Origin: an uncultured candidate division WWE3 bacterium
GTDB taxonomy: Bacteria > Patescibacteriota > WWE3 > UBA101185 > UBA10185
Assembly (NCBI GenBank): GCA_903879985.1
Contig: CAIRNR010000007.1
Span: 151,665 to 215,664 of the forward strand
Length of the DNA stretch: 64,000 nt
Reading direction: 5' to 3'
In this document: positions 1 to 64,000 of the stretch, one piece after another
Layout of the letters: each line of letters starts with the position of its first letter
How positions within the stretch are numbered: the first letter of the stretch is position 1
Notes under the pieces: generated by a model
Told to the model about the DNA's origin: nothing
Seen by the model: the letters and a program-made list of their open reading frames with translations, nothing else
Databases searched by the model: none
Position numbers and translations under genes: made by a program

Positions 1-445
1 TTCGGCATTTGGTCCAAACGGATTTACCACATTTTGGACATACAATTTTATTGTTGGAAATAATTTGATCTAATTCTTCTAATGGTTTACCTTCAACGTT
101 TCCAATTGTTGGAACATTGTCTTCAATCAAATGGTCGGCGCGCGTACGAAACTTACAGTTTGTACAATCAACTAATACATTTGTAAAGTTAGCTGTGTGA
201 CCGGAGGCTTCCCAAACGTTTGGACTCATAAGGTTACATGTGTCTAAACCAAACATTTCTGGTCTGCGAGTTACGAAAAATTTCCACCACAAGTCAGCGA
301 TATTTTTCTTTAATAAAACGCCCAACGGACCAAAATCGTAAGTATTGGCTAAACCGCCATAAATCTCAGATCCTGGGAAAACAAAACCTCTGCGTTTACT
401 TAAAGAAACTACTTTTTGTAATACATCCGCATTTGTGTCTGACAT
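1..445 (-). CDS. glyQS: Glycine--tRNA ligase, class II dimeric GlyQS type, N-terminal about 148 aa. The gene continues beyond the left window edge. The ATG is the complement of 443-445.
   Basis: Minus-strand translation reads MSDTNADVLQKVVSLSKRRGFVFPGSEIYGGLANTYDFGPLGV...CPKCGK, typical of the GlyQS N-terminus. It is absent from the ORF track because it runs off the window edge. Confidence 0.8.
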   Translation of the reverse strand, partial: MSDTNADVLQKVVSLSKRRGFVFPGSEIYGGLANTYDFGPLGVLLKKNIADLWWKFFVTRRPEMFGLDTCNLMSPNVWEASGHTANFTNVLVDCTNCKFRTRADHLIEDNVPTIGNVEGKPLEELDQIISNNKIVCPKCGKSVWTKCR

Positions 446-474
446 ATGTGCATAGTATACCAAATTGGCCAAAT

Positions 475-1221
475 TTATCGATCAGTTAACTCTAAGCTCT
501 TAAAACGCACGTCTAAGTTATCACTTACAAAACCTTTTATCAACGAGTCCACCTGTTTAAGTACCTTAACATCCTGAACAGCGCCAGTAACCGGAAACTT
601 ACCTTTTTGCAGATCCTGAATCATGTAAACGGTATCGGGGAAAACCTTAAATCCAAATCCTTCGCAGTTATTGCAAATAAATCCACCCATATCCAGGTTA
701 AAGGAATAGCTGCTCCATGTGTTATCCATCTTGCGCTCGCACACAACACATTTGTCCAAGTTTAACGCGTAACCAAGTTTTTTTAGGAGATTTACTTCAA
801 AATAATTTACGGTTAAAGCTGTGTCCTGATTTAATTTTTTTAGCGTGCTTAGAAGTAAATAAAATATTTCCGGCGACGTATCGTCTTCTTCAACAGATCT
901 AAAAACGATTTCCGCCAAATAATATGCGCTCATTGAAATACTTAAGTCGTTTTTAATATCTCTAAAAGATTCCAAAACTACGGCTTCATCTAAGTTTTTG
1001 AAACCGGAGCTTTCGGTAAGTTTTAAACTTACATAATTTAAAGTATCTAGGTTGCCCGCACGTCTCGAAGTTATTTTTCGCACACCTCTTGCCAGAACAC
1101 GGACTTTTCCATAGTCACGCGTAAGTATCGTGTAAATTTTGTCTTTGTCGGCATAGTTTGTGCTTTTTAAGACAATTCCTTCGGTGTTGTATTTATGCAT
1201 GAGAACATTGTACCCCACCAA
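475..1221 (-). CDS. recO: DNA repair protein RecO. The track start is a TTG at 1221. A more likely ATG start is at 1200 (MHKYNTEGIVLKS...).
   Basis: N-terminal OB-fold region GIVLKSTNYADKDKIYTILTRDYGKVRVLARG and a C-terminal CxxC...CxxC zinc motif (CVVCERK...CNNCEG). The glyQS-recO neighbourhood is common. Confidence 0.75.
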   Translation of the reverse strand: MVGYNVLMHKYNTEGIVLKSTNYADKDKIYTILTRDYGKVRVLARGVRKITSRRAGNLDTLNYVSLKLTESSGFKNLDEAVVLESFRDIKNDLSISMSAYYLAEIVFRSVEEDDTSPEIFYLLLSTLKKLNQDTALTVNYFEVNLLKKLGYALNLDKCVVCERKMDNTWSSYSFNLDMGGFICNNCEGFGFKVFPDTVYMIQDLQKGKFPVTGAVQDVKVLKQVDSLIKGFVSDNLDVRFKSLELTDR

Positions 1222-1266
1222 AAAAGCTGGCGGGGTACAGATTTAATACGTTGAAGTTAAACTTTA

Positions 1267-3225
1267 TTAGAGTTTAAACGATACTGACTGATCCTGGGTT
1301 AAATCAATTTTCTTATTTTGGTTACCATATATAAACGTATATGGCTCACTATCAATACCACCTTGTTTTTGCAACGTTAAGTTATATGTAGCTGGTCCAA
1401 CTGTACCTTCTGGCAAATAATACTTAAATGTCATTGTTTTTGTTTGACCTGGTGTTAACTCAACGTAACCACTGAACCAAACCTTATTTGACTCTTGATC
1501 TGTCGTTGTACCATCCTCGGAACCATCTACAGATACAAACTCCGAACCGACTGGGGCATATATACGTAGCCAATCCTTGAACCCTTTAACAAATGGATCA
1601 AACTGACTATCAGGTTGTGTGTAGGTGTATTTAACGGCAACTGTTCTTAACCAGCGATTGCCACTTTTTTCTACTGTGCTTGTTACATCTTTGTGTACGA
1701 ACCAGTTTGTCTTATCGCCACCAAGGTTTGTAGAAATAACGGCCAAGTAATCACCTTTCACATCAGTAGCAATACGACCGCCCAAACCATATTTATCAAC
1801 CAATGCCTCAGCTTGAGGATCAAACAAGTAGGCTTGGATATGTTTTCTCATAGACAAATCAACACCCTTTTGTATTATTTGCGCCCATAGGTTTTTGTCG
1901 GATTCAAAAACATTAATCAACATTGCCTGCATTAAATCACCCAATACTTTTTTACGATTTGCTTGTTCCTGTAATTCAAGAGAGGCAATTCTTTCAAGTT
2001 CTAAAACAACGTTATCTTTTGTATACGTAACACCATTAACTGTTACTGGTCCAGTTACAGCTAAAAGCTCTGAAATAACTTGAGTATCAATAGCCACAAT
2101 ACCGTCAACAGGTTTTACTTCAGCAGGACTAATACGACCAGCCATATTATAAAACTTCATGAATTGATCCATTGAGGTAACAAAATCAGGTGAATAGTTC
2201 ATATCACGGGCATACCAACGTGTATTCTTTAAATATTTCTGGTAAGCAGGTGGTGCTGTTGGAAAAGTATAAGTAGCATCAATTATATTCAAAGTTAAAT
2301 CAACACTGTACATATCTTTTGAAGTGAAATCAGATTGCAATAAACCATTATCAATCTTGAATGTAGCGTAGTTAGTCATAAAACCACCAGTAGGTCTTAT
2401 TTCCTTATCGTTCTGCATAATAATCATGTATCTTTTTACAGGAGTGTTTACGCCAAGAGTACCAGGAAATATTGTTAAAGCTTGTTTTATATCAGGGCCA
2501 TAGTCATTAGCTTTGGACAATGTGTCTTTAATAAAAGAAATGTCTTGTCGAACTTGAATACCTTGAATATTTTCAGGATATTTATCAACATTTACAGGTC
2601 CCAAATCATTTCCCACTTTAGATACAGCGGCAATAACACCATCCATTTGACCAGCAACCTGTGGCATTAATGAAATCCAACTCTGAAATGCTTGCATCAA
2701 ACCTTTTTGAACAGGAGCCTGTTGAGAAGCTGAAACTTTTAAACCAGCGGCATCAGCAAAGGGAGTTACAACTTTTTCAATCTCTTTAATTGCAGCTACA
2801 CTATCATGTCCGGCTTGAACAAACCTGTCTGAGTCTGAGTAAAACTCATTAACCTTAAAAAGTGGAATATTCTTTGCCCAACCAAAGCTTTTATCTCTTT
2901 GGGTCTTAAATGTATCTAAATCCTTTTCTGTTTTGTTTAGTGTTAAGTCAAGCGCGACGAGATCACGGCCTTGCATAGCGACACCAATTTGAGAAGAATC
3001 TGACTTTAATAAGTTTATTGCAGAAATTACGTCGTAAGAAGGTTTTACTACAAAGAAATAGCCTAAACCTGCTAATACTGCGACAACAACCAAAATAATA
3101 ACGCCCGTTACCCCTAAACCTTTAGCCAGTTTAGTGCTTTTTGGCGAACTACCCGAAACTTTATTTGTAGATCTAGGAACATTATTGCTACCCGAACTTT
3201 GTCCCCAAAATTGTGAATTATTCAT
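1267..3225 (-). CDS. Membrane-anchored extracytoplasmic protein, DUF4012-like, 652 aa.
   Basis: The N-terminus is Ser/Lys-rich and followed by a single TM helix (GVTGVIILVVVAVLAGLGYFFVV). A conserved EIRPTGGF motif is reminiscent of the DUF4012 family. It lies directly downstream of a polyprenyl-phosphate sugar transferase. Confidence 0.5.
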   Translation of the reverse strand: MNNSQFWGQSSGSNNVPRSTNKVSGSSPKSTKLAKGLGVTGVIILVVVAVLAGLGYFFVVKPSYDVISAINLLKSDSSQIGVAMQGRDLVALDLTLNKTEKDLDTFKTQRDKSFGWAKNIPLFKVNEFYSDSDRFVQAGHDSVAAIKEIEKVVTPFADAAGLKVSASQQAPVQKGLMQAFQSWISLMPQVAGQMDGVIAAVSKVGNDLGPVNVDKYPENIQGIQVRQDISFIKDTLSKANDYGPDIKQALTIFPGTLGVNTPVKRYMIIMQNDKEIRPTGGFMTNYATFKIDNGLLQSDFTSKDMYSVDLTLNIIDATYTFPTAPPAYQKYLKNTRWYARDMNYSPDFVTSMDQFMKFYNMAGRISPAEVKPVDGIVAIDTQVISELLAVTGPVTVNGVTYTKDNVVLELERIASLELQEQANRKKVLGDLMQAMLINVFESDKNLWAQIIQKGVDLSMRKHIQAYLFDPQAEALVDKYGLGGRIATDVKGDYLAVISTNLGGDKTNWFVHKDVTSTVEKSGNRWLRTVAVKYTYTQPDSQFDPFVKGFKDWLRIYAPVGSEFVSVDGSEDGTTTDQESNKVWFSGYVELTPGQTKTMTFKYYLPEGTVGPATYNLTLQKQGGIDSEPYTFIYGNQNKKIDLTQDQSVSFKL

Positions 3226-3231
3226 AAATTA

Positions 3232-3867
3232 TTAATAGGCTCCTTTACCTGTTAAAACAACTAATGGCGTCTTAAATATGATCATTAGATCATACAGCAA
3301 AGAACGCTTTTTTGCATACGAGGCATCCAATTTTACTCTAGCGTCAAAAGATAAGCTAGAGCGACCGCTTATTTGCCATAAACCTGTTAAACCTGGCTTT
3401 ACCGAGTAAACAACCTGCATTAAATCTTTTAGGTCTGGGTGGGTTTCAAGCTGTTTATCCACTTCAAATGGATAATAGGCACGGGGTCCAACAAAGCTCA
3501 TTTCACCACGCAAAATATTAAAGAACTGTGGAAGCTCATCAATACTGGATTTACGGATAAACTTTGCGCCTTTAATTAATCTTGGATCAGGGTCAAGTTT
3601 AAAATTATTCTCTTGGTATTTTTTAAGCAACTCAGGCTGACTCATAAGCCATTCGTGAGCATGCGGAATCATTGAACGAAATTTAAAGAATTTGAATGTT
3701 TTACCATCCTTACCTACGCGTAAGGGCGTATCAGCAAGTACTGGTCCGCTTGGAGAAACAAGTTTAATCCAAATGGAGGCACCAAGCATTAAAGGTGCAC
3801 TGAAAACAATGCCACATAGAGAAATCACAATATCCATTATTCGTTTAGAAATATCGTAGAAGCTCAT
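3232..3867 (-). CDS. Polyprenyl-phosphate sugar phosphotransferase (Bac_transf family, small PglC/WbaP C-terminal type). This is the initiating enzyme.
   Basis: Has an N-terminal TM helix. The signature DELPQFFNILRGEMSFVGPRA matches the bacterial sugar transferase motif. Confidence 0.85.
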   Translation of the reverse strand: MSFYDISKRIMDIVISLCGIVFSAPLMLGASIWIKLVSPSGPVLADTPLRVGKDGKTFKFFKFRSMIPHAHEWLMSQPELLKKYQENNFKLDPDPRLIKGAKFIRKSSIDELPQFFNILRGEMSFVGPRAYYPFEVDKQLETHPDLKDLMQVVYSVKPGLTGLWQISGRSSLSFDARVKLDASYAKKRSLLYDLMIIFKTPLVVLTGKGAY

Positions 3868-4997
3868 GTTAAGTCCTTTAAGTATACACTATTAACAAAT
3901 GTGACGAATTTTTCGGTAAAAACTTTACTACTAAATTTAGATGCATGGCGCTGGCATTTTAGTGAATTGTATTTTTCGGGCTCGAAGTTTTTGAGAACTT
4001 GCATAAGGCTACTGGAAGTTTGTTTATCAAAAAATTCACCTGTTTCTCCCGCGATAACAGTTTCTAGGGCACCACCACTGCGGTAAGCGATAACGGGCTT
4101 ACCCAAGGACATTGCCTCAACCGGAACTATTCCAAAATCTTCGCTTTGAGTATTTATGAGTGCTAAACAATTTTCTATTAATCTAGATTTTTCGTGTTCT
4201 GAAACATGCCCCAAAAAAGTTGTATTTTTTCCAGAAATATTTTTAAGTCGTTCAGTATCACTACCCTCACCAACTATAATTAATTTTAGTCCCAATTCTT
4301 CGCAAGCTTGAATCGCGATATCGACATGTTTCCAAGCAACAAGTCGGGTTATTACTAAATAATAAGGCGTACTGGTGGATTGTTCGGCTAAAGCAGCATC
4401 AGATTTTTTAATATCGGCGAAAGGATTTATTAAAACGCTTTCACGGCCATAATACTTGTTGATTCGATTTTTTGTGACAACACTATTGGAAATAAAATGA
4501 TCGACACGTTGCGCGGCACAGTAATCCATAATTCTAATTAAAGACAAAGGTAACTGTAAAAAGAACGCGGCTAAATTTTTTAGAATATAGCTACCGCCAA
4601 AACTTTCATTTTCAAAATAATCTGCGGATTCCCAAAACATACGGCCGGGCGAATGACAATAACAAATATGTAAAGTTGAAGGCTTTGTAACAATAAAATG
4701 TGAATATCTTGAAGACAAACTTATTACTACATCAAACTCAGAAAAATCGAAACTTTCAAAAGCTAATATGTGTAAAAGAAAAACTGAATACACGCGATTA
4801 AGTTTTACAGCAAAAGGGAATTTTTGTAGAAATGACGTATACACATCTACACCGGATTTTTTATATTTTTCCAACCAACGTTTACTGGCAACCGAGGTAT
4901 AAACAGGTGCATCGGGAAAAATCTCGGAAACTAATTTTACAACCTTTTCTGCTCCACCGAACTGAATGAGATCATCACAGACTATTGCCAATTTCAT
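3864..4997 (-). CDS. Glycosyltransferase family 4 (GT-B).
   Basis: N-terminus MKLAIVCDDLIQFGGAEKVV. The C-terminal E-x7-E-like region reads SEDFGIVPVEAMSLGKPVIA. Confidence 0.85.
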   Translation of the reverse strand: MKLAIVCDDLIQFGGAEKVVKLVSEIFPDAPVYTSVASKRWLEKYKKSGVDVYTSFLQKFPFAVKLNRVYSVFLLHILAFESFDFSEFDVVISLSSRYSHFIVTKPSTLHICYCHSPGRMFWESADYFENESFGGSYILKNLAAFFLQLPLSLIRIMDYCAAQRVDHFISNSVVTKNRINKYYGRESVLINPFADIKKSDAALAEQSTSTPYYLVITRLVAWKHVDIAIQACEELGLKLIIVGEGSDTERLKNISGKNTTFLGHVSEHEKSRLIENCLALINTQSEDFGIVPVEAMSLGKPVIAYRSGGALETVIAGETGEFFDKQTSSSLMQVLKNFEPEKYNSLKCQRHASKFSSKVFTEKFVTFVNSVYLKDLT

Positions 4998-5016
4998 AGA
5001 TGATTAAGATTATACT

Positions 5017-6210
5017 ATGCAATTACTACAACGTAGCATCGCGGTAGCTTATACACTAAATAGCCTCTATAATAGACCCATAATGTTAATAGCACTTAAC
5101 GGACAACGTATTTTAATGCAAAACCCAGCAGGACCAGAGAAATATACAATAAATATGTACTCTGCCCTATCCAAAGTTGATACAACCAACAAATACGTGG
5201 TTTATTTTGAAAACGAACCTAGTGCAGAATTCTGGAAAAGTCTATGCAGTAACAACCCAAACTGGGCATATAAAGTACTTCCGAAAAAATACTCCTGGAC
5301 ACAATACTCACTTGGCAAGGAATTATTCAAAAACACACCAGATGTGTTCTTTACCCCAATACACACATTACCTGTAATTAGGCCACTAAAGACAAAGTAT
5401 GTAGTAATGGTTCATGGTTTGGAATATGGCTTTACAAAAAATAATGCTAACTGGTTTCAAAAATTAGTTTTAGGAAAAACCGAATGGTATGTTTGTACAT
5501 TCGCAAACAAACTCATTGTTCCAACACAAGCGACAAAACAAAAGATACTAAAAAAAGGATGGACTGAAGATTCTAAAATTGAAATAGTAAATGAAGGAGT
5601 ATCACCAACTTTTTATAAACGCCCACCTGAAGAAATAAAAACTGTATTAACAAGGTACAACTTACAAAATAATCCTTATCTGATTTTTGTTTCAACAATT
5701 CAACCACGAAAAAACTTGCCAAGAACAATTGAGGCTTTCGCAAAAGCTGTAAAAAGTAATTCCCAGTTAGCATTTGAAAAACTAGTGATTGTTGGTAAAA
5801 AAGGTTGGGAGTTCGAAGAATCATTGGCAGCGCCAAAAAAGTTTGGCATTGAAAACAACGTTATATTTTTAGGTCGCGCTCCCGATGAAGACTTACCTGC
5901 CTTAATTTCAGGTGCACAAGGTTATGTTAATTTTTCACTTGAGGAAGGATTTGGTCTGCCATTATTAGAGTCTTTTGCGTGTGAAACCCCAACAGCAATT
6001 TCCGATATCCCCGCGTTTGTGGAAGTTGGAGAAGATACACCAATTTATGCAAATCCAGAAAATGTTGATCAAATCTCAGCAGCAATTGTACAACTACTGA
6101 ATTACGCACCAAATCCACAAAATGTTTTAAAGGGAAAACAACACTCGCAAAAGTTCACATGGGAAAACACAGCGAGAAAAACTTTGGATGTACTTTTGAA
6201 TCTTAAATAA
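5017..6210 (+). CDS. Glycosyltransferase family 4. The probable true start is the internal Met near 5083 (MLIALNG...).
   Basis: EGFGLPLLESFACETPTAISDIPAFVEVGED motif. It is divergent from the minus-strand GT4 gene. Confidence 0.85.
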   Translation: MQLLQRSIAVAYTLNSLYNRPIMLIALNGQRILMQNPAGPEKYTINMYSALSKVDTTNKYVVYFENEPSAEFWKSLCSNNPNWAYKVLPKKYSWTQYSLGKELFKNTPDVFFTPIHTLPVIRPLKTKYVVMVHGLEYGFTKNNANWFQKLVLGKTEWYVCTFANKLIVPTQATKQKILKKGWTEDSKIEIVNEGVSPTFYKRPPEEIKTVLTRYNLQNNPYLIFVSTIQPRKNLPRTIEAFAKAVKSNSQLAFEKLVIVGKKGWEFEESLAAPKKFGIENNVIFLGRAPDEDLPALISGAQGYVNFSLEEGFGLPLLESFACETPTAISDIPAFVEVGEDTPIYANPENVDQISAAIVQLLNYAPNPQNVLKGKQHSQKFTWENTARKTLDVLLNLK

Positions 6211-7339
6211 ATTTCTGAAAAACAGAAAACGTAATTTTTGCAGTATCCAGCCAACTAAATTTCTTAACTTGCTCATAACCTTTTTTTATAAGTGATTTTT
6301 GCAAATCAGTATCTGATAGAGCTAGATTTATTTTAGCAGCAATATCATCAACATTTAGCGGATCAAAATAAACCACTGAGTCGTCATAAATCTCACGATG
6401 TACCGGAATATCGGATATAACACAAGGTAAACCTTGAACTTGCGCTTCCAATGGCGTTAAGCTAAATCCCTCTTTTAATGAAGGAAAAACATAAAGCTGG
6501 GCTGCTCGACGCAATGCCACAACCATTTTATCTGAAATATACTCGTTCAATCCAGGTAATAATATTTTAGATTCAAGATGCTTACTGTTTACAAGAGTGG
6601 CAATTTTTTCAGAAAACTTATCTCTTTTTCCTACTAACAATAGTTTTCCTTGATAATTATATTTATTAATTAATATCTCAAATGCATCAACCAACCTAGG
6701 CAAATTTTTATGTTCATAAGCACTACTTACATAAAGTAAAAAAGGTTTTTCCACACCAATTTGTTTAAGTACTTCTTCTGAGGTCAAGTCTGTATCTAAA
6801 TAATTAGGATCAACACCTTCGTAAGCTAAAACATATTTATCAGTAGAAATCTGCGGATATACTTTTTTAAAATCGTTAAGAACATCTTGCGAAGGCACTA
6901 TTACTTTTTTGGATCTAAATACTGCCCACCATACGACCATTTTGTATACAAACTTTTTAAATCTAAAGTAGGGTTTTGGCAAAGTAGTTCCAGCCTCGGT
7001 ACTGAAACTATGCATAATAATATCGGGAATAGCAGTTACGATTTTTTTAGGATACAAAACAGGAATATTAAAGTGAGGCACGTAAAACAAATCCAGATTG
7101 TATTTTAACAGTAAAAATAGAAATGGAATTTGTTCACTCCATGTATACCATTTGTAATCAGCCAAGACTTTTTTAAAATTCGGATTTTGAGGTTTATACG
7201 CTTCAAAGCCACGTGGTCTTAAAAAAACAATATATTCATTTTCCAAATCCACTTGCTCTAAATGCTTAACGATGTTGTTAACATACCTTCCTGGTCCGGC
7301 TTCATCATAAAATCTGCAATCTAAACCTATGCGTTTCAT
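6203..7339 (-). CDS. Glycosyltransferase family 4.
   Basis: MKRIGLDCRFYDE N-terminus and an EGFSLTPLEAQVQGLPCVISDIP motif. Confidence 0.85.
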   Translation of the reverse strand: MKRIGLDCRFYDEAGPGRYVNNIVKHLEQVDLENEYIVFLRPRGFEAYKPQNPNFKKVLADYKWYTWSEQIPFLFLLLKYNLDLFYVPHFNIPVLYPKKIVTAIPDIIMHSFSTEAGTTLPKPYFRFKKFVYKMVVWWAVFRSKKVIVPSQDVLNDFKKVYPQISTDKYVLAYEGVDPNYLDTDLTSEEVLKQIGVEKPFLLYVSSAYEHKNLPRLVDAFEILINKYNYQGKLLLVGKRDKFSEKIATLVNSKHLESKILLPGLNEYISDKMVVALRRAAQLYVFPSLKEGFSLTPLEAQVQGLPCVISDIPVHREIYDDSVVYFDPLNVDDIAAKINLALSDTDLQKSLIKKGYEQVKKFSWLDTAKITFSVFQKFI

Positions 7340-10263
7340 TTTTGAAGTAACGCTGCTGCTTGCTTAGCCTCAGCCTCCTGTTGAGCTAAAACTTTTGCAT
7401 CATGATCTACTTTAGAATCGAAATACCACAGAACGTAATCTCCATCATATTGAACAACAACGGGCGGATAAGTCTTACCTATTACTTGTGAGGAGTATCG
7501 CCCGGACTTAGTTAACAGAATTAATGGAACATTAGGATCTACTTCGGGCACCCGATCTTTTTTAGTAGGTTCAAAGTCTATAACCTCGTAAGGACTGTCT
7601 GTATAAAACATTACAACCGGATCTTCGATACGATCAACGTAAACCTTATCCTTTGTTCCGAATTTTGAATCTTTAAGCTGCAATAATCGCGCCTCAGAAC
7701 CAGTTAAATCAGAACTGAACGCCAGGTTTCTGTTTAAAAATAGATAAAAGAATCCAAAAATAAATAGTACAAATATTGTTAAAAACTTAACTGAAACTGT
7801 ATTTAATCGACTGAATTTTTCGTAAACAAACTTCAAAACAGTATCTATAAAGTTTCCTGCTATTATTGCCAACGCCGGATATATTGGAATTATGTACCAA
7901 ATAAGTTTTGATTTTGCGATCGAAAAAAAGAAAAATATAAACAAAGCCCAAATAACAAGCAAAACATATCGTGAATCTTTTTTGATAATTTTAAAAATAC
8001 TAAAAATTAAACCTGGTATTAAAACCAAAAACCAAACGCGCATGCTTACCTTTATTACTGTTAAATACCAAAAGAATGGTTTCCCTTTGTCTTCAATAGA
8101 TTCGGTAGCGCGGTCCCATACATGGTAGCCAATATAATTTTTCAAAAACGACATTCCATACTTTTCGTACATGAAAATATGCCAAGGCATAAAAACTACT
8201 AACGCAGAAACAATAAGTGTTACATATCCCCAAACGAGTTTTTTCGTAAACTTTTGAGACTTTGTTAATAAGGCATATATTTCGTATAAGAAAATAATTG
8301 GAAATGGTATCAAACCAACTACACCCTTGATCATTACACCAAGACCGATTGACACCCCCGATAATATCCAGTAGGCCAGTTTTCCTTTGTCTTTTGCGAA
8401 AGAATAAAAGTATATGGATAACAAAATGAAAAACGTAGTGCTTACGTCGGTCATTGCACTGCGCGAATAATAGATAAATTGAACAGTTGTAAGCAATATA
8501 AGTGCCGAAATAAAACCGGTTGTCTTACTAAACCATTTGGATCCTAGCATGAATACAATCACCACCGATAAAAACCCTAGAATTGCACTTGGCAAACGAG
8601 CTGCCCATTCATTTACGCCAATAACTTTCATAGCACCAGCCATAAGCCACATATACAAAGGTGGTTTTTCGTACCAAACCTTATTTGGTTTCCAATACAT
8701 ATCTAGCCAGTTTCCTGAAACAACCATGTTTTTAGAAATCTTTGCGTATATTGCCTCATCCCAAGGAACCAAATGATTTGTACCTAAATTAACAAACAAA
8801 ATTAATGCACTCACAACCAAGACTATTAACAACAAACTTCTGGTAGAACCTAACAAGCTAGACAATATTTCTGAAAATGAAACTTGGTTTCTTACAATGC
8901 TGTGAGCCCAAATGAAATATAAAAATAAGATTATCCAAAAAAATTCTGTATTGTAGGAATAAAATATTCCTGCCACATATAACCCAATAATTGCGCTGAA
9001 CATACCCGCGGATAAAAGATAATTTTTCAGGTCGGTCGATTTAAGTGCCATATACAACAGCGTCATAAGTAGTACACAACTAAAAAGAAGATACGCAGAA
9101 AGTCCAAGAATTCCTGTCTCTGAAACAAGTTCACCCCAAATGGTATGTGCAGGAACCCTTGTGCTTAAAGCTGCAGGATCCCGCCCAAAAAATACTGGTG
9201 CAGTTTTAGTAGAACTAAATTGTTCAAAGAACGAGCCATAACCTCCACCAAGATATGGATATTTTTCAAACACTTCAACAGCGCCTTGAAGTAATAAAAA
9301 GTGTGAATCGTAGGAATCCATTCTATAGTGAAAATAATTGCGGATAGCAGCTCTAAATGGACTGCTTTTTATACTATAAAAATAGCCTATGGGTGCAGAA
9401 ATAATTATCAACCCAATGAGAACATACATTACGCCCTTAACACCGATCTTTTTGAAGAGAAGAACACTAAGTAATACTAGAAACTCTACTCCTGCTAAAA
9501 TCCATGAGGATCGAGAGTTCGTTAAAAATACAGCAGCGGCAATAGAAATAAACATTAATATATTTAGTAACTTGAGCTTGATATTTTTTTCGGTAAAGGC
9601 AAATATAGCAATAATAGGTAAAACTACAGCAAGCAGTGCGCCATACTGATTTACATCCCAAAATAGCGAACCTAATCGAGGCAGGTTTTCTGGAACATTC
9701 CATAAGGCACCAATTATTATGTTGTAGCGCATAAACAAAAACATTTGAATGTAACCAAAAAGTGTTAATGCAAAAACTGTGTATGTATAAAATTTAATAT
9801 ATTTAACAACTTGTAGTGTGTTTTCCCGTAACGAGAAATATAGATAAATTCCCAGAGCTACTATAGCAGTCAAGAATCCAAACAAAGATACGCTTGCAGA
9901 CATATTTTTACTGAAATATATTGAAACACCTGCAGCTATCCAATAAAACAACAAAGCAGCTACAAAAGGTTCTTTTATAGATGCAATGATTTCTGAAAAA
10001 AAGAATTTAACGTCTATACCTTTTCCTTTTGGACTTCGTGACCCACTAGAAACAAATCTGGTATATAACTTAACAATCCCAGCGCAAAGTACGGCAAAAA
10101 TATAACCACGTACCGGTAACAAATCCCAGCGATAGAAGCTGAACAACTCCTTGTGCATGAATACCGACAATATCAGCAAAATATAAACGGAAAATTTAAA
10201 GTCCCGCAAAATAAGGAAAAAACATATTAAAAATATTGCAATAACAACTGCGAGTTCTAACAT
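7336..10263 (-). CDS. 975-aa polytopic membrane protein: N-terminal Wzy_C-like (O-antigen ligase/polymerase) domain fused to a GT-C PMT_2/ArnT-like domain, with a soluble C-terminal domain.
   Basis: LTNSRSSWILAG is an O-antigen ligase-like motif. Mid-region YEKPPLYMWLMAGAMKVIGVNEWAARLPSAILG...YYSRSAMTDV resembles GT39/ArnT. There are many TM segments and a C-terminal hydrophilic tail. Confidence 0.7.
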   Translation of the reverse strand: MLELAVVIAIFLICFFLILRDFKFSVYILLILSVFMHKELFSFYRWDLLPVRGYIFAVLCAGIVKLYTRFVSSGSRSPKGKGIDVKFFFSEIIASIKEPFVAALLFYWIAAGVSIYFSKNMSASVSLFGFLTAIVALGIYLYFSLRENTLQVVKYIKFYTYTVFALTLFGYIQMFLFMRYNIIIGALWNVPENLPRLGSLFWDVNQYGALLAVVLPIIAIFAFTEKNIKLKLLNILMFISIAAAVFLTNSRSSWILAGVEFLVLLSVLLFKKIGVKGVMYVLIGLIIISAPIGYFYSIKSSPFRAAIRNYFHYRMDSYDSHFLLLQGAVEVFEKYPYLGGGYGSFFEQFSSTKTAPVFFGRDPAALSTRVPAHTIWGELVSETGILGLSAYLLFSCVLLMTLLYMALKSTDLKNYLLSAGMFSAIIGLYVAGIFYSYNTEFFWIILFLYFIWAHSIVRNQVSFSEILSSLLGSTRSLLLIVLVVSALILFVNLGTNHLVPWDEAIYAKISKNMVVSGNWLDMYWKPNKVWYEKPPLYMWLMAGAMKVIGVNEWAARLPSAILGFLSVVIVFMLGSKWFSKTTGFISALILLTTVQFIYYSRSAMTDVSTTFFILLSIYFYSFAKDKGKLAYWILSGVSIGLGVMIKGVVGLIPFPIIFLYEIYALLTKSQKFTKKLVWGYVTLIVSALVVFMPWHIFMYEKYGMSFLKNYIGYHVWDRATESIEDKGKPFFWYLTVIKVSMRVWFLVLIPGLIFSIFKIIKKDSRYVLLVIWALFIFFFFSIAKSKLIWYIIPIYPALAIIAGNFIDTVLKFVYEKFSRLNTVSVKFLTIFVLFIFGFFYLFLNRNLAFSSDLTGSEARLLQLKDSKFGTKDKVYVDRIEDPVVMFYTDSPYEVIDFEPTKKDRVPEVDPNVPLILLTKSGRYSSQVIGKTYPPVVVQYDGDYVLWYFDSKVDHDAKVLAQQEAEAKQAAALLQK

Positions 10264-10264
10264 A

Positions 10265-11395
10265 TTATTTATTTAACAAGCTTTTATACACATCTAAAGT
10301 CTGCTCAGCGGCCTTTTTCCAAGTATATGCTACCTTAATACTTTCATCAATTAACGGACGAGAGCGCGCTAACTCGATCTTTATAGCTGAAGCAATACTA
10401 TTGATATCGTCGGGTTCACAGTACGTTGCTAAATCACCCAAGTATTCTCGGGCACAGTCTCCGGCAGCGACTGCATTCGTACCTACATATAAAGCCTCTA
10501 AACTGGTTAATCCTGTAGATTCAAACCAACTTGCGGAGACACAAACTTTTGCAAATTTATAATACGAGGGCATATCAGTATAAGGCACATATTGAATGTG
10601 GTGAATCCATGGATTAGCCGCTACAGCCTTTTTAAAGTGGTAGTTATACTCCATGTGTTTGTAACCACCAGTTCGACCAATTAAGACAAGCTGTAAATCC
10701 TTTCCCGTTTCTTTTCGTAGTTGCTCCACGGCCTTAATAAGACTTAAGTGGTTTTTTCGAGGTTCAATTCGGCCAACACTAATAATGTAGTTTTCAAAAT
10801 CAAAAGGATTTTTGAAGTCCTGAGAATTAATAAACTGTTCGCCAACGCCGTTAACAACTTTTCTCCATTTAAAATCTACGCCATAGGTATCAAGCAAGTC
10901 ACGAGCTTCAACGTTTGTTTGAACTAAAACAACATCGGACATTTGCAAAGTTTCCCTAAGCATTTTCTTGAATCCGTAAAATATACTAAATAAAGTTGGT
11001 TTCAACTTTTCCCAACTTGTAATTGATCTATAAACGTTTTTAAAAACATCACGATTAAATTGGTCACTAAATAAGAGCTTGGCGACACGTCGATAATCAA
11101 AAACGTAGAAATCATCAAACTTTTTAACTTCAGAAACTTTGTGGTGAATTGGAGACAACACTAAAGGCACACCTGCAGAATCCTTAACCTTTTTAGCGTA
11201 GAAAAATATTTCAGGTGTCCAATCTAATTGAAAAGCGTGAACCAAGTCATAATCTTTTGGGTTAAAGTTTAAATCCGTTTTTATTTCTACATCTACGCCC
11301 AGCTTACGCAATTCGGCTGCAGTGTTTTCGATTTGGATTTTGTCTCCTCCACCAACTTTCATGAGTCCATAACGACCCAGCATTAATACTTTCAT
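10265..11395 (-). CDS. Glycosyltransferase family 4.
   Basis: MKVLMLGRYGLMKVGGG N-terminus and an ESTGLTSLEALYVGTNAVAAGD motif. Confidence 0.85.
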   Translation of the reverse strand: MKVLMLGRYGLMKVGGGDKIQIENTAAELRKLGVDVEIKTDLNFNPKDYDLVHAFQLDWTPEIFFYAKKVKDSAGVPLVLSPIHHKVSEVKKFDDFYVFDYRRVAKLLFSDQFNRDVFKNVYRSITSWEKLKPTLFSIFYGFKKMLRETLQMSDVVLVQTNVEARDLLDTYGVDFKWRKVVNGVGEQFINSQDFKNPFDFENYIISVGRIEPRKNHLSLIKAVEQLRKETGKDLQLVLIGRTGGYKHMEYNYHFKKAVAANPWIHHIQYVPYTDMPSYYKFAKVCVSASWFESTGLTSLEALYVGTNAVAAGDCAREYLGDLATYCEPDDINSIASAIKIELARSRPLIDESIKVAYTWKKAAEQTLDVYKSLLNK

Positions 11396-12537
11396 AAGGA
11401 CTCCGTATATAAATTAATGTAATTCTTTATAAAAATCTCCAAGCTAAATAAATCTTCAACACGTTGCTTGGATTCTGCTAATTTAACGCTACCTCCAGAA
11501 ATTTCTGGGAGTATCGCCACCATTTTGTCAGATAAATCTTCATCGTTTCCCACTGTAAAATATGTAACCAAATCGGAACCAACTTCCTTTAGTACCGGAA
11601 GATCGGAGCAAATGGTTGGAACTTCTGAATACATAGCCTCAGCAAGGACATAACCAAAACCTTCAGCTCGTGATGGAAAAACAAAGCAATTCATAGCTGA
11701 ATATAGCTTTACTAAATCTTCTTGTGCAAGAATTCCTGTTATTGTGACTTGATCTGAAATTTTTAAGTCTGCCGCCTGTTTATTTAATTGTTGATACAAC
11801 GCTCCTCCACCTGCGAGTAATAAGCGATAGTCATCACCATGAGAATTAATTTTTTGTAAGAACTTCGCAAATGCTTTAACCAAAACATCGTGACCTTTTT
11901 CTATTGTTAATCGACTGACAACTCCAAATATAAATGTTGTGTCAGGAATATCGTAGCGGTTTCTAATTAGTTTGTTAAACATGTTACGTTGCTCTTTTGT
12001 TGCACTAAAAGCTTTTGTATCTATTCCATTTGGAATTACCACTAACTTGTTATCCTCAATCCCCTCTTTAACTTTTGCAGAACGGGAATTTTGTGTAAGA
12101 GCAATTTCTTTTGTTGAAAAATTATTTACGAAAAATGCGTAGCCTTTGGTTGTAAGAAACTTTTTTAATGAACTTATTTGCCATTCGGATATTGGTGTGT
12201 GAGTGTGACTAATCCGAACTTTTGTTCCTGCCACCTTTGCCGCAATTAGCGAGTTTACTACCGCCTTAAGCTCGTTGGCGTGTATAACATCTATTTTATT
12301 TTCTTTTAAAAACTTGGAAAGCTTAAAAATATACGCTAAATCAAAATCGGAATTAATTGTGTGTATTTCAACCGTGGCACCAGCCTCTTGATACATGGGA
12401 ACTATTTCCCCGTCAGGGCACCAAACGTAAACTTCGTTACCAGCTTCAACCATACCTTTCACTAAATATCTAACGTAATGTTCCATTCCACCTGGTTTTC
12501 CTGAGTTTAGTGTATAAAGAATTTTCATATAACTCAC
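11392..12537 (-). CDS. Glycosyltransferase family 4.
   Basis: MKILYTLNSGKPGGMEHYV N-terminus and an EGFGYVLAEAMYSEVPTICSDLPVLKEVG motif. Confidence 0.85.
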   Translation of the reverse strand: MSYMKILYTLNSGKPGGMEHYVRYLVKGMVEAGNEVYVWCPDGEIVPMYQEAGATVEIHTINSDFDLAYIFKLSKFLKENKIDVIHANELKAVVNSLIAAKVAGTKVRISHTHTPISEWQISSLKKFLTTKGYAFFVNNFSTKEIALTQNSRSAKVKEGIEDNKLVVIPNGIDTKAFSATKEQRNMFNKLIRNRYDIPDTTFIFGVVSRLTIEKGHDVLVKAFAKFLQKINSHGDDYRLLLAGGGALYQQLNKQAADLKISDQVTITGILAQEDLVKLYSAMNCFVFPSRAEGFGYVLAEAMYSEVPTICSDLPVLKEVGSDLVTYFTVGNDEDLSDKMVAILPEISGGSVKLAESKQRVEDLFSLEIFIKNYINLYTESL

Positions 12538-12548
12538 CTAACGTATAT

Positions 12549-13754
12549 TTATGCGTTCAATTTTTCAAAAATATAACCTAGCATTGTGTTTACTTTAGTT
12601 CCCCAGTCATTTTGCCTGGCTACTGCCTGACGAGCTGCAACTTTTTCAGCCGAGTTTTCTTCTATAGCATTTCTAATATTATGAGAAAATTCGTTATAAC
12701 TTTTTGAAATGTAGCAAACGCTTGAAAATGGTGTATATGCTGGAAGGTCTGTTACAACAACTGGTATACCTGCTGCAAGTTCCTCGTGGAATTTAACAGG
12801 GAAACAACCACCGACTGTGTAGTCATTAAGTTGATAAGGAATAATCATTACATCAAATCCTGCTAAATAATTTTGCAATACTGAAAAATCTTTTGTACCT
12901 AGGAAATAAATGTTTTTAAAGCCATCTAACCCAAGTTGCTTTAAATCAGCCTCTCTATCTTTAAGAGCCATAGGTCCGATAATTACAAAAGAATAACCTG
13001 GATAATCTCCAGCTATTTTCTTAAATAATTCTCTATCAAACTTATATTCATCAATTGCGCCAGTGAAACCAATTCTAGGCGAAGGAATATTTGCTAAATC
13101 GTCAGGTAGATCTTTAATTAACAACGTGTCTTTAAACTTTTCAAAGTCACCCACGTTTGGCGTGTAATATGTGTTTGAATTATATTTTTTAAGTCGCGTG
13201 ATTAAACCTGGAGCTGTTGAAAAAACAATATTAGCTCTGGTGGCCAACATCTTTTCGGTGCGCACAATTTTATCTTTTTTAGCGGGAGTATCGTATCGTG
13301 GAAAACCTGCGTAATTATCAACACAATCGTAAACCAAGAAATCATGCTTAACATATTTTAAATAATCTTCTAATCCTTCGATTTCTACATGGTAAACCCA
13401 TAAAACTGTTTTGCAGTTTTTGTCGAAAAATTGTGAAGCTAATAAATTTATGTAACGTGCGTGCCATTTTGCTAATTTGTCGCGTGTAGGTAAACAATCT
13501 AACGGAGAATATATGTGCAAACCACTATCTTTCATCACTTGTGTGATTAATCTAAAAAATGACCACTGACCTTTGAACAATTGCCTGAAAAACAATCTTC
13601 CGGTGGTTATTGGTGGATCTACAAACAAAACATTGTAACCCATTTTGGAAAGCCTGCTCATGACATGCTTTTTGTTTGTCCATAAAGGATATGTCCATAT
13701 TTGGTTTGATAGACAAATTACATTAAGTTTTTTTGGATTCGATTCAACGCTCAT
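12549..13754 (-). CDS. GT-B fold glycosyltransferase (GT4-like).
   Basis: Rossmann-like halves and a C-terminal GGCFPVKFHEELAAGIPVVVTD motif. Family assignment is less certain. Confidence 0.65.
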   Translation of the reverse strand: MSVESNPKKLNVICLSNQIWTYPLWTNKKHVMSRLSKMGYNVLFVDPPITTGRLFFRQLFKGQWSFFRLITQVMKDSGLHIYSPLDCLPTRDKLAKWHARYINLLASQFFDKNCKTVLWVYHVEIEGLEDYLKYVKHDFLVYDCVDNYAGFPRYDTPAKKDKIVRTEKMLATRANIVFSTAPGLITRLKKYNSNTYYTPNVGDFEKFKDTLLIKDLPDDLANIPSPRIGFTGAIDEYKFDRELFKKIAGDYPGYSFVIIGPMALKDREADLKQLGLDGFKNIYFLGTKDFSVLQNYLAGFDVMIIPYQLNDYTVGGCFPVKFHEELAAGIPVVVTDLPAYTPFSSVCYISKSYNEFSHNIRNAIEENSAEKVAARQAVARQNDWGTKVNTMLGYIFEKLNA

Positions 13755-13801
13755 AGTATAAGGCTAACCACTATTATACATGTTATGAAAAGGAAATACT
13801 C

Positions 13802-15169
13802 CTATAAGCAGGTAGGACAAGCTTTACGCAATAAATGTAGTTTAACCAGTATTCGGCGGGCATAAAACACAAACTCACTATCTTTTATTGACCATAACCA
13901 CCCGATATTTGTGTAACCACGGTCGTAAGCGGCATGCCAAATACCATCAAAGTAAACAAGGCCCGTAAGTTCTATTAAAACAGACGTGACTATGCACGTG
14001 AAAAAGATTTTTTTTGTTATTTCGTATAATGGGGAATTTATGTAAGGTATTAGCAAAAGTACCAAATAAGGTATTACATCAGAGCTTAAACGGTAGCCGT
14101 AAGACCAACCACCAAACCAGTATTTCCAAAAACTTATAACAAGAGTATGTAAAACGATAATAATCGTAAACAGGATATTTAGTAAGGATTTAGACTTAAG
14201 TGCTCGCCATGCACCAACAAGGGAAAACACAAATACTGGTGAATAAACTAATATGCCTTTGCTGGGCGAGATCCATACACCAAAGAAACTTACAGGAAAA
14301 GTATCCACCCAGTTTTTAAATAACTGATTGGCATAACCTTGATTTTCAACACTTTTATAAAAGATCCCGTTATAAATAACAAAAAATAAAACATTGAGCA
14401 AAACGCCTATACTAAAAGCCGAATAACTTTTTAATAACTTCTGAGGTTGTTTAAATTCCAACATTCCGATGTAAAGACCTACCAATATAATTGTTAATGC
14501 TGCAGTTGGACGCGAGAGTGCTGCCAAACCAAAGAACAAGCCGCTTAAAAATAAATGTTTATACGAAAAAGATTGCTGTGTATAAAATAATAGAAAATAT
14601 AAACCTAATATTGAAAACAGCTGCAATGCGCCATGCTGCCATAAGGCCTGCGAAATCATTGCGAAGTTAACAGTGCCAAACAAATAAATCCCCGTAAGCA
14701 TTAATGATTTTTTTGAATCAAGCTTAAATATATCTTTAAGAAGTAAATAAAAAAATCCACCGGCAAATGCTAAAATCAGCGAACCCGACAGGTGACCAAG
14801 AATAGCCAAAGTATTCCAGGTAAACGATACGTGCAATAAAACAGGTAAAATATAAACTGGTAAGGCCAACAAAGAAATAATTAATGGAAACGCCGACACA
14901 TAATGAGTATCAACTTTTCTTAAGTAATACGGTGTTAAACCAAGAGATTGATCCATATCAGCAGTATTTGGGTATTCCTTAATCATCATGTTGTAATATT
15001 CATCCAAATAAAGGTTACCGTGTTCTAATATTGAAATTGGAGTAAACAATGCAGGAACAGTATCCTGTGATTGAATTGGCAACGAATTAATTCCCAGTTT
15101 AAACAAAATAAGCCAAGGAACAAAAAATAAAACGGTTGAAATAATTATAATTTGCCAAAATCTTTTCAT
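13802..15169 (-). CDS. Polytopic membrane protein, GT-C-like or polymerase-like (10 or more TM segments).
   Basis: Highly hydrophobic 455-aa protein. The GLAALSRPTAAL segment resembles GT-C/PMT-type loops. Confidence 0.5.
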   Translation of the reverse strand: MKRFWQIIIISTVLFFVPWLILFKLGINSLPIQSQDTVPALFTPISILEHGNLYLDEYYNMMIKEYPNTADMDQSLGLTPYYLRKVDTHYVSAFPLIISLLALPVYILPVLLHVSFTWNTLAILGHLSGSLILAFAGGFFYLLLKDIFKLDSKKSLMLTGIYLFGTVNFAMISQALWQHGALQLFSILGLYFLLFYTQQSFSYKHLFLSGLFFGLAALSRPTAALTIILVGLYIGMLEFKQPQKLLKSYSAFSIGVLLNVLFFVIYNGIFYKSVENQGYANQLFKNWVDTFPVSFFGVWISPSKGILVYSPVFVFSLVGAWRALKSKSLLNILFTIIIVLHTLVISFWKYWFGGWSYGYRLSSDVIPYLVLLLIPYINSPLYEITKKIFFTCIVTSVLIELTGLVYFDGIWHAAYDRGYTNIGWLWSIKDSEFVFYARRILVKLHLLRKACPTCL

Positions 15170-15178
15170 AGGTTAAAA

Positions 15179-16375
15179 CTAACTAGACAAGTGCAAAAGA
15201 ATTGTAACACTATCCTGAATTATAAATTTAGCTACCTGTAAGCGTGCCACAATACCCGCGCGCTTTTTTGAAACTTCCAAATAATAAGTTTGGTACTTGC
15301 CGAAGATGTTGTCCCAATTAAACTGTTGCGCTCTTTCCAAACCTTTTTTCTTCATTTGAGAAAGTAAGTGGGAATCGCCGGTAAGTTTTAATGTTTTTTC
15401 GGCAAGATCAGTTGCGTCTTTTGGCGGTATCAACTCTCCTACGCCTCCCACAATTTCTGGATTTGAAGACACGTTAGTAGTTAGAATTGGTAAGCCACAG
15501 GCCATAGCTTCTAAATAAACCCAACCAAATCCTTCATGCAATGTGGGCAACACAAAAAGATCGGCCAGATTATAATACTTTGGCAATAAATCACCTGTGT
15601 TCGAAATTGAACCAACAAGTTTCACATAATCTTCTAAATTATATTTTCGGATTAAATCGTTTAACAACGCACGTTCAACGCCGTCACCAATAATCAAAAA
15701 CACTATATCCGTAACATGCTTTTGGTTAACAATAATATTTGCTGACTCAATTAAAGTAGATAAATTTTTTCGCGGATCCAAGCGACAAACCGTTAAAATA
15801 ACTTTTTTATTTTCCAGAGCGTATTCATGACGTAAATCTGAAACAGCCCAGCCGGGCTTAAACTTTTGTAAATCGAAACCTTTTGGTATTATCTCGGCAC
15901 TATAACCATGTTTTAAGCATTGCTCATTCATAAACTTAGAAATCTGGATAACTCCATCGGCGCGCTTCCCTTCTACAAGTTCAAAGAATTGATCACCGGC
16001 CATAACCATAACGTAAGGAATTCCAAACAACAGCTTTATAAAGCGTGCGAGGTAAGCTTCCAAAGAAAAATGTACGGAAATTAGGTCAAATCTTTTGTGA
16101 TCCAACAAATACATTTTTAGAAATAGGAAGAAGCACTTTATATTAAACAACAACGCAAAAATAATTCCAAAAGCTGAATAACTGTAATAACTTTTTGGGG
16201 CTGACACAAAACGCAAATCAACTTTATCTTTTACAAAATCCAGCTTATCGCCAACAGTCGTAATTACTGTAACTTCGTCGCCATGTATAGAAAACTGGGA
16301 TATTAATTCTTTTATGTGAGTTTCGTTTCCACCCTCGTTATAGCCAACCCAACGATTTATAAAAAGTATTTTCAT
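15179..16375 (-). CDS. Glycosyltransferase family 4.
   Basis: MKILFINRWVGYNEGGNETH N-terminus and an EGFGWVYLEAMACGLPILTTNVSSNPEIVG motif. Confidence 0.85.
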   Translation of the reverse strand: MKILFINRWVGYNEGGNETHIKELISQFSIHGDEVTVITTVGDKLDFVKDKVDLRFVSAPKSYYSYSAFGIIFALLFNIKCFFLFLKMYLLDHKRFDLISVHFSLEAYLARFIKLLFGIPYVMVMAGDQFFELVEGKRADGVIQISKFMNEQCLKHGYSAEIIPKGFDLQKFKPGWAVSDLRHEYALENKKVILTVCRLDPRKNLSTLIESANIIVNQKHVTDIVFLIIGDGVERALLNDLIRKYNLEDYVKLVGSISNTGDLLPKYYNLADLFVLPTLHEGFGWVYLEAMACGLPILTTNVSSNPEIVGGVGELIPPKDATDLAEKTLKLTGDSHLLSQMKKKGLERAQQFNWDNIFGKYQTYYLEVSKKRAGIVARLQVAKFIIQDSVTILLHLSS

Positions 16376-17124
16376 TTTTCAGTTTTAGCAACTACATGAA
16401 AAACATCAGGTGCATTTAAATATGTTTCTTTGGTAATTTTGTTTTGGCGCAAATCCGCAAATTCATAACCTGCGTTATTTAACAAATCGTAAATTTCCGG
16501 CCAGATTTTAGAGCTATGCACCTCAATTAAAAATTTCGGATGATCTTTTGCAATAATTTCTTTGGCACCAATTAGCAATTTATATTCGTAACCTTCAACG
16601 TCAACTTTTATGAAATCAACTTTGGAAAGGTGGTTCTCGTTAACAACGGTATCCAATGTTTTAACATGAAAAATAGTCTCATTTTTTTTAGAATAATTTA
16701 CAAAACCTGAGTCCATAAAGTTAGCCATATTGGAATCGTCAAATGTATGCGCGGTTGCCTCCGAGTTTGAATCACCCAAGGCATATGCACCAGTCTTAAT
16801 ATTCTCAAAACCATTAGCCTTTGCGCTATTATCAACACAAACACAGTTAGGGTCAATTGCTAAAACAAATCCTCCTTTACCGACAATCTTTCTTAATACT
16901 AAAGCGATGTAACCAATATGGCATCCGGCATCAATACAAACGTCGTCAGCGTTAACCACGTGATTAAGTGCGGTAACAACTTCTGGTTCGTATGTACCAA
17001 GAATCTTTTTAATACCGTGCCTTGGTGCCATATAAATGTTCAAACCTTTTAACGTTCCTGACATCACCCTAAATATACGTGGAGCCACAAAGAATTTTCT
17101 AAAAAAGTCATTTAGTATGTTCAT
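16372..17124 (-). CDS. FkbM-family SAM-dependent methyltransferase.
   Basis: VCIDAGCHIGYIALVL...FVLAIDPN matches the FkbM methyltransferase domain pattern. Confidence 0.7.
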   Translation of the reverse strand: MNILNDFFRKFFVAPRIFRVMSGTLKGLNIYMAPRHGIKKILGTYEPEVVTALNHVVNADDVCIDAGCHIGYIALVLRKIVGKGGFVLAIDPNCVCVDNSAKANGFENIKTGAYALGDSNSEATAHTFDDSNMANFMDSGFVNYSKKNETIFHVKTLDTVVNENHLSKVDFIKVDVEGYEYKLLIGAKEIIAKDHPKFLIEVHSSKIWPEIYDLLNNAGYEFADLRQNKITKETYLNAPDVFHVVAKTEK

Positions 17125-18278
17125 AAAGTCATTTCCTTGTAAATTTTTAAATGCATTTTTGCTACGTTATTCCAGCTTCTTCTTTCGGCCTTAGCTCGGG
17201 AGGCATTCTCAAAATTAAGTACCGCATCAGGATTTTTTTCAAGAAAACTAAAAGCCTGATCCCAATTGGCATTATCAACAACATAGCCGTCCAAATTATG
17301 AGTTACTTCTTCATTAAGATTAGGTACATCAGAGGCAACAACGCAACGTCCAAATCCCAGAGCTACAGACATTGGACCACTTGCAGCAATACTTATTTTA
17401 GCAGGAATTAAAAAAACATATGCTTCTGAAAAATATTTTTTAAGAGCATCCTCGTTTAAAAAACCAGTGTACATAACCTGAGAATCTAACCCCAAATTTT
17501 TCACCATATCCTTTACTTCTGAGTACGCAAATTCTTGTCCGGGAATTACTCCCCCGCCTAAGACAAGTTTAATTGGATTTTCCGATTCCTTTAAATACCG
17601 CGCATACCCAGTTAAAACATTTTCTAATCCTTTTCGTTTTGCTAAATATCCAAAGTAAAAAAAGTATTTCTTTTTTTGTTCTAAATCTGCGGGTGTTACA
17701 TTCTCAAAAACATTTACTCCGTGAGGAATAACCTCAATTTTCTTTGCGGAAACGTGGTAATTAGTAATTAGCAAATTTTTTATAAAATTAGTATGAACAA
17801 TAACTTTGTTTGAAAATAACCCAGTGAAGAAATTAATATACAAGAATACTAATTTGAGTAAACCTACAGGTATTTTAGAATCTTCACCTTTAAATGATTT
17901 TACAAAATCAGCATCAATCATTTTTAAGGGAACTCCTGCATGAATGGTTGTAATCACTTTAATTCCAAGCAAACGCGTTAGAAAAACTAACCATGGAAAT
18001 TGCAGAGCAGTTATTCCACCACCAAACATATTTATTTCGTGTTGGTAATGTACAACTGCGGGTCTAATTTTAATTAGCTGTTTTAATATTTGGAAAACAA
18101 ACATTGGGTTTTTGTCCCAAACCAAATTCACTTTGTCAGCAAATTCTAGTTTTTTGTTTTTAGGATCATTATCAGAAAATACTAACAAATCACATCCGTT
18201 TTCTAATAACCCATTGCTCAAAAACTGTGAGTAATTACTGAAAGGTTGTAATGTCGTAACCATAACTACTTTAGACAT
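17121..18278 (-). CDS. Glycosyltransferase family 4.
   Basis: GT-B architecture with a C-terminal ASGPMSVALGFGRCVVASDVPNLNEEV motif. Confidence 0.8.
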   Translation of the reverse strand: MSKVVMVTTLQPFSNYSQFLSNGLLENGCDLLVFSDNDPKNKKLEFADKVNLVWDKNPMFVFQILKQLIKIRPAVVHYQHEINMFGGGITALQFPWLVFLTRLLGIKVITTIHAGVPLKMIDADFVKSFKGEDSKIPVGLLKLVFLYINFFTGLFSNKVIVHTNFIKNLLITNYHVSAKKIEVIPHGVNVFENVTPADLEQKKKYFFYFGYLAKRKGLENVLTGYARYLKESENPIKLVLGGGVIPGQEFAYSEVKDMVKNLGLDSQVMYTGFLNEDALKKYFSEAYVFLIPAKISIAASGPMSVALGFGRCVVASDVPNLNEEVTHNLDGYVVDNANWDQAFSFLEKNPDAVLNFENASRAKAERRSWNNVAKMHLKIYKEMTL

Positions 18279-18343
18279 ATAGTTTGATTATACAAGCTCT
18301 ACGTAGATACTACATAATACTGCAAATGCCGTAACCCTATAGT

Positions 18344-18372
18344 TTGACCATATTTGAAATATAATATATAGT
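18344..18372 (+). promoter_or_regulatory. Sigma70-like promoter for the orphan ORF: -35 TTGACC (18344-18349), 17-nt spacer, -10 TATAGT (18367-18372).
   Basis: Read directly from the sequence. An AAGGAG Shine-Dalgarno lies at 18397-18402, with the ATG at 18411. Confidence 0.35.
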
Positions 18373-18410
18373 ATCCAAAAATCGGAATCTTATAAGAAAG
18401 GAGCAAACGA

Positions 18411-18740
18411 ATGGCTTTCCCAATAACCCCAAACAACAGCGTCAGAAGTATGACAGTTGAAAACGACGGTCCTGACAACGTACTCATCACAGTAAAGTAC
18501 GATAGCCGCTATGGTACAGGTGCAACGGTGTCCAAAGCTAAACTAGAACAGGTTTTGATGTCCAAAAAAGCTGTTATAGAAATTGGCGGGCCAACACTCT
18601 TGCGAATTATCCGCAAAATCGGAGACGGAAGACGCATCCCTACAACACTGTGGTTCTACTTTAAACCAGTAGAAAACAGCTATAACTTATGCGTTATTTG
18701 CGAACAGGATTTGAAAGATGCCCTAAAAGCCTGCAGCTAA
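18411..18740 (+). CDS. Hypothetical 109-aa cytoplasmic protein, an orphan with its own promoter, Shine-Dalgarno and terminator.
   Basis: ATG preceded by AAGGAG. GC is about 44% versus about 33% in the flanks. CVICEQD...KAC cysteines. No recognisable family. Confidence 0.6.
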   Translation: MAFPITPNNSVRSMTVENDGPDNVLITVKYDSRYGTGATVSKAKLEQVLMSKKAVIEIGGPTLLRIIRKIGDGRRIPTTLWFYFKPVENSYNLCVICEQDLKDALKACS

Positions 18741-18751
18741 TACACGCAATG

Positions 18752-18795
18752 ATACGGTATAAAGGATTAATTTCCCGAATACCGTATATTTTTTG
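18752..18795 (+). terminator. Intrinsic terminator-like hairpin (ATACGGTAT / ATACCGTAT, 9-bp stem) followed by ATTTTTTG.
   Basis: The inverted repeat lies 12 nt after the TAA stop of the orphan ORF and is followed by a T-run. Confidence 0.45.
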
Positions 18796-18830
18796 CTTAA
18801 ATTGGCTTTAATAGTATTATCAAAAGAAAT

Positions 18831-20012
18831 ATGAAAATACTTTACCTAATTAACGGACTAGGATTCTCCGATAACACAGGAATAGGTGGCGCAGATAAAC
18901 GCGCAGTAGAAATCGCACGACAATCAAACCAATTTAGCGTTTTAACCACTGCATCTGGATATAACTTATTTAAAAATAACGAAGGATTGGACACAACCTA
19001 TTACACAATAAACCAACCAAGCTTTTGGCCTAAGGGAATAAATAAAAATCTGATAGGGCGTATGCTTTCCTATATTTACGCAACTTTTGCATCACTTACA
19101 TATGCAAGTAAAGTAAAAAATTACGACATGTATTTTCCAAGCTCTGATTTTTTCTTTGACGTAATACCCGCTTATTTTTTTAAACTTGCTAATCACAAAA
19201 AGCTGGTTTGTGTGATTCATCATCATATTCAAAATCCATTTAAACGAAAAGGACCCTTGTTGGTTAATATGCTTCTTTTTTTACTGCAACAGCTTAGTAT
19301 TATTTTTTTAAAAGTCACAGCGGAAGCAATATTCTTATACGACACTCCAGAAGGACACTACATTGCTGAAAACTTGCTGAAAAGTTACAAAGGCAAAATA
19401 TTTTTTATGAAAAACGGCATAAGTGTTGAAGCAATTGATAGTGTTCCCACTCAAGAAAAGATTTACGATGCGTGTTTTGTCGGAGGAATAAGACCAAGCA
19501 AAGGTATCGCAGATTTTGTAAAGATTTGGAAAAGTGTAACCGCAGAGATTCCTAAAGCAAAATTTGCCGTTATAGGCGGTGGAAGTGAAGAAAATGTAAA
19601 CAAGCTTAAAGAGGAAATTTATCAGGCGGGACTGCAAGAAAATATTATTTTATTTGGACCACTTAGCGGAAGTGCTGTTTACAAAATTCTAAAGCAAAGC
19701 AAAGTTTTCATGTCCCCAAGTTACGAAGAAGGTTGGGGAATTGCCGTATGCGAAGCGATGTATTGCGAGCTACCGATTGTTTGTTATGATCTTCCCGCAT
19801 ACAAGGTGTTTGGCACGGGTTTGAAAAAGGTTGAGGTTGGAAATTACGAAGAGTTCGCTAAGAATATTCTGGCGTTGTTAAAAGATCCAAAGATGTCTTC
19901 AGAGATTGGCATCCAACTAAAAAATATAGCTGGAAATTTTACTTGGAAAAATATTGCAAAGGAGGATAGTGAATTCCTAAGTCAAATACTACAGGGTACT
20001 ATAATAGTATAA
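18831..20012 (+). CDS. Glycosyltransferase family 4.
   Basis: EGWGIAVCEAMYCELPIVCYDLPAYKVFG motif. Confidence 0.85.
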   Translation: MKILYLINGLGFSDNTGIGGADKRAVEIARQSNQFSVLTTASGYNLFKNNEGLDTTYYTINQPSFWPKGINKNLIGRMLSYIYATFASLTYASKVKNYDMYFPSSDFFFDVIPAYFFKLANHKKLVCVIHHHIQNPFKRKGPLLVNMLLFLLQQLSIIFLKVTAEAIFLYDTPEGHYIAENLLKSYKGKIFFMKNGISVEAIDSVPTQEKIYDACFVGGIRPSKGIADFVKIWKSVTAEIPKAKFAVIGGGSEENVNKLKEEIYQAGLQENIILFGPLSGSAVYKILKQSKVFMSPSYEEGWGIAVCEAMYCELPIVCYDLPAYKVFGTGLKKVEVGNYEEFAKNILALLKDPKMSSEIGIQLKNIAGNFTWKNIAKEDSEFLSQILQGTIIV

Positions 20013-20958
20013 AACCTTCAAAAAAGCCCGAAATACCACGTAATTGGCTTAAATCACGTAATCTAAGCGCACTATAAACCCAGTATAGGTTCAATACCTT
20101 TATGTTAATAATTGCCCCGATCCAACCGCGTAAACTCTTTGGACGCACGTCTTTTCGATAAAACATGCCTGTATCCTTTCCAATAAAATAAGCATTTCTA
20201 GAAGGACCGAGCCTCATAAAATGTTTAGCCGAAACTAAAGGACTAAAAATAATTTTAAACCCTGCAGCTTTTACCCTTATAAATAAATCTCCGTCGGCGT
20301 GATTAAAATTAAATCTTTCATCAAACCCGCCGATTTTTTCTATGATACTTCGGCGTGTGCCCATACTTGTTGTTGTAGCCAAATCTATCTCTTGTCTATC
20401 AAAGTTAACTGCTTCTGGCAACGCTGTCCCCAAACTATATGCGCCGCTCTCAAAAAAATATCCTGGTTTCAAAATATTTCCTTCGGCAACTATATTTAAA
20501 TATGGCCAAGCAATAATTTTCATTACCAAGTTCTTTTGACTGGCCAAATACAATCGATGCATTTCACCAACAGGATAACATTGAGACGGAAGTGGCCCGG
20601 TTATAACTCCAATCTTTTCATCTCCATTAAGTTCTGCCACAATTCCTTCAAGCCAAGTTTTATCGGCTTCGGCGTCATCAGCTAAATAACCAAGTAGTTC
20701 TGTGTCAGCATTTTTCCACCCCAAATTAAAAAGATAAGATAATCTTTTTTTAGGATCGCAAATTACGCGCAAATTGTCATCAGGATATTCGGAAACAATA
20801 TCTTTAATTTTGGAATCGTCTGCAAAGTTTTCGATAATTAGAATTTTAAAATCTTTGTAATTTTGGTTAGTAATTGAGTTTAAAGCTCTTTCCAGATCTT
20901 CTCTTCGACCATTACGTGGATATGTATTAATGATTACTGTAACGGTTTTTTCTTGCAT
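19999..20958 (-). CDS. Glycosyltransferase family 2.
   Basis: VTVIINTYPRNG...DD GT-A N-terminal pattern with DxD-like motifs. Confidence 0.8.
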   Translation of the reverse strand: MQEKTVTVIINTYPRNGRREDLERALNSITNQNYKDFKILIIENFADDSKIKDIVSEYPDDNLRVICDPKKRLSYLFNLGWKNADTELLGYLADDAEADKTWLEGIVAELNGDEKIGVITGPLPSQCYPVGEMHRLYLASQKNLVMKIIAWPYLNIVAEGNILKPGYFFESGAYSLGTALPEAVNFDRQEIDLATTTSMGTRRSIIEKIGGFDERFNFNHADGDLFIRVKAAGFKIIFSPLVSAKHFMRLGPSRNAYFIGKDTGMFYRKDVRPKSLRGWIGAIINIKVLNLYWVYSALRLRDLSQLRGISGFFEGFILL

Positions 20959-21611
20959 TTCATTATTATAGTAGCACCAAGCTCAGGAAACAGCGATGCG
21001 AGTGAAGTAAAACTAAGGCGTCCGGCATTATCAAAATTAATAACGTCCGATGTATATTCTTCAACATAAAAACCATTTTTTTCTAACAAACCTTTTAACG
21101 AAGATTCTACAAAATATCTCAAATGGCCGGCAGCTTTTTCGTCATAAGAAACTTCGGTTAAAGGATTTAAACCCGCCAACAAAAGTATGCGTCGTCCAAA
21201 GGAGGCTAAGTTTGGTGTCGTAACTACTAAAAATCCTGTATCCGTTAGCGCGTTATAAATTTTAGTAAGAAGTCCATCGGTATCAATAACATGTTCTATT
21301 AATTCTCCACAAAGTACACAATCAAACTTTTGATCAAATGGAATTTCTTCATGCTCAATATCACAAACTTTTACAGGTAAACCTTTTTGTACGCAAATGT
21401 CCACACAAGTTTTCGACATTTCTACGCCATAAACTTCGTTACCCTTTTGTTTAATTAATAAACTGATGTCTCCTTTAAAACAGCCTAAGTCTAAAACGCT
21501 TTTTCCTGTGCCTATTAATTTTGCTATTTTTTGTATTCGAATATCATTTACATTAACTGATTCTGCAGTGCTGTACCTTTTTTCGTTAAAGTCTTTTATA
21601 TCTGCAAACAT
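20934..21611 (-). CDS. Class I SAM-dependent methyltransferase.
   Basis: VLDLGCFKGDISLL matches motif I (the LDLGCG type). Confidence 0.8.
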   Translation of the reverse strand: MFADIKDFNEKRYSTAESVNVNDIRIQKIAKLIGTGKSVLDLGCFKGDISLLIKQKGNEVYGVEMSKTCVDICVQKGLPVKVCDIEHEEIPFDQKFDCVLCGELIEHVIDTDGLLTKIYNALTDTGFLVVTTPNLASFGRRILLLAGLNPLTEVSYDEKAAGHLRYFVESSLKGLLEKNGFYVEEYTSDVINFDNAGRLSFTSLASLFPELGATIIMKCKKKPLQ

Positions 21612-22060
21612 TAAAGTGTTCCCCTTGTAAATGCAGTTAATGAAAAATTAGTTAATAATCTAAAGGTCATAAAGTATGAAAACGGACCGACGCTGTTTGT
21701 AACTTGATCTAAACATAAATGTAAAAACATTCCTAACGCTAAAGAATAAAAGAAATATTGTTTTTTTGTAACATGCCCAAGCAGAACCAAACCTAATAGC
21801 CATTCCCACGCATGAAAAATAATAAATGCCCTACCCGAAGCTATGTACGATGCTCCTGTGATAAAGCGCATTAGGTTAAAACCAAAACCTGAATTTAAAA
21901 AGTAATCTATTAAATGATCAAGATCTATAAAGAACCCGCCCATTATTACTAAAGCTGCCGACAAGTATTTTTTATACTTTTTATAGCAATACACCGCGCC
22001 AATTATTGCTAACGACATGTGACCTATTTCTGTGAGTATGAAATGTAGCATGTTGTTCAT
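21611..22060 (-). CDS. YdjM/DUF457-like membrane-bound metal-dependent hydrolase.
   Basis: Four TM helices with IDLDHLIDY and HLCLDQ motifs. Confidence 0.5.
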   Translation of the reverse strand: MNNMLHFILTEIGHMSLAIIGAVYCYKKYKKYLSAALVIMGGFFIDLDHLIDYFLNSGFGFNLMRFITGASYIASGRAFIIFHAWEWLLGLVLLGHVTKKQYFFYSLALGMFLHLCLDQVTNSVGPFSYFMTFRLLTNFSLTAFTRGTL

Positions 22061-22061
22061 T

Positions 22062-23693
22062 CTACTTTGTTTCCGGGGAAGAAAACATACTTTTTAGTGC
22101 CGCCATCCAAAATTTTGGAGACCACCAACTTATTTTTGTTTGGTTTTTATCAAAGTCTAACAAGTGAGCTAAAAGTTTCCATGCGCTGTAAAAAAGAAAC
22201 TTAACGTCGTTTAAGTCACGCACACCTATAACACGTCTGAAAATGTATTGTGGCGAGAAAAACGCCGAATACAACGACTGTGTGAGTTCGTACAACCGTT
22301 CGTTTGAAAACGGCACTTTCATCACTGGTGCGCGCATATCAAAAGCTTCATAATCCGTTGGATCTACAGTGAGCCAGTCTTTTTCAATACATTCTTTATA
22401 AAGCGGTGTACCAGGATAAGGAATTACAATAGTCGCCTGCATAGTTTCGACATAACCCTTTTTAAACAAATCCTTGGCCATATTAATAGTGTTTAAAGCC
22501 ATTTCTTCAGTTTCCCAAGGATAACCAAGCATAATCGTTAAATGTGGTTCTAAACCAGCTTTTCTGGCCATTTTTACACCTTGTTCTATTTCTTCAACCT
22601 TTAAGCCTTTATCTAACTTATCCAAAGTAAATTGGTTTGCTGATTCCATACCGTACAAAATAAATCTAAAGTTAGCCTTACCCATTAAATCGTAATATTC
22701 TTGGGTTAGAGCATTTAAACGCATGTTGCAGCTGTATACAGCTTTTTTGCTGTAACCGGATTCAATCATAAGCTCACAAAACTTCTTTAAAGGTGGACCA
22801 ACAAATAATGTGCCAGCATCATCAAAAATTTCTTTTACTCCATATTTATCAACAACATACTTAACTTCGGCAAACAAACGTTCAGGTGAAAAACGTCGAT
22901 AAGACTTTAATGGGTTAATAGTGTGATCCCAAACACAAAACGTACAACGATTCCACCAGCAATCACGACCTGAATACATATATGTTGCAGGTTTATATTT
23001 ATAATTTCCATTTTCGTAGGCATACAATTCCCAATGAGTGAGATCGCGATCGATAAAAGGTAACTCGTCTAGCTTGTGCTCAAGATGCAATGGGCCTGAT
23101 TTCCAATACTCTGTTTTACCGGAATTTTCGTGCTTAACCCATTCAGGATCTAAATGAACGCGACTGTCATTTTTACGACCATAAATTCCGCCTGGTAACA
23201 TTGTTCCTTTTGTAATAGAGTCGGCCAAGTCGGATAACAAAAAGTCATAATCACCACCTGTAATAATATAATCAACTTTGCAATTTTCTAAAGTTTCAAG
23301 CGGCTTCCAAGTTACATGATCCCCCACCAAAACCACTAAAAGATTTGGCAATTTCGATTTTATTTCATCAACTATTTTCCAGTGTTTTTTTAAAACCGGA
23401 GCTTTTGTTTCGAGTAATAAAATATCGGGAGATTCCTTAAGTAATTCTTCAAGCCAGTCAGAATAGCTTTTTTTTTCAGCGATACCGTCTAACCAAACCA
23501 CATCGTAGCCTCGTTGTTTTGCCAAAGAAGCAGCATACGCAGGTACCATAGGATAAATGTAAGTTGGCGCATTAAAGTACTGAAATTGTCTATTCTGCGA
23601 CAGCAAGGGTACACCTTTTTCTTGTTCTAGTGGTGCATAACCAATGGCAATTTTCATATGGTTAGTATAGTGGTTAGTGACGTCATTGTACAT
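22062..23693 (-). CDS. B12-binding-domain radical SAM protein (class B-like) with atypical cysteine spacing.
   Basis: N-terminal Rossmann-like B12-binding-like region. The cluster GRDCWWNRCTFCVWD reads as CX4CX2C rather than the canonical CX3CX2C. Confidence 0.75.
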   Translation of the reverse strand: MYNDVTNHYTNHMKIAIGYAPLEQEKGVPLLSQNRQFQYFNAPTYIYPMVPAYAASLAKQRGYDVVWLDGIAEKKSYSDWLEELLKESPDILLLETKAPVLKKHWKIVDEIKSKLPNLLVVLVGDHVTWKPLETLENCKVDYIITGGDYDFLLSDLADSITKGTMLPGGIYGRKNDSRVHLDPEWVKHENSGKTEYWKSGPLHLEHKLDELPFIDRDLTHWELYAYENGNYKYKPATYMYSGRDCWWNRCTFCVWDHTINPLKSYRRFSPERLFAEVKYVVDKYGVKEIFDDAGTLFVGPPLKKFCELMIESGYSKKAVYSCNMRLNALTQEYYDLMGKANFRFILYGMESANQFTLDKLDKGLKVEEIEQGVKMARKAGLEPHLTIMLGYPWETEEMALNTINMAKDLFKKGYVETMQATIVIPYPGTPLYKECIEKDWLTVDPTDYEAFDMRAPVMKVPFSNERLYELTQSLYSAFFSPQYIFRRVIGVRDLNDVKFLFYSAWKLLAHLLDFDKNQTKISWWSPKFWMAALKSMFSSPETK

Positions 23694-23694
23694 T

Positions 23695-24717
23695 TTACCC
23701 GCCTAAGTATTTGCCGGAAGCGTCGTCAACACTACGTAATTCTAACTTTGGTCTTTTTAATAAACCTAAAATAAAGTTAAAACCATAAGTAGCGTGAATT
23801 AGCACAAATCCCCAAAAAGCTATAAAAAACACAAAAGGTCCGTGTTTAATTTCTTTGTACGCAATCTTTGTAGTTTCATAAGTTACAAACCAAAAATAAA
23901 GCATTATCAAAAAAAGCATCACAAATCTAAAAGGAAAACTGAAGATACATAAAATAGCACCAATGATTCCAACTAAAATAACAAATGACGGAACAAAGTA
24001 AGCGGGAATTCTTGACGTTGCAGGATACGTACGTGCAAATTGCCCGCGTTGTCGCCCATACCTGGAAATTTGCTTTAAAAATGGTAAGTATAAGTCGCGT
24101 CGATGATGATATACAATAATCGAAGGATCATAGATAAAATCTTTTTTCTTAAGTTTAATTAAATCCAAACAAAGTTTTGTATCTTCACCGGGCCAAAACG
24201 CTTCATCAAAACCACCTACTTTAATAAAAGCTTCTTTTTCTACGAACAAATTTACCGACGGATAATCATTAATATTTCTTCTATCCCGAGGAACATGGCG
24301 ATACGTTGTAAAACCACCGGAAAGCCACGACTCTAAAATATCGCCCGAAAGTTTTTCGCGCACACCTGCGTCGGGTGGTGTCATCGCAGGTCCGCCAAGT
24401 GCATATGTACCTGTTTCGTCAAAAACACTTTTCGCATTTTTTAGCCAATTCTTTGCCGGAAATGCATCATCATCTAAAAAGGCTAATATTTGGCCACGCG
24501 CTTTGTTAGCGCCTATATTTCTTTTTTTAGCAGGACCTACAGCGCCACTTTCCAAAAAAGTAACTTCAGGATAAAGATGCATTACCTCGTTGTCCAAAGA
24601 ATCTAAAATTACGATTGTTTCAAATTCCTTAAATGTCTGATTGGCCAAAGCCTTTAATATTTCTTTTAAGTAAGGATTAAATTTTCTAACCGGAATAACA
24701 ACGCTAAATTTTGTCAT
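23695..24717 (-). CDS. Glycosyltransferase family 2 with a C-terminal transmembrane region.
   Basis: FSVVIPVRKFNPYLKEILKALANQTFKEFETIVILD N-terminus and C-terminal hydrophobic helices. Confidence 0.8.
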   Translation of the reverse strand: MTKFSVVIPVRKFNPYLKEILKALANQTFKEFETIVILDSLDNEVMHLYPEVTFLESGAVGPAKKRNIGANKARGQILAFLDDDAFPAKNWLKNAKSVFDETGTYALGGPAMTPPDAGVREKLSGDILESWLSGGFTTYRHVPRDRRNINDYPSVNLFVEKEAFIKVGGFDEAFWPGEDTKLCLDLIKLKKKDFIYDPSIIVYHHRRDLYLPFLKQISRYGRQRGQFARTYPATSRIPAYFVPSFVILVGIIGAILCIFSFPFRFVMLFLIMLYFWFVTYETTKIAYKEIKHGPFVFFIAFWGFVLIHATYGFNFILGLLKRPKLELRSVDDASGKYLGG

Positions 24718-25543
24718 GTGATAATTCTCCTGTGTTTACACGCATCTCTAATTCTTTGTCGTAAATCCATTTACGTTTACTGGAGTCGTCATAATATTTT
24801 AGAATTTTAAGTCTATAGAAAATTGCGGCGGTATCTAATAACATAGCTCTAACATTCGGCTCAAAGATAAAGGTGAGTCCTATATTTGAGTTTTTACTAT
24901 CCCAAACTACAGTCACAGGAGCTTCGTATATTTTTTTAAAACCCAATCTATGTGCTACCGATAAAATCTCAACATCAAATGCAAAATTTTTAACTAACAC
25001 TCGGGGTAAGACTTTTTCCAATACTTCCCTTTTAAAAACTTTTAAACCTGTTTGGGTATCTTTAACTGGGATATCAAATAAAATTCGAACTAGCAAATGA
25101 TAAACCTCGCTATAAATCCTTCGAACTAAAGGATAAGATACTCGCGAAACCGGATGCCTTTTACTGCCAACAATAATATCAGCGTCATACCATTCCATAT
25201 GTTCTAAAAGCATTGATACACCTTTACGATCAATGTCCATGCCCGCATCTATGAAAGATATATAATACCCCGTCGCACGTACCATACCGTAGCGTATAGC
25301 ATAACCTTTGCCTTTGTTTGTTTCATATCCAAATACCTTTATACGAGGACCGGCCAGTTTTTTGACTTCATCAAAAGTTTTATCTAGAAAGCCATCAACA
25401 ACAACAATAATTTCATATTCCCAGCGAGTTAAAGCCATAGTTGCATCAACAGACTTAATATCTTCAAAAATGGTTTTTTCTTGTTTATAGGCAGGAATAA
25501 TAATCGAAACTTTTTTAGGTTGTGTGCTTGGTTTTTTGTGCAT
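24704..25543 (-). CDS. Glycosyltransferase family 2.
   Basis: VSIIIPAYKQEKTIFEDIKSV...VVDGFLD. Confidence 0.8.
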   Translation of the reverse strand: MHKKPSTQPKKVSIIIPAYKQEKTIFEDIKSVDATMALTRWEYEIIVVVDGFLDKTFDEVKKLAGPRIKVFGYETNKGKGYAIRYGMVRATGYYISFIDAGMDIDRKGVSMLLEHMEWYDADIIVGSKRHPVSRVSYPLVRRIYSEVYHLLVRILFDIPVKDTQTGLKVFKREVLEKVLPRVLVKNFAFDVEILSVAHRLGFKKIYEAPVTVVWDSKNSNIGLTFIFEPNVRAMLLDTAAIFYRLKILKYYDDSSKRKWIYDKELEMRVNTGELSHDKI

Positions 25544-26786
25544 AAATCGTAAGTAACCCTAAAGTGATTATACTAGCAATTATATTTGCGTTTATAACAT
25601 CATACAGACTGGCGTGATTTACTGATATTAAAATGTACTGAATCAAAAGCCCCGGAAGTAAAAAGATAAACACCCAGGTTTTTTCAATTGCCAAACAATA
25701 CATAATGAAAAAGTTAATAAGCACGTAAAATAAAACGAATATTGAAAACCTTGGTAAATACTGAATTGAGTCAAAAAATCTGGAACCAAAAAATATTTGA
25801 GTAATAAGTCCTGGTAAAAATGAAAAAGCTAAAAGTCCGCATAAAGCTACAAAAACCTCAATACTCAACAATTTAAAGAACTTTGCTTTGTAGTTTTCCT
25901 TTTTTGCATAAACCGAAGAAATAATCGGAAACATAATTGTTGTAACAATTCCTGCGCCGAATAAATATATCTTTCCCAAAGTAACGGTGCCCGCGTAATA
26001 ACCTGCCAATGTGGGATCAAAAAACTTTTTAACCAAAATTACGTCCATATTATTTAGTGACATAATTCCTAGATTAATAAAAAACACTGGAAGACTAAAG
26101 GTAAGTAATTTTTTAAACTGAACAGATAAATGATTATCAACTTTTTTACCTAAATCTTCTTTGATAAGTAAATAAGTAGTGGCATACGAGAGTAACATTG
26201 CTACCGACATTCCTCCAAACACCCCTGCGACCTCATAACCAATATAAATTCCGATTAAGGGTAAAACTAATCTAAATAAACTACTTATGATAAAGAAAAA
26301 AGAGAGTGATTTATATTTTAATAAACCCTGCAAATAAGATCCTGCTATGGCGTTTAAAAATAGAAAAGCTAAATATATGTTAAAAGCATTTATATATGAG
26401 GGATTATCAATTTTTAACTGAGATGCAACGTACCCGCTAAAAAGTGTGGCTAATGCATATACAACTACACCTAACAACAAAAACTGAATACTTAACTTTT
26501 TAAATAGAGCGTTAAGTTTTGGATAATCTGCGTTGGCTTTTAGTGTGGCCACAACCTTAACTAATGAAATACCAACTACAGCGGCGGGAACACCAAGTAT
26601 TGTTGATACAGAAAGAAGTGCATTAAAAGAACCGAAATCTTCAACTGACAACATTCTTCCGAGGAAAAACTGAAGTAAATAGCTTAGGAATGAACCTATG
26701 ACTGTACCAATACCAACAACAACAGTTCCATAAAAATATTCATTTTTAATAACTTGGGAAATGTATTTACTTACTGCTTTCATCAA
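25515..26786 (-). CDS. Wzx-like polysaccharide flippase (MOP superfamily).
   Basis: About 12 predicted TM segments in 423 aa, with the typical MOP flippase layout. Confidence 0.65.
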   Translation of the reverse strand: MMKAVSKYISQVIKNEYFYGTVVVGIGTVIGSFLSYLLQFFLGRMLSVEDFGSFNALLSVSTILGVPAAVVGISLVKVVATLKANADYPKLNALFKKLSIQFLLLGVVVYALATLFSGYVASQLKIDNPSYINAFNIYLAFLFLNAIAGSYLQGLLKYKSLSFFFIISSLFRLVLPLIGIYIGYEVAGVFGGMSVAMLLSYATTYLLIKEDLGKKVDNHLSVQFKKLLTFSLPVFFINLGIMSLNNMDVILVKKFFDPTLAGYYAGTVTLGKIYLFGAGIVTTIMFPIISSVYAKKENYKAKFFKLLSIEVFVALCGLLAFSFLPGLITQIFFGSRFFDSIQYLPRFSIFVLFYVLINFFIMYCLAIEKTWVFIFLLPGLLIQYILISVNHASLYDVINANIIASIITLGLLTIYAQKTKHTT

Positions 26787-28417
26787 TTATTACGCTTATA
26801 AACATTGTATACATCAGCACCTCGAACTTTTATCGTTCCTATTTTTGTTACAGAAAAGCGCACTTCAGTAGCACCTGTGTCGTCCCATACAGGATATACA
26901 AAATATTTTGCGTGAATGGCAAATGGAGTTAGATCGGAAATAATAGCAAACATTCCTTTTTCTCTAAAGAATGGCCAAATTTGCGTGTAATATTTTTCTT
27001 GAAAACCTATTGTTTCGGTTTTAGCAATTTCTCCTGACGCAATCATGCCTTCAAGTGATTTGTCCTGATACAAGCGCGTTGAACCATCTTGTGCAGCCAA
27101 TTTATCAAAGTAATCAACTGTCTCCGTAGCACCAATCATCCATTTAGGTTCAATAACATGAATTCCTTTACTAACACCACCTAACAACGGATTGTAATAA
27201 GAAAAGTAATCAGGATATAAATATACCAAAGGAATGGCACTAAGTAATAAAAACATGGCGTATTTTGCGTATTTATTAAACTTTATCCTTCCAGCCAACC
27301 AAAAATAAAATGTTGATGAAATTAAAGACAACGAAAGCATTGCCGGAATAATGTATCTATCTAATTTTTTTGAAGGTAGCGTAAGCTGAATAAAATAGAA
27401 GAAGGTAAAGATAAAACAAAATAGTACAAATTTTTTCAGTGTCTTATCTTTAAGTTGAATATACGTTATCGCGGAACCAAGTATTCCGATTAGCAATAGT
27501 ATAGAAGCCCGATATGCTAGAACCACGAAATAATAAAACACTCCAGGATCTGTCACATATGTATCAAAATAAAATTGGCTGTGATCACCTTCAACGCCTA
27601 TTACCGCAATTCCGCGATACATTGTTTGAATAGCTTCAACTGGATTGACCCACATGATTGGCCAAAATAATACAAATGTCGCTAAAGCTAATCCAAGCCA
27701 AATTCCAAAAGGTACCCAAAGTTTCTTAATTGTTACAAATAAATTGCGATGTTCATCAAGATTCCACAGAAATATGCTTAAACCTGCGAACGGAATTAAA
27801 TACAATGCCGAGGTCTTAGTTAAAATGGCAAATCCGGCAAACACACCGGATAAAATCAGATGCCAATATTTTTTTGTGTTCAAAAAGTAAAATAGCCACA
27901 TAGCACTGGCGATCATAAACGTGGACATCATTCCTTCTAAATGAAAGACTCTGGTTAAAGCAATATATAAAGGTTCCAGAGCAATTCCCGTTATGGCAAA
28001 TGCCGCATATCTTTTACCAAATAATTGTTGAAGAGGATAAAAACAAAAAGCTAGGGTAAGTCCAAGCACGAATACAAGCAATGCCTTTTGTACTACATCC
28101 AAACCAAAAGCCGCAAATGTGGTGTTACCAGAAGCGATTGATTGGTGAGTTATATCGGCATACAGGTTAAATATTTTAACGCCGGCAACGCCAACCCACA
28201 TAAGTGTTACACCAGGATGATATTTTTGAAGCGTCTTTTCAAAGTTTAAGGAAAAAATGCCGGTACCAAAATCGTAGCTACGTGCCTTCCACTTCCATAC
28301 GTCGGTATTAAAGTTGTCATGACCAAGAGACGGGGCGCGCGACAAAACAAATAGAACAACTATCAAAAGCTCGGGTAACAATAATTTTAAGTTTTTCAGC
28401 GTAAATATCTTTTTCAT
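26783..28417 (-). CDS. GT-C fold membrane glycosyltransferase (PMT_2/ArnT-like), paralog A.
   Basis: YHPGVTLMW motif and a KKLDRYIIP C-terminal motif shared with 29915-31462. Confidence 0.7.
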   Translation of the reverse strand: MKKIFTLKNLKLLLPELLIVVLFVLSRAPSLGHDNFNTDVWKWKARSYDFGTGIFSLNFEKTLQKYHPGVTLMWVGVAGVKIFNLYADITHQSIASGNTTFAAFGLDVVQKALLVFVLGLTLAFCFYPLQQLFGKRYAAFAITGIALEPLYIALTRVFHLEGMMSTFMIASAMWLFYFLNTKKYWHLILSGVFAGFAILTKTSALYLIPFAGLSIFLWNLDEHRNLFVTIKKLWVPFGIWLGLALATFVLFWPIMWVNPVEAIQTMYRGIAVIGVEGDHSQFYFDTYVTDPGVFYYFVVLAYRASILLLIGILGSAITYIQLKDKTLKKFVLFCFIFTFFYFIQLTLPSKKLDRYIIPAMLSLSLISSTFYFWLAGRIKFNKYAKYAMFLLLSAIPLVYLYPDYFSYYNPLLGGVSKGIHVIEPKWMIGATETVDYFDKLAAQDGSTRLYQDKSLEGMIASGEIAKTETIGFQEKYYTQIWPFFREKGMFAIISDLTPFAIHAKYFVYPVWDDTGATEVRFSVTKIGTIKVRGADVYNVYKRNN

Positions 28418-29958
28418 AAAGCGTACTTAAATATAACTATACCAGGGCCACGACGATTTACGGGATCAATTCTTGTTATTTCCTGTAAATCGATGAAATG
28501 CACGGAGTTTTCGAGCCAAAGTTTTCGGGCTAAATATTCCTCTGAATCAAAATAAAGAACAATGTATCCGCAATTGTTTTTGGAAATCTTATCTAGTCCT
28601 TTGTAAGTCTTGGCACTAACTGCATTTGCCACAGCAGAAAAATCCGCATCAAAGTATACCAAATATGCGGTATTCGGAAGATTTGCCTTTAAATAATTGA
28701 AAGCTAAATTTCTGGTGTCTTGGTTTGCAAATTCCATGGAAGCGATACTTGAGGCATAAAACGGCGGAATTAAAAAAAATACGAAAAGCAACAACGATAT
28801 ATATTTATATTTTTTATCGAAGAACTGTAAACATTCCTCCAAAAAGCAACCAGTTATAATAGCCACATAAGGATAAATAATTAAATAGTAATGAGAGCGA
28901 GAATCTATTGCTCCTGAGACAATGTAAACGAATACCAAAGAAGTAATGTATAAAAATAACAAGCCAAAATCCCTTTGGGTACTTTTCTTTTTAAGAATAC
29001 GATATAAAACAATTCCCAAATATATTAAGAAACCTATTAGTACGGTGTAGCCCAAGTCGATAATCAATCTTTCCGACATATCGCGAAAAAAGTTTTGTAT
29101 ATGATCTGGAAATTCCCGAGAACCAACATTGGTGAATTGCCACAAAGCTCCTTTGGGACCATCGGTGCGCGAAAAGGTTTTGTAATCAAATAAGGCGTAA
29201 GGTGTACCAATTAAAAACGCTAATATCGATAAAGCTCCTGCCAAAAATAAATATCCTGTAGATTTTAGGTTAGTAAATTTTTGCCAAAAACTTTTGGTTA
29301 CATGCGCCAAAAAAAACCCTAGCGCAGATAGTCCCCCATTATATTTCGCAGAAGCAGCAAAGCCAATTAAGAGTCCGCCTAAAATATAGTCCTTCAAAGT
29401 TGTAGCGTAAAAAATGCAAATTGAAAAATATACAACCCACGCCAACAAAAAAACCATAGGGATATCAGGTAATGCATAGTGAGATTGCACAACATGCATA
29501 GGTAATATTGCAAAAATCAAAGCACTTAATATGCCCGCCTTAATGTTAAATAACTTTTTTGAGGATAAATACACGGGTATAACCGTTAATGCCCCAATAA
29601 AAGCGGTTAACACTCTAGATAAAAAGTAAAAGGACAATGAACCATCCCCGAGAATAGGCAGCCATGAGAAGACAATTCTGCTTAACCCCACTGTATGCGA
29701 TGAATCGCGAAACTTAACAAACAAAAAATACATAAAGTAATTTACATAAATATACAAATGTGGCCAATCAAAGTGTCCCGGATTTTTATCAAAAAATATT
29801 CCCAACGCCGAACGCACAATTGTAGGTTCATCTGGATGAAATATAAAAGGGAAACCATACTGAATACCAAGCATCCTAAGTAATAGGGCCAAAACAAAAA
29901 CAAGTATTAAACCGCTATTTATCTTCTTCAACATATATTCTCCAGTATTCAAGTCCAT
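28414..29958 (-). CDS. GT-C fold membrane glycosyltransferase (GT39/PMT_2-like).
   Basis: YGFPFIFHPDEPTIVRSALGIFF N-terminal loop, typical of PMT_2/ArnT-type enzymes. Confidence 0.7.
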   Translation of the reverse strand: MDLNTGEYMLKKINSGLILVFVLALLLRMLGIQYGFPFIFHPDEPTIVRSALGIFFDKNPGHFDWPHLYIYVNYFMYFLFVKFRDSSHTVGLSRIVFSWLPILGDGSLSFYFLSRVLTAFIGALTVIPVYLSSKKLFNIKAGILSALIFAILPMHVVQSHYALPDIPMVFLLAWVVYFSICIFYATTLKDYILGGLLIGFAASAKYNGGLSALGFFLAHVTKSFWQKFTNLKSTGYLFLAGALSILAFLIGTPYALFDYKTFSRTDGPKGALWQFTNVGSREFPDHIQNFFRDMSERLIIDLGYTVLIGFLIYLGIVLYRILKKKSTQRDFGLLFLYITSLVFVYIVSGAIDSRSHYYLIIYPYVAIITGCFLEECLQFFDKKYKYISLLLFVFFLIPPFYASSIASMEFANQDTRNLAFNYLKANLPNTAYLVYFDADFSAVANAVSAKTYKGLDKISKNNCGYIVLYFDSEEYLARKLWLENSVHFIDLQEITRIDPVNRRGPGIVIFKYAL

Positions 29959-31462
29959 TTATGTAAATGGAACTATCTTTCACAAAAAAAACATCAGGTC
30001 TATCTTTCATATTTGCGGGTAGGTCTTCACCAATGCCTAAGACTAAAATATCATATTCACCAGGTTCATACGCGCGAACATCAAATACCTTGGAATTTGG
30101 ATATATTGTCTTTATAGGTTTTGTATCATAAAAACCTAGAGAAACTTCCCCATACTTTTTAACTATATAATCTCTAAGTTGCACCATGCCAATTCCAAAT
30201 GGTTTTTGAGCAATAATATGATTAGCCTGCGACGGTGTACCAACCAACGGACTCGTGTATGTAAAGTAGTAAGGATAATAAGTAAACATCGGAAGCATAA
30301 TAAATGCAACTGCAGCAGCTCCGGTAAAACCTAAGTAAATCTTATCTTTATTAATAAAATCTCTAAGCTTGTAAAAACCAAACACAGCTATAATTGCCAA
30401 AAACGGATATTCGGGCAACATATATCTATCCAATTTTTTTGCAGGAATAGTCATCACAACAAAATAGCCTATGTAAAAGACAAACAGCATCAATGTAAAT
30501 GAATTTAAATCAAATCGTAATTTTCTTTTTGTAAGATCTATCAAAAGAAGAAGCGCAAAAATTACAACGCCCAAAAGAGTAAAAGGAGAAACTTTTAGTA
30601 GCAACACCAAAGGATAAAAAGATTCATCCGCCGTTTCGGTGTATTCATCTAAAACTATTTGCGGATGCCCATTTTTTAAACCAACACGTTCAGATTCACT
30701 TATAATATTTTTCAGCACAAACATAGGCTGAACCCATAATGCCGGAAACAGTGCAAAGATCATAACTATCGAAGTAACAGTGACCAAACCTAAATATTTA
30801 ATATTCTTTCGATCTTTAATAATTTGATAGGCCGAATAAAAGAAGGCGAAAACTAAAGTACCAAGTCCAATGCTCTTAGTTAAAAAAGAAAGTGCAATAA
30901 ATAATCCAGTTAATAAAGCATATACAACAGACTTTTTATTAAACGTTAAATACATGCAAATAAGCGCCAGAAACACAAACAAGGTTAACAATACATCCAT
31001 GTGGTACATACGGGAATTTCCCAAAAAGAAAGGTTCCAAAGAAAAAAGCAAGACGGTGAAGAATGATTTATAAAAACCAATTATTTTTGTGAGCAACCAA
31101 AAGATTAAAATCGTAAGAATCAACTGGGCACTTACAACGCTGGCTTTAGCTACAAAATTGAAGGCCAAGAAGTTTGTTCTATCGTAGGTATTAATGTTTG
31201 TGACCTGCTTATACGCTTCAATAGCAACACCTGAAATCCACATTAAAGTTACGCCAGGGTGATAGTGCTGATAGGTTCGCAAAAAGTCGTGAGTTTTAAG
31301 ACCTACAATAAATTGCTGCGATCTATAGTGCCAGTTAACCCCGTCGGGATTTATTTCGTCAGGGCCAAGGTACAGGAAACGCGTCAAACCAAAGACAACG
31401 AAAAACAACACAATAAGTAATATTTTTTTAGTCTTTTCCTGTAGCATACAAAACTCCTCCAA
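29915..31462 (-). CDS. GT-C fold membrane glycosyltransferase, paralog B of 26783-28417.
   Basis: YQHYHPGVTLMWISG and KKLDRYMLPEYPF motifs. Confidence 0.7.
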   Translation of the reverse strand: MEEFCMLQEKTKKILLIVLFFVVFGLTRFLYLGPDEINPDGVNWHYRSQQFIVGLKTHDFLRTYQHYHPGVTLMWISGVAIEAYKQVTNINTYDRTNFLAFNFVAKASVVSAQLILTILIFWLLTKIIGFYKSFFTVLLFSLEPFFLGNSRMYHMDVLLTLFVFLALICMYLTFNKKSVVYALLTGLFIALSFLTKSIGLGTLVFAFFYSAYQIIKDRKNIKYLGLVTVTSIVMIFALFPALWVQPMFVLKNIISESERVGLKNGHPQIVLDEYTETADESFYPLVLLLKVSPFTLLGVVIFALLLLIDLTKRKLRFDLNSFTLMLFVFYIGYFVVMTIPAKKLDRYMLPEYPFLAIIAVFGFYKLRDFINKDKIYLGFTGAAAVAFIMLPMFTYYPYYFTYTSPLVGTPSQANHIIAQKPFGIGMVQLRDYIVKKYGEVSLGFYDTKPIKTIYPNSKVFDVRAYEPGEYDILVLGIGEDLPANMKDRPDVFFVKDSSIYINGLEYWRIYVEEDK

Positions 31463-32306
31463 TTAGACTTACTGCAAGTTTTGATAAGTGAAACAAAATG
31501 GAGGCGCTTAAAGCAACAGCCGGGGAAATTGCTACCAACGTAAATAGATCGCGATACATCGTATCTTGTACCCCAAGTCCGTTAAGTGAGGGAATAAAAA
31601 AACTGGCCAAGGTAATTAGTGGAAAAAACAAAAAAGTTGCACCTAAGGGCAAGCGCACACCTAAAGCCATGAAAATAAAGTACTGGGTGAAGATAGAACA
31701 CAGTTGAACTATTAAAGATGTAACAAGCGCCCAAATTACCACAGATCTATGGTGGCGGTATGAATATAAAGAATCAGAATATTTTTTAATCTTTGGAAAT
31801 TTCTTAGAAATAACCTTTAAGAATTTTAAGCCAATAAATATTCCTGCTATAGCTGCGATTACTACCAAAATAACATAACTTCCAATGTAATGAGTTAAAC
31901 CAAAGATAGAAATAAATCCTAAAACAACAACTCCTGTAAATCTTTCCATAAACGTCGACGAAAAACCTCTGGAGCTATCCCCCAGCTTTTTACTTAACCT
32001 GAAAATCTTGTAAACATCTCCACCAATACTTGTAGGCATGAAGTTATTGAAAAAAGACCCAATGAAATATAAAGAGGTTAAATACCAAACCGAAACTTTA
32101 TTATTCGATTCCAACAATAAGGACTTCCATCTAACGGAACTAATAAAATAGTTCATAACCAATAAACCAAGGATTATTGGAGCGTAAGCTAAATTAACTT
32201 TAGATATCGTAGCTACCAGAGATTGTTTATCAACTTTGAAGTACAGAAAAGCTATCAAAGCAACACTTACCACTATTTTTAAGATTAGCTTTGAATATTT
32301 CTTCAT
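31428..32306 (-). CDS. Lysylphosphatidylglycerol-synthase-TM-region-like (UPF0104, flippase-like) membrane protein.
   Basis: Eight TM helices in 292 aa with a central PTSIGGDVYK segment typical of this family. Confidence 0.55.
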   Translation of the reverse strand: MKKYSKLILKIVVSVALIAFLYFKVDKQSLVATISKVNLAYAPIILGLLVMNYFISSVRWKSLLLESNNKVSVWYLTSLYFIGSFFNNFMPTSIGGDVYKIFRLSKKLGDSSRGFSSTFMERFTGVVVLGFISIFGLTHYIGSYVILVVIAAIAGIFIGLKFLKVISKKFPKIKKYSDSLYSYRHHRSVVIWALVTSLIVQLCSIFTQYFIFMALGVRLPLGATFLFFPLITLASFFIPSLNGLGVQDTMYRDLFTLVAISPAVALSASILFHLSKLAVSLIGGVLYATGKD

Positions 32307-33787
32307 TTAAAACCAAAACGTTTCTTTAAAACTTTTACTTTATTCACTAAATACACAAAATCATCTTTTGTTACAAAACTAGAAATATAAAAACTCCAAA
32401 GCATTAGTGCAACAAAAATAGGAAATGTCACAAACTTAAGCCAAAAGTTATCGACAGTTACGATTAATGAAATTGCAAAGCCTTCCATTATTAGCACAAC
32501 GTGGTCAATGTTAAAGAAAGTTAGTTTAATTGTACGTGAAATCATAATAAGCATGTAAGCCAAAGCAATTAAGGAACCAAATGCGGCGCCCCAAGCCATA
32601 GCGGAAAGTTCGGGCAAAACAGGAATAAGTCTGGAGGTTACATAAAAAAATCCTCCGGTTCCAACAATCATTAACCCAAACGTAATAATCATATCTCGAA
32701 TCATTTTTGCAGGTATTAAAACGCTAGACTTTATAACATTAATATATGAATAAAATATGAACGCCATGATCATTGGCGCTACAAGTGGAAAAGACGCATC
32801 ATACTTTGAGCTGCCTACCAAAATCTTGGCTATTTCTCTGGCCCAAAAAGATGCAAACGCACCTACAAAAAGAACAATACAGAATAACTTATCAAAGTTT
32901 TTGGCAAAACTAACCTTAAAATCTTCTATATCGTTTACATACTTTTCGGAAAACACTGGCAAACTAACATCAGTAGCGGCATCGGAAATACTCATAAGTT
33001 TTTTAGCATACAACATAGCAAAAGCAAAAATTGCGACTGTAGCCGGGGTATTAAACAATCCTAAAATATTGTTACCCATCTTTTCCCAGTTAGTGTAAAT
33101 AACTTTAACCAAATAAATGGCCATGCTTATAGAAAATATTTCCTTAAACAAGCGTGTAAAGTCGCGCTTATTCGGCAGCTGCAATTTTCCTTTGAGAGGT
33201 TTAAAAGCTATAACTGCCAATGAAACCGAGCAAATAATATTAAAGGCCAAAAGTGCATAAAAATAACCGTTAATCTTGTATAACAATATTAAAGGCACGT
33301 ACACAATAACACTAACGAAAGCTATAACGACTTGATATATAAACAACTGACCAAATCTTTTTGTTCCTTGGATTACGGAGTTCAAGATACTCTGAAAACC
33401 CTGAAAGATTAAGGTTACAGCGTAAATTTTTAAAGGTAGCACCAGTAAGTCACTTTTATACATAGTTACAGCAATAAAATGTGCGAAAAAGAAAAGAACA
33501 AAAGCAACAGGAATACTTATAACGTATCGTATGACAGCCGAGGTAATGAAGACCTTGAAAACATCACTATCGTCCTTAGCGGCCGAAATTTCTCGAGTAC
33601 TGGCCGAGGCTAAACCTAAGTGTTGGTAAATACCCAAAGCACCACCAATAGATGAAGCTATTTGAACAATTCCCCAGTCGGAAACACTCAATATACGTAT
33701 TATTACAAACGTTTGAATAAGGCCCAGCGCCATTGCCATGCCTCTTGATATGAAGCTAATAAATTGCCATTTACCTAGTTCTTTCAT
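32303..33787 (-). CDS. Wzx-like polysaccharide flippase (MOP superfamily).
   Basis: 494 aa with about 12-14 TM segments. Confidence 0.65.
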   Translation of the reverse strand: MKELGKWQFISFISRGMAMALGLIQTFVIIRILSVSDWGIVQIASSIGGALGIYQHLGLASASTREISAAKDDSDVFKVFITSAVIRYVISIPVAFVLFFFAHFIAVTMYKSDLLVLPLKIYAVTLIFQGFQSILNSVIQGTKRFGQLFIYQVVIAFVSVIVYVPLILLYKINGYFYALLAFNIICSVSLAVIAFKPLKGKLQLPNKRDFTRLFKEIFSISMAIYLVKVIYTNWEKMGNNILGLFNTPATVAIFAFAMLYAKKLMSISDAATDVSLPVFSEKYVNDIEDFKVSFAKNFDKLFCIVLFVGAFASFWAREIAKILVGSSKYDASFPLVAPMIMAFIFYSYINVIKSSVLIPAKMIRDMIITFGLMIVGTGGFFYVTSRLIPVLPELSAMAWGAAFGSLIALAYMLIMISRTIKLTFFNIDHVVLIMEGFAISLIVTVDNFWLKFVTFPIFVALMLWSFYISSFVTKDDFVYLVNKVKVLKKRFGFK

Positions 33788-33797
33788 AGGATATACC

Positions 33798-35933
33798 TCA
33801 CTTTACTACGATATCGCCAATATACAAATTGCGGGTCTTGATTTTATTGGACATACCTACAAAAACTTTATACGTGCCTGAATTAATGAATTGGGGCAGA
33901 GCAATATCAACATCTTCTATATAATGTTTGTTTGTTTCCCAATTGGCAGGCTCATTTATAGAAAACGAAGGTAAGTTAGCCAATTGATAAAGTTCCCCTG
34001 TGGACTTGTTAATGTAAGTCATATACAAAACGAAACCTTCTAAAGCAGTACCATCTCTTTTCACATAAACTATTTGAGCTTTGTCATCGACTCCCCTAGT
34101 AACTTCAGCTGGAAGCGTAAAGTCGACGACTGTTAAGCCATAAAGTATTGGATAATTATATTTTTCGGTGTAAGCATATCTTTCTTGTAATGGTAGCAAC
34201 AACGACTGTGTATGTGGGCCAACTCTTTTGAATACAAATAGATTTCCGCAGCCGGTAGAAAGTTGGTAATTTGGATCTTTAATTAAACTACTTACTACGT
34301 CTTTAACTAAATTTGTTTGTAAATCTAAAATGGTAAGAATCTTCTGTGAAAAGACATCCACAATTACATAATCTGTTTGGTTGTATAAAGCAGGAAATAT
34401 TGCATATGTTTCACGTAAAGATAGCTGCGCACCTAAATAATCAGGACCTGAAACCGAAGCGCCGGCGGGAATCATGTTTACAACTTTTTGTGCGCATTCA
34501 ACGTCCTTATTATCAAGCTGAGTCAGTTTTACAACATCCCCAATTTTAACTTTATTAAGGTCAATGCTGTTATCAAACTCTTTTGCAAATGCTCTTCGAG
34601 TCACAGCCTGTTGAAGCCATAAATAAACAGGATTGTTGTAAAAAAACGTAGTATAAATACTAAAACCAAATGTAATAAGAGCGGCTACAATAATTATAGA
34701 TTTTTTTATTTTCGGAAAGCTTTTCTTTTTAAACGACGTTAAATAATATGCCAAAAAGCTTATACCGTAAATTGTTGAAATAAACACGATAGGAAGAATC
34801 ATAGACACGCGATGATTGGTTATTTCCGAAGTACCTACGCCATCAACAGTCGTTAAAAAGTTAATGAAAATATCTGGAGACGCAATTATTAGAGTAAGTG
34901 GCGAAAGTATGGCCATATAGCCGACTGGTTCAAAAATTCGTTGTAAATTCTCTATTCTATCGCCACTAAATAAAACCTTAATCACCATTTTTGGGTTTGT
35001 AACCATGGTAATTAAGACTTCTGAATATGAATTTCCAAAGTCAGAGTATCTACCCAAAAAGTAATTTTCCTCATCAACATTACGCACTGAATTTGGATCA
35101 ATTTGTAATGTAGCGGCAAATTTCTGAAAGCCATCGACCCTTTGTTTTGAGTAAGCAGGAATAATAATTAAAAATGCGACAACAAACCAAACTATGCCTA
35201 CGCCAATCATGCTAAGTGCAATCTTTGAAGTTTTTAATGAAATAAATTTTTTAAACCAGTCAAAATCAAACTTAAATTTTGGAGCATCAATACTTCGGAA
35301 AAACATTACAAAAATTCCATAAAGTATTACATATAAAGGTAATTGTTCTTTTCCGGACATTGTAAGAACAAGCATTAACCAAAACAAAATCATGCGGCCT
35401 TTAGAAAAATTCTTTTCTCTATACATTTTCTCGAAAACGTAGAAGGCGGTTAAGAAAAATGGAACTACTACAGTAACACCATGAAACCCGGTTGTGGCAT
35501 TTAAATAGCCAATAGATGGGTTAAGTAAATATGCAGCAGATATAAGAAAGGCAGCGATCTTGCTGTCTAATTCTAATTCGGCGATTTTGTAAACAACAAC
35601 AGCGCCCAGTATTACTAAAATAAACTGCGAAAACACCAATACAAGCGGGTGCTGATAAATAGCAAACAAAGGCAAGAATAATAATAATATTGGATCAACG
35701 TGACTCATTGACCATCGTGGCAAGTTTGTTCCAAAGTAATCGGTTAAGTACATAAAATGCCCGTGAAGCGTTGTCCAAAGCATTTGAGACATGTTACCCA
35801 AATCAAACTTACCAAAATCGAAATCGTTGTACCTAAATATATTCATACGCGCATTTACAAAAATATTAACTAAAATTAAAATCCACAAAAGGATAAAAGT
35901 AATATTATTTTTTATAAACAAGCGTAATTTCAT
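33798..35933 (-). CDS. Large polytopic membrane protein with a soluble C-terminal domain of about 250 aa (GT-C-like or DUF2079-like).
   Basis: 711 aa with many N-terminal TM helices and a hydrophilic C-terminus. Confidence 0.45.
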   Translation of the reverse strand: MKLRLFIKNNITFILLWILILVNIFVNARMNIFRYNDFDFGKFDLGNMSQMLWTTLHGHFMYLTDYFGTNLPRWSMSHVDPILLLFLPLFAIYQHPLVLVFSQFILVILGAVVVYKIAELELDSKIAAFLISAAYLLNPSIGYLNATTGFHGVTVVVPFFLTAFYVFEKMYREKNFSKGRMILFWLMLVLTMSGKEQLPLYVILYGIFVMFFRSIDAPKFKFDFDWFKKFISLKTSKIALSMIGVGIVWFVVAFLIIIPAYSKQRVDGFQKFAATLQIDPNSVRNVDEENYFLGRYSDFGNSYSEVLITMVTNPKMVIKVLFSGDRIENLQRIFEPVGYMAILSPLTLIIASPDIFINFLTTVDGVGTSEITNHRVSMILPIVFISTIYGISFLAYYLTSFKKKSFPKIKKSIIIVAALITFGFSIYTTFFYNNPVYLWLQQAVTRRAFAKEFDNSIDLNKVKIGDVVKLTQLDNKDVECAQKVVNMIPAGASVSGPDYLGAQLSLRETYAIFPALYNQTDYVIVDVFSQKILTILDLQTNLVKDVVSSLIKDPNYQLSTGCGNLFVFKRVGPHTQSLLLPLQERYAYTEKYNYPILYGLTVVDFTLPAEVTRGVDDKAQIVYVKRDGTALEGFVLYMTYINKSTGELYQLANLPSFSINEPANWETNKHYIEDVDIALPQFINSGTYKVFVGMSNKIKTRNLYIGDIVVK

Positions 35934-35936
35934 TAA

Positions 35937-36629
35937 TTAATCCAAAAACCTAAACTTAACTAAAGTTAAAATAGCGGCAAAGCCATCTTTCCATGTTATA
36001 TGCTTGCCTTCACTCCAACTACGACCTTTATAGCTAATAGGAACTTCTTTTATGCGCAATTTTGCTTTTAAGATTTTTGCCGTAATTTCAGGTTCAAAAT
36101 CAAAACGTGGGGATTTGATGTTAATTTTCCTAACAAAATCTCCAGGCATAAGTTTATAGCATGTTTCCATATCGGTAAGCAAAACCCCAAAGAATAAGTT
36201 AGTTACTATTGTAAGCATCTTGTTTCCAAAATAATGTAAGCTACTCATGTCTTCGTAGTTACCAGAAAACCTTGAGCCATAAATAACGTCGGCTTTACTT
36301 TCTTCTAATGCGCGCAACAAACCTTTTATATCCTGAGGATCGTATTCCAAGTCGGCATCCTGAACAACCACGTAATCGCCTGTTGAATGGGAAAACCCAA
36401 CTTTTAGCGTATCACCTTTACCTTTATTTTCAGGCTTGTAATAAAATTTAACGTTTGGGTAAACTTTTTCCAGATCCTTTAAAATATTTATAGTTCCGTC
36501 TTTTGACGCGTCATCCACTACAATAAGTTCTTTTTCAACAGCGTCCAGATCTACGGCCAATACTCTTTTTATTATTTCTTCAATCGTATTTTTTTCGTTA
36601 TACACCGGTATAACAACAGATAACTTCAT
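35937..36629 (-). CDS. GT2 polyprenyl-phosphate sugar synthase (DPM1/ArnC/GtrB-like).
   Basis: MKLSVVIPVYNEKNTIEEI...VVDDASKDGT...QDADLEYDP. Confidence 0.85.
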   Translation of the reverse strand: MKLSVVIPVYNEKNTIEEIIKRVLAVDLDAVEKELIVVDDASKDGTINILKDLEKVYPNVKFYYKPENKGKGDTLKVGFSHSTGDYVVVQDADLEYDPQDIKGLLRALEESKADVIYGSRFSGNYEDMSSLHYFGNKMLTIVTNLFFGVLLTDMETCYKLMPGDFVRKINIKSPRFDFEPEITAKILKAKLRIKEVPISYKGRSWSEGKHITWKDGFAAILTLVKFRFLD

Positions 36630-36631
36630 AA

Positions 36632-38281
36632 CTAATACTCCTTATTAACTTTTAACAACAAAGTAAAAAACTTAACTCCATTTATATTATAACTAAAGTT
36701 CTTAATAACTTCTAAATATGGTCGTTTATCTATATCTAATGTCGTGCTTGTATTATGCTCGTTTGTTAACAATAGATAGTCATACCCCCGAGCTTTTAGT
36801 TTAGACAACTCGATATTTTTATTTGCCTCAATGTAATAATACTCCCCATGCAAGCTTGATCCTGTACCCGAGCTAAGATCTTTATCGTTGAGATACCAGT
36901 CGGCAACGCTACTTTTATCGTTATATCCCACAAAGCCTGTAACATTAGCTGCTGTATATTCCGAGGCTTCTTTAATAGACAGATACAAATCCTTATGCAA
37001 ATACACAGGGGATAACGCCCAAACCAACGAGCTTATACACACAAACAGAGCGAAAGCTTTAAATTGCTTTTTATATATAAAGTAAATCACCGGTATCTGA
37101 AGTAAGATCACCGCGAGCAAGAATTCTTTTTGAATAAGCACAAACTGCAGTTTTAAATAAAATCGCACCAAAGGCACAAGAATTAGTAATAAAAATAATG
37201 GCGACAACCCAATAAGGTCTTTTAAAACAAACTTTTTTTGTGAAGTTTCAAAATGTTTTTCCAGGGCAAGCGTTAATGGTATAAGCAAAAACGGCAATAT
37301 CGGAATAAACAAACGGGGTAAAGCCGCGGGCCAGAATAAAATTAAAGTAAGTTCCAAGGCCACAAATGCAAAAATACCAGGGTTTTCTAGCAAAGTTTTA
37401 AGTGTGCCCTTAATATCTTTAATAAAAAAGAATCCCGCCGAGGTAAACCCGAACAAATAAACCAGAGAAGCTAAAAATATTAAAACCATTTCAATGTTGT
37501 AAACGCGACCCCCCGGTTCTTCAAAGTAACTTGAATTAAGCGGGTTTCTAAAAACCCAAAAACGTATTACAACGACTGCTACGCCAATGCCATAAGCAAA
37601 AAGAGTAACAAAATTGTTTTTAAGGTATTCAACTATTTTGGTAAAGAAGTCTTTAAAGGTCTTTAGGTTTCTGTAAAAAATTCCAACAAATATTGCCAAC
37701 GATAAAAAATAACCTTCAAAACGAACCCAAACCGACAAACCGCAAATTAAACCTAAAACTAGAGCCTGCGTTACACTTATTTTTTCTTTCCATCGCGTGA
37801 GCAAGTAAAACGCTAGCAAAACAAAAAACATAAACGGCACATCAGCATATATACGTAAGGACCAGTAGAATAATACAGGATTTAAGCAAAACAAAGCTAA
37901 GGTTAACTTACGATACTTTTCGTTTTTAATAAAAAGTCTTGTGATTTTTTCGAACAAAAACAAAGATAAAATACTAAAAACCAGCAACACTGCTCGACCA
38001 AAGAAAATTTGGTCAACAGGCGCGGGACGTGTTGCAAGAATAGCTGAAAACAACGGAGGGCGTTTTTCGTCAACGGGATATGTTCCCAGCCTAATATACT
38101 CAGAAGCACGTAGAATTCTGTAGGAATCACCCCACTCTGCAGCATTTATGTTAAAAAATAATATGTGCAGAAGGATGAATCCGGCGTAGAGCAAACCGTA
38201 AAACAGTTGTTGATTAAATGTAATTCTTTTTAGCAAAGACATATATTTGATCGATTTCCTGAGCTCTTCTTTCCCACGCAT
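36632..38281 (-). CDS. Polytopic membrane protein, GT-C-like.
   Basis: 549 aa and multi-TM. The start is uncertain because it overlaps the 3' end of the upstream GT4 gene. Confidence 0.45.
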   Translation of the reverse strand: MRGKEELRKSIKYMSLLKRITFNQQLFYGLLYAGFILLHILFFNINAAEWGDSYRILRASEYIRLGTYPVDEKRPPLFSAILATRPAPVDQIFFGRAVLLVFSILSLFLFEKITRLFIKNEKYRKLTLALFCLNPVLFYWSLRIYADVPFMFFVLLAFYLLTRWKEKISVTQALVLGLICGLSVWVRFEGYFLSLAIFVGIFYRNLKTFKDFFTKIVEYLKNNFVTLFAYGIGVAVVVIRFWVFRNPLNSSYFEEPGGRVYNIEMVLIFLASLVYLFGFTSAGFFFIKDIKGTLKTLLENPGIFAFVALELTLILFWPAALPRLFIPILPFLLIPLTLALEKHFETSQKKFVLKDLIGLSPLFLLLILVPLVRFYLKLQFVLIQKEFLLAVILLQIPVIYFIYKKQFKAFALFVCISSLVWALSPVYLHKDLYLSIKEASEYTAANVTGFVGYNDKSSVADWYLNDKDLSSGTGSSLHGEYYYIEANKNIELSKLKARGYDYLLLTNEHNTSTTLDIDKRPYLEVIKNFSYNINGVKFFTLLLKVNKEY

Positions 38282-39413
38282 ACAAAGAAACTATTTTATT
38301 AACATCTACTTTTCTTGGATGTTCAACCATATCAATAATTCTCTTTGCGATTTCTACGGGGTCAAGATTATCTTTGTCCAGATAACTTAAACCTTCAACT
38401 TCTTCTGAAAGTTTAAAACCCGAGACTAAACAAGGTATTCCACAAGCTAATCCCTGCATAACAGCCTTTGGTAATCCTTCCCATGCTGAAGGTAAAACAA
38501 ACACGTCTGATATTTGATAGGTAATAGGAACTTGAGGATATGGTGTGTAACCTGTGCGCATAACGCGAGACTCCAAACCTTTTTCCTTAATTTGTTCGTT
38601 AAGCTTTTCCATGTAAGAATCATCGCCAGAACCGGACAACAGTAATTTGTAATGTGGTGGGAAAAGAGCTGCGGCATCAATCAACAAATTAATGTTTTTT
38701 CTCTCGTTTAAAACACCGTGGTTCAAAATAATTTTATCGTATTCGTCTAAATCTAAGTCATGTCGGGATTTTGATCTTTCCTCAATAGTTACAGGATGAA
38801 AGATTTCAGTATTAACGCCGGTCTCAACCAAAAAGCAGCGACTTGGGTTTGCGCCATAATATTTAATTGCTTCCTGTCGGTTAGAATCACTTACAAAGAT
38901 ACAAGCGGCTGCAGCTTCAACGGCTTTTTTATCTGAGAATACTGCCATAGGCCAACCAACTTTTTTTGAGCCTTCTTTAATTGTTTTATTCTTTTCGATA
39001 AAAGCTGCCCAACGTCCCATGGCCGTGTTATGAAAATGAACAACTAAAGGAGTTTTAAGTTCGTCTGACCAAGGCATAAACTTCTTAAGAAATGCACGAT
39101 ATGTATAAATCCAAATTCCAAAATGGCCATGAGAATGAATAACATCACAAGTATTTCTTTTTCTCCACCAAAGATATTTGAAAAAAAGCAAAACTGAACT
39201 GGTAAAGAAAATTGTGTTAGGCAAAGGCTCACGAATTATTGGAATAACATTTACACCTTTTGGGCGCACAATTCTTCCGGCTTTTGGCCAATAGCCACAT
39301 AAAATATCAATTTGATGTCCCAACTTTACTTGAGCTACAGTAATTTCATAAGGATGTGGAGCTAAACCCTGCCAAGGCTCCGGCCAGTCATATACGATGC
39401 GTAATATTTTCAT
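38214..39413 (-). CDS. Glycosyltransferase family 4.
   Basis: EGLPKAVMQGLACGIPCLVSG motif. Confidence 0.8.
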   Translation of the reverse strand: MKILRIVYDWPEPWQGLAPHPYEITVAQVKLGHQIDILCGYWPKAGRIVRPKGVNVIPIIREPLPNTIFFTSSVLLFFKYLWWRKRNTCDVIHSHGHFGIWIYTYRAFLKKFMPWSDELKTPLVVHFHNTAMGRWAAFIEKNKTIKEGSKKVGWPMAVFSDKKAVEAAAACIFVSDSNRQEAIKYYGANPSRCFLVETGVNTEIFHPVTIEERSKSRHDLDLDEYDKIILNHGVLNERKNINLLIDAAALFPPHYKLLLSGSGDDSYMEKLNEQIKEKGLESRVMRTGYTPYPQVPITYQISDVFVLPSAWEGLPKAVMQGLACGIPCLVSGFKLSEEVEGLSYLDKDNLDPVEIAKRIIDMVEHPRKVDVNKIVSLYAWERRAQEIDQIYVFAKKNYI

Positions 39414-40643
39414 TTATATATCTTTCTCCTTGTGGAATACCACATCGGAAATTACCTGATCATACTGTTGAATCATATTTTCTAAAGAAAATTCGTTTAG
39501 AGCTTTTATTCTAGCATTCTCTGCCATTTTTTGCCTTAAAGATTGGTTATTTGCCAGTTCTAACAAGCGTAATTTGAAACTTTCGATATCATCTTGGCGA
39601 ACTACAAAACCTGTTTCGCCATTAATGACAGCATCGGGAACTCCACCTAGGCCAAAAGCAACTATAGGCAAGGAAGCCAACATAGCTTCGACTAAAACCA
39701 TTGGAAAACCTTCAATACGCTTGGTTGGGAAAACAAAAATATCAGGATGAGATAAAACGTAATAACTTACAACCTTTGAATAATCTAATTTACCTTTTAA
39801 AACAAGTTTTTTTGACAACCCTGCAGCTTTAACTTTTTCCTTAAACTCATCCAAATATGTTCCCCCACCAACAGCTATTAATTGAAAATTAGAAAATCTT
39901 TTGTCGCTTAAAATGTCAAATAAATAATCAAGACCTTTTTCCTTTGCAATCTGGCCAACGTATAAAAGTTTTATTTTGCTTTCCTCAAAAAAGTCTTCAT
40001 CACCTTTTTGCTGGTTCTCGGGAATAAGCTGTGTGTTTACACCGTTATGAATTACTTTAATCTTGCGCTCATCCACAAAAGTTTCTTCAATTAAAGATTG
40101 CTTAACAGCATTTGAAACAGCCACCACAAGATTTGAACCGTGAACAAAAGAACGCTGTACCGTAAAGAAATTGAGAATGACGTGCGGTAAATCTATGAAT
40201 ATTTTGATTACATCGGTAACGGAATTAATGCTGTTAACTCTGGTTTGAAATTCACCTGACTTAGTTCCGTGAGATATAGAAATAACAGGAATACCAATAT
40301 CTTTTTTTCTATTTATCACAGAAAGTCCGGAAGAACTTTGACTAATAAACAAATTAAATTTTGATTTAGAATTTTCCTGCGCAAAACTTTGCAACAGCAT
40401 GTTATACCAACTATTCTTTTGCCATTGAGTTATTATTGAAAATTTTGGTTTAATACAGTTAACAAATATGTATCTAACACCGTTTTCTGTAATTTCCGTG
40501 TCTTTTACTTCATTTTTTGGTGAAAAAACAACAACTGTATGACCCTTTTTGACCAGGCCCTCACACAATACCCTATTCTGTGTTTCTAATCCGCCAAACC
40601 CTTTGTGAAAAGTAGTAGCTTTAACGCTAACCGCTATGTTCAT
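39414..40643 (-). CDS. Glycosyltransferase family 4.
   Basis: EGFPMVLVEAMLASLPIVAFGLGGVPDAV motif. Confidence 0.85.
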   Translation of the reverse strand: MNIAVSVKATTFHKGFGGLETQNRVLCEGLVKKGHTVVVFSPKNEVKDTEITENGVRYIFVNCIKPKFSIITQWQKNSWYNMLLQSFAQENSKSKFNLFISQSSSGLSVINRKKDIGIPVISISHGTKSGEFQTRVNSINSVTDVIKIFIDLPHVILNFFTVQRSFVHGSNLVVAVSNAVKQSLIEETFVDERKIKVIHNGVNTQLIPENQQKGDEDFFEESKIKLLYVGQIAKEKGLDYLFDILSDKRFSNFQLIAVGGGTYLDEFKEKVKAAGLSKKLVLKGKLDYSKVVSYYVLSHPDIFVFPTKRIEGFPMVLVEAMLASLPIVAFGLGGVPDAVINGETGFVVRQDDIESFKLRLLELANNQSLRQKMAENARIKALNEFSLENMIQQYDQVISDVVFHKEKDI

Positions 40644-40645
40644 GA

Positions 40646-41875
40646 TTATATTGTACTACAAAGCAATTCTTCTAATTTTTTAACATTTTTGTTGAGATCA
40701 AATAATTCTTTGGCTTTTAAACTAGCGTTTGTGGTCAATTTTGTAGCTAAGTCTTTATTCTGAAGTACCGTTTTAAGGGCCTCAGCCAGCTTTTGAGAGT
40801 CTTTTTGAGGCACCAACAAACCTGTTTCGTTATTTACAATTAAATCAGTGGTACTGCCCGAATCTGTTGAAACCATAGGAACTTTATAAAAAGCACCCTC
40901 AACTAAAACATTCGGAATACCATCGGCATCGCCACTTTCGGCTGTAATGCCCGGAAATGCGACAACGTCTGCCATTAAGTAGCACTTTTCTATTTCGCTG
41001 TATACCACACCCTGGCCATCTCCTAAAATCTTAACTGTGCTCTCAAGATGTTTGTCAGCAATAAGTTTCATTATTTCGGCATAAGCCTCGGGAGTACCAC
41101 CACCTGCGATGTACAAATAATGGTCCACACCGGAGTCTATTAATATTTTAGAAGCTTCTATCAAATACTTTTGTCCTTTTTTCTCTACCAACCGTCCGAC
41201 ATTAAAAATTAATGGTTTGTCCAGCTTTTTTACTTCAGCTAAAGCTTCCCCAGACTGCAACTCTTTTCCAAAATCAATTCCGTGAAACTGCAAAAACACC
41301 TTTGACTGTAAAGACTTATCTAACTTATTCAAAACAAAGTTGTAGGCATTTCTGTTACAAATAACAATAAACTTTGCCGTTTTTGCCTTTTCCTGCAAAT
41401 ATTCACCTTCTACTAAAATATCTATAGCGTGTCCGGAAATTGCGTAGGGTATGCGTAAAATTGCAGAAACCAACATTATCAAGGTTGAAGGATACGACAA
41501 AAAATGTACAAAAATAATATCCGGGTTAAAATCTTTTATTTTACGAGCAAAACCTACAGCTTTTATAAGAGTATAAATTTTGCCAAATGAAAAAGGTGTT
41601 GATTTTAATAAAGAATAAGCTCGTAGAATTCGGGGTAAGTAATCAAACCACATTGGAAACGAAAGTAACAAGTCCAAAACATTTAACTTGTAATAACTAA
41701 CCTTATCCACCAAATTCGGCGATACCATACCTTGACCCTTTTCTAAAGAAAGAATCTTGATATCTAGTACCGCCGATTCGGTCATTTTCGATATTTCACG
41801 ATCGATAAAAGTTTCCGAAAGTACAGGAAACTTTGGTACAAAGACTAATACTTTTTTCTTAATGTCCATTTCCAT
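40646..41875 (-). CDS. Glycosyltransferase family 4.
   Basis: DGIPNVLVEGAFYKVPMVSTDSGSTTDLI motif. Confidence 0.85.
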   Translation of the reverse strand: MEMDIKKKVLVFVPKFPVLSETFIDREISKMTESAVLDIKILSLEKGQGMVSPNLVDKVSYYKLNVLDLLLSFPMWFDYLPRILRAYSLLKSTPFSFGKIYTLIKAVGFARKIKDFNPDIIFVHFLSYPSTLIMLVSAILRIPYAISGHAIDILVEGEYLQEKAKTAKFIVICNRNAYNFVLNKLDKSLQSKVFLQFHGIDFGKELQSGEALAEVKKLDKPLIFNVGRLVEKKGQKYLIEASKILIDSGVDHYLYIAGGGTPEAYAEIMKLIADKHLESTVKILGDGQGVVYSEIEKCYLMADVVAFPGITAESGDADGIPNVLVEGAFYKVPMVSTDSGSTTDLIVNNETGLLVPQKDSQKLAEALKTVLQNKDLATKLTTNASLKAKELFDLNKNVKKLEELLCSTI

Positions 41876-43235
41876 TAGTTAAGAATGCCGATCTTTGATC
41901 AGATTTTCTGGAGTCAATTTTTTCTACTCCATTTGTTCTTTTTCCAATAGCAAAATAAGTATAACCGGATTTTTGAACAGCTTCTTTATCTAACATGTTT
42001 CTACCATCAAAAATTATTGGCTCCTTTAATAAACTCTTTACTTTTTCAAGATCAATTCCTGAAAATTCTTTCCATTCGGTTAATATGAACAAAGCATCAG
42101 CGCCTTCCATTGTTTCGTAAGAACTTTTGCAATATTCAACAGATACATCACCCAATACTTTTTTAGCGTTATCCATAGCTTCTGGATCGTAAACTTTAAG
42201 TTTAGCGCCCATACCGCGAAGCAACTTAACGATTTCAATAGAAACGGATTCTCTAATATCGTCGGTGTCACCTTTAAAGGCTAAACCTAAAACTGCGAGT
42301 GTTTTGCCACTCAAGTTTTTACCTAACAATCGTGTGACTTTAAATACAAAATGATCTTTTTGAGCTTTGTTAACTTCCATAACTCCTCGGAGCAAACTAA
42401 AGTCATAGTCCTGGTCAGTTGATGTTTTATACAAAGCGGCTACGTCCTTTGGGAAGCAACTTCCACCGTAACCAATTCCTGCGTTCAAAAAAGCTGGGCC
42501 AACTCGGCGATCTAAACCCATACCTTTTGCAACTGTACAAACGTCGGCACCGGCACGTTCGCATAACTGAGCCATCTCGTTGATAAAGGTAATTTTTGTA
42601 GCTAAAAATCCATTTGAAGCGTACTTAATCATTTCTGCAGAACGTAAATCACAAGCAACGATTGGTTTTCCAAGATGCGTGTACAAACGAGTCATAACTT
42701 CTAATGCTTTTGCTGTTTCTGTACCTACAACTGTTCTATCAGGAACTTTCATATCATCAACAGATGAACCTTCTCTTAAAAATTCCGGATTTGAAGCAAC
42801 ATCAAACTCCATACCTTCTTTAGCGTTGGCTCTGATAATAGTTTTAACTTTTTCATTTGTTCCAACAGGAACTGTACTTTTTGTAACAATAACTTTGTAA
42901 CCTGTTAAGTTTTTTCCTATTTCTTCTGCTACTTCCCAAACCGCGGATAAATCGGCGGCGCCGGTTTCACTTTGAGGGGTTCCAACGCAAACAAAAACTA
43001 TTTCGGCGTCTTTAATACCGTCGGCAACTGAGGTCGTAAAAGTTAAACGATTTTCCTTAATATTATTCAAAACAATTTCAGAAAGACCTGGCTCGTAAAT
43101 TGGCATATCTCCAGCTTTAATTCTTTCTATTTTTGAGGCATCTTTATCTACACCAATTACTTCATTGCCCCAGTCAGAAAATATAGCGGCTCCTACTAAA
43201 CCAACGTATCCGGTTCCAATTACACATAACTTCAT
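41859..43235 (-). CDS. ugd: UDP-glucose 6-dehydrogenase (nucleotide-sugar dehydrogenase).
   Basis: MKLCVIGTGYVGLVGAAIFSDWGNEVIGVDKD NAD-binding N-terminus and a GGSCFPKD active-site motif. Confidence 0.85.
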   Translation of the reverse strand: MKLCVIGTGYVGLVGAAIFSDWGNEVIGVDKDASKIERIKAGDMPIYEPGLSEIVLNNIKENRLTFTTSVADGIKDAEIVFVCVGTPQSETGAADLSAVWEVAEEIGKNLTGYKVIVTKSTVPVGTNEKVKTIIRANAKEGMEFDVASNPEFLREGSSVDDMKVPDRTVVGTETAKALEVMTRLYTHLGKPIVACDLRSAEMIKYASNGFLATKITFINEMAQLCERAGADVCTVAKGMGLDRRVGPAFLNAGIGYGGSCFPKDVAALYKTSTDQDYDFSLLRGVMEVNKAQKDHFVFKVTRLLGKNLSGKTLAVLGLAFKGDTDDIRESVSIEIVKLLRGMGAKLKVYDPEAMDNAKKVLGDVSVEYCKSSYETMEGADALFILTEWKEFSGIDLEKVKSLLKEPIIFDGRNMLDKEAVQKSGYTYFAIGKRTNGVEKIDSRKSDQRSAFLTNGNGH

Positions 43236-43984
43236 AAGTTATATTTTCCTTTCATATAATTAAACTTAATTAAAATTAAATCCTTAACCATTTTGATAGA
43301 ATCTGAGATTGCACTTAACCTGGTAGTTTTAACATATGTCCAAACAACAGGAACATCTTTAACTTTGTAACCCATTTTTTTGGCTAAATATAAAACCTCT
43401 ACATCAAATGCTCCAAAGTAAGCGCGATCAAGTACTTTTGCCTCTTCTCCATATATTCTTAATCTAGAAAATATCTTTCTTGCTACATCTCCTTTAAAAA
43501 GCTTAAATCCACACTGAGTATCATTGATACCCGGTAACAATAGTATTTGAACTACTAAATTGAAAACGCGACCCATCAAATGTCGGTAAAAAGGCTCACC
43601 AACTCTTTTGGCGCCGTAACCTTCACGTGATGCGATTACAATATCGTAGTCCTGATCAATTACCCAAATAGAAAGTTTTTTTAATTCCTGAATTGGTGCA
43701 GAAAGATCTGCGTCACAAATATATACATACTTACCTTTTGACTGAGTAACACCAGTCCAAAGTGTAGGTCCCTTTCCTTTGTGTAGATTTTTTATTAATA
43801 CTATTTCGGGGTTAAGTCTGGCATATTCTTCAATAATTACAGCGCTGGTATCTTTACTACCATCATCAACAGTTATTATTTCGAAACTGGTAGAAAAGCC
43901 ACGCATGAAATTTAGAATTTGTGTAAGAGAAGCTGTTATTTTGTCTGACTCATTAAATACAGGTATAACGATTGAATATTCCAT
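43232..43984 (-). CDS. GT2 polyprenyl-phosphate sugar synthase (ArnC/GtrB/CsbB-like).
   Basis: YSIVIPVFNESDKI...TVDDGSKDTS...CDADL. Confidence 0.85.
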   Translation of the reverse strand: MEYSIVIPVFNESDKITASLTQILNFMRGFSTSFEIITVDDGSKDTSAVIIEEYARLNPEIVLIKNLHKGKGPTLWTGVTQSKGKYVYICDADLSAPIQELKKLSIWVIDQDYDIVIASREGYGAKRVGEPFYRHLMGRVFNLVVQILLLPGINDTQCGFKLFKGDVARKIFSRLRIYGEEAKVLDRAYFGAFDVEVLYLAKKMGYKVKDVPVVWTYVKTTRLSAISDSIKMVKDLILIKFNYMKGKYNL

Positions 43985-45124
43985 TTATTTAGATTTCCTC
44001 CAGATTATTTTACTATACATAGTAAAGTTCCAGATTAAGCCAAAAAGTACGCCAATTACAAAAGCTACGTTTGAAACGATAAATGTATTTCCAAAGGAAG
44101 CGGTTGCAATACCTACTAACTTTGAACGAATAAGTATCGGAACAAACGATACAACAACATAGAGTATCCAGCTTATCACCTTTTTGGTCATTCCTTCAAG
44201 TTTTCTTTCTTTAAAAGACCAATAGTTGTTTAACAAAAATGTTGTAATCATTGCGATTGTGCCTGACGTAAGTGCTGCGTAGTTAGAACTTAACAAGGTA
44301 ACACGTAATATGTTAAATAGTCCGGTATCAACAAATAGCCCTGTAAAACCTACAATACAAAATTTTAAAAAGTTTGGACTCATTAATGCAGTAACTTTTT
44401 TTCCAAAACGTAAAGTTAGAACAACTCGAAGTGAATCCATAAAATTATTGTTTTCCATTTTAGAGTTTCCGCGATCACGTAATCCAAATATAATTGGAAC
44501 TTCTTTAATTTTTGCACCTAGTTTATGCATTCTAAACAAAAGATCAATTTTGTAAGCAAAACCACCTGACAAAATATTATCGAGATCCAATTTATCTACA
44601 AAACCTTGAACGCGAGATGCTTTAAAACCCGAAGTAAAATCGTTAACGCTAAAAATACCTAAAACCATCTTTGAAAAAATATTTCCGCCAACACTTAAAA
44701 ATTTTCTATAGAGCGACCAGTCCTGTGGAATTCCACCGCCCTTTGTGAAGCGCGAGCCAATAACATAGTCATAACCTTGGGAAAATGGTTCTACGAGGCG
44801 TATAACATCTTTAGGATCATGTTGAAAGTCGGCATCCATCTCAACTAACACATCCGGTGATAAATTTCTCATGGCGTATTTAAAACCAAACGCATAAGCA
44901 GCACCAAGGCCAGCTTTTTTTTCTTCCATTAATAAATGTACAAAAGGATAGAGTGATTGTTTTTGTTTCACAACTTCAGCGGTACCATCAGGAGAATTTC
45001 CCTCAACAACCAAAACATGAAACTCGTTTGCTGGGTTTTGTTTAAACTCTTGTGCTAATGCTTCTATCATGAGGCCGATGTTCTCTGCCTCATTATATGT
45101 AGGTATAACAATAACAATCTTCAT
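43985..45124 (-). CDS. GT2 polyprenyl-phosphate glycosyltransferase fused to a C-terminal GtrA-like four-TM domain.
   Basis: MKIVIVIPTYNEAENI...EMDADFQHDP in the catalytic half. The C-terminal half has four TM helices like the GtrA family. Confidence 0.8.
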   Translation of the reverse strand: MKIVIVIPTYNEAENIGLMIEALAQEFKQNPANEFHVLVVEGNSPDGTAEVVKQKQSLYPFVHLLMEEKKAGLGAAYAFGFKYAMRNLSPDVLVEMDADFQHDPKDVIRLVEPFSQGYDYVIGSRFTKGGGIPQDWSLYRKFLSVGGNIFSKMVLGIFSVNDFTSGFKASRVQGFVDKLDLDNILSGGFAYKIDLLFRMHKLGAKIKEVPIIFGLRDRGNSKMENNNFMDSLRVVLTLRFGKKVTALMSPNFLKFCIVGFTGLFVDTGLFNILRVTLLSSNYAALTSGTIAMITTFLLNNYWSFKERKLEGMTKKVISWILYVVVSFVPILIRSKLVGIATASFGNTFIVSNVAFVIGVLFGLIWNFTMYSKIIWRKSK

Positions 45125-45127
45125 ATA

Positions 45128-45385
45128 TCAAATGTTTAGGGCAAAAAAGAGCAGTAAAAATATCAAAAAACCAAAAAGAATATACTCAAAGAAAATCGAC
45201 TTTGTAAGCCGAGATTCTAACGCATGATGAATTATACCCCATATAGCATAAAAACCAGAACTAATTCCAAATAGAACCATTAAAGCATTCTTCTCAAAAC
45301 GCAAATAGTAAAAAGCAGCTAGCAAAATAGTTGATGCTATTGCTAAGACAGCGTATTCAGCGATGTGACGAGCTTTTTCAGTCAT
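45128..45385 (-). CDS. Small three-TM membrane protein.
   Basis: 85 aa and hydrophobic. It is tightly packed between the CAP protein and GT2 genes. Confidence 0.45.
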   Translation of the reverse strand: MTEKARHIAEYAVLAIASTILLAAFYYLRFEKNALMVLFGISSGFYAIWGIIHHALESRLTKSIFFEYILFGFLIFLLLFFALNI

Positions 45386-45386
45386 A

Positions 45387-46358
45387 TTAAATAATTAATC
45401 CAGGCCTAAGTACAATCCAGATACTTAATATTACCATAATGAATATGGTGATATGCGCTATAGTATGGCCATTAAGCTTAGCAATACCTTTCTTTCGTGT
45501 ATACCAAATATCCAAAAACAATAGTAGTGTTAAAAATCCGGCAAACGATAACGTTACATATCTTGTTGCTGTTGCTACGTCGATAGCTGGCAAAACTGCA
45601 GGTTGTTTAATATTAACAACGGGTGCCGGTGCGCCTTCGGGCTGCGTGGCTTCACCTGTGGATATAGCAGCTTTACTTAACACATTGTCTTCTTCCTCTA
45701 CTGTTGCGACTTGATGAGGATCTCTGGGACGCCCAAACATTTGAACAACTAATGTAGTTTCATAGCCATCCAAAACACCGTTAACAACAGCAAAGCCAAC
45801 CTCGTCATAATTTGGGCTTAGTAAATTTTCCCGATGTGAAGGTGAGTTATACCAAGCAGTTACAACGTCTTGGGAAGTAGAAAAGTTTTTAGCCAAATTT
45901 TCTCCCGCATAAGTATAGTCATAGTTTTGTTTTAAAATAAAATCCCAAGGTTCACTTCCGCTGGGTGAAACGTGCGCCCAATATTGATCTTTAAACATGT
46001 TTGCAGCTTTCTCCTGTGCGGCTTCTGTTAATTTAGCGTTTACGCGTAACGCAGATAATCCTCGATCGGTTCTCATTTTATTTGAATCTACCAACAAATC
46101 TTTCATGTTAATACTTGAGGCATAACCTAAAACTCCTGGGGCAAACTTTGGAAAGAAACGCAAAGAACCAATAGTCAGCATAATCACCAAACAATAAATA
46201 ACTAAAGCTTTGTTTGATAATAAAGTTGCTCGACGTTTATGTTCAGGATGCGGCAAAAAATGGTATATAAATTGAAACTTATCAATTGATTTCGGGTTTT
46301 TACGCCAATACTTTACTATCGACGGATTTTGTTCTTTTGTTTTGGACAGGAGGGCCAT
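45387..46358 (-). CDS. Membrane-anchored CAP (SCP/PR-1, YkwD-like) domain protein.
   Basis: YAGENLAKNF...VVTAWYNSPSHRENLLSPNYDEVGFAV matches CAP-domain motifs. It has N-terminal and C-terminal TM helices. Confidence 0.7.
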   Translation of the reverse strand: MALLSKTKEQNPSIVKYWRKNPKSIDKFQFIYHFLPHPEHKRRATLLSNKALVIYCLVIMLTIGSLRFFPKFAPGVLGYASSINMKDLLVDSNKMRTDRGLSALRVNAKLTEAAQEKAANMFKDQYWAHVSPSGSEPWDFILKQNYDYTYAGENLAKNFSTSQDVVTAWYNSPSHRENLLSPNYDEVGFAVVNGVLDGYETTLVVQMFGRPRDPHQVATVEEEDNVLSKAAISTGEATQPEGAPAPVVNIKQPAVLPAIDVATATRYVTLSFAGFLTLLLFLDIWYTRKKGIAKLNGHTIAHITIFIMVILSIWIVLRPGLII

Positions 46359-46384
46359 TAGTAATTAGTATACAAGTTTAGAAG

Positions 46385-46996
46385 CTATATTTTAAGTGCT
46401 TGCTTTATTAATTCAAAAACTTCCTCTGGAGTACCGGTTCCGTTGACCTCAGTTAAAATTCCTTTGGCTTTGTAATATTCAACAACAGGAAAAGTTGATT
46501 CTTTGTAAACCTTTAATCTTTCTTTAACAACTTCTTCCTTATCGTCGTCACGCTGAGTCATCGGACCAACACATTTGCTTAGTTCTTCAGGAGGAAGTGT
46601 AAAAATGTTATATATTTTGCCATCAGCCGCACACATGCGTCTTCCTGTTATACGGCGCAAGGTTTCTTCCTCAGGAATATTAATATAAATTGCAGCATCT
46701 ACCGGAGGTTCATATAATTTAAGTTGAGTTAAATTGCGTCCGTAACCATCCAATATATAACCATTGGAGGTATCTAGCTTTTCAATGGCATCACGTAAAA
46801 CATCGGCAACTAAATCATCGGGCGATAAATCACCTGCGCCCATTATTTTTTTATTTTCAGCGTATCTTGGATGGGATTGAGATAAATTTCTAAGCAAAGC
46901 TCCAGTGGATATCAATGGGATATGTAAATATTCACTTAACTTTTGGCCTTGTGAGCCTTTACCACAGGCGGGCGGGCCATGAAGAATTATTTTCAT
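46385..46996 (-). CDS. adk: Adenylate kinase.
   Basis: MKIILHGPPACGKGSQ P-loop, with LID and NMP-binding segments. Confidence 0.9.
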   Translation of the reverse strand: MKIILHGPPACGKGSQGQKLSEYLHIPLISTGALLRNLSQSHPRYAENKKIMGAGDLSPDDLVADVLRDAIEKLDTSNGYILDGYGRNLTQLKLYEPPVDAAIYINIPEEETLRRITGRRMCAADGKIYNIFTLPPEELSKCVGPMTQRDDDKEEVVKERLKVYKESTFPVVEYYKAKGILTEVNGTGTPEEVFELIKQALKI

Positions 46997-47010
46997 ACGT
47001 TTAATATACC

Positions 47011-47277
47011 TTAAAGTCCTGGAATACCTAAGTCGCCTAATTGGCCTCTCATTTGTTTTTCGACTTTTTTGTCTACTTCTTTGTTAGCATCATTTATTAA
47101 TTCTCTCAAATCTTTGCGATCTTCGCCGTCGATTTCAAGCTTTTCAATATGCTTGTCGCCTCTTATGACAACACGCACGCCTGCTTTTGATTGTGTTACA
47201 AATATTTGAACCAACTGTTTTTTGATTTCGCTTTGTGTTTTTCTTAAGTTGTTTAAATCTTTAAATTTTTCAAACAT
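47011..47277 (-). CDS. ybaB: YbaB/EbfC-family nucleoid-associated protein.
   Basis: 88 aa. AGVRVVIRGDKHIEKLEID...DLRELINDANKE...GDLGIPGL follows the YbaB pattern, including the C-terminal G-x-PGL. Confidence 0.7.
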   Translation of the reverse strand: MFEKFKDLNNLRKTQSEIKKQLVQIFVTQSKAGVRVVIRGDKHIEKLEIDGEDRKDLRELINDANKEVDKKVEKQMRGQLGDLGIPGL

Positions 47278-47279
47278 AG

Positions 47280-48536
47280 TTATTGGAGAAATTTATCATA
47301 ATTTCGTTGAACCATCAAAGACTCTATTTGGCGAATCGTCTCAAGGACAACGGAAACTACAATTAACAAACCTGTGCCTCCTACTGTAAGTGTAGCAATT
47401 CCTACAAAAGACTGAACAATAAAAGGTAGTATAGCAATTAATCCCAAAAACACAGCACCTGCTAAAGTAATTCTGTTAACAATACCCTTAAGATATTGAG
47501 TAGTAGATTTTCCTGGGCGAATGCCTGGAATAAATCCACCGCGCTTTTTAACATCATCAGCAATTTTGTCAGGGCTAAATTGAACACTGGTGTAAAAATA
47601 GGTGAAAGCTACAACCAATATAAAGTACAAAGCATTATAACCGATAGATTTAGAACTAAAGTTAGTAGCTAAGAATAGTCCAATATGTTGCAAGGTGGCA
47701 TTACTGGCTGTCTGCAACGGGCCACTTAAAATAGATGGAATCATTACAACTGATACAGCGAAAATAATAGGAATAACTCCGGCTTGATTAATTTTGAGTG
47801 GTAAAAAGTTTGTAACTTTTTGATTTCTCACACCTGTGCGTCCGTATTCAATAACAATGTTTCTTGTACCTTCATTGACCATAACAACACCAACAACAAC
47901 CGCTAAAGCCAACGCAGCAAAAATAATACCATTAAAGGCATTGTCTGCGGTTAGTGAAGCTAGGAAACCGTAAGCAGCTTGTGGAAATCTTCCTATAATA
48001 CCAACAAAGATCAAAAGTGAAATACCGTTACCTACTCCGTATTCTGTAACCAAATCGCCAATCCAAACTAAGAGCATGGTTCCGGCTGTTAAGGTTAATA
48101 TCAAAATTATTAAATCAAATGGCAGTAAATTACCAATAACATGTTGCTTATTTAATAGGAAATATATGCCATAAGCTTGTAACAAAGTCATCGGAACAGT
48201 AATCAACTTTGTGTACATGTTAATTTTTTCACGACCATAATCGCCTTCCTTGGCCAACTCTTCCAATGAAGGAATCATCACCTGAAGTAATTGCAAAATA
48301 ATGGATGCGTTAATGTAAGGACCCAAACCTAATGTAACAATAGAAAAGTTTTGAAAACCACCGCCACTGAATAAATCAAACAAACCAAAGAAGGCGTTAC
48401 CTTGTAAATATGCGCGCACCGAAGCAATATCAACTCCTGGTAAAGGAGTATGCGCTAAAAGTCTAAAGACAATAATGATTCCAATAGTAAAGAGGATTTT
48501 TTTTCTTAATTCTGGATATCTAAATATATTATTCAT
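47280..48536 (-). CDS. secY: Preprotein translocase subunit SecY.
   Basis: 418 aa with 10 TM helices and characteristic SecY segments. Confidence 0.95.
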   Translation of the reverse strand: MNNIFRYPELRKKILFTIGIIIVFRLLAHTPLPGVDIASVRAYLQGNAFFGLFDLFSGGGFQNFSIVTLGLGPYINASIILQLLQVMIPSLEELAKEGDYGREKINMYTKLITVPMTLLQAYGIYFLLNKQHVIGNLLPFDLIILILTLTAGTMLLVWIGDLVTEYGVGNGISLLIFVGIIGRFPQAAYGFLASLTADNAFNGIIFAALALAVVVGVVMVNEGTRNIVIEYGRTGVRNQKVTNFLPLKINQAGVIPIIFAVSVVMIPSILSGPLQTASNATLQHIGLFLATNFSSKSIGYNALYFILVVAFTYFYTSVQFSPDKIADDVKKRGGFIPGIRPGKSTTQYLKGIVNRITLAGAVFLGLIAILPFIVQSFVGIATLTVGGTGLLIVVSVVLETIRQIESLMVQRNYDKFLQ

Positions 48537-48591
48537 TTAATGCACCGCTTCCACGAAAGCGCCGTGATATATACTACATATTCAACAAGGC

Positions 48592-49032
48592 TTATTCAAG
48601 AGTGGAACCGGACTTTTCAACGATTTCTTTTGAAGCTACTGAATACGAAAAACCTACTAATGTTAACTTCTTCTCTAGTTTACCATCTGCCAAAATCTTA
48701 ACGCCATACTTTGGTGCGCGTTTAATAATATTTTTCTTAATTAAATCAGCAATTGTAACTGTTGAACCTTCTTTGAATACATTTAAAGCATTCAAACTGA
48801 TTGTGAAAATATCTTTTTTAGTAGGATTGTTAAAACCACCCAATTGTGGAAGTCTTTTGTACAAAGGTACTTGTCCACCTTCAAAACCCATTTTTATTTT
48901 ATGGCCTTTTCTAGCTTTTTGACCTTTAGCACCACTACCAACGGTATGACCACCTTTACCACTACCAATTCCGCGGCCAATTATCATTTTCTTTTTTATG
49001 TTTTTTACTACGATTAAGTTAGATAGATCCAT
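48592..49032 (-). CDS. rplO: 50S ribosomal protein L15.
   Basis: Gly/Lys-rich N-terminus GRGIGSGKGGHTVGSGAKGQKARKG. Position in the spc order. Confidence 0.9.
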   Translation of the reverse strand: MDLSNLIVVKNIKKKMIIGRGIGSGKGGHTVGSGAKGQKARKGHKIKMGFEGGQVPLYKRLPQLGGFNNPTKKDIFTISLNALNVFKEGSTVTIADLIKKNIIKRAPKYGVKILADGKLEKKLTLVGFSYSVASKEIVEKSGSTLE

Positions 49033-49044
49033 ATTTTTCCTTTA

Positions 49045-49497
49045 TTAACCTTTTAGTTTTCCTAAAGCTTCAAGTGTGCAGCGAACATTACTAATTTTGT
49101 TATTTGCACCAATCATTTTTGCTGAAATGTCTTTAATACCTGATAATTCAACGACACTTCTAATAGAACCACCTGCAATTATTCCTGTTCCCTTTGGAGC
49201 TGGTTTTAAGATAACGTGTGCAGATTCGTATTTAGCACTAACTAAATGAGCAATAGAATTGTCTTTAAGCTTAACAACAATTAAATTTCTTTTAGCTTGG
49301 GCTACGGCTTTACCAATTGCTGTTGCAACATCCTTAGCTTTTGAGTAACCAGTGCCGACTTTTCCATTTTTGTTTCCTACAACGACAAGTGCTGCAAAAC
49401 TAATAGTGTTTCCACCTTTAGTCTTTTTGGAGACTCTTCGAATCTGTAATACTTTTTCTTCAAATTCGCCTTTTACAGCTGGTTCTCTTTGCATCAT
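49045..49497 (-). CDS. rpsE: 30S ribosomal protein S5.
   Basis: Sequence and operon position. Confidence 0.9.
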
Positions 49498-49850
49498 AAA
49501 GTAATTCCTCCCTCTCTAACACCTTCTGCTAAGCGCTGAACTCTTCCTGCGTATTGATAACCATTTCTATCGAAAACAGCTAATTTAATTTTTGCTTCTT
49601 TTGCTCTTTCAGCTAATAATTTTCCTGTTTCAAAAGCAGCATCCTTTTTAGCTTTGCCTTCTAATTCTTTACTATCAGAAGAAGCTGCGGCTAAAGTTTT
49701 ACCGGTAACATCATCAATTAATTGGCAATAAATATATTTGTTAGATCTGAAAACAGAAAGTCTTGGTTTTTCGACTGTTCCAGTAATGTTCTTTCGAACT
49801 CTTAGTTTTCGTTTTTCTAATCTTGTTTTTCTTAGCATTACTTTATACAT
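49494..49850 (-). CDS. rplR: 50S ribosomal protein L18.
   Basis: Sequence and operon position. Confidence 0.9.
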
Positions 49851-49895
49851 ATTTTTTTATTTTGCGAGCTTGTCGAGCAAAACAACGCGTTAGCG

Positions 49896-50444
49896 TTACT
49901 TAGCTGTCTTTGCTGCCTTTCCGGCCTTACGCCTTATAACTTCACCAGTGTATTTAATACCTTTACCTTTGTATGGTTCTGGTTTCTTTAATTTATGAAT
50001 CTTAGCTGCTGTTAATCCTACTAAACTTCTATCCATTCCTTTTACAACAATAGTTTGATTTTCACCGACTTCTAATGTGACACCTTTTTCAGCTTTAAAA
50101 TCAACAGGATGTGAAAAACCTAAGGTTAAGATTACTCCGTCAGCACCATTTTGCTTAACTCTGTAACCTACTCCAATAAGTTCTAACTGTTTTTGAAAAC
50201 CAACTGTTACTCCTGTAACCATATTGGCAATTAAAGCTCTTGTTAAACCCCAATAAGCTGTAGCGTTCTTTGTATCTTGCTTTATAGTTGTGACAACAGT
50301 GTTATCTTTAACTTCAACACCGATTTCACGTCGCATATCGCCTGTAAGTTCGCCTTTTGGTCCTTTAACAACAACCTTAGTTCCGTCAACACTAACGGTA
50401 ACTCCTGCTGGTATTAATACTGGCATTTTACCTAATCTAGACAT
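49896..50444 (-). CDS. rplF: 50S ribosomal protein L6.
   Basis: Sequence and operon position. Confidence 0.9.
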   Translation of the reverse strand: MSRLGKMPVLIPAGVTVSVDGTKVVVKGPKGELTGDMRREIGVEVKDNTVVTTIKQDTKNATAYWGLTRALIANMVTGVTVGFQKQLELIGVGYRVKQNGADGVILTLGFSHPVDFKAEKGVTLEVGENQTIVVKGMDRSLVGLTAAKIHKLKKPEPYKGKGIKYTGEVIRRKAGKAAKTAK

Positions 50445-50842
50445 TAAAATACCTCACATATAACTTCGCCACCTAAATTCTTCTTTTTTGCTGAAGCTGA
50501 ATCCATAATTCCTTTAGATGTTGATACTATTACGACACCAAAAACTCCTCTTATATTCTTAAGTTCATCTTTTCCTCTGTATATGCGTCTGCCTGGTTTA
50601 GAAACTCTATGAGCCTCAGTAAATTTGGCAACGCCATCTTCTAAAGCAAGTTCCAAGTGTAACATTTTAACATTTGTTTTTTCAGGCTTAAACAGTTTAA
50701 CTTCAGATAAAAATCCTTTTGTTTTTAAAACTTTAGCAACTTCTTCACATTGTTTTGTGTAAGAAATTTCAACAACAGGTTTACCCGCCATTGAAGCGTT
50801 TTTTAATGAACTTATCATGTTAGATATTCTGTCTAAACTCAT
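50444..50842 (-). CDS. rpsH: 30S ribosomal protein S8.
   Basis: Sequence and operon position. Confidence 0.9.
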   Translation of the reverse strand: MSLDRISNMISSLKNASMAGKPVVEISYTKQCEEVAKVLKTKGFLSEVKLFKPEKTNVKMLHLELALEDGVAKFTEAHRVSKPGRRIYRGKDELKNIRGVFGVVIVSTSKGIMDSASAKKKNLGGEVICEVF

Positions 50843-50858
50843 ATAGTTTTTACCAAGC

Positions 50859-51044
50859 TTACCAGCTCGATTTTTTTACTCCTGGAAGTTCGCCTTTGTG
50901 GGCTAATTCCCTAAAACATCTTCTACACATTTTAAATCTGTTATAAAATCCTCGTGGACTTCCACATAGTGGGCATCGATGATATTCTCTTACTTTAAAT
51001 TTCTGTTCACCTTTTTGTTTGTTAATTAATGCTTTTTTTGCCAT
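50859..51044 (-). CDS. rpsN: 30S ribosomal protein S14, zinc-binding Z type (61 aa).
   Basis: CPLCGSPRG...CRRCFRE CxxC...CxxC motif. Confidence 0.9.
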
Positions 51045-51045
51045 A

Positions 51046-51600
51046 TTATCTTTGATCGTCGTCCTTTCTGAACGGCATTCCTAGACTTTTTAATAAATAT
51101 CTGTTTTGCTCAACATCTTTTGTGTTAAAAACAATAGTAAGTTGAAGGCTTCTTATACCTTTTGTGGTATTAGGATTAACTTCTGGGAAGATAACGTGTT
51201 CTTTAATTCCCAAAGAGTAATTGCCGTTTTCATCAAAAGATTCTTCGCTAATACCTCTAAAGTCACGAACTCGTGGTAGTGCGATACTAATCAATTTATC
51301 GAGGAACGCCCACATTCTATCACCTCGCAACGTTACAGCAAAGGCTACTATATCATTTTTTCTTATCTTAAAGCCAGCTTCAGATTTTCTAGCTTTTCTT
51401 GCGAACACTTTTTGTGCTGTGATGTTAGACATTTCTTCGGAAAATACTTCAACGGCTTCTTTGTTTTCTCTAAAAGGTCCAATTCCTGAATTAACAGAAA
51501 TCTTTTCAATTCTAGGAACAGCCATGATATTAGCTAATCCAAGCTCTTTAGTAAGTTTTGGCAATATTTCTTTTGTATATTTTTCTTTTAGTCTGTTCAT
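51046..51600 (-). CDS. rplE: 50S ribosomal protein L5.
   Basis: Sequence and operon position. Confidence 0.9.
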
Positions 51601-51607
51601 ATAATCC

Positions 51608-51931
51608 TTACTTTTCTAAAGCATCACCTGTCTTTTTGTTAATTCTGTACTTTTTACCATCGATTACTTTAAATCCAACCTTAAATGCGGTCTTTTTAGC
51701 TTCGTCGTACAACATAGCGTTTGAAACGTTGATGGATCTTTCGATACTAATAATTCCACCTTCTTTTGATGCAGCACCGGGTTTAACATGTTTCTTCATC
51801 ATGTTGATACCTTCAACAAGGATTCTGTTTTTCTTTAAGATAACCCTCATTACTTTTCCGGTTTTACCTTTATCTTTTCCTGCTATTATTTTTACTTTAT
51901 CGCCTGTATGTATTTTCATATTCTTTACCAA
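51608..51931 (-). CDS. rplX: 50S ribosomal protein L24.
   Basis: KIHTGDKVKIIAGKDKGKTGKV KOW motif. Confidence 0.9.
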   Translation of the reverse strand: MVKNMKIHTGDKVKIIAGKDKGKTGKVMRVILKKNRILVEGINMMKKHVKPGAASKEGGIISIERSINVSNAMLYDEAKKTAFKVGFKVIDGKKYRINKKTGDALEK

Positions 51932-52290
51932 ACCTCTTTTGCAAGAGATACAATTTTCAAAAGTCCTCGGTCTCGAATTTCTCTTGCGATAGGTCCGAAA
52001 ACACGGGTTCCAACCATTGTATTATCTTTTGTAATTACTACTGCAGCGTTATCATCAAATCTAATGTAACTACCATCTTTTCGTCTAACTTCTTTTCGTG
52101 TTCTAACTACGATAGCTCTTACAACACTGTGATCTTTAACAGCACCTAATGGATCTGCACCATTAACAGCTACTGTAATAACATCACCAACACTAGCTGA
52201 GTTTTTTCTTGTTCCAGGAATACCAATAATTTTTAATTTTTTGGCCCCTGAATTATCTGCTGGTTTTATAATTGCTCCAATAGGTAACAT
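51925..52290 (-). CDS. rplN: 50S ribosomal protein L14.
   Basis: Sequence and operon position. Confidence 0.9.
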   Translation of the reverse strand: MLPIGAIIKPADNSGAKKLKIIGIPGTRKNSASVGDVITVAVNGADPLGAVKDHSVVRAIVVRTRKEVRRKDGSYIRFDDNAAVVITKDNTMVGTRVFGPIAREIRDRGLLKIVSLAKEVW

Positions 52291-52296
52291 ATATTT

Positions 52297-52527
52297 TTAT
52301 GCTTTCTGTACAACCTTCCAACTAACATCTTTACTTAAAGGTCTGCATTCTTCAATAATGACTACATTGCCAACTTCTGCACCAACTTCGTTTCTTACCT
52401 TAAGTTTTTTTGTGTTCTTCATTTGTTTCTCGTATATAGCGTGCTTCTTTGGCATTTCAATAGCTACAACAACAGTCTTTTCCATTTTTGCTGATATTAT
52501 TTTTCCTGTTAATCTTTTTACTGGCAT
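52297..52527 (-). CDS. rpsQ: 30S ribosomal protein S17.
   Basis: Sequence and operon position. Confidence 0.9.
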   Translation of the reverse strand: MPVKRLTGKIISAKMEKTVVVAIEMPKKHAIYEKQMKNTKKLKVRNEVGAEVGNVVIIEECRPLSKDVSWKVVQKA

Positions 52528-52712
52528 TATTTGGCCTCCGCTAACAAAGTTTTTATTTGTGCAATCTGTTTTCTAATAGCTCTTGGTTTTTTAACATTCT
52601 TCTCTTTTCTCTGCAAGATATTAGAAGATGTATCCAACAACTCCTTTTTTGTCTTGAGTAAGAGCTCTTTTAATTCTAATTCAGTTTTTTGTCTTAATTC
52701 AGTCATTTTCAT
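52527..52712 (-). CDS. rpmC: 50S ribosomal protein L29.
   Basis: Sequence and operon position. Confidence 0.85.
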   Translation of the reverse strand: MKMTELRQKTELELKELLLKTKKELLDTSSNILQRKEKNVKKPRAIRKQIAQIKTLLAEAK

Positions 52713-52716
52713 ATTA

Positions 52717-53124
52717 TTATTCTTTTCCTACAAACTTAGTCTTTAAAGGAAGCTTAGCTGATGCTTTTTCAAAAGCATGCTTAGCAATTTCTCTTGAAAC
52801 ACCTGCGATTTCAAATAACACCTTACCTGGCTTAATAACAGCTGCGTAATGATCTGTAGCTGCTTTACCACTTCCCATACGGGTTTCTGCTGGTTTCTTA
52901 ACAATTGGCTTATCTGGAAAGATTCTAATCCAAAGCTTTCCACCTCTTTTAGTTTCATGCATAACAGCTTTTCTTGCCGACTCTATTTGTCGAGATGTAA
53001 TTAATCCTCGATCCATAGCTTTTAATGCATACTCTCCAAAAGAGATAGTAGAACCTCTAACTGCAATTCCTTTGTTTCCGCCTCTTTGTTGTTTTCTAAA
53101 TTTTACTTTATTAGGTAGTAACAT
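52717..53124 (-). CDS. rplP: 50S ribosomal protein L16.
   Basis: [16 protein letters not shown]-terminus. Confidence 0.9.
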
Positions 53125-53130
53125 ATGCTA

Positions 53131-53763
53131 TTAAAGAGCTAACTCTCCCTTATAAATCCATACCTTCAATCCAATACAGCCATATATCAAGTGAACATCA
53201 ATTTGGGCGTAATCAATATCAGCTCGTAAGGTCTGCAAAGGTATTTTTCCCAAGTAGTACTGTTCTGTTCTTGAGATTGTGTTACCACCACTCAAAACAC
53301 CTGAAAGACGTATTTTAATACCTTTGGCGCCTTTGTCCATAGCCGAAGCTAAAGCAAACTTAACAACCTTCCTGTAAGGTATACGTCTCTTGATTTGACG
53401 ACCTATATAATCGCCTACTAATTGAGCTTCAATTTCAGGAGTCTTAACTTCTTCTGCAGTAATTTTTACTTTAGATTTAGTTAATTTCTTAAGTTCTTTT
53501 TCAAGTTCTTCAACGCCCATTCCGCCACGTCCAATAACAAGTCCTGGTTTAGAAACTTTTAATATAATGCTTAATTCGTTTTCAGTTCTTTCAATTTCTA
53601 CAATCTTCAAACCGGCTTGCTCAAGTCTGATTCTTAAGAATTTTCTTATTTTTAAGTCTTCTAAGGCTAAATCTGCGTATGAATTTTTATCTGCATACCA
53701 TTTTGAAGCCCAATCTTTTGATATTCCTACTCTGAATCCTGTTGGGTTTATTTTCTGTCCCAT
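53131..53763 (-). CDS. rpsC: 30S ribosomal protein S3.
   Basis: MGQKINPTGFRVG N-terminus with KH domain. Confidence 0.9.
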   Translation of the reverse strand: MGQKINPTGFRVGISKDWASKWYADKNSYADLALEDLKIRKFLRIRLEQAGLKIVEIERTENELSIILKVSKPGLVIGRGGMGVEELEKELKKLTKSKVKITAEEVKTPEIEAQLVGDYIGRQIKRRIPYRKVVKFALASAMDKGAKGIKIRLSGVLSGGNTISRTEQYYLGKIPLQTLRADIDYAQIDVHLIYGCIGLKVWIYKGELAL

Positions 53764-54113
53764 TATTTAGCACTCCTTTTGCTTAAACCAACAAAAATAT
53801 GACTTGCTCTTTTTAAAATAGGATTGAAACGGCCTCTTCCTACAAAATTACCTGATTTGGCCATGTCGCCACCATCTACGTGAATTTCAGAAACGTATAA
53901 GTCCTTAGCATCAAGTTTCAAGTTATTTGTAGCGTTAGCTTCAGCTGATTGCATTGTTTTCAAAATCATTTTTGCAGCTTTTGATACGTCAAATGCTAAA
54001 AGTACTTTGGCTTCTTCTAGACCTTTTCCTCTTACCAAATTCATAACAGGAGCTACCTTTTTTGGTGAGATTCTAGCTTTATTATATTTTGCGTATACGT
54101 CAACTTTTTCCAT
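53763..54113 (-). CDS. rplV: 50S ribosomal protein L22.
   Basis: Sequence and operon position. Confidence 0.9.
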   Translation of the reverse strand: MEKVDVYAKYNKARISPKKVAPVMNLVRGKGLEEAKVLLAFDVSKAAKMILKTMQSAEANATNNLKLDAKDLYVSEIHVDGGDMAKSGNFVGRGRFNPILKRASHIFVGLSKRSAK

Positions 54114-54118
54114 ATGTT

Positions 54119-54388
54119 TTATATACCCTTCTTAGATGAGTGAGCTCTAAAGGTTCTTGTTGGTGAAAATTCACCAAGTTTGTGACCAACCATAGACTCT
54201 GAAATTAACACCGGGATATGTTTTCTTCCGTTGTAGACTTCAATTGTTAAAGCAACCATTTCAGGAACAACAGTAGATCTGCGTGCCCAGGTTTTAATGT
54301 TGCCTTTAAGAGTTCCGGCAAGTACCTTTTTAACTTTTTCCATCAATTTTTCGTCTGTATATATTCCTTTTTTTAATGATCTGGCCAT
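54119..54388 (-). CDS. rpsS: 30S ribosomal protein S19.
   Basis: [16 protein letters not shown]-terminus. Confidence 0.9.
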
Positions 54389-54407
54389 AATATTTCCTCA
54401 GAGAAGA

Positions 54408-55241
54408 TCATTTCTTCTTCTGTGGTCTCCTTGTAATTATTGTATAGTTAGTTCGTTTACGTTTTCTAGTCTTGACTCCTCTGGTCAATTTACCCCATGG
54501 TGTCATAGGTGCTGGTCTTCCAATACCGGTTTTACCGTATTTACCTGCATGTGGGTGATCGTGATGTGGATCCGCCATTGCAACACCTCGTACACTTGGT
54601 CTCTTACCTAAGTGTCTTGCACGTCCTGCTTTACCTAATTGAGTGTTTCTCAAATCCATGTTGGTTAATGTACCCATTGTAACGAAGCATCTAGATAAAA
54701 TCTGTTTAACTTCTCCGCTTGGAAGCTTTAAGTTAACTTGTTCACCTTCTCTTGCCATGACTATTGCGCCATTTCCTGCACCTCTTACTAAAACTCCACC
54801 TGCTCCTGGATTTATTTCAACGTTATGAACGAGTGATCCAAGAGGTACTTTAGACAAAGGTAAAGCGTTTCCAAGTATAGGTTCAGCATTTTCACCTGAA
54901 ATAATCGTTGTACCAACGGCCAAACCCTCGGGAGCTAGTATATATCTTTTTTCACCATCTGCATAATTTAAAAGGGCGATATGTGCGCCACGGTTTGGAT
55001 CGTACTCAATAGCTGCCACAATTGCTGGAATATCAAGTTTGTTTCGTTTAAAGTCTATCATTCGATATTGCTTTTTGTTTCCTCTTTGCTTATGTCTACT
55101 GGATATGAAACCGTAACTTCTTCCTGCCGGGCCTTTTAAAGGTTTTGTAAGTGCTTTTTCTGGTCTCTTTGATGAAACATCTCTAACTAATGTTTTTCGT
55201 GCGCGTTGTCCTTCACTTGTTGGTTTATATGTTTTAATCAT
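54408..55241 (-). CDS. rplB: 50S ribosomal protein L2.
   Basis: GHKQRGNKKQYRMIDFKR and a C-terminal GGG...HPHGGG-like region. Confidence 0.9.
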   Translation of the reverse strand: MIKTYKPTSEGQRARKTLVRDVSSKRPEKALTKPLKGPAGRSYGFISSRHKQRGNKKQYRMIDFKRNKLDIPAIVAAIEYDPNRGAHIALLNYADGEKRYILAPEGLAVGTTIISGENAEPILGNALPLSKVPLGSLVHNVEINPGAGGVLVRGAGNGAIVMAREGEQVNLKLPSGEVKQILSRCFVTMGTLTNMDLRNTQLGKAGRARHLGKRPSVRGVAMADPHHDHPHAGKYGKTGIGRPAPMTPWGKLTRGVKTRKRKRTNYTIITRRPQKKK

Positions 55242-55242
55242 G

Positions 55243-55539
55243 CTACTTGGTCTCCTTTGGGAAGACGTCGATACTTTGACCTTCTCTTAACTTAACAACT
55301 GCCTTTTTCCAACCTTGAGTCTTTGAAAATCCTCTTGTACCTAAAACTCTCTTTGGTTTACCTGGCATTATTACTGTATTGATTTGAATAGCTTCGACGT
55401 TATAAATATTTTTCAAATTTTCTCTAATGTTTCCTTTTGTAGCTTTCATGTTGACCTTAAAGGAATAAACTCCACGTCCTGCTGTTTCGTAGGTTTTTTC
55501 GGTTAATATTGGACTATAAATTATGTTATTTAATCTCAT
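55243..55539 (-). CDS. rplW: 50S ribosomal protein L23.
   Basis: Sequence and operon position. Confidence 0.9.
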   Translation of the reverse strand: MRLNNIIYSPILTEKTYETAGRGVYSFKVNMKATKGNIRENLKNIYNVEAIQINTVIMPGKPKRVLGTRGFSKTQGWKKAVVKLREGQSIDVFPKETK

Positions 55540-55545
55540 ATATCC

Positions 55546-56169
55546 TTACTTTGTATACCTTTGGTCTAAAACTTCAACTGCATCTTTTATAAAAACAACT
55601 TTTTTAGCTTTAATGATGTCGTAGGCATTCATACTTCCGATAAAAGAAGTCTTAACTCCCACAATGTTAGCGGCACTCTTTATGACTGCTGTGTCTAATT
55701 CTTTCCAAACGATTAATACTCTTCCCTGTAGGTTTAAGTTAGCTAAGATTTCAACCATTTGTTTTGTGCTTGGTTTTTCAAGTGCTGGTTGTTCTAAAAC
55801 AACTGCCGTTTTGTTTGCAAACTTCTGAGAAAGAGCTGATCTCATTGCTAAGGCTCTCATTTTCTTAGGAAGGTCTAATCTCCAATCTTTTGGAGTAGGA
55901 CCGAAGGCGACACCTCCGTGGACCCAGATTGGACTTCTTGTAGAACCTTGTCTAGCACGACCTGTTCCTTTTTGTTTCCATGGTTTTTTACCACCACCTG
56001 AGACTTCACCTCTTGTTTTAACCTTAGAAGTACCTTGACGTTGATTTGTTGTATAAACTCTAATGTATTGAGCCAAAACCTTAAGATTTGGTACGATTCC
56101 AAATACACCATCTGAGAGTGTGATTTCTTCTTTTTTATTTCCTTTTATGTCTAATACTTCTACGTTCAT
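55546..56169 (-). CDS. rplD: 50S ribosomal protein L4.
   Basis: Sequence and operon position. Confidence 0.9.
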   Translation of the reverse strand: MNVEVLDIKGNKKEEITLSDGVFGIVPNLKVLAQYIRVYTTNQRQGTSKVKTRGEVSGGGKKPWKQKGTGRARQGSTRSPIWVHGGVAFGPTPKDWRLDLPKKMRALAMRSALSQKFANKTAVVLEQPALEKPSTKQMVEILANLNLQGRVLIVWKELDTAVIKSAANIVGVKTSFIGSMNAYDIIKAKKVVFIKDAVEVLDQRYTK

Positions 56170-56170
56170 A

Positions 56171-56599
56171 TTATTCTAAAACCTTTATAGTAATTTCTGA
56201 ATTTCTTGCACCTGGCAAAGCTCCAGAAACGTAAATATGCTTGCCACCTTCATCAATTTTAACGATCTTCAAGCCTTTTATAGTTACTCTGTAGTTACCC
56301 ATTCGGCCTGCCATATGTTTACCTGGGAAAACTCTTCCTGGTGTTTGACCGCCGATAGAACCTGCAGATCTTTGCTTATCACTTTGTCCTCTGGTTGCCA
56401 TTTCACCTTTAAAGTGCCATTTCTTCATAACACCGGCAAAACCTTTACCTTTGGATGTTCCAACCACTATAACGTCTTTATTCTCCATCTCTGGTGAGAC
56501 TTCGGTTTCAGCACAAACTATAGTTACTGGTACAACCCTTCCTGTTTCCAGAAAGATTTGGCTCATATTCATTTTTTTACCTTTTATAGTGTTTTCCAT
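56171..56599 (-). CDS. rplC: 50S ribosomal protein L3, unusually short (142 aa) with an internal deletion of about 65 aa relative to the canonical protein of about 210 aa.
   Basis: The N-terminus TIKGKKMNMSQIF aligns to the canonical GKKVGMTRIF. The centre GTSKGKGFAG and the methylation-site region GGQTPGRVFPGKHMAGRMGN are conserved. The segment between PVTIV and GTSKGKG is replaced by about 11 aa. Confidence 0.8.
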   Translation of the reverse strand: MENTIKGKKMNMSQIFLETGRVVPVTIVCAETEVSPEMENKDVIVVGTSKGKGFAGVMKKWHFKGEMATRGQSDKQRSAGSIGGQTPGRVFPGKHMAGRMGNYRVTIKGLKIVKIDEGGKHIYVSGALPGARNSEITIKVLE

Positions 56600-56613
56600 T
56601 TTTTTTCTAATAT

Positions 56614-56641
56614 AGTAAAAATTAGCGCCTCAAAGGGCGCC
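56614..56641 (-). terminator. Hairpin (GGCGCC-CUUUGA-GGCGCU on the minus-strand RNA) followed by AAUUUUUAC. Likely an attenuator or leader element about 25 nt upstream of rplC.
   Basis: The inverted repeat GCGCC...GGCGC is at 56625-56640, with the T-run at 56614-56623 on the minus strand. Confidence 0.35.
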
Positions 56642-56727
56642 ATTACAGCACAACCTTTGTTTTCTGTCTATTTTTTCTTTACGCTCATTAATTTAGTCAA
56701 TTTCAACCTAGTGTTAGCGCATGCGCT

Positions 56728-56756
56728 ATTATACAGTAAAATCGATAAAAAACTAC
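56728..56756 (-). promoter_or_regulatory. Putative internal promoter for rplC and downstream genes. It has a TGTATAAT extended -10 (minus strand, 56728-56735) and a weak -35. The GCGCATGCGC palindrome (56718-56727) overlaps the predicted start site.
   Basis: Seen in the 198-nt rpsJ-rplC spacer, which is unusually long for an S10 operon. Confidence 0.3.
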
Positions 56757-56797
56757 AATTCTGTTCGCGAAATGCGGAGAGAAAAGATAGCTAAATT

Positions 56798-57118
56798 TTA
56801 CATTCTCATCGATATACCAACACCTGCTGGCAGACTTAGTTTTGACAAATTCTCAATAGTCGATGGTGTTGGATTCAATACATCTATCACTCTTTTATGA
56901 GTTCTAAGTTCAAACTGTTCTCTTGATCTCTTGTCTATATGTGGTCCTCTAATAACGGTGAATTTCTCTATTCTGGTAGGCAAAGGAACTGGTCCAACTA
57001 CTTTAGCACCTGTTCTTATCGCTGTATCTACAATCTTTGAGCAACTAAGATCAATGATTCTACTATCGTAAGAGTTAAGTTTTATTCTGATTTTAATTTC
57101 TTTTGTTCCTTTAGCCAT
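56798..57118 (-). CDS. rpsJ: 30S ribosomal protein S10.
   Basis: 106 aa ending ...[13 protein letters not shown]. Confidence 0.9.
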
Positions 57119-57130
57119 AATCTCTTTCGG

Positions 57131-57157
57131 ATAAAATGCCCCCCGGTTAAGGAGGGC
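57131..57157 (-). terminator. Terminator or attenuator-like hairpin between tuf and rpsJ. The RNA is GCCCUCC-UUAACC-GGGGGGC followed by AUUUUAU.
   Basis: 7-bp G/C-rich stem (one G-U pair) at 57138-57157 and a U-tract at 57131-57137. It sits in a 58-nt tuf-rpsJ gap. Confidence 0.35.
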
Positions 57158-57176
57158 AATTTATCAGTTAATAATC

Positions 57177-58406
57177 TTAAGCAATTACCTTAGTGATAGC
57201 ACCTGCACCGACGGTGTGGCCACCTTCTCTAATAGCGAATCTCATTCCATCTTCCAAAGCTACTGGTGTAATCAACTTGACTGTAATCTTAACGTTGTTA
57301 TCACCTGGCATAACCATCTCTACACCTGCTGGTAAAGTAACTTCTCCGGTAACGTCAGTTGTTCTAATGTAAAACTGAGGTCTGTAACCTGAAAAGAATG
57401 GTTTGTGTCTTCCACCTTCTTCTTTAGAAAGAATGTAGACGGTTGCTTCGAAATCGGTATGTGGTTTAACAGAACCGGTTTTGGCTAAAACTTGACCTCT
57501 TTCGACGTCAGCTCGCTCAATACCTCTGATCAATATACCAACGTTATCGCCGGCTTGACCTTCTTGAAGTTGTTTCTTGAACATTTCTATTCCTGTAACA
57601 ACTGTCTTTCTAGTATCTTTTAATCCAACAATTTCGACTTCTTCGTTAACCTTGATAACTCCTCTTTCAATTCTTCCGGTAACGACTGTTCCTCTTCCTG
57701 AGATAGTGAAGACATCTTCAATAGGCATCAAGAATGGTTTATCTAAGTCTCTTACTGGTGTAGGAATGAATTCATCAACAGCAGTCATTAAGTCTTCGAT
57801 ACTTTTTACTGATTCTGGATCACCTTCCAAGGCTTTCATTGCTGAACCTCGGATTATAGGAGTTTTATCTCCTGGGTAACCATATTTTGTTAATAATTCT
57901 CTAACTTCAAGTTCGACCAAATCCAAGATTTCTTTATCTTGAACCATATCTGTTTTGTTCAAGAAAACAACCATTGCTGGAACGTTAACTTGTTTAGCTA
58001 ACAAGATATGTTCTCTTGTTTGTGGCATTGGGCCGTCTGCAGCTGAAACTACCAATATAGCACCATCCATTTGGGCGGCACCGGTGATCATGTTCTTGAT
58101 GTAGTCTGCATGACCTGGAGCATCGATATGTGCGTAGTGGCGTTTATCGGTTTCATACTCTACGTGAGTAATGTTAATAGTAATACCGCGTGCTCTTTCT
58201 TCAGGAGCTTTATCGATATTTTCATAGGCAACGTACTGTGCTTGACCTTTACCAGCCAAAACCTTAGTTATAGCTGCTGTCAAAGTGGTTTTACCATGGT
58301 CAACGTGACCAATAGTTCCAATGTTTACATGTGGTTTATTTCTTACAAATTCTGACATAAATTCACTGACTTTGATTGAACGTCCGCTCACGCGAGACGC
58401 ATTCAC
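57177..58406 (-). CDS. tuf: Elongation factor Tu. The track start is a GTG at 58406. The conserved N-terminus ([25 protein letters not shown]) begins at an ATG at 58358.
   Basis: [14 protein letters not shown] and NKCD GTPase motifs across the full EF-Tu length. Confidence 0.9.
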
Positions 58407-58546
58407 ATTGCCAGCCTTTCAAATTATAAATTAATACGGCGCCCTGTGTTGAAGCGCAATAACAAGTGATAGTTAACCAAATAAATCACTAAAAATCAAG
58501 GACTTTCTAGTGACTTTGCGGGTCAACAGTCACAAAAACCGCCTGT

Positions 58547-60631
58547 TTATCTACTTTTGCCTTTTGCAATTTCGGCGGCAACATTACCTGGAACCTCTTC
58601 ATAATGGCTTGGTTCCATACTAAAAGAGCCTCTACCTTGAGTCATACCTCTAAGTTCAGTTGCATATCCAAACATCTCGGACAAAGGAACTGTGCTTGAT
58701 ATAACTCGGGCATTTCCTCTTTGTTCTGTACCTTCAATCTTACCTCGTTTTGAGGAAATGTTTCCAATTACGTCTCCCATGTAGTCTTCTGGGACTGTAA
58801 CTTCAACCTTCATAATTGGCTCTAATAGGAATGTGTCTGCTTCGCGTTGGGCTGTACGCATAGCTTCAATAGCAGCCATCTTAAAGGACATTTCAGAGGA
58901 GTCGACTTCATGGAAAGATCCGTCGTGTAAAGAGACCTTTAAGTCTACCAATGGGTATCCTGCAATAGTACCGGCTTCAATGGCTTCCTTAACACCTTTT
59001 TCAACTGCTGGAATATATTCTCTTGGAATAGATCCACCAACAACTTTATCAACGAATTCAAAACCTTTTCCTCTTTCTTGAGGTTCGACCTTCATAACAA
59101 CGTGTCCGTATTGTCCACGACCACCAGATTGTCTAATGTACTTACCTTCAACGTCTACTGTTTTTCTAATGGTTTCTCTGTAAGCGACCTGAGGTTTACC
59201 TGTGTTTACTTCGACGTTAAATTCACGTTTCATACGGTCGACAATAATTTCAAGGTGAAGCTCGCCCATTCCGTACAATACAGATTGGCCTGTTTCATCG
59301 TTAGTTTTCATTTTTAATGTTGGGTCTTCTTCTAGGAACTTCTTTAAAGCATCAGACATTTTGTCGCGGTCAGCTTTTGACTTTGGCTCCAAAACTAATC
59401 CGATAACTGGTTCTGCAAAGCTAATTGCTTCCAAAACTACTTCTGTGCCTTCTTGGCAAATTGTGTCTCCAGTTGTCGCTTCTAAACCAACACCTGCTGC
59501 AATTTCTCCGGCTCTAATCTCTTTGATTTCTTCTCTGTGATTAGCGTGCATTAACAAGACACGACCAAGTCTTTCCTTTTTGTCTTTTGTTGTGTTGTAA
59601 AGGTATGAACCTGCTTGTGCTTTTCCTGAGTAAACACGGAAATAGGTCAATCTACCTACGTAAGGATCCGTTTGAACCTTGAATGCTAAAGCAACAAATG
59701 GTCCTTTTTCGTCTGGTGTAAGACTAATCTTTTCACCTGTTTTTAAATCATGACCAAGAATAGCTGGTGTATCTTCTGGAGATGGTAGGTAATCAACGAC
59801 ACCGTCTAAAACTTTTTGAACACCAATGTTAGATAAGGAAGCACCGCAATATACTGGGTAAAGTTTAGCGGCTACTGTTTGTTTTCTGATACCGGCTTTA
59901 ATTTCTTCAACAGATAATTCTTCACCGTTTAGGTATCTTTCAATCATTTTATCGTCGGATTCAGCAACTTTTTCAACAAGTTTAGCGCGGAATTGTTCAA
60001 CTTTTTCTTTCATATCTGCTGGGATGTCTACTTCAATAATGTCGGAACCTAATTGACCTTCAAACTTAAACGCTCTTCTTTCGATTAAATCGATAACTGT
60101 ATTAAAATCGTTTTCGATACCTACTGGAAGCTGTACTGCAACTGCATCGTTTGTTAATTTTTCAGCAATAGAATCAACTGACATGTAAAAATCACCGCCA
60201 AGTTTATCTAGTTTGTTTACGAAAAATAACAAAGGTACATTATATTTTTGAGCTTGTCGGAAAACTGTTTCGGATTGAGGTTCAACGCCTTGTGAACCAT
60301 CAAGGATAATAACACCGCCGTCTAATACGCGAAGTGATCTTTCTACTTCAGCTGTAAAGTCTACGTGACCTGGTGTATCGATAATGTTTATACGGTGATT
60401 ATTCCAAAAACAGGTTGTGGCTGCTGAGGTAATAGTAATACCTCTTTCTCTTTCTTGAGCCATCCAGTCCATTTGGGTTGCACCTTCGTGGACTTCACCT
60501 ATCTTGTGAGATTTTCCGGTATAAAATAGTACGCGCTCTGTTGTGGTAGTTTTACCAGCATCAATATGGGCGATTATGCCTATATTTCTAATTTTATCTA
60601 ACGGATATGTTTTATTTGTATTTTCAGCCAT
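58547..60631 (-). CDS. fusA: Elongation factor G.
   Basis: [13 protein letters not shown]1 motif. 694 aa. Confidence 0.95.
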
Positions 60632-60670
60632 AGTTATCTATTATTCCTTAATTGATCATGAAAAACAATA

Positions 60671-61138
60671 TTAAGAACGCGCGAAATGGGCAAATGCTCT
60701 ATTAGCCTCAGCCATTCTATGAGTATCATCACGTTTCTTAATTGCATCTCCAGTTCCCTGGGCTGCATTAGTCAACTCATCGAAAAGCTTATCTTGCATT
60801 GGACGACCTTTTTTAGATCGTGCTGAATGCACAAGCCATCTAACAGCTAAAGCTTCTGCTCTATCATGTTTAAGAGGCATTGGGACTTGATAAGTAGCAC
60901 CACCGATTCTTTTAGATCGTACTTCTTGCTGTGGCATAATATTCTTAACTGCTTGTTCAAATAAGCGTAAAGCTTCTTTTTTGTCTTCGTTCATACGATA
61001 TATTGCACCGTATACAACTGTTTCAGCAGTGCTTTTTTTACCACTAAGCATTACAGTGTTAATAACGCGAGTTACTACTTTTGATTTCAACACTGAATCT
61101 GGATTAAGTTGTCGTTTCTTTGTTTTTTTACCTCTCAT
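60671..61138 (-). CDS. rpsG: 30S ribosomal protein S7.
   Basis: Sequence and str operon position. Confidence 0.9.
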
Positions 61139-61590
61139 TTTTTGCCTCCTTTAGCTTTGGCAGCAGCACCTGCGGCGCCTGCTTTTGGTCTTTTAGTACC
61201 ATAAATTGATCTCGAAGTTTTACGTGCTGAAACACCTGCTAAGTCCAATTCTCCACGTACTATTGTGTATTTTACACCTGGTAAATCTTGGATTTTTCCG
61301 CCTTTTACCAAAACAACTGAGTGTTCTTGTAAGTTGTGACCTTCACCTGGAATGTAAGCAGTGACTTCTCTTTTGTTGGACAAACGAACTCTTGCAGTCT
61401 TTCTCAAGGCTGAGTTTGGTTTCTTTGGTGTTTGTGTACGAACTTGTAACACAACTCCACGTTTGAATGGGCTCGCAAACTTAATAACTTTTTTCTTTTT
61501 TGTGTTAAACGACTCTTTTAAGGCCTTTGTTGCAGTCTTTTTAAGTTTCGTTTTTCTTGTTTTTTTAACTAGTTGGTTTACTGTTGGCAT
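61135..61590 (-). CDS. rpsL: 30S ribosomal protein S12, with an N-terminal Lys-rich insertion and an Ala/Gly/Lys-rich C-terminal tail (151 aa).
   Basis: PTVNQLVKK...[11 protein letters not shown]...[10 protein letters not shown]...LPGVKY core, plus the extra [22 protein letters not shown] and the [14 protein letters not shown] tail. Confidence 0.9.
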
Positions 61591-61602
61591 AATTTTTTCA
61601 AG

Positions 61603-64000
61603 CTATTCAAGCCTTGCCCTTTCACCTGTTGGAATTAGTCGGCCTATTATAACATTTTCCTTTAGTCCCAATAGATAATCCACCTTACCAGAAGCTGCTG
61701 CGTCGGTCAATACATTACTTGTTTGAATAAACGAAGCTGCTGACAAGAAACTATCCGTATTTAAGGAAGCTCTTGTGATACCAAGCATCGTTAATTTACC
61801 GGTAGCTGGGGTTCCGCCGCCTGCAATTACTTCTTCGTTACCTTCGTCAAAGCGTGCTCTTGTAACCAATTCGCCTTCCATAAACTGCGTATCACCAATG
61901 TCTTCAATTCTAACGTGATGGAACATTTGCTTTACTATAATTTCAATATGTTTGTCGTTTAAAGCAACACCTTGTGAAGCGTAGACTTTTTGAATTTCTT
62001 CAATAATGTACTTTTTAGTTTCATCAACACCGACGGTTCTGAACAAATCACTTAAGTCCAAGTTACCTGAGGTCAGTTTTTGACCTTTTACAACAAGTTC
62101 TCCGTCTTTAACAATTACTTCTTCAACTGGATCAACTAAGTATTCTCCAGCATCCTCAGTCTTGTCTGATGGCAAAATTATAATCTTTCTTTCATCACCG
62201 TTTTTAACGATTTGAGCTGTTCCTGTAACTTCGGCCATAACAGATAATGATTTTGGTGCACGAGCTTCAACCAATTCTTCAACTCTTGGTAAACCTTGAG
62301 TGATATCTTTACCTGCAATACCTCCTGTATGGAATGTTCTCATTGAAAGCTGTGTTCCTGGTTCACCGATTGACTGAGCGGCTGCGACACCAACTGCAGT
62401 TCCGATTCTAACCAAGCGACCTGTCATAAGATCATTACCGTAGCACATAGCGCACAAACCACGTCGTGTATCACAATGCATTGGGGAACGAATAACAATG
62501 TTTTCATAACCTGATTTTTCAATCTTTTCAGCGTCGGATCTTGTGATAAGTGTGTTTCTTGCAACTACGACTTTATTACCAACTTTTACGTCTTCGGCTA
62601 ATAAGCGTCCGGTTACTCTATCTGCAAACGATTGCAATAAAGTTCCTTCTCCAACTTTCATGGTACGACCTTTTTCAGAACCACAATCATCTTCTCTAAC
62701 GATAATATCTTGTGAAACGTCAACTAATCTTCTGGTTAAGTAACCTGCATCTGCAGTCTTTAAACCCTTGTCGACCAAACCTTTTCTTGCACCTTTTGCT
62801 CCGATGAAGTACTCAAGTGCTGAAAGTCCGGATTTGTAGTTACCAAAAATTGGAACTTCTACTGTTTTACCTGTAGTGTCTACGACCAAACCCTTCATAC
62901 CAGCTACTTGTTTAACCTGATCTCGTGAGGCTCTTGTTGAACCTGACTTAACCAATGTTTTAACTGGGTTATCGTTACCAAGGTTTTCCCAAACAGCGTT
63001 ATCCAAATCTGCAATGACTTTGTTCCAAACATCTTCTTTTAATCTGGTTGCTTCACTTCGTGTGATTAAACCTTTTCTGTAGTTACTTTCAACTGCAGCA
63101 GCTAATTGTTTACCATCTTTAAAGATTTGTTCACGAGCTGCAGGAACCTGAATATCAGATAGTGCAACGGATTGACCACTCATAGTACCGTAATCCAAAC
63201 CTAAATCTTTTAAGTCATCGATAAGTTTAACAACAACGGCGTTTGGTTCGGTTTCAAATGCTTTTTGTAGCAAAATATTGATTTGTTTCTTATCCATTGC
63301 AATGTTTACATATCCAAATGAAACTGGAAGTGTTTTGTTAAACATTAAGCGACCATAAGTTGTTTCCATCATTTCACAGTTAACTCTTATCTTAATTCTT
63401 TGTCTTAAGTTAACTGTTTTTGCAACGTCAACCGCATACATAAGTTCTTGCTCATCAGCGAAAGCTTTTTCACAAAGTGGAAGTTTTTCGTTAACTGAGG
63501 TTGCGTAGAAAACACCGAACAACATAATTTTTGTTGGAATAGAAATTGGTGAACCGTTTGATGGATTCAACAAATTCTGTGTTGATAACATAACGTCCCT
63601 TGCTTCTTGTTGAGCTTCTTCGGATAGTGGTACGTGAACAGCCATTTGGTCTCCGTCAAAGTCTGCGTTGAAACCAGCGCATACGCACAAGTGAAGTTTA
63701 ATTGAGTTACCTTCTACCAATTTTGGATAGAATGCCTGTACACCTAATCTCCACAATGTAGGAGCACGGTTTAAGAGTACTGGGTGGTTTTTAACAACTT
63801 CTTCCAAAATATCCCAGACTTCGTTACTTCTACTTTCTAAGTAGAATTTAGCGCTCTTTACGTTAGGAGCGTAACCTCTGCCTAGAATCTCTTTTAAGAC
63901 TAAAGGTTTAAATAGTTCAAGAGCCATTTCTTTTGGCAAACCGCATTCGTCTAATTTCAATTCCGGACCGTTGATAATAACACCACGACCAGAGTAGTCG
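61603..64000 (-). CDS. rpoC: DNA-directed RNA polymerase subunit beta-prime, C-terminal portion. The gene continues beyond the right window edge.
   Basis: NADFDGDQMAVHVPLS catalytic aspartate motif and a long conserved C-terminal region. It lies upstream of rpsL, as in the classical rpoBC-str arrangement. Confidence 0.9.
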   Translation of the reverse strand, partial: DYSGRGVIINGPELKLDECGLPKEMALELFKPLVLKEILGRGYAPNVKSAKFYLESRSNEVWDILEEVVKNHPVLLNRAPTLWRLGVQAFYPKLVEGNSIKLHLCVCAGFNADFDGDQMAVHVPLSEEAQQEARDVMLSTQNLLNPSNGSPISIPTKIMLFGVFYATSVNEKLPLCEKAFADEQELMYAVDVAKTVNLRQRIKIRVNCEMMETTYGRLMFNKTLPVSFGYVNIAMDKKQINILLQKAFETEPNAVVVKLIDDLKDLGLDYGTMSGQSVALSDIQVPAAREQIFKDGKQLAAAVESNYRKGLITRSEATRLKEDVWNKVIADLDNAVWENLGNDNPVKTLVKSGSTRASRDQVKQVAGMKGLVVDTTGKTVEVPIFGNYKSGLSALEYFIGAKGARKGLVDKGLKTADAGYLTRRLVDVSQDIIVREDDCGSEKGRTMKVGEGTLLQSFADRVTGRLLAEDVKVGNKVVVARNTLITRSDAEKIEKSGYENIVIRSPMHCDTRRGLCAMCYGNDLMTGRLVRIGTAVGVAAAQSIGEPGTQLSMRTFHTGGIAGKDITQGLPRVEELVEARAPKSLSVMAEVTGTAQIVKNGDERKIIILPSDKTEDAGEYLVDPVEEVIVKDGELVVKGQKLTSGNLDLSDLFRTVGVDETKKYIIEEIQKVYASQGVALNDKHIEIIVKQMFHHVRIEDIGDTQFMEGELVTRARFDEGNEEVIAGGGTPATGKLTMLGITRASLNTDSFLSAASFIQTSNVLTDAAASGKVDYLLGLKENVIIGRLIPTGERARLE

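Follow-up and report, generated by a model that had tools for sequence, protein, structure and literature searches.

The pairing of a phosphoglycosyl transferase with a DUF4012 protein, seen in the locus described here, is also present in an EPS cluster of Bifidobacterium (PMC5412050), and the CPR is enriched in the DUF4012 family (PMC6744442). An archaeal PMT_2-like protein, Agl23, has been reported to be a flippase and not a transferase (PMC11182771), and WWE3 has been noted earlier for its many glycosyltransferases (PMC3812714). The 64,000-nucleotide stretch of DNA analysed here (the window) is from a candidate-phylum bacterium with a tiny genome (WWE3, Patescibacteria), and about 38 back-to-back genes in it extend over 45 kb. 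Leaving the acceptor aside, this run encodes the machinery that assembles a complex sugar polymer of the cell surface. We consider it fairly probable that positions 1267-46358 form a single envelope-glycan locus, inherited vertically and characteristic of WWE3, that unites two lipid-carrier routes.

Gene content and extent of the locus

The ORF listing and Pfam/NCBIfam scans of each ORF reproduced, almost gene for gene, the inventory that a first-pass annotation had drawn up for positions 3232-45124: 12 GT4 and 6 GT2 enzymes, 7 polytopic GT-C-like proteins, 2 Wzx proteins, 1 UPF0104 protein, a small priming phosphoglycosyl transferase, Ugd, 2 methyltransferases and a B12 radical SAM (rSAM) enzyme. 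With every ORF scanned, zero housekeeping genes interrupt this run, as had been claimed, and Pfam and NCBIfam gave no family assignment for the ORFs at 18411-18740 (+) and 21611-22060. Genes are on the minus strand unless marked (+). Neighbouring genes abut or overlap (intergenic gaps of -68 to +132 bp; coding density about 100%), and the GC content of the cluster is uniform with that of its flanks, so the cluster is no compositional island.

The interval 3232-45124 is slightly too narrow: in relatives, three genes outside it keep synteny with the cluster, and the functional unit probably extends from the DUF4012 gene (1267) to the CAP gene (46358). The DUF4012 protein (1267-3225; 652 aa; Pfam DUF4012, 84 bits) has a single N-terminal TM segment and a large external domain, and its gene adjoins the priming transferase gene in 21 of the 27 WWE3 loci with full flanks. 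At the other edge, an 85-aa ORF with three TM segments (45128-45385; from the ORF listing) keeps its position at 38-73% identity in L073, L075, L076 and L077, and the gene for a CAP/SCP-domain membrane protein (45387-46358; Pfam CAP, 69 bits) adjoins the DPMS-type GT2 gene in the same four relatives; in L077 the outer neighbours differ, yet the pairing is kept.

Block A and its fusion protein

Block A (1267-15169) includes a polyprenyl-phosphate phosphoglycosyl transferase of 211 aa (3232-3867; Pfam Bac_transf, 184 bits), which also matches the EPS_sugtrans/WbaP C-terminal catalytic domain of NCBIfam, is 56-69% identical in relatives and, judged by its sequence, would start a PP-linked glycan. 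Four GT4 enzymes are conserved members of the block: 'a' (3864-4997; Glycos_transf_1, 88 bits) and 'e' (11392-12537; Glycos_transf_1, 113 bits), both in 27 of 27 full-flank loci, 'd' (10265-11395; Glycos_transf_1, 76 bits) in 25 of 27 with a median identity of 58%, and the TuaH-like 'f' (12549-13754; Glyco_trans_1_4, 38 bits; NCBIfam TuaH, 80 bits, under the cut-off) in 26 of 27. The gene for GT4 'b' (5017-6210, +; Glycos_transf_1, 84 bits) is oriented opposite to its neighbours, an inversion that is kept in relatives, and occurs in about half of the loci. Orthologues of GT4 'c' (6203-7339; Glycos_transf_1, 89 bits) are likewise found in about half of the loci (50-64% identity), and more distant GT4 enzymes substitute for it elsewhere.

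A Wzx/Wzy-type route had been proposed for this cluster, and a Wzy-like element is present, but it is not a separate gene: it forms the N-terminal half of a 975-aa fusion with an ArnT-like GT-C protein (7336-10263). Residues ~1-470 are WaaL/Wzy-like, whereas residues ~475-975 resemble ArnT/PMT_2 GT-C enzymes and end in an external domain. Matches to Pfam Wzy_C (41.9 bits; cut-off 31.7), PMT_2 (102.5 bits) and PMT (74.9 bits) and to NCBIfam ArnT (125 bits) agree with the AF2 model (pLDDT 84, pTM 0.83), for which Foldseek returned ArnT (5f15, E 8e-13) and WaaL (7tpg, E 5.7e-4). Invariant residues are R251, R314, H373-T-x9-G384-x-x-G387 and D502-E503; the Arg and His residues are of the ligase type, and the D502-E503 pair belongs to the GT-C half, where it lies in the first loop. 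Full-length counterparts of the fusion occur in 71 species genomes and in over 120 protein clusters, and a two-in-one membrane enzyme of this kind has not been described.

GT2 enzymes, flippases and the radical SAM block

Two outcomes had been named that would overturn the first-pass reading, GT2 enzymes that are processive synthases and polytopic proteins unrelated to GT-C; both were tested for, and the reading stands. The GT2 enzymes are not processive synthases: QxxRW occurs in none of the six. Four of them are DPM1-like; they form one paralogue group, all carry a DAD motif, and each has the P. furiosus Dol-P-Man synthase (DPMS, 5mlz) as its best solved relative. One of the four is an archaeal-type polyprenyl-P-hexose synthase (43985-45124; Glycos_transf_2, 92 bits; GtrA_DPMS_TM, 54 bits), which aligns over its full length to 5mlz (residues 1-350 against 23-366, E 2e-39). 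Its four-helix membrane domain had been read as a fused GtrA-like domain; the domain is there, but that alignment identifies it as native to archaeal-type DPMS and not as an added flippase. The other three are putative polyprenyl-P-sugar synthases: a DPM1/ArnC-like protein of 250 aa (43232-43984; Glycos_transf_2, 87 bits) with DPMS 5mlz (E 4.6e-14), then GtrB and ArnC, as its top PDB matches; a DPM1-like protein of 230 aa (35937-36629; Glycos_transf_2, 122 bits; 5mlz, E 2e-17; NCBIfam AglJ, 109 bits over the full length) that is 61-83% identical in relatives; and a DPM1-like protein (24704-25543; Glycos_transf_2, 72 bits; 5mlz, E 1.2e-10 over residues 8-211) that shares about 30% identity with each of the remaining DPM1-like enzymes.

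Next to this last gene is an MftF/EpsD-like GT2 (23695-24717; Glycos_transf_2, 57 bits; NCBIfam MftF, 108 bits, under the cut-off) with two C-terminal TM helices; in relatives its counterpart is invariably the gene immediately upstream of rSAM. The rSAM gene encodes a B12-binding, HpnJ-like enzyme (22062-23693; Radical_SAM, 60 bits; B12-binding, 31 bits) that matches NCBIfam HpnJ over nearly its full length (159 bits, below the 578 cut-off) and is 63-78% identical across 199 metagenome loci. A Wzx/MOP flippase of 423 aa (25515-26786; Polysacc_synt_3, 53 bits; Polysacc_synt, 52.5 bits) stays adjacent to the GT2-GT2-rSAM genes in relatives, and conservation across the locus is highest in the resulting Wzx-GT2-GT2-B12-rSAM block. 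A small protein encoded beside it (21611-22060; 149 aa, two to four TM segments) is weakly YdjM-like (Pfam YdjM, 17 bits, below the cut-off) and is a putative membrane hydrolase; its homologues come after the rSAM gene or before ORF9 in many relatives. The second Wzx/MOP flippase (32303-33787; 494 aa; Polysacc_synt_3, 79 bits) has orthologues at 48-79% identity that come after the DUF2079 gene in relatives, and the UPF0104/LPG_synthase_TM flippase-like protein (31428-32306; Pfam, 141 bits) passes the TIGR00374 'flippase-like domain' model of NCBIfam (70.6 bits; cut-off 43.2).

Three further GT4 enzymes belong to the conserved block B: 'j' (38214-39413; Glycos_transf_1, 85 bits; 51-80% identity in relatives), 'k' (39414-40643; Glycos_transf_1, 120 bits) and the EpsE/TuaC-like 'l' (40646-41875; Glycos_transf_1, 95 bits; NCBIfam EpsE, 132 bits, under the cut-off). 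They are followed by UDP-glucose 6-dehydrogenase (Ugd; 41859-43235; three UDPG_MGDP_dh domains with 214, 123 and 121 bits), present in L073 and L075 and absent in L076 and L077. Ugd is the sole nucleotide-sugar gene within the window, as had been noted; the locus of relatives carries rmlABCD and epimerases.

GT-C-like membrane proteins

The polytopic proteins did not emerge as transporters: five of the seven either score above the Pfam PMT_2 cut-off or match GT-C folds in a structure search. Of the other two, ORF 36632-38281 has a weak match and the DUF2079 protein is unproven. The window copy of ORF9 (13802-15169; 455 aa) has no Pfam match, and PMT_2 is found in about a quarter of its homologues; its AF2 model (pLDDT 84.5) identifies it as a GT-C-fold glycosyltransferase, with the top 29 Foldseek PDB matches all GT-C (ALG12, PglB, STT3, ArnT, AftB). 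The ORF9 gene is in 26 of 27 loci. In its product D36, located in the first loop, is invariant, and the C-terminus carries a CxxC motif.

Acidic motifs after TM1 are kept in each of the GT-C-like families. Three paralogues pass the PMT_2 gathering score: 26783-28417 (PMT_2, 30.0 bits; cut-off 26.1) with D-x-FNTD, 28414-29958 (PMT_2, 44.4 bits; PMT, 43.1 bits) with HPDEP, and 29915-31462 (PMT_2, 33.6 bits) with D-x-INPD, the first and last being 29% identical. The product of 36632-38281 (PMT_2, 23.1 bits, below the 26.1 cut-off) has conserved AEWGD and DEKRPP motifs and is probably a divergent GT-C; PMT_2 also matches its L075 and L077 orthologues weakly. The DUF2079 protein (33798-35933; 711 aa; Pfam DUF2079, 126 bits) has invariant D39/D44, a large C-terminal external domain and 50-76% identity within WWE3; neither an hhalign comparison with the ORF9 family nor a PDB profile search linked it to GT-C, and its place among these enzymes is presumed.

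Conservation and proposed assembly pathway

Throughout candidate division WWE3 the same gene order is found from CAP to recO (46-59 kb), and the locus is lineage-wide and conserved there, not a one-off. Block A is 45-64% identical in WWE3 species genomes, and in three genomes the contigs that carry it also have block B (23695-45124) in the same order, at a distance of 14-18 kb. Our reading of the pathway builds on these observations of synteny and conservation and on the family and fold identities and motifs above; substrates, the order of steps, the pairing of flippases with carriers and the acceptor are what we infer.

In the first route, encoded by block A, the small phosphoglycosyl transferase would prime polyprenyl phosphate, six GT4 enzymes would lengthen the polyprenyl-PP-linked oligosaccharide at the cytoplasmic face, a Wzx flippase would turn it outward, and the WaaL/Wzy-like half of the fusion would move the block en bloc onto either an acceptor or a further repeat unit; the DUF4012 protein is proposed as an auxiliary or chain-handling component. 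In the second, encoded by block B, the four DPM1-like GT2 enzymes, one of them the archaeal-type DPMS, would load single sugars on polyprenyl monophosphate, with Ugd supplying UDP-GlcA for one sugar, and the UPF0104 protein and/or a Wzx would turn the donors outward. Up to seven GT-C-type enzymes (the ArnT-like fusion half, ORF9, the three PMT_2 paralogues, ORF 36632-38281 and the DUF2079 protein) could then use the four polyprenyl-P-sugars at the outer face to extend, branch or decorate the glycan. The Wzx-GT2-GT2-B12-rSAM sub-block probably serves to produce a single lipid-linked sugar with a chemical modification. Our best guess for the product is a major surface heteroglycan on a membrane glycolipid or the wall, beyond protein modification alone; an S-layer or pilus protein as acceptor, as suggested in the first-pass annotation, is conjecture. 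Wzz/PCP proteins, LCP ligases and ABC exporters are absent from the window, which leaves chain-length control and anchoring without explanation.

Co-location does not prove that the genes make one product. In L074 some of block B is found at a different locus, which indicates that the two blocks can function apart and counts against a single locus; in L095, L097, L099 and L105-L107 the full array is contiguous, running from the GT-C trio to the rSAM gene and on to ORF9 and the fusion, which counts for it. Relatives keep a Wzx gene adjoining the fusion gene, and sometimes rmlABCD, which counts for the proposed two-route scheme; that Wzx gene is missing in this window, which counts against it. 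Some of the 'GT-C' proteins may move lipid-linked sugars rather than transfer them, because the PMT_2-like Agl23 is reported to do so.

Strain-variable insert

Only positions 15179-21611 are strain-variable, and under the two-route reading the GT4 enzymes and methyltransferases encoded there would diversify the product. GT4 'g' (15179-16375; Glycos_transf_1, 120 bits) has weak or absent counterparts in relatives, and is followed by an FkbM-type methyltransferase (16372-17124; Methyltransf_21, 70.5 bits) and GT4 'h' (17121-18278; Glycos_transf_1, 66 bits). The 109-aa ORF without a Pfam/NCBIfam match (18411-18740, +) is seen elsewhere only in an identical contig (L001), and GT4 'i' (18831-20012, +; Glycos_transf_1, 99 bits) has counterparts at 25-54% identity in some relatives. 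A generic non-DPM1 GT2 (19999-20958; Glycos_transf_2, 54 bits) groups solely with the 23695-24717 GT2 in the paralogue comparison. The insert ends with a class-I SAM methyltransferase (20934-21611; Methyltransf_23, 77 bits), and in relatives this position is occupied by methyltransferase genes more often than by any other accessory gene.

Gene content and boundaries of the cluster

Pfam models were searched against every ORF of the cluster (3232-45124), and NCBIfam models against its GT2, polytopic and flippase-like ORFs and ten of its GT4 genes. These scans bore out the gene counts of the first-pass annotation, namely 12 GT4 and 6 GT2 enzymes, 7 polytopic proteins of GT-C-like type, two Wzx/MOP flippases and a single UPF0104 (LPG_synthase_TM) protein. 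Its Ugd, initiating phosphotransferase (here a 211-aa Bac_transf protein), two methyltransferases (here an FkbM and a class-I enzyme) and B12-binding radical SAM enzyme were likewise recovered; another two ORFs of the interval, both small, belong to no family. The initiating phosphotransferase scored 184 bits and two ORFs exceeded the Pfam cut-off for Polysacc_synt/Polysacc_synt_3, giving the cluster the primer and the flippase of a Wzx/Wzy-type system. No match to Wzz or LytR_cpsA_psr was found among 50 scanned ORFs, which comprised all those of the cluster and part of the ribosomal flank, and the place beside the primer enzyme is taken by a DUF4012 gene. For sugar or acceptor specificity, the ten GT4 proteins yielded only generic, sub-threshold NCBIfam matches, the best for some of them being TuaH or TuaC. 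No S-layer, pilin or Ser/Thr-rich acceptor gene was found in or beside the cluster. The DUF4012 protein and the CAP/SCP-domain protein at the cluster edge were each considered as Ser/Thr-rich glycosylation targets and set aside, the composition of both being unremarkable.

The ORF map shows a nearly uninterrupted series of minus-strand genes, with recO (475-1221) at one end and the ribosomal protein/secY/adk operon at the other, and with intergenic distances of -68 to +132 bp in the cluster. The right flank (46385-63960) carries rpoC', S7, EF-G, EF-Tu, the S10/spc ribosomal genes, secY and adk on the same strand as the cluster and runs straight into it, the CAP gene lying just 26 bp from adk. 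The GC content of the cluster (0.34-0.37) is the same as that of its flanks, which together with the lineage-wide synteny of the locus rules out a horizontally acquired island.

A WaaL-like and ArnT-like fusion protein

The 975-aa product of 7336-10263 (minus strand) joins a WaaL/Wzy-like N-terminal half to an ArnT-like GT-C half. In Pfam, Wzy_C was matched at residues 237-392 of the N-terminal half (41.9 bits, cut-off 31.7) and PMT and PMT_2 in the C-terminal half, where ArnT was also the best NCBIfam match of the protein (125 bits). Foldseek matched an AlphaFold model based on 23 sequences (pLDDT 84, pTM 0.83) to ArnT (5f15; E 8e-13, target TM-score 0.65) and to WaaL (7tpg_B; E 5.7e-4, target TM-score 0.60), and the GT-C half of the model matched STT3, PglB, ALG12, Pmt and AftA as well. 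Invariant across the 23 sequences, which are 44-68% identical, are R251, R314 and H373-T-x9-G384-x-x-G387 in the N-terminal half and D502-E503 ('PWDEAIYAK') in the first loop of the GT-C half. The histidine motif corresponds to the H[NSQ]x9Gxx[GTY]-type motif in the large external loop of ligases, except that the fusion has T where that motif has N, S or Q. On its score, His/Arg motif and predicted fold the N-terminal half is assigned to the WaaL/Wzy_C superfamily, within which ligase, O-oligosaccharyltransferase and polymerase activities of this domain are not separable by sequence or fold.

Full-length fusions make up more than 120 protein clusters and were found in 71 species-representative genomes, labelled WWE3, Patescibacteria or Saccharibacteria, the last of these labels probably being wrong. 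ENA MAGs titled 'uncultured Candidatus Saccharibacteria' (L004, L010-L014 and about 30 other fetched loci) carry the WWE3-type fusion and block A, the left-hand conserved gene block (1267-15169), at the same identities as WWE3-labelled MAGs, probably through taxonomic mislabelling. In an exhaustive HMMER search with the N-terminal half, no more than 107 of 1.84 billion representatives reached E ≤ 1e-10, and the majority were 900-1050 aa long. A second tier of proteins from this search (P0399-P0447; 700-850 aa) has a WaaL/Wzy-like N-terminal domain 29-33% identical to that of the fusion and a shorter C-terminal extension, and may carry a different fusion partner. A literature search found no publication in the library covered that names Wzy_C and PMT_2 together, and nothing on DUF2079 or on CPR bacteria in combination with GT-C enzymes.

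Predicted polyprenyl-phosphate sugar synthases

All-against-all BLAST split the six GT2 enzymes into two groups. Four of them (24704-25543, 35937-36629, 43232-43984 and 43985-45124) are about 30% identical to one another, and two (19999-20958 and 23695-24717) fall outside this group. The four had been described as DPM1/ArnC/GtrB-type enzymes, and a PDB search agreed, returning the Pyrococcus furiosus dolichol-phosphate-mannose synthase 5mlz as the top solved relative of each, followed by ArnC and GtrB; DAD motifs lie at residues 91-120. They do not resemble processive synthases: a QxxRW-like motif is absent from all six GT2 proteins, and the four have either no TM segments or the four-helix DPMS domain only, a size and topology unfit for that role. 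None of the four (109, 61, 48 and 74 bits) reached the curated equivalog cut-offs of 325-529 bits for NCBIfam AglJ, ArnC and PpgS, and by sequence they are classed as family-level relatives of polyprenyl-phosphate monosaccharide synthases.

The fused GtrA-like domain noted earlier is present as Pfam GtrA_DPMS_TM, which occurs only at the C-terminus of 43985-45124. It is better described as native DPMS-type synthase architecture, since the alignment of this protein with 5mlz is full-length and takes in the four-helix membrane domain (E 2e-39). Pfam matched no separate small GtrA-family flippase in the cluster, and the UPF0104 and Wzx proteins are candidate substitutes.

Polytopic GT-C-like proteins

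Five of the seven polytopic proteins are supported by PMT_2 scores or Foldseek matches as GT-C-like proteins rather than transporters, as first proposed; a DUF2079 protein (33798-35933) and ORF 36632-38281 are candidates. The tandem paralogues 26783-28417, 28414-29958 and 29915-31462 passed PMT_2 with 30.0, 44.4 and 33.6 bits (Pfam cut-off 26.1). ORF9 (13802-15169, minus strand, 455 aa), at the end of block A, has no Pfam match in its window copy, about a quarter of its homologues having one; all of the top 29 PDB matches of its AF2 model (pLDDT 84.5) in Foldseek are GT-C enzymes, with query TM-scores of 0.54-0.55 against ArnT. An invariant C-x-x-C (residues 451-454) and a WHAAYD motif are found in the C-terminal region of the ORF9 family. 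ORF 36632-38281 scored 23.1 bits against PMT_2, under the same Pfam cut-off, and its AEWGD and DEKRPP motifs after TM1 are kept in five orthologues. Single-sequence searches of the PDB gave no match for this ORF or for the DUF2079 protein; a profile search of the PDB with the latter returned nothing relevant, and hhalign gave a probability of 0.2% for its relationship to the ORF9 family. The DUF2079 protein has invariant D39 and D44 after TM1, compatible with GT-C, and its GT-C status is presumed from these residues and from the placing of the family in the Pfam GT-C clan. The co-occurrence of all seven candidates with four DPM1-like GT2 enzymes points to a putative use of polyprenyl-phosphate-sugar donors on the outer face of the membrane.

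Conservation of the locus across WWE3

Searches by tblastn of all window proteins against the 71 fusion loci recovered block A in the order recO, DUF4012, primer, GT4a, (GT4b, GT4c), fusion, GT4d, GT4e, GT4f and ORF9, the GT4 genes being lettered as they occur in the window, at 45-64% identity. In 27 loci the flanks reach at least 9 kb on either side; of these, recO was present in 16, GT4b and GT4c in about half, and each of the other genes of block A in 21-27. In most relatives the fusion gene is immediately followed by a Wzx gene in opposite orientation, and in some of them by rmlABCD or epimerase genes after it. This Wzx, of ~400 aa, was seen in L002 (12807-14057) and 47 other loci; it is missing from beside the fusion in the window, L015 and L071, where the fusion gene abuts the next GT4 (7336-7339 junction in the window).

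DUF2079 is conserved at 50-76% identity across WWE3, and around it the right half of the window is repeated gene for gene in four relatives. The order shared by block B (23695-45124 in the window) and its outer neighbours is CAP, an 85-aa ORF, DPMS-type GT2, GT2, (Ugd), three GT4, GT-C, GT2, DUF2079, Wzx, UPF0104, three GT-C, Wzx, GT2 and GT2, Ugd being absent from the locus in L076 and L077. Three genomes have block B on the same contig as block A, 14-18 kb apart, and there the array from CAP to recO spans ~55-59 kb; in the window it measures 46 kb. The GT-C trio, a Wzx-GT2-GT2-radical SAM group, ORF9, GT4 genes and the fusion form a contiguous run in several contigs. The sole part of the window without consistent counterparts is 15179-21611, where relatives have other GT4, GT2 and methyltransferase genes. 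A conserved core with everything to the right of ORF9 variable is ruled out by the conserved, syntenic block B and radical SAM block. In L074 (WWE3 UBA1379), a GT2, DUF2079, Wzx, UPF0104, two GT-C, Wzx and GT2 of block B (8323-20539) lie among genes for RNase Y, HU and a pseudouridine synthase, unaccompanied by the CAP, GT4 and DPMS-type genes.

A B12-binding radical SAM sub-block

CPR bacteria are not generally known to make cobalamin (B12). The B12-binding radical SAM gene (22062-23693, minus strand) is the most conserved of the locus, with relatives at 63-78% identity in 199 metagenome loci (metagenome scan; L078-L157 among the fetched loci). The sub-block Wzx-GT2-GT2-radical SAM is constant, the radical SAM gene always being found with a Wzx, a DPM1-like GT2 and a 2-TM GT2. 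The protein scored 159 bits against TIGR03471 (HpnJ), under the NCBIfam equivalog cut-off of 578, and its neighbours are GT2 and Wzx genes rather than hpn genes; by sequence it is classed as a relative of HpnJ outside the HpnJ family. Because HpnJ works on a lipid-linked amino sugar (PMC9204698), it is a reasonable guess by analogy that this enzyme modifies a lipid-linked sugar.

Predicted assembly pathway and acceptor

The family identities, folds, motifs and synteny of the locus, read in the light of how these families work, suggest that a surface heteroglycan is assembled by two routes. In the first, polyprenyl phosphate would be primed by the small phosphoglycosyl transferase, the glycan lengthened inside the cell by GT4 enzymes and flipped by a Wzx, and transfer or polymerisation outside the cell carried out by the WaaL/Wzy-like domain. 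In the second, the four DPM1-like GT2 enzymes would make polyprenyl-phosphate sugars, with UDP-GlcA from Ugd; these would be flipped by UPF0104 and/or a Wzx and added outside by the GT-C enzymes, among them two from block A, ORF9 and the ArnT-like half of the fusion. The two GT-C modules of block A come without a lipid-phosphate-sugar synthase of their own, which argues that blocks A and B work together.

The same genes might instead represent several independent neighbouring pathways, for example a tua- or EPS-like Wzx/Wzy polysaccharide encoded by block A and a separate decoration system encoded by block B. The separate location of part of block B among housekeeping genes in L074 is in keeping with this, as are the many loci that have Wzx-GT2-GT2-radical SAM with no GT-C trio or block A within 10 kb, and the variable centre of the cluster. 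We nevertheless find independence unlikely, since most of the long contigs examined preserve the order CAP, block B, radical SAM block, block A, recO, since the blocks are immediately adjacent in several of them (including L021), and since block A would depend on block B for its donors. A different revision concerns the polytopic proteins, some of which may be Agl23-type flippases of lipid-linked sugars, leaving fewer true GT-C transferases. Purified Agl23 of H. hispanica, an archaeal PMT_2-like protein, moves a lipid-linked oligosaccharide across the membrane in liposomes (PMC11182771), so not every PMT_2-like protein here may need to be a transferase, and the NCBIfam model TIGR03663 ('flippase activity-associated protein Agl23') was matched by the C-terminal half of the fusion (64 bits) and weakly by 29915-31462. 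All of these scores lie below the cut-off of 126 bits, however, every GT-C-like family retains the acidic residues in the first loop that a catalytic GT-C enzyme should have, and three dedicated flippase-type genes are already in the cluster, all of which makes this proposal quite improbable in our judgement.

For the acceptor of the proposed two-route heteroglycan, our slight preference, by analogy, is for a polymer that is anchored to a glycolipid or part of the wall rather than for protein glycosylation, because the halves of the fusion resemble the glycolipid-acting WaaL and ArnT, because no acceptor protein gene lies nearby, and because neither LCP nor Wzz appears among the 50 scanned ORFs. 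The Wzy_C family includes O-oligosaccharyltransferases as well as ligases, and the fusion passes its cut-off with a catalytic-type His kept, in addition to matching the PMT and PMT_2 profiles. Protein O-glycosylation would have the WaaL-like domain act as a PglL/WsaB-type oligosaccharyltransferase, transferring the diphosphate-linked glycan to Ser/Thr/Tyr residues in a type IV pilin or an S-layer protein, with PMT_2-like GT-C enzymes adding or extending O-linked sugars in the manner of actinobacterial Pmt or the pilin enzyme TfpW; type IV pili are plentiful in CPR bacteria (PMC6744442), and polysaccharides, glycoproteins or a glycosylated S-layer have been proposed for WWE3 (PMC3812714). This seems rather unlikely, given that the GT-C half of the fusion is far nearer to ArnT, whose acceptor is a lipid, than to Pmt (125 bits for ArnT; Foldseek E of 8e-13 versus about 1e-3 for Pmt1/2), that Pfam listed no PglL_A or Wzy_C_2 match for the fusion at E ≤ 0.01, that no S-layer, pilin or Ser/Thr-rich gene accompanies the cluster, and that seven GT-C enzymes are far above the number in any known protein O-glycosylation system. 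We would sooner entertain, still only tentatively, a lipoglycan of the lipomannan/LAM or LPS-like kind, in which a glycolipid anchor would be made at the inner face by the GT4 trio of block B with Ugd and lengthened outside by GT-C enzymes from polyprenyl-phosphate sugars, and the WaaL-like domain would ligate the block A glycan to it, as O-antigen is ligated to lipid A-core. WaaL and ArnT, the best characterised relatives of the two halves, act on the same membrane glycolipid, and so many GT-C enzymes fed by a Ppm1-type GT2 are otherwise known only from the mycobacterial and corynebacterial LM/LAM/AG pathways; the absence of an LCP wall ligase from the window and the weak matches of several GT4 proteins to the glycolipid synthases IagA/BgsA and MGlcDAG synthase, all below cut-off, fit as well. 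These GT4 matches are generic, however, with none at a curated cut-off, Ugd is missing in L076 and L077, and an LCP gene could sit elsewhere in the genome. The most far-reaching proposal starts from the incomplete peptidoglycan pathway reported for WWE3, in which glycosyltransferases are abundant (PMC3812714), and is one to which we give little weight: the 46-59-kb locus would make the main structural polymer of the envelope, a heteroglycan that either is anchored to a glycolipid or forms the wall; the fusion would be a new coupling enzyme, combining en-bloc transfer of a polyprenyl-diphosphate-linked glycan and single-sugar transfer from polyprenyl phosphate on the same acceptor; and the HpnJ-like radical SAM enzyme would remodel a lipid-linked sugar, contracting its ring or adding a C-methyl group, ahead of its installation by a GT-C. 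If true, this remodelling would give sugar chemistry new to bacterial walls.

Comparison with known systems

The three-component systems GtrA/B/C of Shigella phages, CsbB/YfhO, GacI/J/L and L. lactis Csd with its CflA flippase share with the cluster a DPM1-like GT2 that makes a polyprenyl-phosphate monosaccharide, a flippase, and an outer polytopic GT-C transferase. The cluster differs in having four such GT2 and five to seven GT-C enzymes, in having no stand-alone GtrA-type flippase, and in embedding this multiplied logic in a diphosphate-linked block pathway. Wzx/Wzy-dependent Gram-positive loci such as the teichuronic acid operon tuaABCDEFGH of B. subtilis and the EPS cluster of Bifidobacterium have in common with it a Bac_transf primer, GT4 and GT2 enzymes, Wzx, a Wzy_C protein and Ugd (TuaD), and the adjacency of the primer (PGT) and DUF4012 genes is also found in B. 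longum (PMC5412050). Unlike those loci, the window has no Wzz/PCP or LCP ligase, its Wzy_C domain is fused to an ArnT-like GT-C, and six further GT-C-like proteins of the cluster have no counterpart there.

Assembly of arabinogalactan (AG) and LM/LAM in mycobacteria and corynebacteria involves WecA, GT-A/B enzymes, Ppm1/PpgS and, of the GT-C type, Emb, Aft, Mpt and PimE, and is the only well-studied bacterial system known in which many GT-C enzymes build an outside polymer from polyprenyl-phosphate sugars on a primer made inside. AftA, AftB, AftD and Emb are among the Foldseek matches here, and PpgS among the NCBIfam matches of the short GT2, but identity is only 10-15%, different sugars are implied, the candidate ligase is WaaL-like rather than LCP, and the host is a CPR bacterium with a genome of ~0.9 Mb. 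From lipid A modification and O-antigen ligation the cluster shares Ugd and an ArnC-like GT2, in addition to the fusion, of which ArnT is the closest solved structure of the C-terminal half and WaaL matches the N-terminal half. Just Ugd and the ArnC-like and ArnT-like proteins of the Arn pathway are represented, ArnA, ArnB, ArnD and ArnE/F being absent in the Pfam scan of cluster ORFs, and lipid A genes are absent from WWE3 genomes (PMC3812714). In contrast to Gram-negatives, ArnT- and WaaL-like activities would reside in one polypeptide here.

The slg clusters of Geobacillus and Paenibacillus, with a WsaP primer, a WsaB/WsfB Wzy_C-type O-oligosaccharyltransferase and a methyl cap, share the monoderm context, Bac_transf primer, Wzy_C-family transferase and methyltransferases; they are without GT-C enzymes and polyprenyl-phosphate-sugar synthases, whereas the window cluster is without a nearby S-layer gene. 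Resemblance to the haloarchaeal Agl22/Agl23 and AglJ/AglD dolichol-phosphate-hexose steps lies in AglJ being the top NCBIfam match of two DPM1-like GT2, in the match of the Agl23 model to the GT-C half of the fusion, and in the PfDPMS-type synthase architecture, but all matches are below curated cut-offs, the host is bacterial, and an AglB/STT3 oligosaccharyltransferase is absent.

The kinds of component are therefore all known, from tua/EPS-like Wzx/Wzy_C block assembly, three-component GT-C glycosylation and mycobacterial-style build-out by multiple GT-C enzymes. New are their combination and scale in a ~0.9-Mb lineage, the lineage-wide synteny, the WaaL-like::ArnT-like fusion, which joins the two main bacterial ways of moving sugars across a membrane, and the conserved B12-binding radical SAM sub-block. 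Patescibacteria (CPR) account for a large uncultivated share of bacterial diversity, with genomes of ~1 Mb and envelopes that are essentially uncharacterised. The allocation of 5-6% of a ~0.9-Mb genome to one syntenic glycan locus singles out its product as central to the biology of the lineage, for example in keeping the envelope intact or in attaching the cell to a host or partner, and a many-GT-C style of assembly known mainly from mycobacteria would extend to a very distant monoderm-like lineage. The fusion, the four candidate lipid-phosphate-sugar synthases and the B12-binding radical SAM enzyme, in organisms presumed unable to make B12, offer handles for study.

Additional genes in and beside the cluster

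A 109-aa ORF on the plus strand (18411-18740) belongs to no family, has a counterpart only in the identical contig L001 among the fetched loci, and may not be a real gene. The 149-aa membrane ORF at 21611-22060 (minus strand) is weakly YdjM-like (17 bits) and may be a membrane hydrolase; its homologues lie after the radical SAM gene or just before ORF9 in many relatives. The GT4 gene 5017-6210 is opposite in direction to all of its neighbours, with its start codon 19 bp from the start of the divergent neighbour and its 3' end overlapping the convergent neighbour by 8 bp, and this inversion is kept in relatives. The 85-aa ORF with three TM segments (45128-45385, minus strand) is separated by 1-3 bp from its two neighbours, the CAP gene and the DPMS-type GT2, and recurs at the same position with 38-73% identity in L073, L075, L076 and L077. 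The CAP/SCP-domain membrane protein itself (45387-46358, minus strand) stays at the cluster edge even in L077 (975-1952), where the outer neighbours are EamA/AdoMet_dc rather than secY-adk, suggesting that it may belong functionally to the locus.

Follow-up and report, generated by a model that had tools for sequence, protein, structure and literature searches.

The spacer between two divergently transcribed glycosyltransferase genes, in the surface-glycan cluster of a candidate division WWE3 bacterium, contains a single small open reading frame (ORF) that resembles no recognisable family. The locus raises the question of whether this ORF is a real gene and, if it is, where it came from and what its product might do in such a position. 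An earlier examination of the DNA that made no use of databases (the sequence-only reading) took it to be a standalone transcription unit, and suggested that it might be a regulator of the flanking operons, a highly expressed small structural protein or a horizontally acquired gene. After comparison with related loci and with the databases, the ORF is best explained as a real gene that was probably inserted or horizontally acquired and that is restricted to one species-level population.

Genomic context of the orphan gene

In the window (the whole 64,000-nucleotide stretch of DNA that was analysed), glycan-biosynthesis genes occupy approximately 45 kb, and the rpoC, str, S10 and spc ribosomal operons come after them. 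The glycan cluster includes genes for Bac_transf and DUF4012 proteins, many GT4 and GT2 glycosyltransferases, a Wzy_C-PMT fusion, three tandem PMT_2 proteins, two flippases and a radical SAM protein. A 552-nt spacer separates the divergent starts of two of the GT4 genes, GT4-385 (385 aa; 17121..18278, minus strand) and GT4-393 (393 aa; 18831..20012, plus strand). The 3' end of GT4-393 overlaps a convergent GT2 gene by 14 nt.

Within this spacer there is a single gene-grade ORF, located at 18411..18740 on the plus strand, beginning with ATG and encoding 109 aa. The orphan gene, as it is called here, is divergent from GT4-385 and co-oriented with GT4-393, which lies downstream of it. The remaining intergenic gaps of the glycan cluster are all 47 nt or shorter, and an empty spacer of 552 nt would thus be anomalous. 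That the orphan is the only plus-strand gene besides two GT4 genes, as had been claimed, holds for ORFs of at least 100 aa that are not nested in a larger gene, since the plus strand of the window contains only three of these (5017..6210, 18411..18740 and 18831..20012). An antisense ORF of 63 aa (18299..18490) was also considered as a gene and was rejected on the basis of its negative codon scores and the lack of a Shine-Dalgarno sequence. No paralogue or partial copy of the orphan was found within the window.

Judging from its proteins, the host is a candidate division WWE3 (Patescibacteria) bacterium. The best non-self matches of the EF-G encoded in the window are 82-87% identical to it, and many of them are named WWE3; the best matches of GT4-393 are likewise from Patescibacteria. 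Records in NCBI, JGI, ENA and Logan place the exact 109-aa orphan protein on no fewer than 23 contigs (34 index blocks), which derive from many samples and of which the longest is 715 kb. Seven loci of the same species, compared at the DNA level, are 99.5-100% identical to the window, and the carriers are one species-level population, found mostly in stratified freshwater-lake metagenomes. The WWE3 lineage is reasonably well sampled, with many genomes that have an EF-G at 82-87% identity, and none of these genomes has the orphan.

Predicted signals for expression

The ORF with the terminal residues quoted for it in the sequence-only reading, its ribosome-binding site, its promoter elements and its terminator hairpin with a T-run were all confirmed at the positions given here. 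The predicted promoter is sigma-70-like (10/12 match) and lies on the plus strand, with a -35 hexamer, TTGACC, at 18344-18349, a 17-nt spacer and a -10 hexamer, TATAGT, at 18367-18372. It is the top promoter match between positions 17500 and 19500, and would place the start of transcription at approximately 18379-18381 and make the leader about 31 nt long. Taken alone, this promoter is suggestive, the local density of such sites being that expected by chance: seven promoter-like sites occur between 17500 and 19500, against 7.1 expected from shuffles. Over the whole 64 kb and both strands, sites matching at 10 or more of the 12 positions are rarer than in Markov simulations (16 versus 37 +/- 6). 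Seven of these are on the plus strand, and only that of the orphan is both intergenic and situated just 5' of a co-oriented ORF.

A Shine-Dalgarno sequence, AAGGAG, is present at 18398-18403 on the plus strand, 7 nt 5' of the orphan ATG. A core of this element (GGAG, AGGA or GAGG) within 20 nt of the start is found for 20 of the 60 genes in the window and is absent from the other 40, and elsewhere in the window a complete, usably spaced AAGGAG is found mainly in front of ribosomal-protein genes.

At the other end of the ORF, an intrinsic terminator is predicted at 18752..18794 on the plus strand. It consists of a stem (ATACGGTAT/ATACCGTAT) with an inner 3-bp stem, followed by an A and a run of six Ts (18789-18794). 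The two arms (18752-18760 and 18779-18787) are complementary at nine of nine positions, and the stem begins 11 nt past the orphan TAA. The features by which Rho-independent terminators are recognised, namely a stem-loop that leads directly into a U-run just past a stop codon, are all present. The 81-nt fold has a predicted energy of -23.4 kcal/mol (z = -4.9), equalled by none of 200 shuffles. The terminator is unidirectional and serves the plus strand; its nominal loop is 18 nt, and a simple terminator scan overlooked the hairpin. Two candidate pairs of terminal inverted repeats around the ORF were rejected, as they lack collinearity and occur at chance level for AT-rich DNA.

Promoter, leader with a strong Shine-Dalgarno sequence, 109 codons and intrinsic terminator would together make up an autonomous monocistronic unit, and the compact standalone transcription unit proposed at the outset is supported to this extent by the predicted signals.

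Absence of homologues

A word-indexed search of 5.8 billion protein clusters matched the orphan protein only to itself. An exhaustive phmmer search of 1.84 billion representatives, in which very remote homologues below approximately 40 bits could escape detection at this database size, returned the protein itself and four further matches with E-values of 4e-5 to 2e-4. These four were rejected: they are long repeat proteins from unrelated families, their E-values come from the summation of 5-12 weak matches, and the portions of the query that they match differ. They comprise a protein with seven CARDB domains, a protein built of a 64-aa repeat that belongs to no family, and two multi-BED-finger proteins from eukaryotes. 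The BED zinc finger was also considered in its own right, on account of the two multi-BED proteins (E ~1e-4, with 5-7 weak matches summed over residues 64-104) and a likeness in the pattern WFYF...CxxC. It was rejected as well: the orphan protein has no histidine and three cysteines, as opposed to the CCHH or CCHC ligands of such fingers, and the Pfam zf-BED model is silent.

When the protein was compared with Pfam by hmmscan at E <= 1, only DUF6974 and DUF2653 were retrieved, both below threshold. DUF6974 (PF22388), in which residues 34-108 of the orphan align with positions 6-73 of the 104 in the profile, was rejected at 16.4 bits against a gathering threshold of 26 (E 0.01); no publication on this family was found. 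The Whirly and PurA models, and those of every DNA-binding family in Pfam, are silent at E <= 1. NCBIfam and PADLOC gave no match to the orphan, the PHROGs collection gave a single sub-threshold family (phrog_29865, E 0.071), and a sequence search of the PDB gave only DUF4468 (E 0.2). Matches in phage and plasmid records were short and at chance level (E 2 and 9), and no relative was found among IMG/VR viral contigs or JGI metagenome contigs. An exact 26-mer of the GT4-385 start, used as a probe for empty-site alleles, had no match in the JGI contigs.

Neither the phmmer search nor the comparison within the window produced a match that would mark the orphan as a fragment of a larger gene; a match of that kind is what the sequence-only reading had named as counting against it. 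By the definition applied to ORFans (no homologue detectable outside a narrow lineage), the gene is a strict orphan, and its lack of any recognisable family, already suspected from the translation, is borne out. No donor was found in the databases searched.

The corresponding position in related genomes

Orthologues of GT4-393, at 50-55% identity, were examined at six loci (L011-L016), and tblastn with the orphan protein was negative at all six. The sequence-only reading had named a lack of conservation in any related genome, together with a lack of expression, as counting against the gene; the first of these is what was found, as none of the relatives carries it. In four of the six (L013, which is WWE3 RBG_19FT_COMBO_34_6, and L014-L016), the GT4-393 orthologue is the lone gene on the opposite strand and is convergent with its downstream neighbour. 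The divergent spacers of L013, L014, L015 and L016 measure 60, 98, 133 and 112 nt, respectively, have a GC content of 15-34% and are free of ORFs. At L011 and L012, the GT4-393 orthologue is abutted co-directionally by a sulfotransferase-like or GT4 gene. Several other members of the cluster (GT2-319, MT-225, MT_21-250, GT4-398, GT4-385 and the radical SAM gene) recur in the loci of relatives at 34-68% identity and in shuffled order, and the glycan cluster is a mosaic. A scan of GTDB genomes with GT4-385 found only relatives at 35% and 24%, in unrelated taxa, for which synteny is uninformative.

These spacers suggest that the ancestral divergent promoter region was short (about 60-130 nt), and that a unit of approximately 420 nt was probably inserted into it, between the two GT4 genes of the ~45-kb surface-glycan cluster in a freshwater WWE3 bacterium. 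GT4-393 has a -10-like box, TAGTATTAT, at 18813..18820 on the plus strand, 10 nt 5' of its ATG, and has no Shine-Dalgarno sequence. Because a (G/A)ATAGTAT box upstream of the ATG is common to the window, L014 and L015, it appears that GT4-393 retains a promoter of its own, downstream of the orphan terminator.

Properties of the orphan protein

The orphan protein has a mass of 12.1 kDa, a pI of 9.07 and a GRAVY index of -0.12, and its three cysteines (C94, C97 and C108) are all near the C-terminus. Tryptic peptides expected from it include AVIEIGGPTLLR, YDSR/YGTGATVSK and IPTTLWFYFKPVENSYNLCVICEQDLK. No signal peptide, transmembrane segment or repeats were found in it. An internal duplication of the protein was also considered, given a 13-nt in-frame DNA repeat whose copies are 156 nt apart, but was rejected, as only 4 of 34 residues match. 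For the suggestion that the gene encodes a highly expressed small structural protein, the one feature in favour is the strong Shine-Dalgarno sequence.

As there are no homologues, AlphaFold2 was run without an alignment, and the confidence of the single-sequence models is low (the 109-aa form has a pLDDT of 50.4, and a 96-aa form one of 54.6). The two models agree in the succession of elements: three to four strands, a helix, a strand, a helix, a beta-hairpin and a helix. Foldseek found nothing in the PDB below an E-value of 0.25 and is uninformative here. In fold comparisons, these low-confidence models bear a weak resemblance to Whirly-type (beta-beta-beta-beta-alpha) proteins that bind single-stranded nucleic acids, and beta-barrels and a type VI secretion system (T6SS) immunity protein score almost as well as the whirly-like proteins. 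A Whirly-like nucleic-acid-binding fold is thus a weak lead and not a result. The product would be a basic, soluble alpha/beta protein of 12 kDa, possibly Whirly/PUR-like with a (beta-beta-beta-beta-alpha)x2 arrangement. Binding of nucleic acid, as a small nucleic-acid-binding or regulatory protein, is the foremost candidate for its action, although at low probability; it may act locally on the two direct repeats described below.

A duplicated segment at the two promoters

The region from the start of GT4-385 to the orphan promoter contains two copies of a short segment. Copy A (18250..18292) takes in the beginning of the GT4-385 coding sequence and the -10 box of that gene; the complement of the GT4-385 start codon is at 18276-18278, and TATAAT, on the minus strand, is at 18287-18292, 8 nt 5' of the ATG. 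Copy B (18325..18352) is identical to copy A at 24 of 28 positions; missing from it are precisely the 15 nt coding for MSKVV in GT4-385. The -35 hexamer of the orphan is inside copy B, where it reads TTGACC, versus TTGATT in copy A. No two-block collinear match of this type arose in 300 Markov simulations of the region, and within the window both duplicated motifs are confined, at zero mismatches, to these two sites. The repetition of the GT4-385 start is thus not a matter of chance. The source of the orphan -35 element seems to be a duplicate of part of the promoter and start of GT4-385, which fits a model of promoter capture via local duplication.

A more speculative alternative is that the 15-bp direct repeats found here, TATAGTTTGA(TT/CC)ATA at 18278 and 18338 (also given as TATAGTTTGAYYATA repeats), are putative paired operator sites. 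They are 60 bp apart and overlap the -10 of GT4-385 in copy A and the -35 of the orphan in copy B. The orphan protein could then be a dedicated local transcription factor that binds the repeats, regulates its own gene, controls GT4-385 and links the divergent glycan operons. Such a role would suit a divergent promoter region, which is a classic site for a regulator, as well as direct repeats that reach into both promoters and a small, basic protein with a weak resemblance to Whirly-type folds. However, no helix-turn-helix, ribbon-helix-helix, AbrB, zinc-ribbon or other DNA-binding domain was detected in the orphan, a duplication that took in GT4-385 coding sequence as well would account for the repeats equally well, and the orthologous clusters work without the orphan. 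A local regulator is thus unlikely, and the corresponding suggestion in the sequence-only reading is neither supported nor overturned: the only hints of control over the divergent operons are the basic pI of the protein, the weak fold resemblance of low-confidence models and the repeats. More doubtful still is the fullest version of this model, in which a new miniature Whirly/PUR-like family would have been captured by a bacterium of the candidate phyla radiation (CPR), placed under a promoter derived from a duplicate of the neighbouring one, and would gate both divergent glycosyltransferase operons via the 15-bp repeats. If that were true, the gene would be a private surface-glycan switch for this episymbiont lineage.

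Coding status of the ORF

Instead of the acquired gene preferred here, the unit could be a non-functional passenger: DNA of foreign or rearranged origin in which an open frame (a spurious ORF or a decaying remnant) and sequences resembling a promoter and terminator happen to be present, but which yields no protein of consequence. Several observations are compatible with this. There are no homologues at all, promoter-like sites occur locally at chance density, and approximately 1% of random 552-nt sequences of the same composition contain an ORF of 109 or more codons. The GC content of the three codon positions is nearly flat (GC1/GC2/GC3 of 0.455/0.40/0.455), unlike the pattern of the host. 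Finally, no differences inside the ORF were found among the loci compared with the window, where only approximately 0.5 would be expected; because the known copies are all near-clonal, they do not allow an estimate of dN/dS or a test for purifying selection.

Codon usage argues against a passenger. In a codon log-odds model trained on the other 59 genes of the window, the orphan scores +0.185 bits/codon in frame, at the 17th percentile of 109-codon windows from true genes (mean 0.32), while its remaining five frames score between -0.32 and -1.0 bits/codon. None of 766 wrong-frame windows reached the in-frame score, this null including stop codons. Since stops in the null could inflate the difference, a second model was restricted to sense codons; in it the orphan scores 0.081, whereas random sequence that is free of stops and has exactly its composition scores -0.205 +/- 0.087 (p = 2.5e-4). 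Approximately 10% of stop-free stretches of at least 60 codons in non-gene frames score as high as the orphan. The top four of these stretches (91-100 codons), all on the minus strand and among the ribosomal-protein genes (47014-55545), are probably genuine small genes omitted by a gene list that begins at 100 aa.

The arrangement of the unit is also difficult to reconcile with a passenger. A promoter, a well-spaced AAGGAG, the ORF and a terminator follow one another in proper sequence, a combination that is very unlikely to have arisen by chance. The other gaps of the cluster are those of a very compact genome, and the ORF has no similarity to any larger gene of which it might be the remains. 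A passenger is therefore quite unlikely. With codon usage that fits the host, and with a spacer that would be anomalously long if empty, the orphan is very probably a protein-coding gene. It is called as a gene in every assembly that carries it. One pipeline reports a 96-aa version that starts at Met14, whereas the position of the Shine-Dalgarno sequence supports Met1 as the start.

Composition and origin

The GC content of the orphan (0.436) is the highest among the 60 genes of the window; the other 59 have a mean of 0.357 +/- 0.020 and reach at most 0.402. Its GC3 (0.455) is likewise the highest, 3.7 standard deviations above the others (0.272 +/- 0.049, maximum 0.386). The elevation is limited to the ORF: the 132 nt of spacer upstream have a GC content of 0.303 and the 90 nt downstream 0.278, and the neighbouring genes are at 0.330 and 0.358, so that the contrast between a GC content of approximately 44% and lower values in the flanks, as first described, is accurate. 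Only 0.24% of 330-nt windows attain 0.436. Ribosomal-protein genes have the lowest GC3 in the window (0.13-0.26), and a high GC3 is thus no mark of high expression in this genome. For the host itself, the rpo/ribosomal region is at 37.1% GC in the window and 39.3% in the orthologous region of the nearest sampled relative.

The composition of the orphan, chiefly its GC3, points to a foreign origin, and suggests that the gene is a horizontally acquired accessory gene. Of the three roles initially proposed, acquisition from elsewhere is the one that gains most: besides the GC3 excess, the gene is absent from all six orthologous loci and, outside its own population, from every database searched, and relatives have a spacer of 60-133 nt in its place. 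Were the gene instead born de novo within the WWE3 lineage, or diverged there beyond recognition, its strict restriction to one lineage would be expected, a promoter derived in part from a local duplication would be natural, and low confidence in structure prediction would be unsurprising, being common among young proteins. The raw material for such a birth is not evident, however. Local non-coding DNA has a GC content of 28-30%, as opposed to 43.6% for the ORF and 45.5% for its third positions, and the short, AT-rich spacers of relatives contain no precursor ORF. An origin of this type is highly improbable.

A structured non-coding RNA gene with an incidental ORF is the least credible explanation: structured RNAs typically stand out by a raised GC content where the genome is AT-rich, and the fold z-scores over 18375-18800 are -2.9 (plus strand) and -2.4 (minus strand), but these derive largely from the terminator hairpin, Rfam gave no match at gathering thresholds in the whole window or even at E <= 5 in 18100-19000, ARAGORN found no tRNA or tmRNA, and a strong Shine-Dalgarno sequence, an ATG and a frame-specific codon signal are all in place.

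Significance and relationship to known systems

If the acquired gene is real, it is a clean example, with clear boundaries, of a streamlined Patescibacteria genome gaining a gene. The site of insertion can be seen together with the empty spacer that relatives retain from the ancestral state and a promoter derived in part from a local duplication, and the reconstructed insertion with its trace of promoter duplication is the cleanest value that this locus adds. The glycan cluster probably shapes the cell surface that is met by hosts and phages. A lineage-specific protein produced from the divergent promoter region of the cluster could therefore matter for surface biology, if it is expressed. Metagenomes very often contain singleton or orphan proteins in variable glycan loci, and the significance of this one is correspondingly modest.

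Among known systems, phage morons offer one parallel. The concept reportedly goes back to Juhala and Hendrix, and refers to independent transcription units added between conserved genes. In one description (PMC3594210), a phage moron is an addition relative to syntenic relatives, differs in GC content from its neighbours and has its own promoter and terminator. The orphan is similar in being a single small gene of no known family, with a predicted promoter and terminator of its own and atypical GC and GC3, that is absent at the same position in the loci of six relatives. It differs in its setting, a chromosomal glycan cluster beside the rpoC/str/S10 operons and not a phage or prophage, and it has no PHROG match above threshold and no relative in phage records or viral contigs. 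It is moron-like in action, and would be a horizontally acquired, moron-like accessory gene, but it is not a phage moron.

Small locus-specific regulators are another point of comparison. In Bacteroides, UpxY and UpxZ are regulators of this type that head polysaccharide operons. Like them, the orphan is small and lies on the 5' side of a glycan-synthesis transcription unit. Unlike them, it has no NusG/KOW or UpxZ-like domain, its own terminator separates it from GT4-393, and it is absent from orthologous clusters. The fold shared by Whirly, PUR, MRP1-2 and SsgA-like proteins, (beta-beta-beta-beta-alpha)x2, is a tentative analogy drawn from the low-confidence models; the orphan has no profile match to these families and is 109 aa long, compared to approximately 160 aa for Whirly domains.

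A further resemblance is to the ORFans of hypervariable surface-polysaccharide loci, with which the orphan shares its short length, its restriction to one population, its atypical composition and its location in a mosaic locus. Classical bacterial ORFans are usually AT-richer than their hosts, whereas the orphan is GC-richer than its host and has an unusually complete set of expression signals. It is best classified as a taxonomically restricted accessory gene of a variable surface-glycan locus.

The glycan cluster

The glycan cluster occupies positions 475-45124, is unusually large at about 45 kb, and directly adjoins the ribosomal-protein operons. Nearly all of its genes are co-directional. 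It encodes at least 12 GT4 and several GT2 glycosyltransferases, a 975-aa Wzy_C-PMT fusion, three tandem PMT_2/ArnT-like genes and two Polysacc_synt flippases, along with Bac_transf, DUF4012, LPG_synthase_TM and DUF2079 genes, a B12-binding radical SAM gene and three methyltransferases. Two further genes, both on the minus strand, have no precomputed Pfam match on record: one encodes a 455-aa polytopic membrane protein (13802-15169), and the other a 149-aa membrane protein (21611-22060), to which other assemblies give a length of 135 or 146 aa.

Differences between strains of the population occur in clusters. A 9-nt in-frame indel at 16848 falls in the FkbM-type methyltransferase, which is 250 or 253 aa long. 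Single-nucleotide differences are dense at 16108-16212 in one same-species locus, L005 (13 in 105 nt), and at 24109-24328 in two others, L001 and L002 (10 in 220 nt). Set amid otherwise identical DNA, both look like recombination tracts.

The gaps of the adjoining ribosomal-protein operon contain four stop-free minus-strand stretches of 91-100 codons with gene-like codon scores (47014-47292, 52300-52572, 54122-54397 and 55246-55545). These fall below the 100-aa threshold of the gene list and are presumably small ribosomal-protein genes. The relative L017 has uL23 and uS19.

Start signals and the orphan's predicted promoter

Many glycan-cluster genes lack a Shine-Dalgarno sequence of any kind, and in several of these a TATAAT-like box lies approximately 0-11 nt 5' of the ATG. 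The glycosyltransferase gene GT4-385, which flanks the orphan gene divergently on the minus strand, has a perfect TATAAT 8 nt before its ATG (within 18279-18292, minus strand), and GT4-393, downstream of the orphan, has a box within 18813-18830 (plus strand) that is conserved in two related loci, L014 and L015. Further boxes occur upstream of 3864..4997, 12549..13754, 19999..20958, 39414..40643 and 45387..46358. Such an arrangement points to mRNAs that are leaderless or nearly so in the genome of this WWE3 bacterium.

The region around the GT4-385 start codon, including its -10 box, is imperfectly duplicated (18250-18292 versus 18325-18352; 24 of 28 positions identical, with a 15-nt indel), and the second copy contains the -35 hexamer of the orphan. 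None of 300 simulations gave a comparable match.

Homologue detection and conservation of gene orientation

The word-indexed homologue list for GT4-393 lacks the protein's own entry, its top match being 55% identical, even though the contig index does list this protein. Evidently, the word-indexed search can miss even identical entries. Word-indexed results in which a protein matches only itself therefore need caution, and for the orphan the exhaustive phmmer result was relied on instead.

The second plus-strand GT4 gene (5017..6210) is separated from its divergent neighbor (3864..4997) by a gap of 19 nt (4998-5016), so that the promoters of this pair would have to lie inside coding regions or overlap. 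GT4-393 and the gene downstream of it are convergent, and their 3' ends overlap (19999-20012). The same convergent overlap is found in orthologous loci of relatives, at 3586-3602 in L011, 3822-3832 in L013 and 5193-5206 in L016, and measures 11-17 nt across all four. Like this overlap, the isolated position of GT4-393 on the opposite strand recurs in orthologous loci at a mere 50-55% identity.

What the first reader, a model, noticed from the sequence alone, without database searches (positions are those of the whole stretch)
20934..23693. Sugar-modification module: B12-binding radical SAM enzyme with a non-canonical CX4CX2C cluster motif, a class I methyltransferase and a YdjM-like hydrolase
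The radical SAM protein has an N-terminal B12-binding-like Rossmann region, as in class B radical SAM methylases that C-methylate unactivated carbons in sugars and antibiotics. Its cysteine triad reads C-WWNR-C-TF-C, which is one residue longer than the canonical CX3CX2C. It sits between a SAM methyltransferase and GT2 genes. An FkbM methyltransferase lies at 16372-17124. Together these suggest a methylated, possibly C-methylated, sugar in the glycan.
Basis: partly seen in the sequence, partly recalled or inferred. Interest (0 to 1): 0.55.

Follow-up and report, generated by a model that had tools for sequence, protein, structure and literature searches.

The report
HpnJ-like radical SAM enzyme in glycan operon
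A very well conserved two-domain radical SAM enzyme of tiny Patescibacteria (WWE3) really does carry an extended CX4CX2C iron-sulfur motif, but it travels with two glycosyltransferases and a flippase rather than with the methyltransferase, and its nearest known relatives rearrange or dehydrate sugars instead of methylating them.

Summary
The ORF at 22062-23693(-) encodes a radical SAM protein with an N-terminal five-strand Rossmann (B12-binding-like) domain. Its only possible cluster triad is C245-WWNR-C250-TF-C253. CX4CX2C is kept in 120/120 close homologues and 79/80 related genomes, and no alignment restores CX3.

The motif is not unprecedented. The cobalamin radical SAM ring-contraction enzyme OxsB has the same CX4CX2C, and in relatives of this protein the spacer runs from CX3 to CX17.

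The proposed "module" is only partly real. Across 80 WWE3/Microgenomates genomes the conserved partners lie upstream: two GT2 glycosyltransferases (sometimes fused), a Wzx-like flippase and a PMT-type GT-C. The YdjM-like membrane protein and class I methyltransferases each appear downstream in only about 20% of loci.

C-methylation is therefore possible but not favoured, and cobalamin use is unproven. This is an uncharacterised, strongly conserved subfamily of a known kind. Interest is moderate.

The parts
22062..23693 (-). Radical SAM enzyme, 543 aa from the first ATG. The JGI gene call and most homologues start at M13 (23657). HpnJ-like, class-B-like architecture.
   Evidence: Radical_SAM 4e-16; HpnJ TIGR03471 159 bits (cut-off 577.6). 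61-78% identical to homologues in the 80 best-matching of 451 GTDB species genomes that encode a relative.
23208..23657 (-). N-terminal Rossmann (B12-binding-like) domain, residues ~13-162. Five strands and five helices, with a long conserved beta1-alpha1 loop (PLLSQNRQFQYF...).
   Evidence: Pfam PF02310 30.8 bits (GA 32.1). DSSP of the AF2 model. [quoted passage not shown]
22935..22961 (-). Cluster-binding loop C245-WWNR-C250-TF-C253 (CX4CX2C).
   Evidence: Translation. Invariant Cys columns. 120/120 and 79/80 conservation. One-residue insertion relative to CX3 relatives.
22479..22967 (-). Radical SAM core (partial TIM barrel), residues 243-405. Includes the conserved G-x-E-S element (YGMESAN).
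   Evidence: Pfam PF04055 stretch 243-405. Near-invariant G336/E338/S339 in M13 numbering.
21611..22060 (-). Small multi-pass membrane protein, weakly YdjM-like, with conserved Asp/His/Glu residues. Facultative downstream partner of the rSAM.
   Evidence: PF04307 17 bits, E 0.004 (below cut-off). Found downstream on the same strand in 13-15 of 69 loci. Conserved D46, D48, H49, D52, H83, E86, H114, D118.
20934..21611 (-). Class I SAM-dependent methyltransferase (Methyltransf_23, MetW/UbiG-like). Accessory gene, not consistently linked to the rSAM.
   Evidence: Homologues are 25-53% identical at variable distance. In several loci it is adjacent to the GT2_319 homologue (L015, L041, L070).
19999..20958 (-). 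GT2 glycosyltransferase (319 aa), overlapping the methyltransferase gene by 25 nt.
   Evidence: PF00535 1.8e-14. Homologues at 48-60% identity in about 7 loci.
23695..24717 (-). GT2 glycosyltransferase (340 aa) with a C-terminal membrane region, immediately upstream of the rSAM. Core conserved partner.
   Evidence: PF00535 2.5e-15; MftF-like 108 bits. Upstream on the same strand in 61/68 loci, plus 5 fusions.
24704..25543 (-). GT2 glycosyltransferase (279 aa) resembling polyprenyl-phosphate sugar synthases (PpgS, PgfS, AglJ, ArnC-like). Core conserved partner, fused to the 340-aa GT2 in 5 genomes.
   Evidence: 59/65 loci; fusions in L018, L029, L031, L032, L035.
25515..26786 (-). Wzx-like (Polysacc_synt) flippase. 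Core conserved partner.
   Evidence: 53/62 loci.
26783..28417 (-). PMT_2-type GT-C glycosyltransferase. Conserved at this position in the WWE3 loci.
   Evidence: 35/56 loci.
16372..17124 (-). Part of the glycan island, with no specific link to the rSAM.
   Evidence: Homologues near the rSAM only in L022 and L070.

Best explanation
The gene encodes an active radical SAM enzyme of the HpnJ/BchE/AprD4 branch of the 'B12-domain' radical SAM proteins.

Shown: three invariant cysteines (C245, C250, C253; CX4CX2C) sit where the SAM-cleaving [4Fe-4S] cluster is ligated. The extra residue lies in a loop that tolerates CX3 to CX17 in relatives. The protein is the most conserved gene of an operon that is conserved across WWE3 and Microgenomates: GT-C, Wzx flippase, GT2, GT2, rSAM.

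Inferred: the two GT2 enzymes build a membrane-anchored glycoside, probably polyprenyl-phosphate-linked, on the cytoplasmic face. The rSAM reductively cleaves SAM, and the 5'-deoxyadenosyl radical abstracts a hydrogen from the sugar. The sugar is then rearranged without methyl transfer, either by ring contraction to a carbocycle (as proposed for HpnJ and Cds) or by radical dehydration (as in AprD4). The modified unit is flipped outward and transferred by the GT-C to a surface acceptor.

The methyltransferase, the YdjM-like membrane protein and the downstream GT2 are lineage-specific tailoring genes of the same glycan cluster. They are not obligate partners. Whether cobalamin is used is open.
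For: - Active-site integrity: invariant Cys triad and conserved SAM-core residues; confident two-domain model.
- Family placement: HpnJ TIGR03471 is the best NCBIfam hit for the query (159 bits, E 1.9e-46, nearly full length). It is also the best hit for all ten relatives tested, which score 102-471 bits. BchE is second for the query at 91 bits, and methylase models score no more than 59 bits.
- CX4CX2C is shared with the ring-contraction enzyme OxsB.
- Synteny: GT2_340 in 61/68 loci, GT2_279 in 59/65, flippase in 53/62, GT-C in 35/56, with GT2-GT2 fusions in 5 genomes. This parallels hpnI (GT2) next to hpnJ, as described in PMC13459092.
- The rSAM has a median identity of 68%, against 41-58% for its operon partners.
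- Deeper relatives also sit with GT2, GT-C and phosphoglycosyl-transferase genes (L082, L083, L088).
Against: - The HpnJ score is far below the family cut-off, so orthology and the same chemistry cannot be assumed.
- The biochemistry of HpnJ and Cds themselves is only proposed from knock-outs.
- No HpnK-like deacetylase is present.
- W255 occupies the position of TokK W215, the residue stacked between cobalamin and the cluster in methylases.
- Relatives often have a class I methyltransferase directly downstream (L001, L024, L086, L088), whose meaning is unknown.
- The substrate is inferred from gene order only.
Confidence: 0.45

Rival explanations
1. One reading: a cobalamin-dependent class B radical SAM C-methyltransferase installs a C-methyl group on an unactivated carbon of a sugar in the glycan. 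The neighbouring class I and FkbM methyltransferases add O- or N-methyl groups.
For: - N-terminal Rossmann domain with the class-B layout and a long 'His loop'.
- An invariant Gly on beta4 (G124), and G-D where the family consensus has the 'GE' motif at alpha5.
- R/K243 and W255 match TokK R204 and W215, which contact cobalamin.
- Methylases TsrM, CysS and MgmA are strong structural neighbours.
- Most characterised class B enzymes are methylases (PMC9204698).
Against: - Methylase family models score only 25-59 bits, against 159 for HpnJ.
- The top structural neighbour, AprD4, does not bind cobalamin.
- The Pfam B12-binding hit is below the gathering score.
- The Ser/Thr of the Gly-x-Ser/Thr-x-Leu cobalamin motif is replaced by a conserved Glu (L93-L-E95-T-K97).
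- There is no B12 riboswitch or B12 gene in the 64 kb window.
- Patescibacteria generally lack cofactor biosynthesis (own knowledge, not tested here).
Confidence: 0.27
2. The enzyme modifies the lipid carrier or another non-sugar substrate rather than the sugar. Candidates are the polyprenyl or acyl chain, or a protein or peptide. Precedents are the ladderane, GDGT and RiPP enzymes of the same superfamily. The GT2 adjacency would then reflect a shared membrane pathway only.
For: - Weak matches to lipid and RiPP rSAM models: rSAM_ladder_B12 53 bits, ApyD 61 bits, rSAM_ocin_1 54 bits.
- C-terminal amphipathic helices that could dock on a membrane.
- A Cys-less relative sits next to ABC exporters rather than GTs (L087).
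Against: - These matches are much weaker than the HpnJ match.
- There is no precursor-peptide-like or lipid-synthesis gene in the operon.
- Linkage to GT2 genes is tight and deep, including gene overlap and persistence in distant relatives.
Confidence: 0.15
3. The CX4CX2C loop marks a degenerate, non-catalytic radical SAM homologue (a structural or regulatory subunit).
For: Some full-length relatives have lost all three cysteines (P0140, P0143, P0149, P0152, P0155), so cluster-free descendants of this family exist.
Against: - In this clade the triad and flanking residues are nearly invariant.
- The protein is the most conserved gene in the operon.
- OxsB proves that CX4CX2C binds a functional cluster.
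- Inteins target exactly this loop in relatives, which is typical of essential active-site segments.
Confidence: 0.03

Closest known systems
HpnJ (TIGR03471), the hopanoid-associated B12-domain radical SAM protein. It is proposed to contract the glucosamine ring of BHT-glucosamine to the cyclitol ether.
   Same: Best-scoring curated family (159 bits, E 1.9e-46, profile positions 31-444 of 472). Same two-domain layout. Same W two residues after the third Cys. Encoded next to a GT2 glycosyltransferase, as hpnJ is next to hpnI. Presumed substrate is a membrane-anchored glycoside.
   Different: The score is far below the 577.6-bit cut-off. Identity to the most HpnJ-like relative tested is 31%. The motif is CX4CX2C instead of CX3CX2C. 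There are no hopanoid genes and no HpnK-type deacetylase. The host is a Patescibacterium. The operon carries a flippase and a GT-C, implying export of the product.
AprD4 (PDB 6FD2), a radical SAM 1,2-diol dehydratase acting on the aminoglycoside paromamine.
   Different: AprD4 does not bind cobalamin (PMC12931638). [quoted passage not shown] The NCBIfam AprD4 model scores only 38 bits. AprD4 belongs to an antibiotic pathway, not an envelope glycan operon.
OxsB (PDB 5UL2-5UL4), a cobalamin-dependent radical SAM enzyme that contracts the deoxyribose ring to an oxetane.
   Same: The only solved class B enzyme with the same CX4CX2C spacing. The loop aligns as C-DYSR-C-TF-C-PRDH versus C-WWNR-C-TF-C-VWDH. 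Non-methylase. The Cbl-type Rossmann domain aligns (122 bits).
Class B radical SAM methylases (TokK, TsrM, CysS, MgmA/QCMT, GenK, Fom3, HpnP/HpnR).
   Different: Family models score no more than 59 bits. All have CX3CX2C. The Ser/Thr of the cobalamin motif is replaced by Glu. There is no evidence of methyl transfer.
Calditol synthase Cds (Saci_1489) of Sulfolobus, and PtmC of pactamycin biosynthesis.
   Same: Functional analogy only. These are radical SAM enzymes proposed to convert a lipid- or aglycone-bound hexose into a five-membered carbocycle after a glycosyltransferase step.
   Different: The hosts and acceptors differ (archaeal GDGT, antibiotic).

Membership tests
Radical SAM superfamily (PF04055) | Pfam Radical_SAM match above the gathering score | tested here: met
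   60.1 bits against a GA of 29.5, residues 243-405.
Radical SAM superfamily (PF04055) | Three cysteines in a CX3CX2C-type loop at the start of the barrel that ligate the [4Fe-4S] cluster | tested here: met
   C245, C250 and C253 are invariant. The spacing is CX4CX2C, a variant proven functional in OxsB. Actual cluster binding is not testable here.
Cobalamin-dependent (class B) radical SAM enzymes | N-terminal five-strand Rossmann Cbl-binding domain preceding the rSAM barrel | tested here: met
   AF2 model secondary structure. [quoted passage not shown] Pfam PF02310 is borderline at 30.8 bits against a GA of 32.1.
Cobalamin-dependent (class B) radical SAM enzymes | Gly(-Gly) on beta4 forming the DMB pocket, and Gly-Glu at the start of alpha5 (PMC9204698) | tested here: inconclusive
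   G124 is invariant (VLVGDH). The family consensus at alpha5 is GE, but this protein has G147-D148.
Cobalamin-dependent (class B) radical SAM enzymes | Downstream Cbl motif Gly-x-Ser/Thr-x-(Leu/Asn/Arg/Tyr) on the beta3-alpha3 loop | tested here: not met
   The aligned residues are L93-L94-E95-T96-K97. The Ser/Thr position is a conserved Glu.
Cobalamin-dependent (class B) radical SAM enzymes | Binds cobalamin and needs it for turnover | not testable with these tools
   AprD4, the closest structure, has a similar domain but binds no cobalamin. There is no B12 riboswitch or B12 gene in the window.
HpnJ (TIGR03471 equivalog) | Score at or above the curated cut-off (577.6 bits) | tested here: not met
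   159 bits. The best relative tested reaches 470.6 bits.
HpnJ (TIGR03471 equivalog) | Hopanoid gene context (shc/hpnF, hpnH, hpnI, hpnK) | tested here: not met
   No such gene was found among the window ORFs scanned, which cover about 0.5-45 kb. The ORFs between about 45 and 64 kb were not scanned. Only a generic GT2 adjacency is shared.
Class B radical SAM C-methyltransferases (GenK, Fom3, HpnP/R, TokK type) | Membership of a methylase family model, or demonstrated methyl transfer | tested here: not met
   PhpK 58.5, rSAM_ocin_1 54.3, MJ_0865 47.7, HpnR 46.6 and KedN5 24.7 bits, all far below their cut-offs. Activity is not testable here.
YdjM family (PF04307) | Pfam match above the gathering score (29 bits) | tested here: not met
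   17.1 bits, E 0.0041, with no NCBIfam hit. A different small membrane protein in L009 does pass, at 40.5 bits.
Class I SAM-dependent methyltransferases | Pfam Methyltransf_23/11/25 match and the Gly-rich SAM motif I | tested here: met
   77.1 bits against a GA of 27. The motif VLDLGCFKG is visible in the translation.

The most novel reading that the evidence does not exclude
Patescibacteria of the WWE3/Microgenomates lineages use a dedicated operon (GT2, GT2, HpnJ-like rSAM, flippase, GT-C) to make a carrier-lipid-linked sugar. A radical mechanism then converts that sugar into a carbocyclic (cyclitol-type) or otherwise rearranged unit, which is displayed on the cell surface. This would be HpnJ/Cds-type head-group chemistry outside hopanoids and archaeal tetraethers, in organisms that cannot make their own lipids, and possibly without cobalamin.
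Probability: 0.2. Interest if true: 0.65.

Novelty: new variant of a known kind. Interest (0 to 1): 0.38.

Why it matters
The protein is one of the best conserved envelope-related genes in WWE3 and Microgenomates. It is 61-78% identical across the 80 best-matching of 451 species-level genomes that encode a relative, yet it has no assigned function and no literature. Finding its reaction would show what unusual sugar these ultra-small, host-dependent bacteria put on their surface. It would also test whether a B12-type domain is functional in organisms thought unable to make B12. Finally, it would offer a small, tractable relative for the still uncharacterised HpnJ/Cds ring-contraction chemistry. 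The variable Cys loop (CX3 to CX17, inteins, Cys-less paralogues) is a useful natural experiment on how much the radical SAM cluster loop can tolerate.

Tried and rejected
- **Alignment shift to a canonical CX3CX2C:** rejected. There are no other cysteines within 90 residues, and four independent alignments put the gap in the partner.
- **The motif as a sequencing or assembly artefact:** rejected by 120/120 and 79/80 conservation.
- **rSAM + YdjM-like + methyltransferase as a conserved module:** rejected by synteny counts.
- **Exact look-up of the window's own protein (P0001):** not on record, so the sample source is unknown.
- **Foldseek against AFDB50:** library unavailable.
- **Zeng et al. 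2018 (Cds paper):** not held, so the domain make-up of Cds could not be checked.
- **Literature searches for this family in Patescibacteria/CPR:** nothing found.
- **Rfam scan for a cobalamin riboswitch:** no hits at all in the window.
- **HpnK-like deacetylase near the rSAM:** none found. A recurrent ~320-aa insert between the GT2 and the rSAM in 10 loci is only weakly GH42-like and is absent from this window.
- **Start codon:** the first ATG (23693) follows a GGCGGG stretch 4 nt upstream and sits 1 nt after the GT2 stop. The database gene call uses M13 (23657). Unresolved and of no consequence.


Full report
**1. What is there**

The finding covers three tightly packed minus-strand genes:
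- a 543-aa radical SAM (rSAM) protein at 22062-23693;
- a 149-aa membrane protein at 21611-22060;
- a 225-aa methyltransferase at 20934-21611.

The junctions are 1 nt apart, overlapping by 1 nt, and overlapping the next GT2 gene by 25 nt. The genes are therefore almost certainly co-transcribed.

They lie inside a ~42-kb, single-strand glycan island at about 3.2-45 kb. The island holds a Bac_transf phosphoglycosyl transferase, about ten GT4, seven GT2, six PMT_2-type GT-C proteins, two Wzx-like flippases and a UDP-glucose dehydrogenase. The closest relatives are all from candidate division WWE3 and Microgenomates/Roizmanbacteria, that is, Patescibacteria.

**2.

- Pfam finds Radical_SAM at 60 bits and B12-binding at 30.8 bits, just under the 32.1-bit gathering score.
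- An AlphaFold2 model built on a 64-sequence alignment is confident (pLDDT 93, pTM 0.91). It shows a five-strand/five-helix Rossmann domain with a long beta1-alpha1 loop, then the rSAM barrel and C-terminal helices.
- The codons at 22935-22961 read CWWNRCTFC.
- The protein has only seven cysteines. Only C245, C250 and C253 are invariant in the family alignment.
- Alignments to MgmA and TokK, to AprD4, MgmA, TsrM and TokK by profile, and to an HpnJ-like relative all place a one-residue gap in the partner inside the first spacer.
- The motif is kept in 120/120 close homologues and 79/80 related genomes. The local consensus is [RK]DCWW[NG][RK]CTFC[VI]WDH.

**3. The motif is not unprecedented, and the loop is plastic**

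The Bridwell-Rabb/Drennan review states that OxsB, the first solved cobalamin-dependent rSAM enzyme, has CX4CX2C instead of CX3CX2C (PMC9204698). In the profile alignment the OxsB loop SRGC-DYSR-CTFC-PRDH lines up with GRDC-WWNR-CTFC-VWDH.

An exhaustive search of 50%-identity representatives found 286 relatives at E<=1e-30. Within them the first spacer is:
- CX3 in the HpnJ-like sequences;
- CX4 in this clade and its neighbours;
- CX7, CX9-10 and CX17 in others.

Several full-length relatives have lost the cysteines altogether. In five representatives an intein interrupts exactly this loop. So the extra residue is a lineage trait in an insertion-tolerant loop. It is not evidence of unusual cluster chemistry.

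**4. Which genes really belong together**

I fetched the 80 best-matching loci out of 451 GTDB species genomes that encode a relative. I then mapped homologues of the window's neighbours onto them.

| Gene | Position relative to rSAM | Loci with gene / loci with enough flank |
|---|---|---|
| 340-aa GT2 | upstream, same strand | 61/68 (plus 5 where it is fused to the 279-aa GT2) |
| 279-aa GT2 | upstream | 59/65 |
| Wzx-like flippase | upstream | 53/62 |
| PMT_2-type GT-C | upstream | 35/56 (the WWE3 loci) |
| YdjM-like gene | downstream | 13-15/69 |
| class I methyltransferase | downstream, within 3 kb | about 15/69 |
| ~350-aa GT2 with no homologue in this window | downstream | 42 loci |

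The window's methyltransferase has its best homologues next to homologues of the 319-aa GT2, not next to the rSAM (L015, L041, L070). The rSAM is also the most conserved gene of the set, with a median identity of 68% against 46, 58, 41 and 48% for its partners.

The functional unit is therefore GT-C, flippase, GT2, GT2, rSAM. The three-gene 'module' of the finding is partly a local accident of gene order.

Deeper relatives repeat the theme:
- P0134 is followed by a Bac_transf enzyme.
- P0128 sits with three paralogous rSAMs (four B12-rSAM genes in all), GT2s, and PMT and YfhO GT-C genes.
- P0138 sits with three paralogous B12-domain rSAMs (plus a SPASM-type radical SAM gene), GT1, GT2, YfhO and a class I methyltransferase.

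**5. What it resembles**

Sequence families:
- Among NCBIfam models the best hit is HpnJ (159 bits, E 1.9e-46, nearly full length).
- BchE follows at 91 bits, and ApyD (61 bits) and the methylase and other models score 61 bits or less.
- All ten relatives tested also hit HpnJ best, at 102-471 bits. None reaches the 577.6-bit cut-off.

Function of HpnJ: it is needed for BHT cyclitol ether and is proposed to contract the glucosamine ring installed by the GT2 HpnI. Cds (calditol) and PtmC are proposed to do analogous chemistry. None of these has been reconstituted.

Structure:
- AprD4 carries a Rossmann-like N-domain but does not bind cobalamin (PMC12931638).

**6. Cobalamin**

Evidence for a real cobalamin site:
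- A Gly on beta4 is invariant.
- The family consensus has the 'GE' motif at alpha5, where this protein has GD.
- R/K243 and W255 match TokK R204 and W215, which touch cobalamin.

Evidence against:
- The Pfam hit is below threshold.
- The Ser/Thr of the Gly-x-Ser/Thr-x-Leu motif is a conserved Glu.
- The nearest structure is cobalamin-free.
- The window has no B12 riboswitch or B12 gene.
- Patescibacteria are generally cofactor auxotrophs (my own knowledge, not tested here).

I leave this question open.

**7. Most likely mechanism**

Shown: a competent-looking rSAM active site, the CX4CX2C triad, and conserved operon partners.

Inferred: the two GT2s build a glycoside on a membrane carrier. One of them resembles polyprenyl-phosphate sugar synthases such as PpgS, PgfS, AglJ and ArnC, all below cut-off. 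The rSAM generates a 5'-deoxyadenosyl radical, abstracts a sugar hydrogen, and rearranges or dehydrates the sugar without methyl transfer. The product is then flipped and transferred by the GT-C.

My confidence estimates are:
- about 0.45 for this explanation;
- about 0.15 for action on a non-sugar substrate;
- about 0.03 for a degenerate protein.

**8. The other two genes**

The methyltransferase is a bona fide class I enzyme (Methyltransf_23, 77 bits), but its substrate cannot be inferred.

The 149-aa protein is only weakly YdjM-like (17 bits, below cut-off). Its 17 homologues conserve D46, D48, H49, D52, H83, E86, H114 and D118. That set is compatible with a membrane-embedded metal-dependent hydrolase. 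It could play a trimming role analogous to HpnK, but this is speculation.

**9. Verdict**

This is an uncharacterised, strongly conserved subfamily of a known enzyme kind. It has a known motif variant and a newly defined operon context. No paper on it was found. Interest is moderate at 0.38. The most novel reading still open is cyclitol-type radical sugar chemistry on the surface of CPR bacteria, with a probability of about 0.2.

Noticed in passing
Relatives P0122, P0124, P0125, P0126 (intein before the 3rd Cys) and P0123 (intein before the 1st Cys); equivalent window position 22935-22961(-): Inteins are inserted exactly inside the Fe-S cluster loop of relatives of this rSAM. The junctions read CTF|CF[PH]PET...HSYTA...N|CSW and GRD|CFPAGT...VHN|CWW. 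The long inteins contain a LAGLIDADG-like block (YYLAEGH). After splicing the loops would read CX4CX2C or CX17CX2C.
   Followed up: partly
Relatives P0140, P0143, P0149, P0152, P0155; locus L087: Full-length relatives at 33-38% identity have lost all three cluster cysteines, so they are presumably non-catalytic paralogues. One of them (P0140) lies next to two ABC exporter genes rather than glycosyltransferases.
   Followed up: partly
Relatives P0131, P0132, P0133, P0138, P0142, P0147, P0153: The first spacer of the Cys triad expands to 7, 9-10 and 17 residues in relatives (for example C-WWRKDGG-C and C-GGKGGALDRMESSTPGR-C). The loop is an insertion hot spot.
   Followed up: partly
window 3232-45124, minus strand: One ~42-kb glycan/envelope island, almost all on one strand. 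It contains a Bac_transf PGT (3232-3867), about 10 GT4, about 7 GT2, six PMT_2-type GT-C proteins including a 975-aa Wzy_C-PMT fusion (7336-10263), two Wzx-like flippases (25515-26786, 32303-33787), LPG_synthase_TM (31428-32306), DUF2079 (33798-35933), UDP-glucose dehydrogenase (41859-43235) and a GT2-GtrA fusion (43985-45124).
   Followed up: partly
loci L083 (2252-12556) and L088 (5514-13123): Distant relatives occur as three or four paralogous B12-domain rSAM genes in one cluster, interleaved with GT2/GT1, YfhO/PMT GT-C and class I methyltransferase genes. This suggests serial radical modifications of one glycan.
   Followed up: no
loci L012, L013, L016, L017, L018, L020, L029, L033, L037, L060 (between the GT2 and the rSAM): A recurrent ~320-aa protein is inserted between the 340-aa GT2 homologue and the rSAM in 10 related genomes. 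It has only a weak GH42-like match (E 0.0035). It is absent from this window.
   Followed up: partly
loci L001-L081, within 3 kb downstream of the rSAM (e.g. L005 11021-12070): A ~350-aa GT2 with a C-terminal membrane region follows the rSAM in 42 related loci but has no homologue anywhere in this window (tblastn E<=1e-4). This genome has a different downstream set: YdjM-like, methyltransferase, 319-aa GT2.
   Followed up: yes
locus L001 3219-3479: A small ferredoxin gene (Fer4_13/15) lies directly after the fused GT2-GT2 gene in one related genome. It is a possible electron donor for the rSAM. None is seen in this window's operon.
   Followed up: no
window 1-64000: The Rfam gathering-threshold scan found no RNA family at all, meaning no riboswitch, tRNA or other family. 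The region from about 48 to 64 kb looks like the ribosomal-protein / EF-Tu / EF-G / rpoC region judging by ORF sizes only.
   Followed up: no
window 475-1221 and 1267-3225, minus strand: RecO (RecO_N + RecO_C) and a 652-aa DUF4012 protein flank the low-coordinate end of the glycan island.
   Followed up: no
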